64,000 nt of DNA from Stegostoma tigrinum (GCF_030684315.1 NC_081381.1:27655811-27719810), one strand, 5' to 3'; numbered from the stretch's first letter, positions 1 to 64,000 are shown. The notes: generated by a model not told the origin, from the sequence alone. Made by a program: numbers and translations.

Positions 1-185
1 CGTGGAATGGCCATGCTATATCACTCATAGGGTCCAGGAATGTTCAGGCTACGTGGATTAGCCATGGGAAATGCAGGGTCATGGGGTTAGGGTAGGTAGG
101 CAGGTCTGGGTGGGATGCTGTTTGGAATGTTGATGTCGACTAGATCGGCCAAATGACCTGCTTCCACACTATAGGGATTCTGTGG
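1..185 (+). mobile_element. 3' part of HE1-type V-SINE
   Basis: ggattagccatgggaaatgcaggg...tgggatgctgtttgg...cttccacactatagggattct matches the other copies in the window. Confidence 0.75.
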
Positions 186-1171
186 CAATATCCTCATTGT
201 TCAGTTGCTATCCCCTGTATGTAGGTTGTATTGGACATGAAATACCTCAAATGGTATGGGAAACAACTTCCAGTCCATCATTTAAGGCTCCAAATCATCT
301 GTCTAGACAATTCAGCTTAATTTCCAGAAGACCTATAGCCTGCTTTATCATCACTTGAATGGTGCTGTGATAGCTGTTGTAACTCTCTTCAAAATCAAAG
401 CGAGGGTTTTGAAGAGGCATTATAGCTTCAGCATCACCCACTCCCATCACCCAGTATGCATCCTTTAAGGTATCGTTAAGATGGCAGAGATCTAAAAGGT
501 CTAGTCCTTGGGATAGCCTTATATGTAGGAATTGTGCCTGCTTCTCAGGAACCATGTAAGAACGTGAAAGAAGCACTTGCAATGGCCATAGACTAGTCAG
601 ACATTGGGAAAGCATAAATTCTTTCTGTAGCTGCAGACTGTTAATTGGGAGCCTTGTTGACTGTACAAATATCACTCTGCACCTTGGAATCCTGTGATTG
701 GCCCTAAATCTTATTGTCTTCTCTACCTGAACCAATGCACAAATTGGTCGACCCTCTTGAGCGTGGTATTGCTGTATCAAGATGGTTACCAATAAGCTGA
801 AACTAGGAGGACCCACAACCTGTTCAATGGATCTCTAGAATGATCCAAAGATTTAAATGCTGTAGTTATCTTCAGTTCCACTTGCATTGTGTAGCTACTG
901 TTTCCTATGGACCTTAGCTCATCCTCCAGCATAACACAGCTAACCTGGGATGGTTGTCCTCAGAGAGGCAGAGTGTTTGGTGCCACAGCAGCAGATCTGA
1001 CATTCGGGGTAGACGTGCCATGGTCTATAAAGCCTCCCTCATGGACAACTCCTTCTCTGTCAGTAGGCTCGTTCTACACCCTAATTCTCCCTCCCATCCC
1101 TCCTTCTCCACTGCATCCCCCAAGGTAGGCATATTTGCTGCCTCTCCGGTTGCTGTTGCACTTTGTTACAG

Positions 1172-1190
1172 CTCTCTCTCTCTCTCTCTT
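1172..1190 (+). repeat. (CT)n microsatellite
   Basis: ctctctctctctctctct. Confidence 0.8.
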
Positions 1191-1647
1191 TGCTACTCCT
1201 TTTCACCAAAGGTCCAAAAACATGAGTGAATGAGACATCTAGCCCTCTGGATTCACTCACTAAGCACTTCCACCATTTTTTTCACGTACAATCTTTGTGC
1301 ATTTGCACTTCCTCACTAATGCTTCATTAGATTAAGGCTTTCCTGGTAGAACAATTTAACCTCCCCAAAAGGACACGCTCCCTGCTCTGTTGATGTCCAA
1401 CCCATTTAACTTGTGGAGCTCCCTCCTGCCTTAGTGCTGGTCCCATTTCATCAGGAGCGGGTTATGTCTAAATGAATAATGTTAGTGGGCAGGCTTAGGT
1501 ATTATGTTATAGTAAAAAAAATCACTATTTGACCCAGTGTTTCACCAGAGATGTCCAATTCTTTTGAACCCAACTAAGCAACAGCTGTGGTATGTCAGCT
1601 AGGTTTAACAATATAAAAGTAAGCCAGTCAGCATAGATGTGTTTTAC

Positions 1648-1786
1648 CTGTCTCTCCCTCTCTTCCGAAGACTCGGTGAACACTATCTCTAATCTGGGAA
1701 GTTGGAAGCAATGACTTAGTGAAACGTAGAAACCGTTCAGTCAAGGCCTTCACTGGTCTCTTATCATCAACTTTGTCACTGTTCAT
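1648..1786 (-). CDS. Candidate coding exon of an unidentified divergent gene (exon 1800-1648, ATG at 1786)
   Basis: Polypyrimidine tract plus cactcag| acceptor at 1801, aacATG, open frame MNSDKVDDKRPVKALTERFLRFTKSLLPTSQIRDSVHRVFGREGET, donor CAG|gtaaaa. No homologue recognised. Confidence 0.4.
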
Positions 1787-2039
1787 GTTAGGTTGATCTC
1801 CTGAGTGTGAGCGATACATAGAAGGAAAGAAACATATAACACAAAACACATCAGGAAATTTGTGTGGAACAAATAGTGAGCCGGAGGACAACAGAGTGAA
1901 AGATTGTTCTGATCAAATTTATATAGTGCTGAGATGTTTTTTAAAAATTGGTGAGCATTAGCAAGCACGATTGAAACATGTCTTTACCAGGTAGATGTGT
2001 TTATTCATAACTAACCTTTTGCCTTTCTTTGAGAAAGCA

Positions 2040-2360
2040 AAAGACACACGATAATAATCATGAAAAAGGCTCGCATCTCCGAGTTCTCTCAGTGACAGCG
2101 GACGGTCGGTAAGTCATATATTTATCCAGTACGGTAACAGAGTGGTTGCCGATTTAGAGGCCTGGACTATAATGTAGCAGAATTCCCCCGGGTTAATTCA
2201 CGATTTGAATTGAGCGAACGACGTCGGCAGAAAGAATTTCCGACTCGGGGTCACCAATTCCATTGTTGGGTTGGCAAAGGTCACAAAGATATTTTTTGTC
2301 ACAGTTTTAGTATTCTGCTCGCTTGTAAAGCGCTCATTGCCGAAAATAAAAGTCGGCTAA
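2040..2360. promoter_or_regulatory. CpG-rich, possibly bidirectional promoter
   Basis: CpG cluster, strong + strand donor TCG|gtaagt (2108/2109), - strand donors near 1988 and 2016, and a - strand exon-like segment at 1648-1800. Confidence 0.45.
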
Positions 2361-3925
2361 TGGATAAATATCAATAAAGATCAAACTCCTGGAGTTGGTT
2401 AGAGGTTAAAAAAAACGTATTGAAGAAATGGAATTTGCTGTAAACATTCATATATATTCGTAAACGTTTTTATGTAAATAGGATCCAATATGAGGCTTGG
2501 TACTGGTTGCGGTTATAAACAGTCAACTTTGGCATTGTTAACATAGATAAATTCATTTTATGAATATAATTGTTTAATTATGAATCAATGCGTTTTTGAA
2601 CTTACTTATATAATTATTTGAAATTAGTAATTTTTACTGTTATTGTTTACAGGCGATTATATTCTTACTTCTTAAATCTTACATATTTATATAGTACGGT
2701 AACACAGTGGTTACCGATTTAGAGGCCTGGACTATAATCTAGCAGGTAGCGACTTGAAATTCTACCGTGGCAGCTAAAAAATTCAGTTAAAGAACTAAAT
2801 CTGAAATAAAAAGCCAGTGTGAGTAACAAAAGTAAAACTCTGCAGATGCCTGAAATCTGAAATGAAACAGAAAATACGAGTACTACAAATACTCAGTAGA
2901 TCAGCCAGCATCTGCCGGGAGAAAAGGTTCGCGTTTCCGGTGTATAGTTATTCAGACTTGAGGAGTATAGAAGTGTGTATCACGTTTTCAGCAAGAGAAC
3001 TTGGGGAATAGGAAGAAGAACAAAGGGAAGGTGAAGCAAGAGTAAGTAGCAAGGAAGATTAAATGGGAAAAGATTTCACAATACAAAAGCCAAAAAGAAT
3101 GGCAAAGGGTACAATAAAGGAACAAAAGATGTGTCCAGAGTGGGGGACTATACTACAAAACAATGTTCAAATGCAAAATGAGGAAATAAAGAAAGAAATG
3201 AGAACAAAAAGGACAAGCAGAAACAAACATGAGGCCCAGGTTGTGGTCTAAAATGTTTGAACTCCACATTCAGTCCAGTAGCCTGTGGAATGTCAAGTTG
3301 AAAGTGAAGTTTCTGGTCCATGTCACATTGGTAGTCATGATGTGGAGGTGCTGGGGTTGGACTCGGGTAGACAATGTCAGAAGTCACACGAAACTAGGTT
3401 ATAGTCCAACAGGTTTACTTGAAATCACAAGCTTTCAGAATGCTGTTCCTTCATGAGGTGATGTCTGACTTCTGACATTGCCAGTCATCTATTTTCCAAA
3501 GTAGGCATGTGTCTGTCCTCTACAACTCTTTATTTGCATTTCACAGTTCAATATAAACTTCAATCCGCTCCCTTCCGAATATCACTGACTTCCTTCAGTA
3601 GGGAAAATCTGTTTTTTTTTAATGCCATTACCACAGCCTTCCCAGAAAAGGAGCTCCCTCTAACACCATTTCAAAAATTCTTAGATAGGATGGCACATGT
3701 GACAGCTGACTACTGGAAACTTTTCAGTAACAGATGCTACTTCACAAAGACATATCTCTGTCTGAAAGCAGATGTCTAATGACCTTCCTGCCTTTGTTGT
3801 CTGTGTGCAGATTCTTGATGAGGGACTCTCAGGTTCATGGCCCTATTCATGTTGATAATTGCCTATTGCTACTGGGCTTGCCATAAAGATCCTGGTAGAA
3901 AGATCCATGGCATAAAGATCCTGAT

Positions 3926-4297
3926 GGGGCAGCACAGTTGCTCAGTGATTAGCACTACTGCCTCACAGCACCAGAAGCCTGGGTTTGATTCCACCCTTGG
4001 ATGACTGTCATGTGGAGTTTGCATATTTTCCCAGTATTTGTGTAGGTTTCCACGGAGTGCTTCAGTTTCCTCCCAAAGTCCAAAGATGTGCAGGTTAGGC
4101 CATGTGCATGGTTTGGCCATGATAAATTGTCCATTGTGTCTAGGAATGTGTAGACTAGGTGGATTAGTCATGGTAAATGCAAGATTACAGAGATAGGTTA
4201 GGGGCCAGGTGTGGGTCGGATGCTGTTCGGAGGGTCAATGCAGACTTAATGGACTGAATTGGCCTCTCTCTGCACTGTAGGGATTCTATGATTCTAG
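3926..4297 (+). mobile_element. HE1-type tRNA-derived V-SINE
   Basis: tRNA-like head (A/B-box-like), V-domain tgtggagtttgcatatt...ccaaagatgtgcaggttagg, tail gattctatgattcta. Confidence 0.85.
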
Positions 4298-5269
4298 AAG
4301 CCTGCAAATGATTTTACTTAACCCGGAGATCTTTCAGAAAATATTTTCTGAAGAAGGGTCTAGGCCCGAAACGTCAGCTTCCCTGCTTCTCTGATTCTGC
4401 TTGGTCTGCCCTATTCATCCAACTCTACACCTTGTTATCACAGACCTTAATGAGTTGTTTTCTTTTGGTTTCTTCAATTCTTTCTGATTATTTGTTGACA
4501 ATACAAGGTTGTTGGTGCACCTACACTCAGGCATTCACTGGTTGAGAATGCGCCCTTTTAATGTTCCTGAAAATGGTTTTCACTTTTTCTTTCAACAGAG
4601 GGTTTGCCAAAAGAGCAGCTTACAGAGGAAGGGTAAGAGAGTAGTTAGCTCCTCGAGATTTTCTTCTATTCTGAATACATGGGAGAAAAAGAGAAATTGA
4701 TGCTTTCTCTTCACAGACTGGATGTTTGTGCTGTATTGTCAACATATAAAACTGTAGTCGCCTGCCCAGGAACCAATCAGGAGGGTGTTACTATGCTGAG
4801 TTGTCCTGATCACACAGCAGCTGGTGCTGATTAGACTGAAATTCTCAGTCATTGCCAGAATAAGGCTACATTGTAAAAACAAAATCCAATTTGTTCCAGT
4901 AACTTGTTTGTGAAATTGCAAATATCTCTTACATCACGTTCTTGCTTTAAAGCAGTATCTTTTCCAATTTTTGGTCAGCAGCCCAAAAATAATTGTCAGC
5001 TTTACGTAAGCAACAAGAATTTTCACGTCATGCTTATAACTGAACAGGAGTGATTTCATGGAACAGCCATCCACTCTCTATAGAACTGAATCCATCCGAT
5101 CTCCTTTTGGTCTCCCCATGTACAGGAAACCACTTTGTGAATATTAAACAAAAAAAATGCCAGGGAGACTAGAAAGAGGACAAGCAAAGTTGAGCATCAA
5201 GTATGTTTCAAAAGTGGAATGATATTAAAATGACCAAGTGAAGAGCATTCTCCCTGTATGGGTGCAGCA

Positions 5270-7785
5270 TTCACAGCAGAGATGATCTAAAGGCACAAGT
5301 TGAGATACATGGATGTGATCTCATTGCCACTAATAGCAACATGGCTGCATGGTTATCTGCACTAAGAAGTGAATTTTCAAAGATATTCAATGTTTAGGAA
5401 GCGTGAAAGGAGGTAGAGTTACACTGATGATAAGTACAGTTTTTAAGGGAGGATCTTGTATCAGAAGAACAATGTGTGGCTACTGTTTTGGGTGGAGCTG
5501 AAAAGCAGAAGGGGTAGCAGACAGTGGTTAGAATCCACCAAATAGAAGTAGTTTTGTGGAGAACATCCCCTATAAACTGCACAGCCAGTTTGAGAATCCG
5601 TGCACAATGATCAGTGTTTTAATGCCATTCACCGCTTTGACTTCAGATTTCAGAAATCATTACTTTGCTCAAACCTTGGAGGCCCACACAAAAGATGAAA
5701 ATAAAAGTGACAACACTGGTGTGGAGCATGGTTTTAACTAAGAGATGAGAGAAGCATGTAGCATGAGTGATTTCATCTGCATATAGACTGGGTAAACCAA
5801 TTGAGTGTTAAATCTATGGAGGGCAATTTTCTGGATTGTGTTATCAGCAATTTTCTAGAGTAGTAGGTTGAGGAGCCACCTAGAGGAAGTGCTATTTTAG
5901 ATCTGATATTGTGTAATGAAAAAAGGGCTAATTAACAATATTGTTGTAAAATAACTTTTAGGAATGAATGATTGCTTGAAAGTAAGATAGTTCATTCCAA
6001 AGCAAAGAAGATAAATTTGAAAAAGGGAAATTATGAAGGCACGAGGCACAAATTGGCTGAAGTGAATTGGGAAAGTATATTAAAATGTGTGACTGCACAT
6101 TGGCAACACTCTTTTGAAATGCAAAAACTCAAAAAAGGTGAGGCAACAAAGGTGATGGCTAACAAAGGAAAATCCAGATGTTATTAGATTGGAAGAAAAG
6201 GTCTACAAAGTTAGCAGAAATAGCAGTAATTCTGAGAATTGGGAGGTTTATAGATTACCACAAAGAAAGACTAATGAATTGATAAGGGAAGGGCGAATAG
6301 AATATGAATGTAATCTAGCAAAACAAAACATAAAAATGGACTATAAAATCCTGGATAGATAGGTGAAAAAGAAATGTTTGACTAAAACAAATGTGAGTCC
6401 ATATAGGCAGTCTGGACAATTTATAACAGGGAATAGAGAAAAGGCAGAGAAGCCAGTTGGTTACTTTGTGTATATTTTCCCAAAGATTTCAGAAATCTCA
6501 CAGCATTAGAGACCCAAGTAGCTGGGGAGGAAGAGACTTTGAAGAAAATTAGCATTGGTAAGAAGATTGGACTGCAGAAATTAATGAGGCTGAAAATTCA
6601 AAAATCTCCAGGTCCTGATGGTTGACATCAAGAGTGTAGAAGGAGGTGGCTTTAGAGAAATATGATTCATTGTTTATTATCTTTAAAAATTCTGCAAATC
6701 TTGAATGATTCCTGTCAAATTTGAAGGTAGCAAGTGTCATCCCACTATTTAAGAAGGGAGTGAGAGAGAAAACAGGGAACTACAGACCTATTAACCATCT
6801 ATCAGTAGTGAGGAAAATGCTAGAATTTATTACAATTGAGGGATAAGTAGACACCTGTTGGTAATGATCTGAGTGGGCAGTCAACATGGATTTCCAAATG
6901 AAAAATTGTTGTAGATTTTTTAAGATGTTACTAACAAAATTGATAAAGAAGATCCAATGGATGTAGTACATTTAGATTTTCAAAAGGCTTTTGATAAAAT
7001 CCCCCTCAGGAGGCTGATTTAAAATTTAAGGATATGGGATAGGAGGTAATGTGCTAGCATGGATTAATGATTGGCTAACAGTGAGAAAACAGAAAATAGG
7101 AATAAATGGGTCATTCTTGTGTTGGCAGGCTTCGCAAGGGTCAGTACTTGGGCCCAGTTGTTCATAATATACATCAATGATTTGGAGTTGGCAATAGATG
7201 TAATATTTCCAAATTTGCAGATAATGCAAAGTTGAGCAGGAATGTGTGTTGTGAGGAAGATGTAAAGTGACTTCAGAAGAATTTGGCCAAGGTTTGTAAA
7301 TAGGCAAGGACATGCCAGATGATATATAATATGGATAAATGTGAAGTTATCCACTTTGTTAGGAAGAATGGATGTAGAGAGTATTGTTGAAATGAGTAAG
7401 AAGTCTGAAAGTGTAGATGAACAAAGGACCAAGGTGTCCATGTCATTAAGTCACTGAAGGCTAACATGCAGGTGCAGCAAGCAGGTAGGCTAATGGAATG
7501 TTAGCCTTTATTGGAAGGTGATTTCAGTGCAGGAGTAGTGAGATCTTGCTTCAGTTATATAGGAGTTTGATTAGACTGTGCTGGGAATGATTGTGTGTAA
7601 ATTTTCCTTACCTCAGAAAAAATATTATTGCCAAAGTGGGAGTGCAACGAAGGTTCACCAAACTTATTCCAGGACGGAGTAAAATCCTTGGGTTTGTCCT
7701 TGGAATGTCCTTGAGAGATTGGGAAAACTAGACCTAAATTCTCTGCAGTTTTGAAGAATAAGAGGTGACCTCATTGAAACATACA
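5270..7785 (+). mobile_element. Decayed CR1 LINE ORF2 (endonuclease through RT)
   Basis: Broken CR1-type motifs (KKGNYEGTRHKLAEVNW, KSPGPDG, NYRPI, DVVHLDFQKAFDKIP, SKFADNAKL), many stops and frameshifts. Confidence 0.85.
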
Positions 7786-7789
7786 TGTT

Positions 7790-9370
7790 TCGTCCCCAGA
7801 GCTCACTTGGAGAGTGCATCCGTTTTATAGGAGTGGGATGTCCTGTCAAAGACCTTCCCTTGGGCAGGTGTCCATCTCTTCCCCTGTCCTGCAGATATGC
7901 GAATGTATTCCTGCATATCACAAGGCTCTCAGACACCTTCCTGTCAGGTACAGCAAAAGTTTGGTCAGTTGACTCCAGTTCATACTTGACCCAGTTGGTG
8001 ATGACTTTGGTCTGGATTTTGTCTACATTCAGCAGTGAGATTGGTTGCCAATTCCTAATTTTCTCCCTCTCTTCCTTCTGCTTGGCAGGTAGGCCATCAT
8101 TTCCAGGAATTTTACTCTTCTCAAAGGACTCAAGGGCTTTAGTCAGCTCATCCAGAGATTACAACTGGTCCAGACTCTCCCATGTGCTGTCATCTGAGAC
8201 CTGCTAGATAGAGGTCAGGAACAAAAGGGAGACCATACAATCTGTGGGCTTTTTGTCATAAGGTCTGGCACAAAAGGATTTGCTGACCCTCAAAATGTCA
8301 GACTGAGATTATGTTACCAAGCCAGCTTTCTCCTACACACTGCTGATCACAGAGCTCTCCCTGTGCATTTTCTGGAAGATGAAACATGAGCATGTCTCAT
8401 CCTGCTCCACAGGATGGAATGGAAGATTATCTTGGAGAACTCCAAGGCAAAGAGTGAGGTTTGCTGACTCCTCACCTCATGGAGATCCTTGACATCAACA
8501 CTAATCACCTGCAGCAGGAGCAGGTTCTTAACGTTTTTGTGGATTTGGGACAATTTCATCTGCCTCTCTCCCTTGCCTTCTGAACACCTTTGAGAATAAA
8601 GAACCTCTTGATATTCATTTTGATTGCTTCCCACCAGTGTGCAGAAGGCTAAAAGTGGAGTTTCATTGTTCTCAAACCTCCATAATTCCTTTTGAGTTTG
8701 TTAATGTGTTCAGGGGTCAACAGTTTGTGTTCAGCTTCCATGTTTCCTTGACACCTCTCTGGCCTTCCTGTAGGTGACAGCTGGACAATAGAAGGTAGTG
8801 GTCAGAGTAGAACATAAGTTTTATGTTGGTGGATGTGACAGAGACAAAAACAGAAACTCTATTCTGAAGCAGACAGATCCACCTGGCTGTGACCAGCTGA
8901 GTCTAGATGTGCTGCCTGGTTTGCTGCCAGTCTCTCCTAATGATACAGCTGCTTCGATGATTCAGTTGAAATCATTGGCTAAATGACCTGCTTGGACGTT
9001 GCCCGCAGCCGTGGCAGCTGCTGAAGAACGGCCGTATGCTCATTCTTTATCACTGGGACATACCCGTTCATTAGTCTTGGGAGAGTCATCTGATGCAAGG
9101 AGGTGCCCAGCCACCAAGTCTTAACCTTGGAGATGAAGCTGCCTCTCACAACAGAATACCCAAGGTGGACGAAAAGTAATCATTACCTCCTGACTGCATG
9201 GATGGCCTATGGGCCCACCAGCTCAATCATTTCCCGCAACTACTGAGGTACATTGCTGCAGGGACACGAGATCCACTTTGATGTTCGCCCAGTAAGCCAA
9301 CGTAGAATCACACCACATAGTAGCCTGAATGCTATGCACATTGATGCTGGAAATTTTAAATCTCATGTTA
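7790..9370 (-). mobile_element. Decayed Tx1/L1-like non-LTR retrotransposon ORF2 N-terminal half
   Basis: Minus-strand remnants SLDELTKALESFEKSKIPGNDGLPA and QQTSLFALEFSKIIF, and an endonuclease-start-like KVDLVSLQQ. Abuts the preceding CR1. Confidence 0.65.
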
Positions 9371-9417
9371 AGACTTTAGGTAGCATTTCTGTTATTAGAG
9401 TCTGTCCATGCAGGCTT

Positions 9418-11402
9418 ACTTTTCATGACTGGCTAATTGTATTTCTATCGTTATGGTCAAGTGTATCTCTCTCTGCACGCTTACTATAGTCCAATTGAGT
9501 TGGCACATTATATATCACTACAGATTAATTCTAATCTGAGGACAGGTAGAGATAACACAGCAATGGAGCTGGAGGAATACCACAGGCCAGGTAGCATCAG
9601 AGGAGCAAGAAAGTTGACGTTTTGTGTCAGGATGCTTCTTAGGAAATGGGGAGAGGTGGAAGGCAGCTGGGAAGTAGAGAGGAAGGTAATAGGTGAGTGC
9701 AGGTGGGGAGTGGTCAGTGAGGTGGAGGGCCACCACTCTCTACCTTCCACAGCCCCACTCCCTCTATTTATTTCCCAGCTCCCTTCCCCCTCCCTATTTC
9801 TGGGGCAGGGTCTTGACCTGAAACATCAACTTTCTTGCTCCTCTGATGCTGCGTTCCTCCAGCTCCACATGGTGTTATGTCTGACTCCAGCATCTACAGT
9901 TCTTACTGTCTCATCACAGGTAAACATATGATATATACCTGAAGGTTTATTACTCCCGCCCCTGTTTAGGGATCTCTACAGGCGTATTCCTGCTGCTGGC
10001 AGTATTATTACACATCTCTGGAGAAGGGGGGGGTCTTGAACGCGGGGTCTCTTGGTTTCGGAGAGGGGAAATACTATCAATACACCTCAAGGATGCCGCT
10101 TCCACCAATGATGGTCTCCTGAAACAGGAATCCCATCATCTATCCTGGGTGAGGTTTATTGTGAGTGAATTGCTAATTCACTGGGTCCTCCGACCACCAG
10201 GGGTCGTAATAAAAAAAACAACTGACTCGGAGTACACGGAGGCTGCTGAGCGCCGCATCCTTTCGGAAGCCGCGGGGGCTGGAGCCAGTACGATTAGGCC
10301 AGGAGGTGGAGGCTGAGTTTGTAGCGCTTCTTTCTATTTTTGTTCGCAGCCAGAGCGAAGGCGAATAGGGCCGGTCATAAGGAATGATTGGGGGTTGGGT
10401 AGGGGGTGGTAATGTGAACGGGGCCTGTTGCTTATGAATAACGCACCGATACAGAGAGAGGGATAGTTTGGGGTACGGAGAAGAAAAAGAGCAAGGTAAC
10501 GGGGCAGTGAATCAATATCGCTCCGTGCGTGGTCGAAGAGGAGGGCGTTTCACATGCAGGGGGCCAGAAGAGAAGAGGGGGTGTCCGGGTGGTTCTGTGG
10601 AGGGAGGAAGAAAGAAAAAGGTGATAAATGTACCCAAGCGGGTTGGGGGTGGAGGACAGGAGAGATGGGGCGTACAGGAGGCGGAAAAGGGTGGGCTTTG
10701 GGTGGTAGAAAATAAAAGGGGACGGGAGATACTCGAGTAAATGAGTTGGTGATGGGGGAGGTGAGGAGATTGAGTGAATACGCAGGAAGTGTGTGGGGTG
10801 AAAGGGACGAGGTGATGAAGATTTTCGGGGACCAGAGGAAGGGGAGAGGAGGGTGTTGGAGCAAGTGGAAAGGTAGGATGAAAGGGGAATGGAGTGGACT
10901 TGGACAAGTTGGTAAATGGTGAGGGGAAAGATGATGAGGTGGAGTTTGGAGAGAGGAAGGGAATAGGAGATGGTCACGGGACAAGAGTAGGATGGTGGGT
11001 GGTGAGCATGGGAGCAGAAAGTGGTTAGTGGGAGGACTGATGAATCAGCAATTCACATGATAAACTTCACCCAGGTAGATGATTCCTGTTTCAGCAGACA
11101 ATCGTTGGTGGAAGTGATTCTGTTGTGATGCATTGGTCGTATTCCCTACTCTTGAACCAAGAGACCTGGGTTCAAGGCCTACTTACTCTCGAAATGTGTA
11201 ATTACACTGCCAGCAGCAGGAATACTTGTAGAGATACCTAAACAGGGGTGGGAGTAATAAACCTGCAGATATACACATGTTTACCTGTACCCAGATTGAT
11301 TATTTATCTCTGCAGATTTATTTTAATCTGACTGTAGTAAGTGTGCAGAGAGAGATACACTTGACCATAACTATAGAATACAATTACCTGGTCATGAAAA
11401 GT
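9418..11402. repeat. Diverged inverted repeat pair (9418-10180 / 11041-11402)
   Basis: e.g. ggtcaagtgtatctctctctgcac vs gtgcagagagagatacacttgacc; tattcctgctgctggcagt vs actgccagcagcaggaata. Confidence 0.9.
10185..10400 (+). promoter_or_regulatory. CpG-rich probable NOL9 promoter / non-coding first exon
   Basis: Local CpG enrichment in a CpG-depleted background, ETS-like CGGAAG at 10264-10269, G-skewed tract downstream, ~1.7 kb upstream of the first coding-exon acceptor. Exact TSS and donor not resolved. Confidence 0.6.
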
Positions 11403-12091
11403 GGTGATAAAGGGATGAGGGGAGTGTGGATGGGGAACTGGAAGAGGACAGGAGGGTGGGAAGGAGGGAGGATGGATGGGATAGATGCATGGTGACCCAG
11501 GGTGCAAGTTAAGTGTGGTGGGATGGTGCAGAGCACACACATACATGGATGACTAACATGCGGTTAAGAAAGTGATTTTATGTACTGTGGGTGTAGATGT
11601 ACTAGAAGGGGCTAACGTGTCAAAGACTAAAAAGAGGTCGCGTGGTGGGATTGGTGTGGGGAAATTCTTTGAAGTGGGGCTGTGGGAGCTAATCAGTCTG
11701 AGGAGTTGTAGGAACAACAACAATGTGGGGTATAGTGTGATGAGGGCATTATGTCAGAGATAGAAGGGTTGTGGTTTGGTGGTGGAATGGGGAAAAAATA
11801 TCTGGTTGTAATTGGGGTATTTTGAGTTGTTGAGATGAATTTGTTCAAGAATAATTGGGTTTGCTTAGAGTTCCTGGAGATCTTGGGGTATTTCAGAAGA
11901 TTTTGATGCTTCAGGGTGTAATTGGGTCATATTGGTACTTTGAGCTACCGTCAGGTCTGGAGATTAATGTTCAGTAAGTTTCCATAACAAATTCATTGAT
12001 TACAGAGTCTTTCAAACTGAGTTATAGAATTGACTGATTTTTAATCTCAATTCTGCTATAAACAGCTGGATTGTATGAGCATTAACACAAG

Positions 12092-12682
12092 ATGAGGATC
12101 AGTAACTCAGGGGCAGTGTGTATGAAGCAGGCTGTTAACACAGCAGCTCGGCGCCGTAGGTGGAAACGCAAGGCCATGTTGGTGTTGACTGATGTGTCAG
12201 GACCTAAGCAACTGAGTGTGTTGTCACGCAGCTGTTGTCTGCTTGCACCCTGTCGCCGAGGAGTAAAAAGACCCTACCACAAACGGAGTACAAAGAATGC
12301 TGCAGTTTGGGAAAGTACAGAAGAAGTGTGTGATGGTGATGAGACTGAAAGATCAAATGCCGTAGAACAAGATGAAGAGCAAAATGAGGAAGAAGAAAAT
12401 AATACTGAATCCCCTCCTTATAATACAGATGGAAAGGTTAACGGTTCACTTACAGAAAGCAAGACTCAGCCAAAACATGCTTGCCAAGCACTGGAGGCCA
12501 ATGGAGAAGGAGAATGTCAGCAGTTGTATACAGATTCATTTGCTCTTAATGGGATTCACAACGGTGAATCATCTCAAGATTTCATTGATGATGCTGCTTC
12601 CCTTGAAGCTAGTACAAGACTGTCACTCACTGCAGTGAACATTGGGAATGAGCAGGCAGTTGTCCTCATGTCCCCATCACAG
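12092..12682 (+). CDS. NOL9: NOL9 coding exon 1 (basic N-terminus, acidic linker)
   Basis: Acceptor ...ataaacag at 12065, ATG 12092 (aagATG), donor CAG|gtagga, phase 0. ARRRRWKRK basic patch. The start could instead be the in-frame ATG at 12122. Confidence 0.85.
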
Positions 12683-15600
12683 GTAGGAGGAATTATTTTT
12701 ATTTTCACCGTAGTCTGTCTTCAGTGAAACTGCTGAATTCACTGGACTTCAGACCTCTCATTTTCTTTTATGTGCTTATACTTACTGGAGTACAGTACCC
12801 CTTTGTTGCCTGTCTCCAGCACTTCATGCACAGGCTCATGTGTTGACATTTGGAAGAAGATCCAGCTTTGGATTCCTTATTTAGAATTGAAGGCATTCTT
12901 TTGTCATGGTTTTCAGTGTTCTCAATTGCTCCTTTTTCTTTTTGCAGAAGTTGACATTTCAAGGAAGATGTCGCATGACTTGTCTGTATGGGAGTGTCGA
13001 AGTGTTAGGATTTACAATTGGACAGGGCCAGCCTGCATATTGCCTGTACTCCTTACCCACACACACTGCCCTGAGCATTGAAGCACTGCCTCATTGTAAA
13101 CCAGGCCGTACCAAGCGAGAGATGAAAATGGAGGTGAAAGCAGTTTTCCGGCAGCATGTACCAGCAGGTAAGGGTCCGGTGTTCGTGGAGAAAAACAGGC
13201 CATCAACGAAGACATCAAATATATGCTGTATCCATTCACTGTAATCGTAAACAGGGAAGTGGAGTAATTGCCACAGCATTTATTAGTGGATACTGAACGA
13301 TCAACATCAGGACAGACTGGGTTACTCTTCTTATCCTGTTGAAGCTGCCCATTTTAATAAATTTAGATTGAGGCACAAAATTAGAGGTATCAATAAATTA
13401 AGCAAAACAGTAAAACTGGGAAATTGATTTTATTGAAGGCAAGTGTGATATCCACTTTTAAGCCTGTAAAGAATAAAACAGTGAATATTACATAAGCTAA
13501 AAAGTTAGAAGCAGCAGATGATTGGATACACGGACTAGAAGTACATTTCAGCAATAAAAAAAAACCATGGAGTTCTGTGAGCGTCAGACTTTAAGAGGGA
13601 ATTTTGGTTTTGGAGGGATTGCAGTGTAGGTTTACTGGCATGATGTATTGAAATCCAAGGTTACATTTCAAGGAGGGATGAGACAAACTGGAGGTGCGAA
13701 GGTTAAAGGGTAGTTTGATCACTGTTTAGTATATTACAGGGAACAAATCGAGTAGATAGCAAAACATGCTTCTGCTGGTTGTGGAATCTCGTTCTTGGAG
13801 AAATCAGCTAAAAGTTAGAGCTGGGCTTTACAGCAAGGCTTTCCAGAACTTTAGAAATGCTTCCAATGTAAAAGTTTGAAATTGTTCTCCAAATGACACT
13901 GGGCTGCTACTGGAAAGTTAAGGATTATTGATGACATGAGGACAAACCTTTTTACCCAATTAGCACTTGGGAACTGGAATGCATTACCTGATGGTGGACA
14001 CACATTCAATCATGAATTTCAAAGTGATATTGGATAATTATCTGAAGAGAAATTTACAGCCCCTTGGGGAATATGTGGGAGAGTGGGACCAGAGTTATTG
14101 CATTTTAGGTGAACTGCTTTTTGTGTTTAAAGATTGGGTTTATCTGCCGTTAACAAGCCGTCAGTCCACAGATCACTTTCAAAACAAGCATCCAGTGATC
14201 CAAATAGTATCAACAACCATAATTAGCCATTTAGTAGGCTGAAGATAGGTTACTGTGTTAATTCTCCATTTTTAAAAAAAAACTTGCCTTAAGCAGCCAA
14301 TTTTCTTCCCTCCGATTTTGACGCGTTCAAGTGAGTACTGCAATATCCTTAGAATATCTTATCAATATCCACCCCAATTTGATACTTAATTTCCCTGAGT
14401 TTTTATTATTGAAATGTGGTGAAAGATGGAGGTCCAACTGGCAGTGTTTCCACAATTCCACAGATCAAACCAGCAACAGGGAATTAATACACAGAAAATG
14501 CTATAATTGCTCAGTAGGCAAGGGATCATTTATAATGCTGCTTCTCAAATTGACTGTCCCCTGGTTTGATAACAGCTAATCTTCCCTTCTACACCTCACA
14601 CCAAAACTAAATGCCACTGAAATCCTTGGCTACCAAGCCACCCATCACCATGAAGGCAGCCATGTATTTGGAAGTTGTGGACAGGGTTAGACACCTTATC
14701 AGCTCCTTGTATAAACACTAACACTAACTTCTGTTATGCAAAGTAGGTGGCATCTTATTCATTATTATCTTTTTCCTTTTTTTAGGTTCTGTTAATCCCC
14801 TAGAAAGTCTCTGCAGACTGCTAGTGTTCCGTGGACCCCATATTGAGAGTCACTGTAATTAGCCCCTCATGATTTTGAATATCTTTATCAAATTTTCACA
14901 CCACCATCTGCTGTAAGTAGGGCTATCTTCATTTCTCAAAATGATCATCATGATTAAGTCCCTCATCTCTAGAACCAATCTAGTGTTTTTTTCAGCACCC
15001 TGTTTGAGGCCTTCACATCTTTCCGAAGCATAGTGTCCAGAATTACACCCAACAATCCTTTTGTGAAAATATCAGTGTTTTATAAAGGTTTGTCATAATG
15101 TCCTTATTTCAGTACATTATGTCTTTGTTTAGAGGTCTCATATTTTTTAAAACTGTTTTCTCAGCCTGCCATGCCATCTTAAATGAAGCTATTAATTTAG
15201 ATTGCTTGCCTCTTCCTACCAAAATGTACAATTCCTCACTTCTGAATGAAACTTTGCCACGTCTGCCCATTCCACCAGCCTGTATGTGTCCTACTGAATT
15301 CTGTGACCATCCTCCTATTTGTTAACTGTGCCTTGGAGCTTTGTGTCACCTGAAAATTTTGAAATGTGCTTTCCATGGCTTAGTCCAAATAATATATATC
15401 GTACAATAATATATTTTTAATTGGTTGTTTGTAGTCTGTCCTTTACCTGCATTTGGAAATTTAGATGAGAGAATTTCTAGGTTTAAACAATGCTTGTGAT
15501 ATCTGTGGCTCTTCATTGCAGCATCAAGACACAATTTGATAAAGGAAGTGACGTCTTCATGCTCAGTTCTGCTCTTCGAGCATCTTGACACCCCTGGCAC

Positions 15601-18600
15601 TGTTTATCTGTCTAGCTTCCCAGAGTACAGGGAAATCTTTACTTCACATCCAGTGAGTTATTCATGAGATTTAGAGGCTTAAGATGAAAATGTTTTCTGG
15701 ATTTTGTGCTATGTGTGAGTGTTGCAAGTGTGTATTCATAAGATGAGCTTTGTCGGGTGTGTTGGCTGGGAGTAATAGCGTTATTACCTGTGGTTCTGCA
15801 ACACTTTCAATTTATGTATGTACCTCATGCTTTGGTCCTGCTGGGACTAATCTAAAACCTACAAGCATCAGAAGATATATACTGGTCATAAACTCATAGG
15901 GAATGGTATTTGAATTGTGTGATATCAGACATCAAGAAGTGTTGGGTAGCATCTTGCAGCAATCAGGTACCAAAACTAATTGAAAACTTGCCCAGTTTTC
16001 TAGCAAAATAAAAATTCTATTGTGTTGGTTAGCTTGCTCCGAATGAGATTGTTAGATATAGGATGCAGCAAAAAACAAGGTTGGTTAGCTTGGGTAACTA
16101 GATAATTGATTTGCATACAGGGTGGCACCAGAAATACAGGTCCAATTCCTGTATAGCTGGTATGTCTTAAAAAGGGACCTAATTAGATAGAATACACGTA
16201 TTAGGTTTTGTGGCACGTAGCAGTGTTCCTACCTCTCGGCCAGATGGTCAGAGTTCAAATCCCACTGCCTCTAGACATAGAACATTACAGCACAGTACAG
16301 GCCCTTCAGCCCTCGATGTTGTGCCACCCTGTCATACCAATCTGAAGCCCATCTAACCTACACTATTTCATGTACGTCCATATGCTTATCCAATGATGAC
16401 TTAAATGTACCTAAAGTTGGCGAATCTACTACCGTTGCAGTCTCGGTGTCTGAAAAGGTTGATTGAAAATAATGACATCTCAAGATTTAGAGGTATTTCG
16501 ATTCGGTATGAAGTTGCTTAGCAAATGATAACTCAGGTCTGCATTTATATAGATTCATAGTCACATATCTGAAGTTATTTAGGATGCTCTGATGTACACT
16601 CCAGCTAAAGAAGTAGTTTTGAACTTCAGTTACTTCTGTAAGGTAGAATACAAACAATTGCGTGTTAACCATAAAAATATACATCAGTAGCACTGAATAA
16701 AAGTCATTCGTACTGTCACACTGACTCAAACTGCCCGGATTAAGAGCTGTAAATAATGGTGAAGTAATTTTTTCAAAATCCAATCCTCAGCAAGAACAGT
16801 TGATGCAAGTGCCCAGAGGTTGTGCTGATTTTGATAGGAGCCGAGGATAACTTAGAAAGTGCGGGACAGTTCTGGGCACTGCAGCAGGAATCTATCAAAA
16901 CTGCAGTGAATCACATTATGCATTTATTCAGTTAGTGACCAGTATTTTATTGCCAACAGGTTAGAGACGGTTGGGCTGGTAAAAACAGGGTGAAGGACAG
17001 GCACTGTGGAACAAAGCCTTAGGCTGGGAACACTATCCCTAAGACCCAACAATTTCCCGTTTTTCCTCCTTACACTGGGTTCCTTTTTTTTTCTTTATTT
17101 ACCAACTGAAGACCTGAATTCTTTAGACCTGTATTTAATTTTGTCAGTAACAATATCAATGCCCCTGTAGTAGCCTAGCTGTGAGTATAATTTTATTTCT
17201 GATGCAGGCTTTATGATGAACTTAATGTTTGGTTTTGATTCTCACTTTCAGAAGAAGTTGAATTCTGGAAAACATTCATTCCTTGAATGCTCAGCTTTGA
17301 CCTCAATTGGAGTCATTCCCCTCCCTGATGATCAGGGGGTAACTATGTCGGACAGCTGGATTGCCACTGTGCAGGAACTTTTAAACACATGTCTGGGTAA
17401 GATGTCAGTGATGTGCTGATATATTAGAAACGTAACAGTTTTGTTACAAAATGCACATAAACCACTTTTTTTCTTGACCATGCCTTTGTCCATTTCACTC
17501 TGCCACTGTTTTATCTAATTATTTGCTGTTGCATGTAATTATTTAATTCCAGAAGAGCATTAGTGATTATTTTTCACAGTTCTGAGAACAAGCTTTAGAA
17601 ATTGTAGGCATAGCCTATTATGTTTGTACTGGTCTGGTGTTGGAATTATTTTAGTGAGCCAGAAATTGGAAGTGAGAGGGTAGATGTGTACAGAATGATT
17701 TGTTGGATCAGCTAGGGGCAGTTAAATATGATATTGATGCAGTAATTGTTGTGGATATTTTTGCTTTCTTGCAGAAGATGATGATAGATGTCCCATTATC
17801 TTGGTATGTGGAGGAAAGAATTTTGGAAAGTCAACCTTCAGCAGATATCTCCTGAATTCATTTCTAAATCAGTAAGTTTCAAAATCCTGTGACCTCTAGT
17901 GTTAATCCCAGAACAGTTAGTGAAAGCTGTGTCTAGAGTTTGAATTTGAACATTTGATGTTACGTTACTAACAATAACAGGACTTGAACTGCATTAATCC
18001 CCAAAGGTTGGTAGTTTGTCTCATGTTGAATTGCTGTTGATAGTTAAAGTCCTGGGTGTTTGGGAGCAGATTAAAATCTGTGAACCACACAGCAGCAGTA
18101 TCCTAATTTAGTTCTTGACCTGCGAAAAGCTACTTGGGGCAGTAGATCATGACTTTGGGGTTCCTGAACCTGAGGAGGTAACCCAAAGGTCTAGGATTCC
18201 TGCCTTGGCAGAAAGTGCACCTGAGGACAGGGAAGCACTGCATAGAATTTTCCAGCAGAGGAGACTATTCATACCTGAGCAGCTCATTACAGTAGTACAA
18301 ATTTAATTCCATTCCTCAACTGACTCCTATAATTCTCCAAATGAATACCATCGCCCCCTTCTCTCCTGGTGATTTTGATTTTCTGTTTCAAATATTTGTC
18401 TAATTCTCCTTTAAAATGTATCAGTCATAACCACTTCCTAGGATAATGCGTTCAATGTTGCAACTAAAACTTTGATTGTAAAAACCGTTTTTCTGATTTA
18501 TTTCATTATTTTCTTAGTGTTTAAATTGACGATCCTTCATTACTGACATCTCCACTACAGTGTTTGCAGAATACCCTTTTTTAAGTAATAGGAATGTTCC

Positions 18601-21600
18601 TGGAAACAAATGCTTAAATTGAAACTACTTGTAGCAAGTGAGTTTTCTCATTTTTTGAACAGCATCATAAAATGCATTCTAAATCCAAACTTTTCAGCCC
18701 CAGTGCATAACACAAATCTAAAATAACTAAAACTCAATGTAAGTGTGTCCTCAACATGGCCACTGATATGCCAAAGAATTAAAGACAACAGGTATGGATT
18801 TTCTTGGTTGGATTTCCTTGATGCTATAAAATAAATCTGCAAAATAATCCCAAAACTATAGTCAGTTTGTTTTTATTTTGCAAGTTTGGTTTTCCCCATG
18901 CCCACTGGTGATAATTTGTTTCATGCCTGCAATGACCAGGTTGCTGATGCTAATTGGTTGGAGGGCTTATATCATTACCAGACAGCTACTCCCTTCTAGT
19001 GGAGGAATCAGTAGCTGAGCTTTGAGTAATAGGATGCTGACCTGCACCACCTTCATAGAACTCTGCCTCACCATCGTGCACACAGCCCTCTGGCAAATTG
19101 AAGGGCCTACAGTATGTGGAATGAGATAGCGTTGATCAGCATTCGAGCTGTCAAGCTGCTGGTCGGCCACCTGGATCAAGTGAGCACACCAGTGACACTG
19201 AGGCGGTCCCCTGGATCTGTCACTGTTGTTGACCTTGCAGAGTGCTGGTGTGGGTTCTCTTGGTCAACAGTAGGAGGAGCACATCCCAAGATAAAAAGGA
19301 TGAATCTAAAACCTGATCCAAGAATTTCTAGAGAATGGAAAACAGGCCTTTTTACTGTACAAAAATTGTGAAATAATTATACAAAACTTTTGCATCTTGC
19401 TTCCAACTGCAGTGGTAATATTTAAAGCAAATAAGTAGGCCGTATTTTTGAAAACTGTTTCATGAAGAAGTTACTGTATTTGAGACTATTTCAGATTGGG
19501 TGTAGTTGTACATTCCCTGTTCAACAGATCAAAAATGGTGTACGTTTAAAACTTGTAAATCTCTATTCAGCTTCCTCTGCTGTAGTGAATATAGATTCAG
19601 TGTCTCAAGTCTCTGATTGTAATTTAAGTTTCCCATCATGGCATAATCCTGGAGATGGACACTGTTATGGTTCTAGCATGCACTTTGTAAGAAGATTCAA
19701 GATTTATATTTGTTGAAGATCAACCCGGCAATTACAGGCCAGTTATAACTTTGTTGTCAAGAAGCTTCAAGAAACATTAATTTCAGGCAAATGAATAGTC
19801 ACTTGGGCAAATATCAGTTAACTGAAGAAAGCCGTCACAAATTTATTGAGGGGGGGGAAAAGAAATTGCGTTTTACTGTCTTGTTGGTGTTTCTTTGAGG
19901 TCATGCAGTTGATGTTATGACAAATGCTGCACAACAGACATGTAAATTATAATTCAAGGAATAGAAGGTAAACTGGCAACACGGATACAAAATGGATTGA
20001 ATTTCAGGAAATGGAATGTATTAGTTAAGTAATATCTTTTTTGGATTGGAGGAGATTTTATATTGAAGTTATATGGGGTTGGTGTTTGGATTCTTGCTCT
20101 TGCTGATGTATATTTATAACCCAGACCTTGGTTCAAGGGACACAATTTCAAAATATGATGTGAACTTGGAAGAATAGTGAACTATGAGGAGGATGGCGTA
20201 AACTTTAAAAGAATGTAAACAGGTTGGTGCAATGGATCGAACAAGAGGCAAAGTAAACTTAATACGTAGAGGTACAAAGTTAAAATAAATAGTACCAGTC
20301 TAGAGCTGGGGCACCTGCTATGTATGTGCATAAGTCACGAAAGTGGCAGAATAGGTTGAGAAAGCTTTATTATTAGGGCTTAAAATATAAAAGGAAGTTA
20401 TGTTAAACTTGTACAGAACACTAGTTCAATCTCTGGAAAAATGTGACCACATTTAGAGAGAATGCAGAAAAGATCCACTGCGATGGCCCAGGGATGTGAA
20501 TATTGAGTTCTGTAGAGCGTTTTGGAGAAGGTGGGGCAGTTTTCCTTGGAGAGAGCACTTTGACAGGAGATTTAATAGATGTACTCAAAATCATAAGAGC
20601 TTGGGCAAAGTAGTTGTGAGGTAAAAAGAATTCCAGTTGGTGGAAGAAGCAAGACCAAGAGGACATATTTGGTAAAAGAAACAATGGCAACATGGAAAGG
20701 ATTTTCATTCATTTAGAATCTGGCACGTGGTGGTGGCGGTTTCAGTTCAGACATTCAGGAAGGAATTGGATTGCTATCTGAAAAGAAAGAGCATGTAGTG
20801 CCATGGTGAATGGGAAAAAAGTGACCCAAGGTAAAATGATCCTACAAAGAGTTGAAACAGGCATGGCAATCAAATGACCACCTTTGGTGCTGTAAAAAAT
20901 TCTGAGATTCGATAGCAAGGTACCCTGAATTGCAAGTAGTCTTGGGCGACTATGGCTTAAACAGGCTTTTGCATTGATTTATCATGAATTATTCTGGTAG
21001 TCTATGCCTACTTTTAAAAACCCAAGAAGCTGTGTTCCTTTTATAATTTTATCAACATAAAGATTTGAGTCTGATCTGCCAAGTGTCAAATAAAAATGAA
21101 TGCTCTCTTTCACCATATAGTATTCCATGTGTGGAGTTTCTGGAGCTTGACTTGGGTCAGACAGAGTTCAGCCCCCCTGGCTGCATGGCATTACACTTGG
21201 TGACTGAACCAATTCTTGGTAAGTAGTCTATTTTAAGTAATATTTAGGTACGTGGACGGGCTGTAGATCAAAGTGCTGGTGTTCTCCATTACAAATAGTG
21301 CAGAACAAGGTTACACATTAAGGGAGAGAGTAACTCTAGAACCAGATTCTATCATTGCACCCATTGGGAGCCTCGTTTTTATTTTGAGATTTTAAAATAT
21401 GGCAAACTGACTCTCATCTCCAAATTTCACCCTTTTTCTGAGAGAAGCCGTTCAACCAAATACCAGCCTACTATAATAAAGCAAAGAACTGCGGATGCTG
21501 AAAACCTGAAACTGTAGTTCTGATTTAGATTCACTGGACTTGAATTGTTAACACTGCTTACTCCCCACAGATGCTGCCAGATCTACTGGGTTTTGCCAGC

Positions 21601-24600
21601 AATTTCTATTTTTGTTTCATGATCCACCATTACAATTGTGATGTGCACATTGAGAGGGAAGATGGATTAAAAGGGGCAAATCTCTGTCCCTCTATTCTGA
21701 TGCAGCCTTAGCTTGCTGCAATGATTTTGCTGGTGTAGCTGTCTTTTGTACTGGTACATGTATATCTACTTATTTTTGATATGCTGTTTGTTAAACCAAC
21801 ACACATTTCCTGACTAAACTCCATTTATTCACTCAATCTTTTAATTCCAATTGCTTCCCTCATTCCTCTCCTTCCCTGGAATCCAAATTGGTCACCTCCA
21901 TTGTAGTTCTGTTACTTACTCTTTGTTATATTTCTCAGCACAACCTTGGATACATAGACAGACAGGTTAATTGAACATAAAATACAACGTCCTATGCCTT
22001 TATGGATTTTGAAAAAGCATTCGTTTGAGTTGATTGGGTGAAACTCTTGGCAATGCCAAATGACATGGGAGCAAACTGAAGAGATGATAGAAACATAGCG
22101 TAATATAGCATGGAAACAGACCCTTTGGATGAGTTAGAAGAAATCTGTATACATAGGATAAGCATACATACTATACATAGGAGTAGCCTGTAGAGTGTGG
22201 GAATAATCTGTAATTGGAAGAGGAATTCATCATCAGCTTTACACATGACAAAACACTTGTAGAAATTGCAAAACATGGATTACGAAAGCAAATGCACCAT
22301 TAACGTTAGGCATGATTTCAATGAAAATGAACGTTTCCGGTCATAGAATTCCTACAGCATGGAAGCAGGCCATTCGGCCAATAGAGTCTGCACTGACTCC
22401 CTGAAGAATATCACACTTAGACCCACCCCCTTACACTGTAACTCTACCTTTCCCACCGCTAGTTCACCTAGCCAGCACATCCCTGGACACTGGGCAATTT
22501 AGTCTGGCCAATCTACCTAACCTGCCCAACCTTGGACAGTGGGAGGAAACCAGAGCACCCAGAGAAAACCCACGCTGACACAGAGGGAACATGCAAACTC
22601 TAGTCACCCGAAGGTGTGATGGAGCCCAGGTCCGTGGCATTGTGATGCAGCAGTGCTAACTGCTGGGCCACCATGCCACTCTTTGCAAAAGTAAATTGCA
22701 AGTGTCAGAATTGTTGAGAAATATTTTGATATTCATGGAAGTAAAGGAGCTAGAGCAGGTGTCAAAATACAGTTGTTTAGGAGAAGTACAACAAAAACAA
22801 GAATATCATTGGCAAAATCTGTATTTGGTGAGAAGATGCTGTAGCTAACTGGAAAGTTGAAAGACGGAAAAGACTTGAGAGTTGTGTTAGGAATGTCGTT
22901 TTATATGAATGAGAGACTTTGAGCTTCTAGAAAATGGAGATCAGCTTGCTAAATGACTTTGAAATGAGTTTGGAGGAGATAGAGGGTTGGCTGGACAGAA
23001 GAAGTAACAAATGGCAGACTGCTCAGGTGATTGAACAAACAAAGACTTTTGCTGAATTTAATTGAGAAAAGGCAGAGACCCCACGCAAGGCACTGCTGAT
23101 GAAGAGGAGACCCAGTAAGATATGGTTTGGAGGGAAGATCTGAAGGAAGGTGAGGAAGGAAAGGCACATAAATACTGGCGTAAAAATTGTTAGAGGTTAT
23201 TGGAAAGATTGACACAGGAAAGAGAAGAAGGCAGGTTGTTGATTCAGTCATCTGGCTGAGTAATCCTGATATTTTGTCAAGCCCTATGTATCAGCTATGT
23301 CAGTTGATACCAAGCAGATTGGGCTAACCAGAATTCAGTAAGGCAATACCAAGTCTTGGTATTTTATTAGCTCAATGTCATTAACGTCTGTGGAACTCTG
23401 GACCAGCAACAAGTGTTTTACTCCAGAATGTCACAAGTAGCAAAACAATGTGGAGCTGAAGAGAGTAACCAGTGTATCCCAATTGCCTTCAAAAGCATGC
23501 ACAGAGTATATCCTCCATGCTCATTTTAGTTTTTGACATGGTTAAGATAGCCATTAACAACAAAATCTTCAATGCTGCTGTCCCTTGTGTTTTGTGCTTG
23601 CTCTCACTTGTGTGCTATACTTTGTTCTATCCCTTTTACAGGCCCTCCTTACATGCACCAGTGTGAGCCCCGTAAGATGGTGTATTATGGTGATGTGTCC
23701 TGTGAGCGAGACTTGGATCGATATCTGGAAACTGCAAAGTATCTATATGCTGGATGCAAGAAGGAAACACCTTTGGTCATAAACACCATGGGCTGGGTTA
23801 AAGGTCAGACTAAAGCTCTTGAGCGAAATCTAACAAGTATTGGCGATAGATTTCATTTGCTTCATTTTGCTTTTTGTTGTGTGTAATTTTGTCTTCCACC
23901 CTCCTGACGGATGCTGGTTCATGCATGGATTCCAATTTTGTTTTAATAACTTTACCATTGGCAACTATACCTTCAGCAGCCAAGGTCCTAAGCTCTGCAA
24001 TTCCCTCCCAATACCTCTATCCATTTAGAGATAATAAGAACTGCTGATGCTGGCGTCAGAGATAAGTGTGGAACTGGAGGAACACAGCAGGCCAGGCAGC
24101 ATCAGAGGAACAGGTAAGCTGATGTTTTAGGTCGGGACCCCATTTCTGAAGAAGGGCCCTAACCTGAAACGTCAGCTTTCCTGCTCCTCTGATGCTGCCT
24201 GGCCTGCTGTGTTCCTCCAGTTCCACACTGTTGCCTCTATCCATTTTCTTTTCTCTCCCTTTTAAGGTGATTCTTGGAACTAACTTCTTTGACTGAGCTT
24301 ACTTAAGTGATTCAGTGTCAAATTTTGCTTTGTAACAGGCGTATGAGATGTCTTGAGGTATGAATGTTAAGAAAGGCATTATATTAAAAACACGCATTTT
24401 TCTGCTAAAATAGTTCACTTTAAGAGATAGTGGAGATTATTCGTGCAAAAGTTGTTTTCCACCATACTATCCCTACTACTCTCAGCCTTCTACTCTGCTG
24501 GCTTTTTTTATTGTTCATATGACTAAACAAGTTTCTGACTCGTTCCTGTCCCGCACTTTGCTTCCATTTGGGAGAGGCTATAGAAGCAGTGAATTGTGCA

Positions 24601-27600
24601 TTCCTTGACATCATAGCTAATTACCTAAATCTGCTGCTGTTGTACTTGCCCCCAGTGATGATTTGTGCGTTAACATTATGCTGACTGGAAATTTTTATTT
24701 GTTTCTGAATCTGTTTTATGACAGCAGCAACGCCATCAAAACACAGCTAAAGTCATTTTGAGATACCAAGGTGTAGAGCTGGATGAACACAGCAGGCCAG
24801 ACAGCATCAGAGGAGCAGAAAGGCTGATGTTTCGGGCCTCGACTCTGCTTCAGAAGTCATTTTGTGTCTAACACAGTGCACATAATCACTCCACATGGAG
24901 TCTTATAGAATACACACTGCTTCTGTAAGGAAGCCTAACCCATATGTGAGTCACAGAGATTAAGCACAGGTTAGACCCAAAAGTGTGGACCTCCTAACTG
25001 TGTAGAGCATTGCCTGGCATCCATCACCTCCAACTGGAAACACCCTATCATGGGTATGTTAATTTATAGAATTACCTGAGGTCAGTTGGCAGAAGGCCAG
25101 CTCTAAGTTAGAGGTCAATCAAAATTTTGGGAATGGATCACAATGCAACAATGGAAGCAGTAGTTGAATTGCCAACTAGATGTGACAGGCGGGAGTTATG
25201 AAAGTGTAGATTTTCTGCACCTGATCAGAGACTGACACGTCAGGGGAGTATGTATGGCATTTTAAATTCTCCAGGAAGAGTTCCTACTTCTGATGAAGAG
25301 AGCCCAGGTCTACTTGTTTATCCTGATTGGAGGTTTCATTTTCTGTCATTCCTTAGCTGTTGGCAGCTGTCAACTGTAAGATTCAAAGTGGTCCCGAGCG
25401 TAAAAGGCACTGCACATCTTTGTTTCTTTCTGAGATTGTAGAGGATCTATTTTCTAAGGGAGAGGAGAAGCCAGAGAGTACGTTTGATTGAAATTGTCAA
25501 AATCATGAGACATTTGGACAGGGATCAAGACACGAAGACAGGTTTAACGTGATTTTCAAAAGTAGTAAATATGATGAGAAACAATTTTCTTCTAACAGTA
25601 AGTAGTTTGTCTCTGGAATGCATGCCTGGAAGTATGGTGGAACCAGGGTCAATCAAGATGTTAAAGAAGCAGTAAATGATTATTTAAGCAGAAGTAATGT
25701 GTGCAGAGTTACAGCAAAAGGTCAGGAGAATGGCACAAAGTGATGGTGCTCATTCAGTGAGTCAGTGCAAGCACAATGGGCTGAACAGCCACTTTCTGCA
25801 CCATAATAGTTGTGATTCTGAAACTGAACTAACAGTCAAACCTCATGAGTTCAAATGCCACTGTGGCAAGTTGCAAAATTGAATTATTTTTGGTAGTGTC
25901 CCCACCAATTAGCAGCCTCCGTTCTATCAGGTTAACTGCCTATATTTAGAAAATGGTACACTCCAGACATGCTGACTGTCCAGAAGTTAGGATAGTTTCT
26001 CATACCTTTCATTAAGACCTAACACTCTTGCTGTTGTGGCAAATCCTTATTGATGAACATATAAATGTGAGGTGCTGCATTTTGGAAAGGCAAATCAGGG
26101 CAGGACTTTACCCACTTAATGGTAAGGTTCTGTGGAGAGGTGCAGAACAAAGACACCTTGGAGTGCAGGTTCATAGTTCCTTGAAAGTTGAAGGTAGGCA
26201 GGAGAATGAAGAAGGCATTTGGTATGCTTGCCTTTATTGGTCAATGCATTGAGAATAGGGGTTGGAAAATCATACTGAGGCTGCACAGCACATTGGTTAG
26301 ACTACTTTCGGAATGCTGCACTCCATTCTCGTCTCCCTGCTATTAGAAGGATGTTGTGGAACTTGAAAGAGTTCAGAAGGCATGTACAAGGATGTTGCTG
26401 AAATTGGAGGGTTTGAGCTACAGGGAGATGCTGAATAGGCTGGGGCTATTTTTCCTGGAGGCTGAGGCGTTACCTTATAGAAGTTTATAAAATCATGAAT
26501 GAAATAGATAAGGTGAACTGCCAAGGTCTCTTCCCCAGGGTAGTGGAGTCCACAAGTAGAGGGCATAGTTTTAAGGTGAGAGGGAGAGGGGAAATATTTA
26601 AAAGGGACCTCAGGGACAACATTTTCATGCGGAGGGTGGTGTGTGTTTGGAATGAGCTATCAGTGGAAGTGGTGGAGGCTGGTACAATTACATCATTTAA
26701 GAGCTATCTGGATGGATATATGAATTGGTAGGGTCTGGAGGGATATGGACCAAAAGTTGGCAGTGGGGACCAGATTAATTCAGAATATCTGGTTGGCATG
26801 GACGTATTGTACTGAAGCATCTGTTTCCATGCTGTACAGCTCCAAGACTCTATGGACGCCTCTGCCTCCATTGTACAATTTAAATACAGCAAACATTTTG
26901 TTAACTGGTGCCTATGGGACCAGAAGTGTGAAATCAAATTTCCACTTGATCAAGAGGTCTACTACGCACCATGTAATGGAAATATAACATAGGGGATGTA
27001 CTCATCGCTGTTTTATACTTTACAGCAAAGATTACTTAAATATTAATGCAACTTTGCCTTAAATAAAACTTAGCAGCAGAGAGTATTCTCACTCACAGCC
27101 TCAACTGACTATTCGGATATTGCAGAGATCCCTGGAGCGGGTTCAGAGGTGGTTCACCAGAATGGTCCCAGGAATGAAAAGCTTAACGTGACAAAAGTTT
27201 GAGGACTCTGGGACTATACTCGTTGGAGTTTAGAAGGATGAGGGGAGGATCTAATTGAAACTTACAGAATACTGAATGGCCTGGACAGAGTGGATGTTGG
27301 GAGGTGTTTTCATTTGTAAGTGAGACAAGGACCCGAGGGCACAGCCTTAGAGTAAAGGGAAAGCATATTAGAACGGAGATAAGGAGAAACTTCTTCAGCC
27401 AGAGAGCAGTGAATCTGTGGCATTCACTGCCACAGAAAGCTGTGGAGGCCAGGTCATTGAATACATTTAAGACTGAGATAGGTTCTTGATGACCAAGGGT
27501 TATGGGGAGAAAGCAGGAGAATGTGTTTGAGGAAATTATCAGCTATGATTGAATGGCAGAACAGACCTGATGGGCCAAATGGCCTGATTTCTTCTCCTAT

Positions 27601-30600
27601 GTCTTATGGTCTTATGATTTAATACAGTAAACTTGCGGTATTTGAGGTGTTTAATTTTTGGCAGTTTATTGAGAGTGCTGATTTTCTAAGGTGTTGGTTT
27701 GCACAGATTGTGTTTGGTATTCGGGGATGTATTGATATACACTGAATGCACAAACCTCTTTTGATAATGTTGCAGTCTACTGCTTTTGTTTATTTTGTTG
27801 GGTATTGTTACATTTAATATTGATTTGATTTTTGGTTATAGATTTAAAGGAAATAATAGCCCTTCACTTAATGTAAAGTTGAATTACCTTCATGGGTTAG
27901 GAGTTCCACCTTCAACCATTAAGGGGCAGCATGATGGCTCAGTGATTAACGCTGCTACCTCATAGCACCAGGGACCAGCGTTTAAATCTACCCTTGGGCA
28001 AATGTCTATGTGGAGTTTGCACCTTCTCTCTGTGACTACATGGGTTTCCTCCCACAGCCCAAAGATGTGCAGACTGGCTGGATTGGCCATAGGAAATTGC
28101 CATGGTGTCCCGGGCTTTGCAGGCTACGCGAGTTAGCCATGAGAAAGGCAGGTTTATAGGGAAAGGGTAGTGGGGTGGGTCTGAGTGGGTTGCTCTTTGG
28201 AGGATTGGTATGGACTCTGGGCTGAATAGTCTGCTTCTACATAGGTATTCTGTGATTATATCAATTATTATGAGTTGTGAACAAATTACATTTGTCTAAG
28301 GTTTTTGATTAGGTTTGTAGCTCAGGTTGTGGATGCTGTGGTTGGTTTGTTTGCCGAGCAAACATTTCAATACCCTGCTGGGTAGCATCATCAGTGCAGC
28401 CTCTGATGAAGTGCTGTTGTGTTTCCTGCCTGGTATTTAAACTCTGGGGTCCATTGGAATTGGTTACCTCATTTCCGGGTTTTTTTTTGCTGTGGTGTAT
28501 ATATAGGGTCTAATTCCAACTCTACGTTTTATTGATGGCCGCCTTGCTGGAGAACCAAGCCTCTAGAAATTCCTGTGCTTGTGTCTGTTTGGCCTATCTT
28601 AGGATTCTGATGTTGTCCCAATCGAACTGGTGGTTCTCCCTATCTGTGTGAATGGAGATGAGTAAATACTGTTCACGTGTTTTTGTTGCTAGTTGGTGTT
28701 CGTGTATTCTTGTGGCCAGTTTCCATCCTGTCTGTCCAACGACTGTCTCAAGACTGTGACATACATTATGTTGGAAGGAAACTGGCCACAAGAATACACA
28801 AACACCAACTAGCAACAAGCAGACCTGACCAGTACTCACTTGTCTCCATTCACACAGATAAGGAGAACCACCAGTTCGATTGGGACAACATCAGGATCTT
28901 AGGACAGGCCAGAGATAAGCGTGGGAATTTCTAGAGGCTTAGTTCTGCACCAAGAAAGCCATCAATAAACATGTAGGGTTAGACCCTATGTATACACCAC
29001 TGCAAAAACGGAAATGAGGAATCAATTCCAATGCACCCTAGAGTTTAAATACCAGGCGGGAAAACGCAACAGCGCTTCATCGGAGGCTGCACTGATGATG
29101 TTACCCAGCAGGGTAGTGAAAAGTCTGCAAACTAATGAACCAGCTTGGCAAGCGAACCAACTACAGCAAAATGCATTTTGTATCTGACTGCATCCCATAC
29201 TACATTATTGGTTTTGTTATTCTCTGAAATGACCCAGGAAATTTATCAGAAACATGTTTTTATGTTGAAAATTAGAACATTGAGTAAAACTAGCCCCACC
29301 CAAGTAGTCTTATCTGAGGGATAAGGTGTAGACTAGAATATATAATGTTTGTTCCACAAAGGTTTGCGTGTTTTAATATATACACATCTAGGTACCCCTG
29401 ATACTTGTGATCTTAGTCCCCCTTCAAATCTGACTAATTTTCTTTGTGCCCCACCCCAACCTGTTCTTCTCAATAGGATTTGGTTTGTCGATTTTGGTTG
29501 ACCTGATTCGGCTCTTGGCCCCAACCCACGTGGTGCAGCTTGGCAGCGCTGAAAGGAACCAGGATCCTCCGCTCCTCACGCCAGAGTTTGTGCAGACCGC
29601 AGCTGGATGGCAAACTAAGGGAAAACATCACATTCAGCAAAAACCGATAGATTTCAAGATGCCCTTTAGCTTATCGGAGGAGGAGGAGGAGGAAGAGGAG
29701 GATCATGTGACCCTGCATGGAGGATTCCGGGGACACAGGTTGATGCGTGTTCAGTCTGAGTTTCCTGGAGTGGGAGAGGGAAGCTGTTTGTAAGTATAAA
29801 ACTGTCAGTTATTCTGTTGTGTTAATATGTGCACATTGTAACAACCTCCCCAACAGATGAATACAGCCAGTTTGTAATAAAGCAGAGAATGTTGTTTAAA
29901 CATCCACACTCTCTGCCACCATGATACATCTGTACTACCTGCAGAATGTACTGCAGTAACTCACCAAGGCTTCTTTGACAGTAGCTCCCAACCTGTGACC
30001 TGTATCACCTAGAAAGGCAAAGACAGCAGGAACATAGGAACACCATCATCTCCAAGCCTTGCTGACATTTATTCTCCAATGCAAATTCCTCCTGTCCTTC
30101 CTCAATATCGCCATTACCTTCTGTTGCCTTCTTCCCTTACATGCTTTTCGGATTTCCATTTAAATGCTTCTATAGTAGAACACTCGATGATTCCAAATTC
30201 CCAGAATGCTGAAGATGCTTCTGAATTTCCTTTTTGATTTCTAGATATCTTTTATTGATGATCACTGGTATTGCTGTCCCTTACAGTGGTAACAATGTTT
30301 TCGCAATCAAAACACAATGCAATTTTAAACAGTTCATCCTTTCCTGGTGGGTTCAGCTTCACAGTTCTCATATATGTACTGTTACCAGCTCTACTGTTGA
30401 CTTGTGTTTACAGATGCAAAAAAAAACTGAAACTTGCTGTCCTGACAGAACCTTTCTGCTGCCATGTTTTTCAGGAAGTCCCGCAGCAATGTCTTAAGGG
30501 AGTTGGCTCTTCTGGGTTATTTTAGCGAACTGCAGCCATCAGACACTGGGTGTCCCTTGCTGTTGCACAGCATGCTACCCTATCAGGTACCCGCACTCCT

Positions 30601-33600
30601 TTTGCCCATTCAACTCCAGTTATTTCTGTCAGCTGAAAGTTTTAATGAATAGGGCATGAGTCATAGTACAGGTGTTTCCCTGTGTTTGCTTTGTGTGACG
30701 CAGTTTACCACAGGATGCATTATTTTATGAGAACTGAGGTTAATTCTGCTGCTTGACGGGGAAGCCTTTTTAGACAATTTAACTTTTGGAAACTGTGTGC
30801 ACTCTCCAATGCGCCAATCCATCCACCAACATACAATATAATTCAACATGATGGACATAAGATCATGGCATAGAAATTAGATTGTTCTGAACATGACATA
30901 AACTCCAAAAGCAATATATTATGTGCATGTATAATGAATCAGAGGAATGGTGGCTAAGTGATCTGCCAGCTTCATTTGGAAGATAACGGCAAGTTGACAG
31001 TGATATTTTTAGATACTGACTTGGGGTGAATTCTGAGTGGTGGGTTTAAGAGGAGATATAAATTGTGGCTAGAAGCAGTCTGCTGTTTTTATTGTGGTTT
31101 CAAGAACAACTTTTCCCAACTGCCTTTCCATTAAGGTAAAGTACAGAAAAAAAGATTGTATATGGTGCCTTCCAGTTATTCCTTTTTAGAATCCTCTTAT
31201 TTGACTGCAGATTGTCCTCCCACCCCTCCTTGTGGATGTTGCCCTTTACTTTCTGTTTCTAATTTAGTTCACTATCCATCAGGATACTGTGAGATAAAAG
31301 ATTTTGAAATAAGCAGACAGAGTAATGTGTTTTGTAATGTGCAGTGCTACTTTGTAATAGTGCTCCTCTCTTCAAAAATCGAGTTAATATTGTTTGAACT
31401 TCCCTTGTTGGACCTAGAATTGATGCTTTCAATGTCGTGTAGCTTGGTGCGATTGAGGGATCTGCATATCTGATTATGAGGGGGGAGTAAAGTTATAGCA
31501 TTCTAGACAGGAGCATTACTACTGAAAAAAGAAGTTGGTAAATTAAACTTTAATGGAGGCAATATGTTTTGAACATTGTTATTCAAATCATTTTCCCTTT
31601 AATTAAAAGGTAGTATTAGGTGTTGTGCCATGTAGTACTTTGGGTCCTGTGTAGGGTGGGACAGTGTTGGATTCCAGATGCAAGTAATATTGGATGTTGG
31701 CATGCACTGTGGAGCTGCAGGGTGTCGATGGATAATTTTCTAAAAACAAAACTGGCTTTTGTTTTCCAGGTGCCATTTAGTGCAGTTGCTCTGCATGTGC
31801 TACATTGTGATGTAACTCCTACCAACATTTTATATGCAGCCAATGCTAGCTTAGTTGGATTATGCAGAATACCAGATGTTGTCTGCTCCCAGGCAGATGG
31901 GCCTGTATTGCTCCCAAAGCCTCCCTTATGTGACTGTTTTGGTATTGGTAAGTACTGAGACTTGTACAAGATCACATCCTGTTGGATAGAAGTGTGTTGT
32001 TCACTATCCAATCTCTCTGCATCGCCAGTGTACAGTGCTGAAGCTTAGCAGTTTAACAGAGCTGAGGTGCAAAATAGCCATCGGTAGTGCAAATGTTTGG
32101 TACTCACGAATGCTTTCGGATTCATGGAACAGGCATATCCTACACACTCTGGTCACCCGGTTTTCAGATACCATCAAATACCATTTGCTTTCACAAGCCA
32201 TGGTGTTGTCATGTGACCAAATTACCTTTGCAGTCATGTCATCAATATTGTGTATTCAGATGCAACAGCAAGGCCCTATAAGTATTAAATGTATCATTAG
32301 GGGAATAATGTTTAGTCAATACTGTGGAAGGATTGAGTCAATGTAAGAAAACGTAAAAGTGTCCTAAGTTGTGTTTCTTTAATTTATTCACTCATGGGGC
32401 ATGGGCATCCCTGGCTGGCCAGTATTTATTGCCCATCCCTAGTTGCCCCCGATAGGGTGATAGTGAGTTGCTTTCTTAAACTGCTGTAGGTTGACCCTCA
32501 ATGACCTTAAGGAGGGAATGCCAGGATATTGACCCAGTAACACTGAAGAAATGGCATTATGTTGCCAGGTCAGGGTGGTGAGTGACTCGGTGCACAGCTT
32601 GCAGGTGATGGTGTTCCCATGTATCTGCTGCTTTTGTCCTTTTCAGACAGAAGTGTTTGTGGTTTTGGAAGGTACTGTCTAAGGAGCTTTGAATTTCTGC
32701 AGCGCATCTGGTAGATAGTACACACTAATGCTACTGAGTGTTGGTGGTGGTGGGGGTAGATATGGTACAGGTTAAGCAGGCTGCTTTGCTCTGGATGGTA
32801 TCAAATTTCCTGAGTGGTATTGAAGCTCTACCCAACCATGCAAGAGACGAGTATTCAGTCACACTCCTGACTTGTGCCTTTGTAGATGGTGAACAGGCTT
32901 TGGGAGTTAGATGAGTTACTTGCCACAGTATTCCCAGCCTCTGACCTATTCTTGTAGCCACTGTTTTTATGGCAAATCCAGTTGAGTTTGAGATCAGTAG
33001 TAACCCCAAGGATGTGGATAGTGGTGGATTTGGTGATGGTAACACCATTGGATGTCAAGGGGCAGTGATTAGATTGTCTCTTATTGCAAATGGTCATTGC
33101 TTGGAATTTGTGTGGCATGATTGTTACTTGCCACTTGTCAGCCCAAGCCTGGAAATTGTTCACATCTTGTCGCACTTGAACAGTGACTGCTTCAGTATCA
33201 GGAGTCACGAATGGCACTGAACATTGTGCAGTCATTGGCAAACATCCCCAAGTCTGACTTTACAATGGGAAGGTCATTGATGAAGCAGCTGAAGGTGGTT
33301 GAGCCTGGGTCACTACCCTGAAGAACTCATACAAAGATGTTCTGGAGCGGAGTGACTGACCTCTAACAAGCACAACAATCTTCCTGCGTGCTGCATATGA
33401 TTCCAGTCAGCTGAGAGTTTACCCCCTCACGATTTGATTCCAGTTTTCCTAGGTTTCCTTGATGCCACACTCAGTCGAATGTGGCCTTGATGTTAAAGGC
33501 TGTCCCTTTCATTGTCACCTCATCAAGTTTAAAGTCTTCCACAAAGATGACTGTCTGACAGTGCAAAAATGTCTCAGGACAGTATTGCACTGCAGACCTA

Positions 33601-36446
33601 GATTGTGCACGCAAATTGGATGAATGGTGTACCAACAAGGATAGTACCAACTGAGCCAAGCTGCAACACACACTTCTTACAATGTATGCGGTTATAATGA
33701 CAGTGCCTTCCCAGTCCTGCTCTAACCGACGGGATGAATTTTTTTCCCTCGCTCAACTGGCCAAGAATCCTACATGAAATGAGTTTGCACTTTAAACCTA
33801 CATATAAGTGGGTGCTGTCCAATAACACAACTGCCAAGAGTGGCTCCAAAACTTGACTGAAGGCTGGAATTTTGTGTCCAGGTCTGTCGAGCTATGTGAT
33901 TGTGCCTCACTTGCACTTGATGAGTATGACCTAGACTCAAATGATCTCCATTAAAATAAATTGAATGCTGTTGAGCAGGTTTGTGCTACATGTGTGATTT
34001 GGTCTTTGCTGTAAGACATCAAAATATTCACTATTTGGATTAATTTAATACCTTTCCTCTGTAGGAATAATTCGTGGGATTAATTTGGAGAAGAGATTGT
34101 ATTATATACTAACACCAGTTCCTGTGGCCCGGCTAAAACAGGTTAACTGCTTGCTGATTGGGGCAGTCACCATCCCCCATTCACTTTTCAGGAACCAGGT
34201 AAGTGGAACGTGAACTACCATGATTACTGAACTACAGAGTGTGTGATCTGCCCACCTAGAATATTACTGATCACTGCTGTTGCACTAGCCATGTTGTTGA
34301 GTGAACCCGAGAAACAAATGCTGAAATAATATTGAATCTTTTGATTTGAAGAATTATTATTAAATAGTTGCACAGTTGATTTTCTTCATGGACTGTACAT
34401 GTTGGATGGAGTCAGTTCAGATGGATTCTGTTAGTGAGAATGTGAGGGGCCGTTGATTGGTTGCATCTGTTGAGCAGGTAGTGTTGCGAGGGTGTGTTTG
34501 GGCAAAGCTGGTGTATTAACTAGTTAATGGTGCATCTGCAGGGTTAATGGTATACAGTTGTATTTGGCTTGGGGTAATTGCTGGATAATTGCACTTTGGC
34601 GTGCATGCAGGCGTGGCTGGTAGGTTTGTTTGCTAGTTTTGCCCATGCTGTAAATATGTTTAGTTCACTGTTGTTTCCAGCTATTTTGTTGTAGAGATGT
34701 GATCCTTTATAATAACCTTTTTTAATTTGTTAGCAAGATTATCATTTATTGCCCATCCTTGATTGTCCTTGTGAAGATGATTGTGAGTCACAGCCTTAAA
34801 CCATTGAAGTCCATGTGATATGAGTTGACCCACAGAGCTGTTACAGAGGAAGATCCAAGATTTTGACCCAGTGACAGTGAAGGAATAGTGATTATATTCC
34901 AAGGCTTGGAAGGGAACTTGCAGGAGATGACGTTACCATCTGTCTGCTTATCTTTCTAGGTTGCAGAGGCTGTGGTTTGGAAGCTGCTGCCTAAGGAATC
35001 TTAGTGAGTTTGTGATAGTGCATCTTGCACCTGGGACACTCTCTGCTGCCACTGTGTGTCTGTGGTGGAGGGAGCAAATGTAGAAGGTGCTAGAAAGGAT
35101 GCCAGTCAGGGAGTCAGCTTTGTGCTGAGTGGTGTCAAGCTGTTTATGGTATAGGAGCTGCATTCATCAAGGCAACTGGCAAGCATTCCATCTCACTTGT
35201 GGACCCAAAACTGAGCATCAGCGAGCAAGTGTTTTTGAGTAAGTGTCACTTGATTACACCTTGTGTATATAGTGGTTTTTGACTGGGATGGATTTCAGTT
35301 TTTTTGGGGCAAGGCATATCTAGGCAATTATCCCATTGCCAGATAGATGCCAATGATATAACTGCAATGCATCAGCTTGGCTAAGGTACAGTGATCCTTA
35401 ACATCCACCTGAGAGGACAACGTTTGAACAAGACTAGAGGATTTTTCTCCTGGTTCCTGGCCAATAATTATCCCTGAACACAGTGATGCTGATACCTAAA
35501 TATGCATACGAGAAAAACAGCTGGGGAGAAAATGTAAGCGAAAGGTACACAAGGGAAAAGTGAAGCCCAGAAACAAAAAAAAATTCGCTGGCCATTGTGG
35601 ATTTCAATCTTGCAGCAGCACAACATACTGAAAACAAATTCTGATTACTTAATTTGTACTATCGGAGCCTCTCTTCCTTCAGCACGCCACCATCTCCCAA
35701 TATTATTGCACAAATGCTGCTCCCTCCACACTTCACATCAGCCCTGATGAAGAGTCATCTTGCCGTGAAATGTAAGCTTACTCTCTCTCCATGGATGCTG
35801 CCTGACCTGCTGTGACTTCCACCTATTTTTGTTTTCAGTACAGATTCCAGCATCTGCAGTTATTTGTTCCCAAAATGAAGTATACACAGCACTGACATTT
35901 GCACTTGATTACTGGACTGCACCATCCCTGTAATGTGCACATGAATAAAACTTGCCTTGAGATATTGGACCATAGGGTCTGGACACTTTTTCATACATCA
36001 CAAGCAAGACTACTCTACACATACAAGTCTAGGTGGGATGTATCACAGGGTTTCTTTCATCACTTCAAAACTTTTCAAGAATAATGTGTCAGGAAAGGGC
36101 AGTTTATTATTTCTGTTTAAGGTTGCCCAGGGCCTTTGATCCAGTCAATGGCTAGGTGATTGAAGAGCAGCAGAGGTAAACTGCAGAGCAAGGGGTAGGT
36201 GCCAGTGAGTCAAGGTTTCATCTCCATTGCCATGGAGCAGAAACTTTGGAACAGCTTGAAATTCTGAAGTGATGGTCTGGCAGATTCCCCTGTCATGCTG
36301 ACTTATTTTTATTTCCCTTTCAGCCTGAAGTGACAGGAGAGCTTCCATACGTAACGACCGATTATTCCTTCGATATTTCTGGAGCTGGAAAAATTAAAGT
36401 ATGTAAACAGCTGAGAAGGCGGGAGCATCATAAAGATGTCTCATAA
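12092..36446 (+). CDS. NOL9: NOL9 polynucleotide 5'-hydroxyl kinase, whole spliced CDS (12 coding exons, 767 aa)
   Basis: Exons join in frame with GT-AG sites (591+220+131+145+97+98+162+313+112+178+134+123=2304 nt). Contains Clp1/Grc3-family motifs: P-loop GGKNFGKST, DLGQTEF, INTMGWVKG, GIIRGINLEKRLYYILTP. Confidence 0.96.
12948..13167 (+). CDS. NOL9: NOL9 coding exon 2
   Basis: ttttgcag|AAG...GCAG|gtaagg; KLTFQGRCRMTCLYGSVEVLGFTIGQGQP resembles the vertebrate NOL9 N-terminal domain. Confidence 0.95.
15522..15652 (+). CDS. NOL9: NOL9 coding exon 3
   Basis: cattgcag|CA...CCA|gtgagt; ASRHNLIKEVTSSCSVLLFEHLDTPGTVYLSSFPEYREIFTSHP; phase 1 to 0 fits neighbours. Confidence 0.92.
17252..17396 (+). 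CDS. NOL9: NOL9 coding exon 4
   Basis: ctttcag|AAG...CTGG|gtaaga; KKLNSGKHSFLECSALTSIGVIPL...ELLNTCL; phase 0 to 1. Confidence 0.92.
17775..17871 (+). CDS. NOL9: NOL9 coding exon 5 (P-loop)
   Basis: cttgcag|AA...CA|gtaagt; EDDDRCPIILVCGGKNFGKSTFSRYLLN contains the Walker A motif. Confidence 0.97.
21121..21218 (+). CDS. NOL9: NOL9 coding exon 6 (catalytic DxGQ motif)
   Basis: catatag|T...CTTG|gtaagt; IPCVEFLELDLGQTEFSPPGCMALHLVTEPIL. Confidence 0.97.
21990..23230 (+). mobile_element. Decayed RTE-like LINE RT region
   Basis: AFMDFEKAF..VDWVKL, LEQVSKYSCLG, WTEEVTN remnants; split by the SINE at 22342-22679. Confidence 0.6.
22342..22679 (-). mobile_element. HE1-type V-SINE nested in an RTE-like LINE
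   Basis: Reverse complement of the 3926 element. Confidence 0.85.
23642..23803 (+). CDS. NOL9: NOL9 coding exon 7
   Basis: ttttacag|GC...AAAG|gtcaga; GPPYMHQCEPRKMVYYG...PLVINTMGWVK. Confidence 0.96.
24029..24240. mobile_element. Short palindromic Penelope-type terminal repeat insertion (also ~9549-9915, 21480-21620, 44490-44640, 50725-50935, 63475-63680)
   Basis: gaggaacacagcaggccaggcagcatcagagg is followed by its reverse complement cctctgatgctgcctggcctgctgtgttcctc. Confidence 0.8.
26050..26850 (+). mobile_element. CR1 LINE 3' fragment
   Basis: QRHLGVQVHSSLKV, TSRGHSFKVRG, RRVVCVWNEL remnants and CR1-like 3' end. Confidence 0.85.
27130..27620 (+). mobile_element. CR1 LINE 3' end
   Basis: TRTRGHSLRVKG..RRNFFSQRAVNLWHSLP; tail cttatggtcttatg. 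Confidence 0.88.
27923..28258 (+). mobile_element. HE1-type V-SINE
   Basis: Same head, V-domain and tail as the 3926 copy. Confidence 0.85.
28306..29167. mobile_element. Penelope-like element: two inverted GIY-YIG C-terminal/terminal-repeat copies
   Basis: DCDIHYVG-RKLATRIHKHQ...HQFDWDNIRILG on +, and VGQTGWKLATRIHEHQ...HQFDWDNIRIL on -; arms ~400 bp. Confidence 0.9.
29088..29129 (+). ncRNA. Minimal type I hammerhead ribozyme motif in Penelope terminal repeat
   Basis: UGCA-CUGAUGA-U-GUUACCC(AGCA)GGGUAGU-GAAA-AG-UC-UGCA: conserved core, 7-bp stem II with G.U pairs, 4-bp stem I. Activity not demonstrated. Confidence 0.65.
29477..29789 (+). CDS. NOL9: NOL9 coding exon 8
   Basis: ctcaatag|GA...TT|gtaagt; GFGLSILVDLIRLLAPTHVVQL..., includes an 8-residue poly-Glu run. 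Confidence 0.95.
30475..30586 (+). CDS. NOL9: NOL9 coding exon 9
   Basis: tttttcag|G...CAG|gtaccc; KSRSNVLRELALLGYFSELQP...LHSMLPYQ. Confidence 0.94.
31770..31947 (+). CDS. NOL9: NOL9 coding exon 10
   Basis: ttttccag|GTG...ATTG|gtaagt; VPFSAVALHVLHCDVTPTNILYAANASLVGLC...CDCFGI. Confidence 0.96.
32380..33530 (-). mobile_element. LINE (CR1/L2 group) 3' fragment; related copies at ~34735-35390 (-) and ~51020-52320 (-)
   Basis: QAWADKWQVT, ILGVTTDLKLNW, YKAQVRSVTEYSSLAW remnants; shared 3' end with the other copies. Confidence 0.8.
34065..34198 (+). CDS. NOL9: NOL9 coding exon 11
   Basis: ctctgtag|GA...CAG|gtaagt; GIIRGINLEKRLYYILTPVPVARLKQVNCLLIGAVTIP. Confidence 0.96.
36324..36446 (+). CDS. 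NOL9: NOL9 coding exon 12 (terminal, TAA stop)
   Basis: ccctttcag|CCT; PEVTGELPYVTTDYSFDISGAGKIKVCKQLRRREHHKDVS*. Confidence 0.95.
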   Translation, partial: PEVTGELPYVTTDYSFDISGAGKIKVCKQLRRREHHKDVS

Positions 36447-36730
36447 TGGGGAGAATTCCTGCTCATCCTTAAATCAGGGCAAATGAACGTTTGGTAAAGT
36501 GGATTAATTGGCGCTGTGCCTTATTGCAGTATTTGCGATTTAAAAATGAGGGTTTGAAAAGTAAATGTGAACGGTCTGCAGACTGCTTTAAAACGTTTAT
36601 TTTAGCCCCCTTTCCTCCCCCCCCCCCGCCCCCCACCCCAACACAACTTTTTATCAATCTCAGATTGTCATCTAACCCATGCTGAATGAGAAATCTTTGT
36701 TTTAAAGTTTGACACTGAGCATTTGTTGTA

Positions 36731-36736
36731 AATAAA
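36731..36736 (+). terminator. Probable NOL9 polyadenylation signal
   Basis: First AATAAA I found after the stop codon (~285 nt 3'UTR), followed by T/GT-rich sequence. Confidence 0.6.
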
Positions 36737-38570
36737 GAATTACTTAGCATCCCAGCTTTTGCTCTGGCGTTATTTACTCTTATCTCGAACTTACTTTAGA
36801 GTGTAATGTGTTAGCTTCTCAGGTGGCTGTACAGGATCACAGCATTGCAATATTTAAAGGATAGCAGGGGAGTTCTCTCCAGTCTCCTGGCCAATATTTA
36901 TCCATAGACCAACGCTGAAAGACAAATTATCAGAGCATTATTACATTGCTGTTTGTGTAACTTTGCTAAATTCAATATGTACATTTGCTTTATTACAACA
37001 TTGATTATGTTCCAACAATATGTCATTAGCTTAAAGTGCTTTGGAATATAAAGGTTTTGCAAGATGTTCCATAAATGCAACTTCGATATTTCATCTTTAA
37101 TACTACTTTTTTGAAATTTAATCAAATGCCATCTGTCACGTTTGGATATTTTTATTAGCTAGTGGCTAACGTTGTACAATACAGACCTAAAACTCCTCAA
37201 ATTGGGGCCAGGAATGATGTTTGCTGCATTTGCAGAGATATTTTTCGGGGGTTAGGTGGGGGCGGGGTGTGCGCAGTTTGTGGCACGGGGCAGTATGTTA
37301 TATACTGATGTACAATCTGTCACCTCAGCTGCTGAGTGTTAGGTCATTGGTTGAAATGCTTCTGACTAAATAAGTTCTGACCAAAGAAACTAGAGATCAG
37401 GATAAAAAATTTGAAGACTGACCTGATTTCATGCAATTTAGTTGGTAGAATATGTGCAGATCTCCATCAGGTCTGGATGCTAAAACTGCTTCACTAGCTA
37501 ACAGTAAGCATGGGAGGAATTAGTCAGCTTACCTAAGTGAAATAGGACTGCATTGCTTGTATGTCCCTTAGTACTCCACACAATGAATACTGACAGGAGT
37601 GTTATTGAAAGGAAGAGCCTCCTTGATTATCTACTGGAAGGTGTGTGGTGCTGCTTGAGGCCAAACCCCAATGAGAGCTGCCACACCTTGGATGAAGGTG
37701 TTATATTTGTATGTATTGCTAACTCTGAGGCTAGTTTAAAATTGCTGAAGTAACGGTGAATGCACACACACCCTGTAAGTGGAGTTGGTCAATTTCCAAT
37801 CCTGGTAAATGTCATTGCTCTGGTTCCCGTCATTTTTAAAAGAACCATCTCATGAACAAAGGCAAACCTCGCTGTGTCGTTCAGTTGGCCTCCAAACATT
37901 TTAAATCAAACCCTATGGCAGGAGAGTTTCAGGAAGATAAGCATACACACATGTCCCTGCTGTGCAAAAAAGAGTATGGCTGACACCTATACTTGATTTA
38001 GAACTCAACTGCAGAGAGTATGTTGGAGGTATTCTGCTTACCAATAGCAAAGTGAAACCCAGCTTAAATGTCTTATGCACTCTTAGCATTGCCTTGGCTG
38101 TACCTGATTTTGCATCCCCTTCCCCCACTGCATCCCAAAACCAGCCCAGCCTGTCTCCGCCTCCCTAACCTGTTCTTCCTCTCACCCATCCCTTCCTCCC
38201 ACCTCAAGTCGCACCTCCATTTCCTACCTACTATGTCATCCCACCTCCTTGACCTGTCCGTCTTCCCTGGACTGACCTATCCCCTCCCTACGTCCCCACC
38301 TGTACTTTCCTCTCCACCCATCTTCTTTTCTCTCCATCTTCAGTCCACCTCCCCCTCTCTCCCTAATTATTCCAGAACCCTCTCCCATCCCCCTCTCTGA
38401 TGTAGGCCCGAAACGTCGGCTTTTGTGCTCCTGAGATGATGCTTGGCCTGCTGTGTTCATCCAGCTGCACACTTTGTTACCCTGATTTTGCTGTTGTTTT
38501 CCAATTGCTGCAATTCTCTTGGCTTGTTGGAAAGCTTGGATTTGTGGTGATGTAAGTGTTATTGATTGAG

Positions 38571-38898
38571 TTTAGATTAGATTCCCCACAGTGTGGAAAC
38601 AGGCCCTCCGGCCCAACAAGTCCACACCGCCACTTGAAGCATCCCACCCAGACCCATCCCCCTATAACTGACACACGCCTGAACATTACGGGCAATTTAG
38701 CATGGCCGATCCACCTAGCCTGCACATCTTTGGACTGTGGGAGGAAACCGGAGCACCCGGAGGGAACCCATGCAGACACTGGGAAAACAGGGAAAATGTG
38801 CAAACTCCACACAGACAGTCACCTGAGGCTGGAATCAAACCCAGGTCCCTGGTGCTGTGAGGCTGCAGAACTAACCATTGAGCCACAGTGCCGCCCCT
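38571..38898 (-). mobile_element. HE1-type V-SINE (well preserved)
   Basis: Reverse complement reads ggggcggcactgtggctcaatggttag...ccagggacctgggtttgattccagcctcagg; retains CpGs. Confidence 0.9.
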
Positions 38899-40081
38899 AA
38901 GCCATCGGTGAATTTAACATTTTCCCAATCAATAGAAACCTTCAGTTTTTCAGACCTTGATGGAAAATGGTCAAAAAGCATAGCATATTTATTCAAATGT
39001 AGCAGTAATATAGGAAATATTGAAATTGCAATAACTTCAAAACTTGTTCTGTTATGCTGTGAAAAATTATAACATTTTTCCCAGCATTACCTAAAGAACA
39101 GATACTCAAACTGGGTTTTTTAGGTTCAGTGGGTGCTGGTTCCCATAAATACCAAAACATGCATTCCAAAGACATTGACACTCACTGGGGTATGGGTCTC
39201 ATGAGCTCACTGTCTGGATTTCAGCATCCACACACACTGTCGCTTGCTGGAGTATGAATCCTGCAGGCACTTGTTTCAGCTGAGGTATTGGTTTCACAGG
39301 TATTGGCTCACGTGGATGTGGGTTCCATGGTTGTCAGCTGTCATGGACAACATTTCACGTGCAGTTGAACAAATTTGCTGTTTGTACAATTGCTTTACTA
39401 ACAACGAGCTTACCGAAAGACCAAATTTTCCACATTGAAATTTAAAATCTGGATCCATTCCATCAACCCTTACTAACTGAAGCAGGCTTTCATAATTGGC
39501 GAGTGGCCTGGCCTTGCTGGGAGCAGGGATGAAAGAGTAGTGAATGTCAGTCAGACTCAGAATCTTGTCTCCCTTTGGGAGTGATTTACATCTTGAAGCT
39601 GATTATTGGATAGGTGTTAACTGTGGCCCCGTTGTAGCAATTCTGTCAATATTTAATGTTGAGATCATGCTAGGCCTCCTAAGGAAAGAAATCTGACTAC
39701 ACAATGCAGTCATCTGTTATGTGCTACGCCTAATGTTCCCTCTGAAGAATGGTATGCTGAAGAAATACATTCTGCGATATAGAAATGTGCTTCTCGTTCC
39801 TTCAGCCAGTCCACTGCCTTCACACCTGCTCATTGCACCAGAAACAAGGAACTGCTAGAAATCCCCCTTTTAACTATGTGTTTCTATGATCAAAGGCTAG
39901 CATCTGGGACTGGTGGGAGATGCCAGCCTGACCTGGGCAGCACCTTCAAGTACCTGCACAGTGTTGAAGCCAAGATATTTTCCTGGTTGAGGTAAGAGGG
40001 TGACAACCAATGGTTGATACAGTGTGGAGAGCCTCCATGTTGATAAAGTTGCTCAAGGTTTTGAAGAGGGGAAAGACATGT

Positions 40082-40119
40082 GGTTCTGAAGAAGGGTCAC
40101 CGGACCTGAAATGTTAACT
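40082..40119 (+). ncRNA. Minimal hammerhead ribozyme motif (second family)
   Basis: GGUU-CUGAAGA-A-GGGUC(ACCG)GACCU-GAAA-UG-UU-AACU. Confidence 0.55.
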
Positions 40120-40967
40120 CTGTTTTCTCCTCCACAGATGCTGCCAGACCTACTGAGCTTTTCCAGCAACTTTGTTTTTGTTCCTGATTTACAGCATCCG
40201 CAATTCTTTTGGTTTTTGTCAAAGGCTTCTGAATCTTACTTGGCAAGTAGCTACCTCCCAATTTCAATTTGCCTTCTTTAATGGCATTACCTATGACTTA
40301 ATGTCGCTCCTGTGAGCCATGAACTCAGGCTGGATTGCCTCAGTAAACACAGCAATGGCGGCCTCTCTGTTACACTCTCCTTTTCCACTTGTCACCTCCA
40401 TGGGAAAGGAGAAAGAAGTTCAATGCAGCTCCTGAAGCCAGAAAGCAGCTCCTCTGCGTCATGAGTTTTGTTCTTATTTTATTGTCGAGTACAAATGCTT
40501 AGTTGTGGAAGTTGAAAGCAAAAAAAAGACCAGGTCAGCCCTGAAATGGATACTAAATTTTGGTGCACTTGCAATACACATAGTACTGTAATAATTGCAT
40601 TAAATTGAAAAGCAAGGTGGTGGCTGATGTTGTTATTCAGGAATGTTGCCTTTTATTAAATAAATCTGCACCCAAACTAATGTATAAGAATGCACTTTAA
40701 ACATAGGACATCTATAACAAAGGAAAAGTTTGACTAGACGTTTCTACCCCAATCACATTCTGCCAATTACAGTCCCTGATCATTATCCTGCCTCTCTGCT
40801 TCCTGCTGCTTAGCTAGTCTTTTAGAATAGAAACTAAGACAATCGGAGGCTCACTGATGATGTTACCTAGAATGGTGACGAATCGTCTGAAAACTAACCT
40901 TCCAGCTCAGCGAGCAAACTCACATCCAGAAACTCAACCTGAGCTATAAATCTTCTCAAAAATCGCT

Positions 40968-41480
40968 AGAAACAAAGAACTGGAGAAATTCAGCAAGTCT
41001 GGCAACATCAATGGAGAGAAAGACAGTTAATGTTTTCAGTCTGATTTGATTTCTCCAGAGCTGAACGGAACTGGAGAGTGATTGTTTTTATGTTGCTGAC
41101 AAAGATGGAGGTTGCGTAGTTGGAACAAATTGCGAGGGAGCCCAGAGTGAAAGACAAGAGGGGTGCTAATGTTGGTGATGGAGATGTAAAACAGGTATAA
41201 ATGAATGTGATTAAAGGAGAAAATGGGTCCAGTCTATTGAGACAAATGTCAGCATTACAGGATACATTGGCAGTATGTAAGAAAAATAGAGACAGAGGTC
41301 ATGCTCCAAAGTTGTGGAATTCGGTGTTGAGTCCTGAAGGCTGTGAATTACCCAAGTGGAAAATGAGGTGTTCGGATAGCTTGTATTCAGTTTTGTTGGA
41401 GGCCCCACTCAGAAAAGTTGGCATGGGAGCAAGGTGCTTTATCGCAGTGACAAACAACAGGAAGGCCAGAGTTGGTCTGA
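40968..41480 (-). mobile_element. Penelope-like (Neptune-type) 3' end; related copies at ~2828-3350 (-) and ~38115-38480 (+)
   Basis: C-terminus EHLIFHLGNSQPSGLNTEFHNF followed by a pyrimidine-rich tract and the agatg(c/t)tgcc terminal repeat. Confidence 0.7.
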
Positions 41481-44400
41481 CAGACAAGAGGGGAGGTATT
41501 TCACCAAGCGATAACTACCATCTGGTCTTTGCAAATGCATTCATCCTAAAGTGAATATTTTCATTATTCATATATCAGTGTTACTGCAGCGACAGTCCCT
41601 CGTTCTAATTGGATTCCCAGTTTTAACATTCAGTTACCTATTTCAGGACAATCTTCTGAGCTCCACTGATTTTTGTTTGTTTTTGTGGTTTGACCATGGG
41701 TTGAGGGAGGGAGTAAGTGTGACCACTCAATGCTGACCACTAACTCCTGCTGGAAAGTTGATGGGTAGAATTGTACTGTGTGTGATGATTTCTGGTCAAG
41801 TTTCCTGTTGATGCATATCATCTGTGGTCACAGCTGATGAATGGCATGGTGAGATGTCAGGGGGAGAAGAAATGTGACAAAGAAACTTCAGGAGTCAGCA
41901 TTTTCAGGAGGGGAAATGACTTAAACCCCAGCGAGATTCCATACCTTCAAGAGAGCAGGGGTATGAACTACTGTGAGAGCTGGCACCTTCAGGAGAAGAG
42001 GGAGGTACTGAATCTTGTGTAGACCAACACCTTCTGGTTAGGAAGCTCTTGAACACATCTGAGAGTCAGTGCCTTCATGAGGGCAGGGAACCTTAATCCC
42101 AGTGAAGAGAGTGGAGTAAACACTTTATTTGTGCTGTGAATTTTCCCAGTAGAATCCAGCACTGAGCTGTACTCGTTTGTGGGGTCCCCAATGACTGTAA
42201 GTTGCTTCACTATGCTGATCGTTGCTTTTCTTTGGTTCATTGTATGGGATAGATCCAACCAGGAACCCCTTCACTCCACCCTCAGTGAAATCCTGGCTCG
42301 CGATTCAAACCAGCTCAACGATTTAGCTTCCTTTTAGCCTTTTTGCAGATGTAATGAGGTACAATCCACAGGAAACTCTTTGTTAAAGCACACTTTACAA
42401 AAACAGGAGTCTTGGACATGTCTTTTAAAGTTACAGTTTTTTGAAAAAATATACCTAACAGTTTGATTTAGGAATGAACTGGTGAAATTGTTTTTACTTT
42501 TATTTAATTGGAAAATTTTGGAGAAAATTGTTGAGCTTTAGAACCCAATGCCGGATTATCTCCTGGAAACCTTTGTGCTGCCTTTTTAAGAGACAGAAAG
42601 CTTCAGCCGATTTAATTATCTCCATATGTTGATCCTGGCTGTTGCAGAAGGACTTGGCACAAGAATCGGACTGCACAGTGGCAGAAAATAAATATGGGCA
42701 CCGCATGTTTGTGGCTGGGGAGAAAATTCCATCTCTGAAATATTTGGGCTGCTTCAGACAGATCCTGTAAAGGTAAACATATTGGAGAGGAAATTAATCT
42801 GCAGTCTAGTCAGAGGAACAGGACGCGGCAGTGGTATACGAAACAGAGACAAACTTTCAGGGTCTGCACAGCGAGACAGTGCTCAGGCTGCAGAATGGTA
42901 CTACCGTATTGTGAAGAACTCTTGCTGCTATGGTGATGGGCATCATGTGGGTGATGCTGAAGAAATCGAACTTTGTGAATGTTGGTCAGATATTGGAGGG
43001 TTTGGCTTCAGTGAAACTGTCTGAGTGAGTCAAGTTAAAAAAAGAATAGCCAAAAGGGGAGCAACAGAGAAAAAGGGAGGGACGGAGGGAAAGAAAGGGT
43101 GAGAAGAGAAAAGGGAGTGGCATAAAGGGAAAAGGAACGACAGAAAGGAAGCAATGCAGTGAAAGAAAAAAGTACAGTGAGAAGAAGATGCAGAAGAAAA
43201 GAGAGGCAGTGAAGGAAAACGAAAGAAACGGGGTAAAAGGTGGATTATGAGAGAAAAACGTTGAACAGTGAAAACCGAATAAAGACAGAGGAAAGCAAAA
43301 AGAGATTTTAAAGAAAGGATGAATGAGAGTGATACTCAGGTCTGCTAGAAAGGAGCAAAATGAGAGTGGGAAGGGAGACCACCAAAATGAGACAGGCACC
43401 AAATAAGGAAGACTGACAGCAATACAGGCAAGATTGAGTGAAATGGAAGATAACGAAATATACTGACCCTGGGAATTTGATGAGAAGAATTTAGTCCCTC
43501 CTGTTGAAGCTTGTGGATATTTTTAGGTTGATGTGTGGAGAGAAAGTTACTCTAAAGCTGCCTGTCCAGCAGTTGTTTGGAGCTCAGCATTTGACTTAAG
43601 GTGGCATTGTCTGCAGGGCTGACCATGAACTCTGTCCTTTATAAATACGGATCCCCACCTCGAAACTGGTTTAACCTGCGCCTCAGAATGCAGCCAAGTA
43701 AGTACTCTGATTAACCCCTAATAATGGGCCAGTGACTTCAGAGGGTGCAATTGGGAAAAATGAAATTATTTTATTAAACACATTGCTTTGATAGAAATTT
43801 TCAGCGCAAACTTTCAACTTAAATTGGAGATATGTTTGCAAAGAAGAAATTTCCAAGGCAATGAACATGGTGTGGGACTAACTGGATAGCTCTTTCAAAG
43901 AACCAGGCACAGGCTTCATCCTGTGATGTAAAACTCTGAGAATTTAAACTTGCCTAAGTATTACTGCAATTATAATCAAGCGTTCAATAGCAGTTTGTTT
44001 GTTCATTCATTATTGTTGGCCATTAAAATTATTAAACTTAACCTTTCTGTCAAGGAAGCTACTGATGAGGTCCCTGTGATGGCAGTGTGCTTTGTTTTAG
44101 TTGCTAAAGGAGCCATATCAGTTGCAACCATGAACTATTCAGATTAGAATAATTGTTGAACATGTGTTATACATCTTTATGTAAGATTTATACTTAACAT
44201 TAAACTTCTGGAACCAGCTGGTTTTAAAATTTTGTCTCCTCCAATCCAGAAGGAGCTGGCTTTCACTGTGATTTGACTCCATTCTTCTCTTGAAGATGTT
44301 GAATCTCACTTCTGTTCCCTTTGAGCTCCCATCCCCACTGCCAGCCTCTTCCCCCACCTTGGAAAACAGAACAGTCTCAGATGCGCTGCCTTCCAAAGTC

Positions 44401-45289
44401 AAATTCCCTGATCAATTTGCTTTACTGGGATGGCATTCCAAGAATGATCAGTACCTATAAAACCCGCAACCCAACAATGATCAGTACAGAGTATAAAATG
44501 TGAGGCTGGATGAACACAGCCAGGCCCAGCAGCATCTCAGGAGCACAAAAGCTGACGCTTCAGGCCTAGACCCTTCCTGTTCATCCAGCCTCACATTTTA
44601 TTATCCTGGATTCTCCAGCATCTGCAGTTCCCATTATCAATGATCAATACAGAGATGGTGGGGGAAATCAATGGATTAATGAGATATTAAACAGGGAGTA
44701 GATGACGAGACAGAAAATCAGGAGCATAATCCATACAGTTTTTCTCTGTGAATCATTTCTTGAGCTGTTTTTACAGATAACACAATCTAAAAGCCAAATA
44801 CTGTGAATGCAGGAAATCTGAAATAAACAAAATGCTAGAAATGTTCAGCAGGTCCGGCAGCATCTGAGGAGAGGGAAACAGGGCTAATGTTGACAGTAAT
44901 GATCTGGGATATTAGAACATAGAACATTACAGCACAGTACAGGCCCTTCAGCCCTCGATGCTGCACCGACCTGTGAAACCAATCTGAAGCCCATCTAACC
45001 TACACTATTCCATTATCATCCATATGCTTATCCAATGACCATTTAAAGGCCCTTGAAGTTGGCGAGTCTACTACTGTTGCAGGCAGGGTATTTGAAGCCC
45101 TTACTACTCTCTGAGTAAAGAATCTACCTCTGACATCTGTCCTCTATTAACTCTATTTTCTGTTGTCACAAATGTCACCTGATCTAGGTATTTTTCATTT
45201 TTTAATCTGTCATTCAGTATTGTTCATAGAAGCCTCTTAACAAACCAGAAGTCTAGCCACAGTTACTAATTTTAGTATAAAACTTCTCA

Positions 45290-45410
45290 GATATTTTAAT
45301 CAACCTGCTCAGGAATGTTACGACACATCTCTGGAGCGGGTGGGACTCGAATCTGGGCCTCCTGGCTCAGAGGTGGAGATACTACCACTGCACTACCAGA
45401 CCCCTTATCT
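45290..45410 (-). mobile_element. Second tRNA-derived SINE family (also ~16205-16275 + and ~11125-11220 +)
   Basis: Reverse complement ggtagtgcagtggtagtatctccacctctgagccaggaggcccagattcgagtcccacc has A/B boxes; similar to the other two copies. Confidence 0.65.
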
Positions 45411-47194
45411 AAAGCTGTCTAGCTCACAACACAGGTAAGCGTATGTCACATGTGGATATTTACTTCCACACTTGCCACCCATTCATAACCAAGGAACTAA
45501 AACACTTAATGAACAACACTACTCACGCAGCACTACTTTTGTTTTACCATTTCACCATAAATTGCTAGAAAGTTTAAAGTTCACAAATGTGCATTTCACA
45601 AGATACGATCATCGAGATCATGGGCTCAACAAAGTGGCCAATTACTAATTTACTAATCAGAAATGCAATTATCCACATCTGGAGTCTGAATTAGTCAGTT
45701 GTGGCTCACTTATTGGACAACACTGCTGTATTTTCCAGCCAGGACATTCTCCTTCCTGTTTTCGGAAAAAGGGGAGAAGCCATTTGGAAAGGAGAGTTTC
45801 CCGGCGGTCTATACGGAACGTGCTGTTGGCTGCTATGGAACCATACTCCCCTTAACATTCTGTCCATGACTTTTCCTGCATTGAAATAGGACACCCAACT
45901 GAAGGAATAACACTCGATGATTTGCAACAAATATTTTATTTGAATGGCCTGTTAGCAGTAAATTTCATTTCCGTTTAACCTGCTCTGGGACCTGCGGAAC
46001 TGCATCCAGTTTTGGGCACGACAACTAAAGAATAATATATTGATTTTGGAGACAGTACAACACAGATTCCCCAGAACAATATCAGGGCTCAGCGATCACA
46101 GGTTGCATAAACTTCCCTCTTATTCACATGAGTTTAAAAATTCAAAGGGGGATCCAATTGGGACATTTTGAATGAAAAGGAATTTAATTAGTTTGAAATA
46201 GAGGGAAAAAAATCCTTGCTGGGGTAACCTAGAACAAGGGGACACAACCTAGCCATATAGGATCAAATTAAGGTAGCACTTCTTCACATAAAAGTTCATA
46301 GAAATCTGGAACGGTCTCCTTTAAATGACTGGATGCTGAGGATCAATTGGGATTTTTCAGATGGAGATCAATGGATTTTTTTAAAATAAGGGTAACCAGG
46401 GACATTGTGCACAGTTGGTTAAATTTACTTAAGGTGCAGATCTGCTATGACCCTAGTTGAAATACTTTAGTGGACTTGAAGGGATGAATAGTCTCGTCAT
46501 ATGTCAATCTAACAAGTTTAAGGAATTGGATGACCTTCCCTATAGGTATGATGGGCTGCATAGCTTCTTCTTCTTCTGGAACAGGCTGAATGTCCCCCTC
46601 GTGTTCCTGCAAAACAGGCTTAAGCAGGTGAGGAGCTTCTCGTTCCTCTATAACAGGATGAAGAAGCTGAATAGTCTCCTTATTCCTCCATAACATGTTT
46701 AAGAAGCTGATAGGCCTGTTCTTGTGCCATAGACTTTGGAGCCAAATGGCCTGCTCTTTTTCCTCTGTAAGGGCTCAAGACTGAATATCACCCCCTACAT
46801 CCCAATCTCCCACCCCACCCCCATTCCTGTACTCACAGTATTCCCCTGTGTAATGACAGAGTCAATTGACTCCATGTTATTAAATGTTTTCTTTATTTAT
46901 TGTTGATTCTTTCTGCTGAGCCCCTCCAGTACAATTCTGAAGTGTCAGAAATTATGAAGAATTCAAGAAATCAGTTTTGATCTAAGTTTTTCATAGCAAA
47001 ATTCTTTTTATCAATCTGTTATTTCTACATTTTAAATTTTGTCTTTGTCATGTTCTCAGTGGGAAATTAGTAGGAAACATGGCAATGCTGTCGAAGATAG
47101 TAGCCGTTGTTTGTATTTTGTCCAGAGGTTGAGGTCATAAGTTCTCACAGTCATTACAGCAAACACAGCTACAAGCCATCAGGAAGTGTAAATC

Positions 47195-48850
47195 AGATGA
47201 GATTTAATGTGCATGAATCTCAAAACATTGGTTTGTAGGTACATCAGGTAATGAAGAAGGCAAATGAAATATTGACCTTCATTGCTGGAGGGATGGAATT
47301 TAAAAACAGGGAGGTTATGCTGAAACTGTATAATAGACAATAGACAATAGATAATAGGTGCTGGAGTAGGCTCTTCGGCCCTTCGAGCCAGCACTACCAT
47401 TCATTATGATCATGGCTGATCATCCACAATCAGTATCCTGTTCCTACCTTACCCCTATAACCCTTGATTCCACTCTCTTTAAGAGCTCTATCTATCTCTT
47501 TCTTGAAAGTATCCAGAGAGTTGGCCTCCACTGCCTTCTGGGGCAGAGCATTCCATATATCCATCACTCTCTGGGTGAAGAAGTTTTTCCTCAACTCTGT
47601 TCGAAATGGCCTACCCCTTATTTTTAAACTGTGTCCTCTGGTTCTGGACTCTCCCAGCAACAGAAACATGCTTCCTGCCTCCAGAGTGTCCAATCCCTTA
47701 ATAATCTTATACGCCTCAATCAGATCCCCTCCCATCCTTCTAAACTCAAGTGTATACAAGCCCAGTCGCTCCAATCTTTCAACATATGATAGTCCCGCCA
47801 TTCCGGGAATTGACCTTGTGAACCTACGCTGCACTCCCTCAATAGCAAGAATGTCCTTCCTCAAATTTGGAGACCAAAACTGCACACAATACTCCAGGTG
47901 CGGTCTCACCAGGGCCCTGACCTCTTTGCTCCTATACTCAATTCCTCTTGTTATGAAGGCTAGCATGCTATTAGCTTTCTTCACTGCCTGCTGTACCTGC
48001 ATGTTTGCTTTCATTGACTGATGTACAAGAACACCTCGATCTCGTTGTACTTCCCTTTTACCTAACGACTCCATTGAGATAGTAATCTGCCTTTCTGTTC
48101 TTGCCACCAAAGTGTATAACCGCACATTTATCGACATTAAACTGCATCTGCTATGCATCCGTCCACTCACCTAGCCTGTCCAAGTCACCCTGTATTCTCA
48201 TAACATCCTCCTCACATTTCACACTGCCACCCAGCTTTGCGTCATCAGCAAATTTGCTAATATTACTTTTAATGCCTTTGTCTATATCATTAATATATAA
48301 AAGGGGCTTGTGAGGCCACAGTTGGAGTACTGTGTACAGTTTTCGTTCTCCTTACCTGGGAAAGGACATACTGGAGGGTTACAGAGGAGGTTGATTCCAG
48401 AGGTGAGAGGGTTGATTTTGAGGAGAGATTGAGTAGACTGGAACCAAACTCATTGGAATTTAGAGGAACAAGTGGGGAATCTTATAGATGCCTATAACAT
48501 TATGAAGGGAATAGACAAGGTAGAAGCAGAGAGGTTGCTTCCACTGGTGGGTGAAACTAGAACTGGGGACATAGCCTCTAAATAAGGAGGGAGCAGATTT
48601 AGGTCTGAGTTGAGGGGAAACCTCTTCAACCAAAGGGCTGTGAATTTGTGGAATTCCCTGCCCAGTGAAGTAACTGAAGTTAGCTCATTGAATGTTTGTA
48701 AGGCAAAAATCGATTTTAAACAGTAAGGGAATTGAGGGTTGTGGTGAGTGGGCGGGTAACTGGAACAGATTCCATGAATAGATCAGACATGATCTTATTG
48801 AATAGTGGGGCCGGATCGGGGGGCCAGATGGCTTCTATTTCTTATGATCT
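47195..48850 (+). mobile_element. Older CR1 3' fragment split by the nested copy
   Basis: ...gaggttatgctgaaactgtataa resumes as ...gtgaggccacagttggagtactgtgtacag after 48297. Confidence 0.8.
47335..48297 (-). mobile_element. Young 5'-truncated CR1 LINE nested in an older + strand CR1
   Basis: ORF 47430-48170 with RPHLEYCVQFWSP, TRGHSLKIRG, FFTQRVMDIWNALP; (GACAATA)n tail at ~47335. Confidence 0.92.
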
Positions 48851-49554
48851 TAAATAAACAGGTCAATAGCTTTTTCCACTTGACTAGCAACTGCTGAAAT
48901 TGGCAGCTTGTACCAATCCTTTGGCCCTAGATGTCTTTATATACACCCTGATCTCAACTTTCACTCACAGTCAGGCCCAAGTTCCTACTGATATGCAAAG
49001 AGGACTTGGAGTGTATGAGAGGGCAGGGGCTCAGGCTGGCATTGAATCTGAGTCCAATTTGTTAGGATTTGAAACTTCAGCAGGATATGGTCAGAGTTCC
49101 TGGCAATGCTGGGTTCTGGTGACTGGGTCAATACTTTCTTCTGGGATTTTTTTTGCTCAGGTATTTCTTTCCTGTTTATTAGGCCTCATCTGACACAAAC
49201 CCAAAGTTCCCAAGCCAAAAGAAATTGGACTTGATACTCAGAAGAAACAGAAAATGATATGTGCAATGTAAGGCTAAGCTAACCAGACAGTGAAGTCATC
49301 GGACTTTTCTCCTCCCAAAAAAGGGAAAAACACACTTGTTTTCACCTCTGCAGCAGATTGTGATCATGCTGCTTAGATTTGGCACTGAGACCTACTTCCT
49401 CAATTTGCCTGCCCTTCTGGAGCAGTTCAAAAAAATACTCAGTTCTCATTTTTCTAGAAAAAAATTCTTTTGAGAAACGCAGAACAATGGTCAAAATCCA
49501 AGGTGAAGAATATGTGATTGTAGATGGAGGAATTCGCTCTGTACAGTGCCTTCA

Positions 49555-49975
49555 GAAATGCCAGGGGCAGGTACAGCATGGGTTAGATTCAGGGAGAAAA
49601 TCGCTATGAATACAATTCCATTGAATTTGTCTAGGACAGATAGAACATAGGATAGTTAGAGAATGAAGTTCCCTTTAGCCCAACTCATCAAGCACTCCCA
49701 GGGTAAGTACAGCCTGGTTCAGATGTAAAGAGAAACACGCTCTACACCGATCAAATACTCCCAAGGCAAGTTGGAAACTAAGCAAAACTTCCCTTTATAA
49801 CCCCTCTCATTAAACATTTCCAGAGCAGGCATAGCCCAAATTAGATACAAAGAAAATCTGTCTACTCCATCCCACCAGACATCCCCAGGATAGATACACC
49901 CGGGTTAGGTACATACTAAACCTCTCCCTACATTGGCATCAAATATTCTCAGAGCAGGTATAGCACGGGCCAGGG
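49555..49975 (+). repeat. ~68-bp degenerate tandem repeat, ~6 copies
   Basis: Recurring unit approx. catcaaacactcccagggcaggtacagcatgggttagatacagag...ctctacac. Confidence 0.75.
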
Positions 49976-51140
49976 TTTCAGTAGGTTGGATGCAACTGCT
50001 GTCTCTCATCCCTGGCTAGTCCCATGATATGCAGTCCCATGTTTTCCACATTGACGGGTAACAGTTTCATTATTCAGGATCCAGACTTGATCTCTAGCCC
50101 CAGACAATACAAAAGCTGATGGAGTTCAAATTTGAACATTTTGAACAGGATCCTGTTTCTGCTCAGGGTGGGGCACAGAATCCACGCACCCATCTGGAAT
50201 AACTTATGCAGCTGGAAGTAAATGAGGTAAAGATGCTGTTTGGGATGCATCAGAAGAAAATAATTCACCTAAACACAGGGGCATCACTATTCCTGCTAAC
50301 CAACATCAAAAGAGTATTACTTAGAAGCTAAGATTTGTTCAGCTTGTGTAATCCTGTTGTCTTTAGACCAACTATACAATACTGAAGTATTTTGCTGCAC
50401 TGCAGGTCTCTGATATATTGCAGTGTCACTGGTTGGAAGTACCTGAGAGCAAAGTGTGGTGCTTTCCTCTGTCTTTATTGGCCATTTGTTTGGCACATGC
50501 CCAATGGGAGACTATCTGAAATGAGGAGGAAGTTGTGGGAAGTAGCTGGCTCCCCTACTTTCCTGTTCTTCACTAGGGCCTAGAAAGCAAGTATTGATAG
50601 AACATTCACATATAGAACACATCCCAATAGAATAGCACATCTTGTTCAGGCTCAATTTCTAGCTCAGCCCAGCTCTGCTGGGGCCACAGCTGATTTTAGA
50701 TTCTATTGCATGGGATTGGTTGATGTTAGAATCAAAAACAAAGTTGCTGGAGAAGCTCAGCAGGTCTGGCAGCATCTGTGAAGGAAAAAACAGAGTTAAT
50801 GTTTCAGATCCGGTGACCTTTCCCCACTGTACCTGAAACATTAACTCTGTTTATTCCTTCACAGATGCTGCCAGACCTGCTGAGCTTTTCCAACAACTTT
50901 GTTTTTGTTCCTGATTTACAGCTGTTTCAGTTTTAACTGGATGTATGTTTATTGATTTGTTTGTGCAGTGGGGTCATGGATAGAGGAATGAATGGGTTTT
51001 TCTCTTAAGCATTTTTCACATTCATTCACGGGATGTGGGCATCGCTGGCTGGGCCCCATTTATTACTCATCCGTAGTTGCCCTTGAGGAGCTGTGGTGAG
51101 TGTGGTGAGCTGTCCTCTTGAACCAGTGTATTCCATGTGC

Positions 51141-52778
51141 TATAGAATCATCGGATGGGTAGGCGTGAGATGTGATGTGAAAAAGATAAAGACGGAAGAA
51201 GGAAATGTGGATCTATATAGTGGGAGAAACATTTGAAAAATGGTATAAGCATTGAGGGAGAAAAGGATAAAGGAAAGAGGGAGACAGAAAAGGGGAGGAA
51301 GGAATGGAGAGAAACAGAGACAGTGGGAAGATTAAGGGGACAGTGTTAGAAAGCAGGGTGACATTGGAGAAATAGAGAAATGACAGAAAAGGGAACAGAA
51401 TCAGGGGAGATGGAGAAACAAAGAATACTAAAGGGAGATGGAGAGAGAAATGGAAAAGAGGAAAGGAGAGCAGGAGAATGCCATCCACAATGGCATTGCA
51501 GGGACGTTTTGAGGATTTTGGCCCAGTGACACCGAAGAAACAGCGACATATTTTCGAATCATGCTGGTGAGTGTTTTGGAGAAGAATTTTCAGGTGGTGG
51601 TATTCCCATGTATCTGTTGTCTTTGTCCTTCCAGGTGGGAGTGTCTGTGACTTTGGAAGGTGCTGAATTTCTACAGTACCTCTTGTAAATGGTACATACT
51701 GCTGGCTGAGGGCCAGTGATGGAGGGAGTGGATGTTTGTGGGTGTGGAGCCAATCAAGTGGACCACTACTTCTGGATGGTGTCAAGCCGCTCGAATGTTG
51801 TCAGACCTATTTCTATCCAGACAGGTGACTCCAGCCACTGCTTACCGTGCCTTGGAGATAGTGGACAGGCTTTTGGGAGTCAGGAGGTGGCTCACTCACA
51901 GGATTCCTAGGCTCTGACCTGCTTTTGTCGCCACAATATTTATGTGGCTAGTCCGGTTCAGATTCTGTTTAATGGCAACCAACATTCTCTCTAAGCCTGT
52001 GCTAACATAGGGCTGTGCAATCACTGGGGAATCCAATGCATGTTAATTGCCATGCTGCTACTGGCTTTCTACTCTGGAAGTCCCTGCTGCATACAGACTT
52101 CAGCAATCCATGCAGAAGGAAGCAAAATTGGGGGGATCATTAATGGTAACCCCCATGTTGCTGGGGCCGGGGGTGAGGGGGGTGTTGCTGAGGTAATTAA
52201 CAATGGTAATATTATTGAATGGCAAGAGGTGGGATTCTCTGACCTTTGAGATGATCATTGCTGGCACATGCCTTATGCTAATGTTACTTGCCACTTGTCA
52301 GAGCAAAATTGAATATTGTTTACCTCCCCACTGCCTATGTCTTTCCTGTCCACATTTATTTCCGTGTTCTCTCATTTCCTTTCTCAACTCGCTCATAACT
52401 CCCTCATCTTGGCTTTTCATCTTCTTCCCTTTGACTTTCATTCTACTGCTCTCCTTTCCTCTTTTCCATTTCTCTCTCCATCTCCCTTTAGTATTCTTTG
52501 TTTCTCCATCTCCCCTGATTCTGTTCCCATTTCTGTCATTTCTCTATTTCTCCAATGTCGCCCTGCTTTCTAACACTGTCCCTTTAATCTTCCCACTGTC
52601 TCTGTTTCTCTCCATTCCTTCCTCCCCTTTTCTCTCTCCCTCTTTCCTTTATCCTTTTCTCCCTCAATGCTTATACCATTTTTCAAATGTTCCTCCCACT
52701 ATATAGATCCACATTTCCTTCTTCCGTCTTTATCTTTTTCACATCACATCTCACGCCTACCCATCCGATGATTCTATA
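51141..52778. repeat. 340-bp inverted repeat pair (51141-51480 / 52439-52778)
   Basis: Arms are reverse complements with about 6 mismatches counted by eye. Confidence 0.95.
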
Positions 52779-52786
52779 TACAGCCA

Positions 52787-53095
52787 CTGCGCGGGGACTC
52801 AGTGGTTAGCTCTACTGCCTCACAATGCCAGGAACCTGGGTTCGATTCCAGCTTCAGGTAATTGTCTGTGTGGAGTTTGCACATATGTCCCTCTGTCTAC
52901 ATGGGTTTCCTCCCACAGTTCAAAGATGTGCAGGTGAGGTGGATGGGCCATGCAAAATTGCCCCTAGATTAGCCATCAGAAATGCAGGGTTACAGGGACA
53001 GATTAGGGAAGGGTGGATCTGGATGGGATGCTCTTCAGAGGGTCAGCGTAGACCTGATGGTCTGAATGGCCTGCTTACAAACAGTTAGGATTCTA
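52787..53095 (+). mobile_element. HE1-type V-SINE
   Basis: actcagtggttagc...ggttcgattccagc head plus V-domain. Confidence 0.85.
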
Positions 53096-53649
53096 GGGTT
53101 CTCCACCCACCCTCAGTTGCTTCCCTCTCTGTTTATGTCTTCCTCATCTAGCATAGTTCACTTTGGCTCTCCTTCCCTACCTCTTTTCAGCATGTTCCTT
53201 CCTTCTTCCTTTATCTCTCCACTGCCTCATTCATCCTCTTTCCTGGCATCTATTAACAGCTACACTCCCCTGCTTTTCCTTCTTCAGCCTGACTCTCACC
53301 CCAACTGCCTTTTCCCTGCACCCTCTCTTTTCCTGCCTTTCTTCACCTCCTCATTTATTCATTTCCTTTCACTGTCATACCATCCCCTCTCTTTCATTTC
53401 CCTCTCTCTCTTTCAGTATATTCATTGAGATGTTCAGTAAAGGAAGCAGTACATGTTGTGGCTTAGTGAATGAAAAACCCACTGGGGCCAGGCTTGGTGG
53501 CAATGGGTGTGACCAAGTGACTGACTTTTGGAGAGATGCAGAAAACCAGAAAGAGGGTACTTTTCCTGATAGTAATGCACTAGGCTACGTTCCCCATTAA
53601 CTAAATCCTATTTGTTTCTTACTCTTTTCTAGCAATTTTCTCCCTACAT

Positions 53650-53965
53650 CACAGAATCAAAGAATCCCTTGAGTGTGGAAACTGGCCATTTAGTCCATCA
53701 AGTTCACACTGACCTTCTGAAGAGCATCCCATTCAGATCCAACCCTATCCTGTTAACTCTGCATTTCCAATGACCTGAGTGTGAGGAAGGGACCCAAAAC
53801 GTTTTCTCCTTCACAGATGCTGACAGATCTGCTGAGCTTTTCCAGCATCCTTGTTTTTGTTTGCCATGACCAATCTGCCTAACCTACACACCTTTGGGCT
53901 GTGGGAGGATACCAGAGCATCTGGAAGAAATGCGTATATATAAATTCCACAAAGACAATCTCGTG
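53650..53965 (-). mobile_element. HE1-type V-SINE fragment interrupted by a Penelope-type terminal repeat piece
   Basis: SINE tail and V-domain in reverse, with cacagatgctgacagatctgctgagc insert at ~53780-53860. Confidence 0.65.
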
Positions 53966-55592
53966 CGAGTGTTTATGTTAATGTTGTAATTCTTGAGAAT
54001 GTCATCTCTCATTTTATCTTCAGGAGTTGTCTTATTTTGATTGTTGACAGCCAGTCAATATTGCAATATATGTTCCTTTCTAACATCCTAGGTACTCTCG
54101 CAGTGGGGGGCAGAGAACCCAGGGATAATCACAAGTCCCTCCCATATTATAAACTAATGGGGCTTACTTTTTATTCTCTATTACTCTTTTAGCTCCTTGT
54201 CCATGTGCGAATCAAGCTGTGTCATAATGACATCAGATCAAATGAAACTGGAGCCTGGGTCTGTATGGCTTCGAATAAAATGAACTCGCTTACGATCTCC
54301 TGTGGTTATTAAGTCTCTTACTGCTCACTCACAAGACCGTAGATCTGGCATCAATATATGGTGGCAATGGTCACTAGACCCACAGAGCAGGAGTTAAATA
54401 GACACAAGAGACTAAAGTGAAACCCAGTGATAATATAATGAGAAGGGGAAAACTCCAAGGCTAGCTCCAATCCAAACTGGGAGGTTGGGGAAATGCACAA
54501 GATGAAGCTCAATGGTGGTATGGCTGGCAAGTGATGGATTCAACGCATATCCAGGCACCAGACTGACGCAGGTGCTGAAGAATGAGCAGGAGAAGGCAAC
54601 TCTGCAGAGTATGTGGTAAGCAGAGTACAGCAGACCATCCACCTGACTGAAAACAGCAGGAAAATTAAACACAAAAGAGGACCAGAAGATATCCTGGACA
54701 GTGGTGTTCACTCTGCATTTAGTTACAGAGAAGGAAAGCACCATTCAAGTCATTAACTTACTTGAATCTGAAACTTCTGATCTTCCTGAATTCAGGTGGT
54801 ACTGCTCCTGAAACTCAACTGTCTTTTATCGGTCCTTACTTGAAAAATATACATACTAAGCAAAGTTGTCTTCTTATTGCACAGTCAGAGATGCAGCAAC
54901 CACAAAAGCTTGTGGTGAACAGTATGTTTCTATTACATTCATCCCTAGATTGAGACTAAAGCAAATAGTAAAGAGAGTGAGATTTTGATTTCCTCGACTT
55001 TCTTTTGAAGACATTGCCATTTGAGTGCTGAAATCTTCTGCTTTGGATAATTTCCTCCTCACTTGCTCTTCACTGCTACTGCATTTAAATCTTTGTACGT
55101 GTCAATGCCCAAAGCCTAGCCATTAGTCAAACACTTTCATCTCAATCCATCAATGTGTTGGCCATTCAAGGAGAAGATAAGAAAGCTCATTTGTCCTACG
55201 TACCCTTCCAATGGACAGTGCTATTTGAGATTAGTGCTTTTAGCAAAAGAGATTTATGGCAGGGACGGGATGTGGAATAAAACACCTAAGTGCCCATCAA
55301 TAAATGTTAACGTTAAAATACTGTAAATGAGCTTTGAGGGGAGACAAAGAGTAAAAGGATTATTTTTCCCTTTAAGCATGGCCACTGAAGTATGTGTGGA
55401 AGCATCTATGTCATTGTGATGGATCACACAGAAATGGAACTAGGGTCTGTAATGCAGACATCCTTTCTTGCTATCTTCTCTGTGTCGGTATGTATGTTCA
55501 ACAAAATCTATTGTTATAAACTCGCAACAATGTTGATCTCACATTACTCAGATCTCACATTACTCTCATCTCACGTTACGTGCAACAGTTAG

Positions 55593-55805
55593 CTAGCCAG
55601 ATTCTGGCCCCTCCCACATTGCTACAGCCAGACCCTGGCCCCTCCCACATTGGCACAGCCAGACCCTGGGTCCCCCCGCATTGGCACAGTCAGAGCCCAG
55701 CCCCCCTCACACTGGAAGTCATACCCCAGGTCTTTCCACACTGGCACAGTCAGATTCTGACTCCTCCTACAGTGTAGCAGCGATGCCAGGCCCTCTCACA
55801 CCGGG
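55593..55805 (+). repeat. ~31-bp tandem repeat, ~7 degenerate copies
   Basis: Unit CAGCCAGACCCTGGCCCCTCCCACATTGGCA. Confidence 0.85.
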
Positions 55806-56739
55806 TGAAACAGGTCCAGATCTTACCACAAATAAGAAAGTGGTTCAGCATTGGGAGGGTGAGCGTGGATGGTAGAGGGAGGCTGAAATGGAGAATAGAG
55901 AGAGAGAATAATCTAGTCCTCAAATAACCGATGGGGAGATTTCAAAAATAAGTCAGCAAATACTTATTACAAACCCATACCCTCCAGTAAAAAAATAGAA
56001 GCAAATAGAATGTTATCCTTTAGCCCGAAGGGATAAAATACAGATATTTGAGAGATTGTCTTTCAGCTGTGCAAAACTCTTGGTCAGGCCCCTGGTGAAG
56101 GACTAGACGCTGCAGCTGAGGAATGATGTAATAGCTTTGGATGAGATGTAGCATAGATTCGCTAGAATGATGGCAGAGCGAAAAGGATTAAATATTAAGG
56201 CTGGTTGCATAAACTAGGCATATGTTTTCTTTTAAATCTTAAAGGGGTAAACCTATAACAATTAAAGGAGCTGATAGACTTAAAATTGGAGCTATTCCAG
56301 GGTTATATCTGGACGCTGTTCAAGTATTGGAAATGTGGAACTCTTCCTCTAAAACACTTGAGACTAGGGATCATTGCAAATGTCAAAACTGAAATTGATT
56401 TTTGTTGGTTTAGGGTATTTAAGAATTACATAACCTTGGTGGATAGGTGGACTTAAGGTATGATCTATGATTGAATGGCTCGAGGGGCTGAATGGCCTCC
56501 TCCTGTTCGTGTGGTCCACCCTCAAATATGTGGGTTATTATTAATCGCAGTCATTATCCTGCGGGCACAGAATGATAATCATCCATGGCCTCCTGTGAAT
56601 TAATTGATAGCGAATATTTCGACTCTCTGTGATTGTGCTGTGATACCAAGAGTGTTGCACTTACTGTGCTGTTTGCTCACTCCCCTTCAGCATATCTCTC
56701 AGCCCATTACCCCAACACCAAGCTCTTGCATGAACCGCT

Positions 56740-56960
56740 GCCTGAGTTGTCCTCGCCTTGTAGAATGCGCTGAATCTTCACGTTCCTGAGCCGCAATAAA
56801 TAAAATCAATACTAATGAGGGCGAAAATTTAAACCCTCCCCTATTCCTCCTTAACTATAAAGTAGCCATTTTTTAAGATGAATTGTTAAAGATGAAGAAA
56901 GCCTTTGTCTGAGTCAGTGCCGCAGTGGCCAGTGCTTTTCTGTGTGCCACCCGCAGCCAT
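56740..56960 (+). promoter_or_regulatory. Candidate promoter for the 57185 exon
   Basis: Mild CpG enrichment, TATAAA at 56856-56861, AP-1 site TGAGTCA at 56910-56916, unique sequence. Confidence 0.35.
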
Positions 56961-57184
56961 CCCACAGTCCCAGACTTTCAGTAGATGAATACAGCTCTCT
57001 GTGCAAGTGAGGAAGACTTCAGGTCATAGATTGTGCCTCCTGCGTTGGCCCCTGCAGTGGGACAGTGGAACTGTGCAACAATAAGCCAGCGTTGTCAGGG
57101 AGCACTGAGCTGTTATTTTCTGTCTGTTGGAGCCGAGGGGTATTTGGGAATGCTATTTGAGAATTGTTTCAGAATCCAACCGAA

Positions 57185-57314
57185 ATGTTTCTTTATTGGA
57201 AGAAACGTGGAGCGTATGAACTGGAGAGCTTGCCACCATTGGAGCAATACAGCCCCATCGCAGAGAGATATGTCTGGTCATCCACACTGGATATTCTGGA
57301 GGAGTGGGAGGATG
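57185..57314 (+). CDS. PLEKHG5: Probable N-terminal coding exon of a PLEKHG5 (RhoGEF) long isoform
   Basis: gaaATG, MFLYWKKRGAYELESLPPLEQYSPIAERYVWSSTLDILEEWED, donor G|gtagga (phase 1). Matches my recollection of the MFLYWKKRGAYELE N-terminus of vertebrate PLEKHG5 isoforms, and PLEKHG5 lies downstream of and co-directional with NOL9 in human. Not database-verified. Confidence 0.7.
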
Positions 57315-58981
57315 GTAGGAGAGTTATGCTATAGGGCAATCTGTAGCATAGGGAAACTGAGTGGGGGGAATATATAATGGGTTGAGGCAGCTGATGGTTT
57401 CACTTCACCTGTGAGTAAATTTATCGCCGTGCTCATGAGTGAACCTCAGTCTTACTGGGAGCATGTTCCTCATTCTAGGTGGTGATATATAAGTAGTGAT
57501 CAAACTGATGGCGAGAACGTGAAAGTAACTACTAGCTTTTTGATTTAATTTGATTTTGATTTGATTTATTGTCAGATTGTGAATACCACTGATGTTGAGT
57601 TTAGCTCAAAAGTTGCAAATTGAGCAAGGTATGGTGGATTTTTGAAGTAAAAATGGTTAAAGTCAGTGTCTCTGTGATACTGTATCTAAATCACCATACA
57701 TGGGTCAGGCCGGGTGTCAGAACCCATGCTGGCTAGTCTGTGTTATTACTGGGATTTCAAAATCCAACTGTTACATTGAACAGTGATCTTATTTCTGGTG
57801 CTAGGTGAGTGCAAATATCATTCACCTGTGTTTTGAGCTACAGCCTCAAGAAGGGATTTTTCCAGAAATTAAAACAGAGTGTTTAAGTGCCAGGAAAATT
57901 GTGAAGAACCAATAGTGAAATGTATAAACAAATTATAGATAATGTTGTCCAAATCCCCTTGCTGCAATTACACTCAGCAACAGGAAGATATACACCCATT
58001 GCCAATCATTGCAATTGCCAGATTAGGAATCTGAGCCTCACATTCCATCTTTACTGAGAGTATGTCAGTCATTTGTTTGTCATCATTTGAGTCAAATTCT
58101 TGCAGCTTTCCATGTGACAAAATTGTGGAAGTACCTTCACCAGTCAGACCACTGTGGTTCAAGAAAACCCACTCAATGGTAACCAGGAATGAAGAATAAA
58201 TGTTGTTCTTGACATGCCATTCATATCCCATCAAATAATTTTCAAAAAATGAGTTACAAATCAGCATCTGCAGACATTACAGCCCACGTTAGCAATCTGA
58301 TGGCTACAATTTCTAATTAGCTTGTGTTCACATGTTTGTGGAAGAAACTAAGGCGTTCAATTCAAATGCAAGAAATTTTGAAATTTGTTGAAGTATAATT
58401 TTCATTGGCATCTTTTTCTTTGTAACGTTTTGGATGATTTGATAAATGTTTGCTCTTTTGAAGAAATTGTTTAAGTCAGACCTTCAGTGAATAGATATAT
58501 AGATGGTGATCAAACTGATGGTGAGAAAGTGAAAGTGCTAACTTTTTGATTGAATTTGATTTGATTTGATTTATTATTGTCAGATTGTGAGTATTATTGA
58601 TGTTGAGTTCAGATCAAAAGTTGCAAGTAATTATTTCCTATGAATTACATTAATAATTAACCAGTATGTTCCATTACTGATACTTTTCCCTTGTTTAACT
58701 AATTTTCTGAGCAAAGTAAGAAAAGTTCAGGATTACATCATTTCCAGAAATGATGAATTTGATAAGAAAACAAGTGATTAAATTGATCACTGAAATAGGC
58801 TAATGCACCATATGACTTTACTTGGGAATCTGAACAAGAGAAAATATTTTCTGAAGGCTGATCTTAGCTCGGGCGGGAGTGTGAAACATGAAAAGACATC
58901 AAGAAATAATGAAGAAACCAAATGTACACATTGGCTTAGATCTAATCAATTGCCTTGGTCAGCGTGTAGTCTGTTAATTGC

Positions 58982-60770
58982 TGAGTAACTGCCTACGGTG
59001 TGTAACTGCCCATCATGAGTAACTGCCTGTGGTGAGTAACTGTCCATGGTGAGTAACTGCCCGTGGTGAGTAACTGCCCATGGTGAGTAACTGCCCGTGG
59101 TGAGTAACTGCCTGTGGTGAGTAACTGCCCGTGGTGAGTAACTGCCTATGGTGAGTGACTGCCCATGGTGAGTAACTGTCCGTGGTGAGTAACTGCCCAT
59201 GGTGAGTAAGTGCCCGTGGTGAGTAACTGCCTGTGGTGTGTAACTGCCCGTGGTGAGTAACTGCCCATGGTGAGTAACTGCCCGTGGTGAGTAACTGCCT
59301 GTGGTGTGTAACTGCCCGTGGTGAGTAACTGCCTGTGGTGTGTAACTGCCCATCGTGAGTAACTGCCAGTGGTGAGTAACTGCCCGTGGTGAGTAACTGC
59401 CTATGGTGAGTGACTGCCCATGGTGAGTAACTGCCCGTGGTGAGTAACTGCCAGTGGTGAGTAACTGCCCGTGGTGAGTAACTTCCCATAGTGAGTAACT
59501 GTCCGTGGTGAGCAACTCCCTGTGGTGTGTAACTGCTCGTGGTGAGTAACTGCCCACGGTGAGTAACTGCCCATGGTGAACAACTGCCCATTGTGGGTAA
59601 CTGCCTGTGGTGAGTAACTACCCATGGTGAGTAACTCCCCATGGTGAGTAACTGCCCACGGTGAGTAACTGCTCATGGTGTGTAACTGCCCATCGCGAGT
59701 AACTGCCTGTGGTGAGTAGGTGTGCGTGGTGAGTAACTGCCCGTGGTGGGTAACTGCCCGTGGTGAGTAACTGCCTGTGGTGAGTGACTGCCCATCGTGA
59801 GTAACTGTCCGTGGTGAGTAACTGCCTGTGGTGAGTAACTACCAGTGGTGAGTAACTGCCCGTGGTGAGTAACTGCCCGTGGTGAGTGACTGCCCATGGT
59901 GAGTAACTGCCCGTGGTGAGTAACTGCCCGTGGTGAGTAACTGCCAGTGGTGAGTAACTGCCAGTGGTGAGTAACTGCCTGTGGTGTGTAACTGCCTATG
60001 GTGAGTGACTGCCCGTGGTGAGTAACTGCCTGTGGTGAGTAACTGCCTATGGTGAGTGACTGCCCATGATGAGAAACTGTCCGTGGTGAGTAACTGCCCG
60101 TGGCGAGTAACTGCCAGTGGTGAGTAACTGCCCGTGGTGAGTAACTGCCAGTGGTGAGTAACTGCCTGTGGTGAGTAACTGCCTATGGTGAGTGACTGCC
60201 CATGATGAGAAACTGTCCGTGGTGAGTAACTGCCCGTGGCGAGTAACTGCCCGTGGCGAGTAACTGCCAGTGGTGAGTAACTGTCCGTGGTGAGTAACTG
60301 CCCGTGGTGAGTAACTGCCCGTGGTGTGTAACTGCTCGTGGTGAGTAACTGCCCACGGTGAGTTACTGCCCATGGTGAGCAACTGCCCGTGGTGAGTAAC
60401 TGCCCATGGTGAGCAACTGCCCGTGGTGAGTAACTGCCCATGGTGAGTAACTGCCCATGGTGAGTAACTGCCCATAGTGAGTAACTACCCACGGTGAGTA
60501 ACTGCTCATGGTGTGTAACTGCCCACCGCGAGTAACTGCCTGTGGTGAGTAGGTGTGCGTGGTGAGTAACTGCCCGTGGTGGGTAACTGCCCGTGGTGGG
60601 TAACTGCCCGTGGTGGGTAACTGCCCGTGATATGTAGCTGCCCGTGATATGTTGCTGCCCATGGTGAGTAACTGCCCATGGTGAGTAACTGCCCGTGGTG
60701 AGTAACTGCCCGTGGTGGGTAACTGCCCGTGATATGTAGCTGCCCATGGTGAGTAACTGCCCATGGTGAG
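58982..60770 (+). repeat. 17-bp minisatellite, ~105 copies, consensus GGTGAGTAACTGCCCGT
   Basis: Directly visible tandem array; explains the long repetitive ORFs on the - strand. Confidence 0.98.
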
Positions 60771-62644
60771 CCGATCATTTTAAATTAGTAGGTTGTGAAC
60801 ACTCTATTAATTCACAGAATAAACTTCTCTGCTCGATAGCTCGGCATATGAAAGGGTTAACTATCCAGCTTAGGCGAGTTGGAGGAACAACAATGAGCAG
60901 CGTTTTCCTCTCAAATACATCAACTCCTCCTGCACTTTGTGATATTCAGCCACCTCCAATACAATAGATGAATGGATTCTGTGTCCTCACAGCTGTGGCC
61001 TGTGATTCAGAGGCTCCTGCTGTTGGCTGAGCTCTGGGTATTTATAATAGAAACAACTTTAAGTAAAGCAGTGGATACCACGTCATTGACAGCTATTTAA
61101 CTATGCCTCCATTGGAACTGAGTCAAAAGGACCTAGTGCCATTTGGGCCATATAGTGAGGATGGGATCAAAGATTGGTGTGTAGGGAGGAGATGAGGGTC
61201 AGAGGATGGGATTAGGAGCTGAGGTGGGCGTTAGAGAGTGAGAGTAGGGCCCAAACTGGGATAGGAAGGTGGGACACTGGAATGCTGTCATATCTTTACC
61301 TCTGGTCACTCTCAGCTTTAGTGAGCCCTACATAGAGAGCACAGTTGTGCAGTTTTGACACTTTGCTTGAGCTGACTTGAATTGCCACCTGTGTGTTTTG
61401 GTCCCGCTATGGTTTGTTCCCACTGGAAAAGATAGAGTGCTATTGAGCTGAAGCAATTCACTCTCCCATGAGCTGGTTCTCCTTCCCTTGCATTGATTAA
61501 GGACCTGTCGCTCTTCTACCACCACAGTCAGTCACTGTCCTCCACATAACCAGGGACAGGCCACTCCTTGCCTACAGGTCATTCTGTTCCTGGGACAAGT
61601 TTTGTTTTTGCCTTGCTGAAGATCCTGTCCTCTCCAGGTCTATGACTTTGTGTCACACTCCATCTATCCAGTGGCCTCTTGTTCATGATGGGAAACAATA
61701 CTTCGGGATGAACTGAGTTGCTTAGAGTGATTGGACTGTATGGATGTGCTGTTATGGGATGGGTTGTGAATACTACGGATTCTCAGTGTGATTCCATGAA
61801 ACTAGTACCAAACACAGAAGGTTTTCAATTGTCACCACTGCTAAATGATCAGGAGGAACTCTGGGATTGTTGCTGTCCCTAGTCCCAATTGATGTTCCTC
61901 TCCTTAATTGCACATTTGTATGCTTGTCATTACAGAGTTTGCTGAATATTTATGTAATAGTTTCTTTGAATTTAATTGTGATTTCAACTGTTCCAAGCAG
62001 ACAGTGAGAGACTGTACTCACTGATGAGAAATAAACTGCATAAATACGTTCGTCAAGGCACCTGACGTCAGCAGGTCCTGACCTTCGCCTCCTCAGGCTG
62101 TGGTCCTGGCTGTAATATTTCTGCTAACCAAAGCATTTTACATTGATATTTCTCTCTGCTTATTCCTGTGAAGCAGAGGATGAGAACTGCACCCTGCATT
62201 ATTCCCCCTTACCCTCTCCTTTTAAGTCTGTCCTTTCTGTTCTGCATGACCTTTAACCTCGGTCTGGTTCATACCCAAGGCCTGGATACTGAACTTTCAG
62301 CAGCAGGACGTAAATGTGCTGTTACAGTGACCTCTCGAGGCTTCTGTTGGGGGTTTCTTCCTCTGGTTGACCCCTGGTCATTTCCAGTCGGTGGTAACTG
62401 AAAAGTCTCTATTGTGGTTTGGTGATGAGAATTTCTGATGTAACATTCAGCCACTCCACAGGGACATCTGCTCCTCAGGAAACTTTCTCACCACCTCCCA
62501 CTCAGCCAAATCTGAAGAGGATTTCCCATGGAACAAGAAGGAAGAGGAGATTTGGCCTTGGCTGGGCCTCTGCTCAACAACAAATGCATTTATATAGTGC
62601 TTTTATAGTAGGAAGTTGTCTGAAGCAGCTTCAGAAGGAGCGTT

Positions 62645-63220
62645 AAAGAGTCACACAGCATGAAAATCATAGCTGAACTTGTCCAATGCTGAGCAGGTTT
62701 CCAAAATTGAACCAGTCCCATTTTTCTGCGTTTGGCCCATATAGCTCTAAACCTCTCATTTCCACATACTAGTCCAAATATCTTCTAAATGTTGCATGTG
62801 TACCCACCTTTAACACTTCTTCTGACAGCTCATTCCATTAGTGCACCACCCTCTGCATGAAAACAATGTTCCTCAGGTACCTTTTAAATCTTTCCCCTCT
62901 CACCTTAAACTTATGCCCGCTAGTTTTGGACACCTCTACCCTGTGAAAAAGACCTTGGCTGCTCACCTTATCTATGCCCCTCGTGAATTTATAAACTATT
63001 TTAAGGTCACCCATTGGCCTCCTGTACTCCAGGGAAAAAATCATTGTCCCAGCCTACCCAGCCTCTCCTTGTAATTCAAACCTTCCAGTCTTGGTAACAT
63101 CCTTGTAAATCTTTACACCCTTTCCAGTTTAATAGCATCCTTCCTATAGCAGGGCGACTAGAATTGTGCACAGTACTCCAAATGCGGCCTTATCAACATT
63201 TTATGCAGCTTATCAAACAT
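62645..63220 (-). mobile_element. CR1 LINE 3' fragment
   Basis: FSLEYRRPMGDLKIVYKFTRGIDKV..SKTSGHKFKVRGERFK. Confidence 0.85.
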
Positions 63221-64000
63221 AATTACCACATAAAGTGATACGAGGACAGATAACCCCAAAGTTGCTCAAAGAAGTGGGCTTTAAAGAACATTTTTAAATT
63301 TGAACACAATGAGGCGGAGACGAGATTTAGTAGAGAATTGCAGAGCTTTCGAAACTCAGCAATTTCAGTTTTTGTTTCTGATTTCCAGTTTCCACGTGTC
63401 TTTCACTTTTTATTACAGTTTGGACCGCTGGCAACCTGTACCTTCACCTGCTGAAAAACTCTGCATAAAACCCAGAGAGCTGTGGATGTTGGAAACCTGA
63501 AACCGAAACAGAAATTGCTGAAGAAACTGATCAGTTCAGGCAACATCTGTGGAGAGAACTGAACTGAAGAAATGTTATTGCACCCCAGATGTTAACTCTG
63601 TTTTCTCTCCATAGATGCTGCCAGACCTGCTGAGCTTTTCCAGAAATTTCTGTTTTTGTGATCCTGAGTTCAGACAAATGTGGATTGTTCTGCAGCTTGA
63701 CAGTTCCCATTTCGAGATTATTTCCACTTCTGTAAACAGTGAAGCTGGGGATGGTTGTGTGAGCAGACTGGGAGGAGTTACTGAGTCTGTGTTTGATTGG
63801 CTTGAGCTATTATCTGTTCCACCTGTTCTGCAAGCCGCAGTGAGCCCTTGACAAATCACATTGAACATCTGTTGTTGTGCCTCCTCTCCCTGTTTGCGTA
63901 AGACTGACTAATACTGCTGGCTAACCTTTACGTTATCTGTGCTACTGATGCACCAAGGCATTCGAAGAGCTGATTGGGTTTCACATCCTAGCTTACAGCT

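Follow-up and report, generated by a model that had tools for sequence, protein, structure and literature searches.

Minimal hammerhead ribozymes in the Penelope-like elements (PLEs) of metazoans have been known as a class since 2014, when they were described by Cervera and de la Pena (PMC4209133). Two copies can form a double hammerhead, in which stem I is built from the 5' strand of one copy and the 3' strand of the other and stem III is self-complementary; in the text of that paper, the sole case described with a 2-bp stem I is that of D. virilis. Such motifs are reported to be poorly active or to depend on protein (PMC4209133, PMC11167929), and one of nine Xenopus dimers was cut (bioRxiv 10.64898/2026.07.22.740005). 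As reported for the Anolis element Poseidon_Ac (PAc), cleavage is protein-assisted and dispensable for insertion, there are two RT start sites, and no RNA reads were found at the cut (PMC11167929). Here, a stretch of shark DNA (the window, 64,000 nt) that carries NOL9 and eight such motifs was analyzed. The motifs are read as minimal type I hammerheads in the terminal repeats of PLEs whose 5'-truncated or head-to-head inverted copies are in decay and probably inactive, and NOL9 is likely uncut; this reading is given a probability of about 0.85.

Hammerhead cores in and around NOL9

NOL9 was located by tblastn of P0001 (Stegostoma tigrinum), with 92-100% identity over most exons, which marks the source as the zebra shark or a near relative. 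Contigs from a related organism (four runs) splice 23801 to 29475 in four of four runs and 34195 to 36321 in three of four, and the GT..AG borders of both joints fix introns 7 and 11; these contigs inform intron borders only, not RNA ends. All eight cores of the earlier note were recovered, exactly where it had placed them or a few bases off, and its predicted cut after C29125 was counted correctly (Table 1). The published min-HHR descriptor, re-made from the text of fig. S7 in PMC4209133 with a stem I of 3-7 bp, accepted two of the eight (29092 and 40086); relaxing stem I to 2 bp raised this to four by adding 4348 and 24146. Dinucleotide shuffles of the window (n = 200) gave means of 0.01 matches to the published and 0.025 to the relaxed descriptor, with a maximum of 1. 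The eight motifs are real and above chance, at four relaxed-descriptor matches versus 0.025 in shuffles. An Rfam scan returned no hammerhead family at E<=10, only sub-cut-off hairpin look-alikes, and profiles built from genome copies found 24 matches to these repeats in the window, compared with the 8 listed earlier.

Table 1. NOL9 and the hammerhead-bearing repeat copies of the window
Feature	Position	Strand	Remarks
Family C element around the 3457 core	about 3321-3467		
Family C core	3429..3457	-	broken CUCAUGA; stem III GC; stem I 4 bp; upstream of NOL9
B1 element	4345-4447		begins 3 nt ahead of the 4348 core
B1 core	4348..4375	+	intact; stem III CG; stem I 2 bp; upstream of NOL9
NOL9, 12 coding exons, start to stop	12092..36446	+	tblastn of P0001; GT..AG joints in related-organism contigs
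Head-to-head B1 insertion	24014..24246		NOL9 intron 7; arms 87% alike
13-bp target duplication of the B1 insertion	24014-24026 and 24234-24246		
B1 core	24146..24173	+	intact; stem III CG; stem I 2 bp; sense, intron 7
B1 copy	24751..24855	-	broken core; antisense in intron 7; absent from the earlier list
Head-to-head A1 insertion	28294..29201		intron 7; arms about 81% alike; with decayed endonuclease ends
A1 core	28361..28394	-	antisense to NOL9; stem III TG; stem II partly decayed
PLE endonuclease gene, C-terminal part	28772..29010	+	decayed and frameshifted; ahead of the 29092 core; seen on three-frame translation, by visual comparison to the A2-linked ORF end of L105
A1 core	29092..29125	+	stem I 4 bp; stem II 7 bp; stem III AG; sense, intron 7
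Divergent B2-like core	35744..35774	+	stem I absent; stem III TG; intron 11, sense
NOL9 stop codon	36444-36446		
B2 element of the 40086 core	40083-40224		
B2 core	40086..40115	+	stem I 4 bp; stem III TG; beyond NOL9 stop
A2 element of the 40854 core	40843-40969		
A2 core	40854..40887	+	private GAAU change; stem III CG; beyond NOL9 stop

The cores had been sorted into three families, a scheme that is too coarse for two of them. Profile searches resolved A1, A2, B1, B2, and C: family A comprises A1 (28394 and 29092, the two arms of one insertion) and A2 (40854), and family B comprises at least two, B1 (4348 and 24146) and B2 (40086, with 35744 as a weak, divergent B2-like copy). B1 was subdivided in turn into young and older sets. 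The claim that stem III is palindromic in intact copies holds for 4348 and 24146, which carry CG, but not for 29092 (AG) or 40086 (TG). A palindromic stem III is retained in four of the eight copies, counting the GC of 3457 and the CG of 40854, although these last two cores are broken; the stem I of B1 has only 2 bp, both in the window copies and in the family majority, a point absent from the earlier note. None of the eight therefore unites all three features, namely a stem I of at least 3 bp, an unbroken core, and a palindromic stem III. The best-folded monomer is 40086, with a P(stem II) of 0.98. The GAAU of 40854 is present in that copy as a private change, without the status of an A2 family feature: its A2 pattern has 24 exact genome matches, versus 7,482 for a shorter pattern in which that base may vary, and the first 100 matches listed for the latter all read GAAA. 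GAAU as a spreading sub-lineage was ruled out, at ~0.3% of A2 copies by patterns that differ in length.

Parent elements, copy number, and decay

The proposed origin in PLE terminal repeats is borne out by ties between the cores and RT plus GIY-YIG genes. At one locus (L181), two same-strand B1 cores lie 3,528 nt apart and flank an RT plus GIY-YIG frame that is broken in two. Relatives contain PF00078/PF01541, and the ORF of L181 has a CX4CxxC linker, as in Neptune-type elements; a CX2-5CxxC linker upstream of GIY-YIG marks the Neptune type, and Nematis has it too (PMC8557442). Older B1 and B2 cores are situated ~350-460 nt behind linker-bearing endonuclease ends, with B2 assigned by tblastn likeness. 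The A1 and A2 cores follow ORFs without the CX2-5CxxC linker; in the ORF of L190, the linker motif is missing ahead of VIY, and a Pfam search of this ORF piece gave no match. The core was found in both terminal repeats for B1 (L181) and behind the ORF end only for A1, A2, and B2, and no ORF link was found for family C in the loci sampled. By the linker motif, B1 and B2 are classified as Neptune-type EN+ PLEs, and A1 and A2, by GIY-YIG without the linker, as Penelope/Poseidon-type EN+ PLEs.

Family consensuses, which the earlier note had called for, were built and have the invariant core in their majorities, with paired stems. The CUGANGA, GAAA, and UH segments are intact in the majorities of young B1, older B1, B2, A1, and A2. 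The family C majority also has the invariant core in a 25-locus set; in the unbiased set (12 copies), its majority string is too decayed for the core test. By pair counts, stem II has 3-7 bp and is closed by G10.1-C11.1 after one extra base. The 15.2-16.2 dinucleotide is palindromic in young B1 and A2 (CG) and in C (GC), and stem I measures 3-4 bp in A1, A2, B2, and C and 2 bp in B1, outside the 3-7 bp of the descriptor but in agreement with the D. virilis variant of PMC4209133.

These repeats are as numerous as had been supposed. The 28-nt B1 core has 92,176 exact genome matches, with 0 for the control, or one every 35 kb of the 3.2-Gb genome, and the 33-place A2 pattern has the 7,482 matches mentioned above. 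A 1.2-Mb sample from within 11 genes, which were picked out by their matches to Sushi and Spectrin domains, contains 421 profile matches (351 per Mb); extrapolated to the genome, this gives about a million repeat fragments if the density of the sample is typical. The proposal that they are retrozyme-like non-autonomous elements is not supported. In the window, the copies are scattered ends of coding PLEs, either 5'-truncated or inverted (family C lacking the ORF link), and none is in tandem. Rare tandems occur elsewhere in the genome (L184, with units 59 nt apart; L189, 726 nt apart; and L344).

Stem variation with pairing kept, earlier presented as covariation, is seen between families, where the core is fixed and the stems vary yet stay paired, which points to selection on active masters. 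It is not seen within young B1, where no stem change recurs on both sides. Within families, CpG decay accounts for most of the change: 61 of 73 young B1, 34 of 80 older B1, and 8 of 66 B2 copies keep the stem III CG, which has otherwise mainly given way to TG or CA, and G-C pairs of stem II become G-U in the same manner. In young B1, non-CpG mismatch amounts to 1.5% for the core versus 2.4% for the tail (p = 0.21); mismatch is 3.5% versus 7.3% in older B1 (p < 0.001) and 9.1% versus 12.6% in B2 (p = 0.02). The better-kept core of the two latter sets is put down to their mixed, diverged masters and to the matches having had to cover the core, and selection could have the same effect. Together, these patterns fit a life cycle in which active masters keep the ribozyme intact, as the conserved cores and stems across families show, and inserted copies lose it, mainly by the CpG decay seen in them.

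Ends of the copies and the predicted cut site

Positions were numbered relative to C3 of the core, which places the predicted cut at +28. The 3' ends of B1 copies fall into two clusters, at about +92-101 and +124-132. The 5' ends pile up at the ribozyme edge: in young B1, 30 of 119 lie at -8..+2 versus 8 in -140..-9 (0.035 vs. 0.0012 per nt; about 29-fold), and the same interval holds 56 of 125 ends in older B1 and 46 of 115 in B2. Such ends are scarce in the Poseidon-type families (2 of 18 in A2 and 1 of 13 in A1). Priming by the element RT would take place ~90-130 nt downstream of the core, as the 3'-end clusters and the findings on PAc suggest (PMC11167929), and the RT would then copy toward the 5' end, with most copies stopping early. 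Neptune-type copies mostly stop within 8 nt of the core, likely because an internal promoter starts the element RNA at that point. Such a promoter is known from Penelope (PMC2377424), and run-off at the RNA start is the simplest reading of the Neptune-type pile-up.

The sharp 5' ends of B1 and B2 would also be expected if the short copies were an independent non-autonomous element, SINE- or retrozyme-like, of ~100-135 nt, made up of core and tail, and with its own masters. Nearly all family C copies begin just ahead of the core, with no long copies found, and a few short tandems exist (L184 and L344), which likewise suit this explanation. However, 41 of the 119 young B1 copies run past -140, the longest well into the ORF with core and tail unchanged, and the window contains no tandem array of these units, whereas tandem arrays define retrozymes (PMC7229834; bioRxiv 10.64898/2026.07.22.740005). 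An independent short element is thus improbable, family C being its most plausible case, and truncation of coding PLEs is preferred.

Apparent 5' ends of B1 also accumulate at the predicted cut, with 2,687 at +28 versus 469 at +30. Of the first 30 junctions at +28, 20 proved to be inversions that share 2-4 nt of microhomology, most often at an AGCT palindrome; the raw excess was accordingly dropped as stand-alone evidence of cleavage, and without the microhomology inversions it is only about two-fold over +30. The remaining junctions include head-to-tail restarts, in which element sequence ends at ~+96, +200, +216, or +275 and resumes at +28 with 0-1 nt of overlap. Seven loci of this kind were found among the first 100 matches at +28 (51 examined; the other 49, with AA or GG at their start, were set aside) versus one among the first 40 at +30. 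By the span searched (105 vs. 253 Mb), the difference has p = 0.001 in what is a post hoc comparison with one control position. The unbiased 1.2 Mb contains a single direct restart between -10 and +59, and it too falls at +28. At one locus (L344), an identical +216 to +28 joint occurs twice, a pattern expected from a circle or a repeated jump. These restarts hint at cleavage in vivo. A cap-derived G was looked for ahead of the hot-spot 5' ends: a G precedes them in 16 of 31 rows (15 of 24 without 7 subfamily-variant rows) versus 24 of 108 elsewhere, but in only 5 of 16 non-inverted rows, and inverted arms supply a G of their own.

The ends could instead arise without any ribozyme activity in vivo. 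The 5' pile-up would then come from an RT that stalls either at the hairpin of stem II or at G-rich cDNA made from the pyrimidine tract upstream, and the +28 excess from microhomology alone. The microhomology inversions counted above speak for this account, as does the lack of RNA reads ending at the cut in Anolis (PMC11167929). Against stalling, the pile-up is common to B1 and B2 despite their differing upstream sequences and is weak in A1 and A2, whose stem II is longer, and the restarts single out +28 with next to no microhomology. Stalling with no cutting is regarded as rather unlikely. Cleavage, for its part, would be occasional, the ribozyme probably acting on the RNA of its own element, either in dimeric form or with the help of the element's protein. 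A tentative account, put at slightly below even odds, is that the Neptune fossil record reflects RNA that starts at the 5' edge of the ribozyme and a 2-bp-stem-I hammerhead that cuts in vivo 28 nt farther on, with the 3' piece at times copied in circular form or through repeated jumps. If true, such copying would be a route by which retrozyme-like tandem units are born.

Host transcripts and known systems

The earlier note had suggested that sense copies in NOL9 introns could pair in cis and cut the pre-mRNA. Three of the eight cores, 24146, 29092, and 35744, are both sense and intronic (introns 7 and 11); 28394 is antisense, and the remainder lie outside the coding span, 3457 and 4348 upstream and 40086 and 40854 past the stop. 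The possibility draws on the intact core and CG of 24146 and on a double hammerhead that can be drawn for 24146 with 35744, although stem I has 2 bp, stem III contains G-U wobbles, and the two cores are 11.6 kb apart. The other five of the six ordered pairings of the three cores give a stem I of 0 bp, so that no pair is fully compatible; stem III is AG at 29092 and TG at 35744, which also lacks stem I. Predicted folding in sequence context gave P(stem II) = 0 for all three. Two are predicted to be locked up with their own inverted arms, the GAAA-NN-UH being fully paired in 24146 and the CUGANGA, in a long hairpin, in 29092. These are equilibrium, protein-free predictions, and co-transcriptional folding could differ.

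Cutting cores would make sense copies rare in introns, and sense copies are not rare, so the cutting idea finds no support. Inside the 11 genes of the 1.2-Mb sample, whose identity and strand rest on Pfam domain matches, 41 copies are sense and 35 antisense (p = 0.57). Counts are similarly even for copies with CG or GC (28 vs. 26, and 14 vs. 13 when only those lacking an inverted partner are counted), for copies that pass the published descriptor (9 vs. 7), and for all profile copies (217 vs. 204), where 190 of the 421 are in head-to-head pairs, whose strand symmetry is forced. Bias is absent even among identical perfect cores, of which three sushi-repeat genes carry 4, 4, and 6 in sense orientation in 200 kb. 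The 95% interval of the sense fraction (0.42-0.66) is still compatible with modest depletion and leaves room for a mild host cost only. Cutting in cis within NOL9 introns is thus very improbable, and the folding and strand data indicate that NOL9 pre-mRNA is likely not cut. A density of one exact core per 35 kb with no visible cost in genes is an argument that minimal hammerheads, once inserted, have almost no effect in the transcripts of the host.

The shark motifs share with the minimal hammerheads of PMC4209133 the CUGANGA-N-stem II-GAAA-NN-UH layout with an extra base before stem II and G10.1-C11.1, the palindromic 15.2-16.2 dinucleotide, the location in terminal repeats, and the occurrence mostly as single truncated copies with some opposite-strand pairs. 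They differ in that the dominant shark family, B1, has a 2-bp stem I, unlike the 3-7 bp of the published descriptor. Sharks are absent from the supplement text searched for PMC4209133, and a literature search, made without subscription journals and Repbase/Dfam entries, found no study of shark PLE hammerheads. Like PAc (Frangieh et al. 2024), the shark copies have two 3'-end clusters downstream of the ribozyme, in the 'tail', and family A is of the same Poseidon type (PMC11167929). PAc was tested biochemically, whereas for the shark copies it is genomic junctions that point to the cut.

With Neptune and Penelope/Poseidon EN+ PLEs, the copies have in common 5' truncation, a head-to-head inverted copy, and target duplication, and their parents have an RT with a C-terminal GIY-YIG, with the CX2-5CxxC linker in B1 (PMC8557442, PMC3846280); the sharp 5' end at the ribozyme edge is found in the shark copies and is absent from the text covered of those two papers. 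Non-LTR retrozymes likewise carry a type I hammerhead and are akin to PLE terminal repeats (PMC7229834; bioRxiv 10.64898/2026.07.22.740005), but they consist of tandemly arrayed units with at least two complete motifs (PMC7229834), and the window copies are single or inverted. Collectively, the minimal hammerheads of shark PLEs are real, very abundant, and mostly fossil. What this genome adds to a known motif class is scale and junction statistics: a single shark core has 92,176 exact copies, compared with ~9,000 motifs in all in Xenopus and ~4,000 in the coelacanth (PMC4209133), and the junctions bear on the question of in vivo cleavage by PLE hammerheads and its purpose.

Core density and copies elsewhere in the genome

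The density of hammerhead cores was lower in stretches inside spectrin-repeat genes (L201-L260; 28 per 600 kb) than in those inside sushi-repeat genes (L121-L180; 48 per 600 kb), and this difference was alike on both strands. One insertion of the Poseidon-type family A2 was common to seven loci (L099, L104 and L108-L112), which lie close to the contig ends on three contigs and have 3-kb flanks that are 98-100% identical. These loci represent a recent duplication, segmental or subtelomeric. In family C (L046-L070), short reiterated TCACT-like units were often found at the copy start, directly ahead of the core; neither a long copy nor an ORF was detected at these loci.

Further repeats and a candidate exon in the window

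The window contains additional copies of the Neptune-type B1/B2 terminal repeats (nine stretches; Table), most with a broken or absent core and several arranged head-to-head. These copies account for several Rfam microRNA look-alikes. A second dispersed repeat family of ~300 nt (Table) is not related to the hammerhead families, and a minisatellite (17-bp unit, 105 copies, 86% matches) occupies 58982-60770.

Reading by eye identified a pyrimidine tract and AG on one side of ~4600-4631 (+) and GTAAG on the other. This segment is possibly an exon of a gene upstream; if it is truly exonic, the intact B1 core at 4348 would be intronic in that gene.

Table. Repeat copies in the window and same-strand tandems of perfect cores
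Feature	Position	Detail
B1/B2 copy	9540-9916	profile match
B1/B2 copy	21516-21624	profile match
B1/B2 copy	38247-38487	profile match
B1/B2 copy	40969-41155	profile match
B1/B2 copy	44488-44643	profile match
B1/B2 copy	44786-44891	profile match
B1/B2 copy	50722-50922	profile match
B1/B2 copy	53781-53862	profile match
B1/B2 copy	63466-63670	profile match
~300-nt repeat	2-192	
~300-nt repeat	3926-4296	
~300-nt repeat	22341-22677	
~300-nt repeat	27922-28262	
~300-nt repeat	38579-38898	
~300-nt repeat	52798-53095	
~300-nt repeat	53653-53774	
Tandem	L184:2789-2943	cores 59 nt apart
Tandem	L189:2456-3215	cores 726 nt apart

Natural tandems of perfect cores

The L184 tandem restarts at -4, the hot-spot position for 5' ends of Neptune-type copies. 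Together with the L189 tandem, it provides the most suitable natural substrate for dimer assays.
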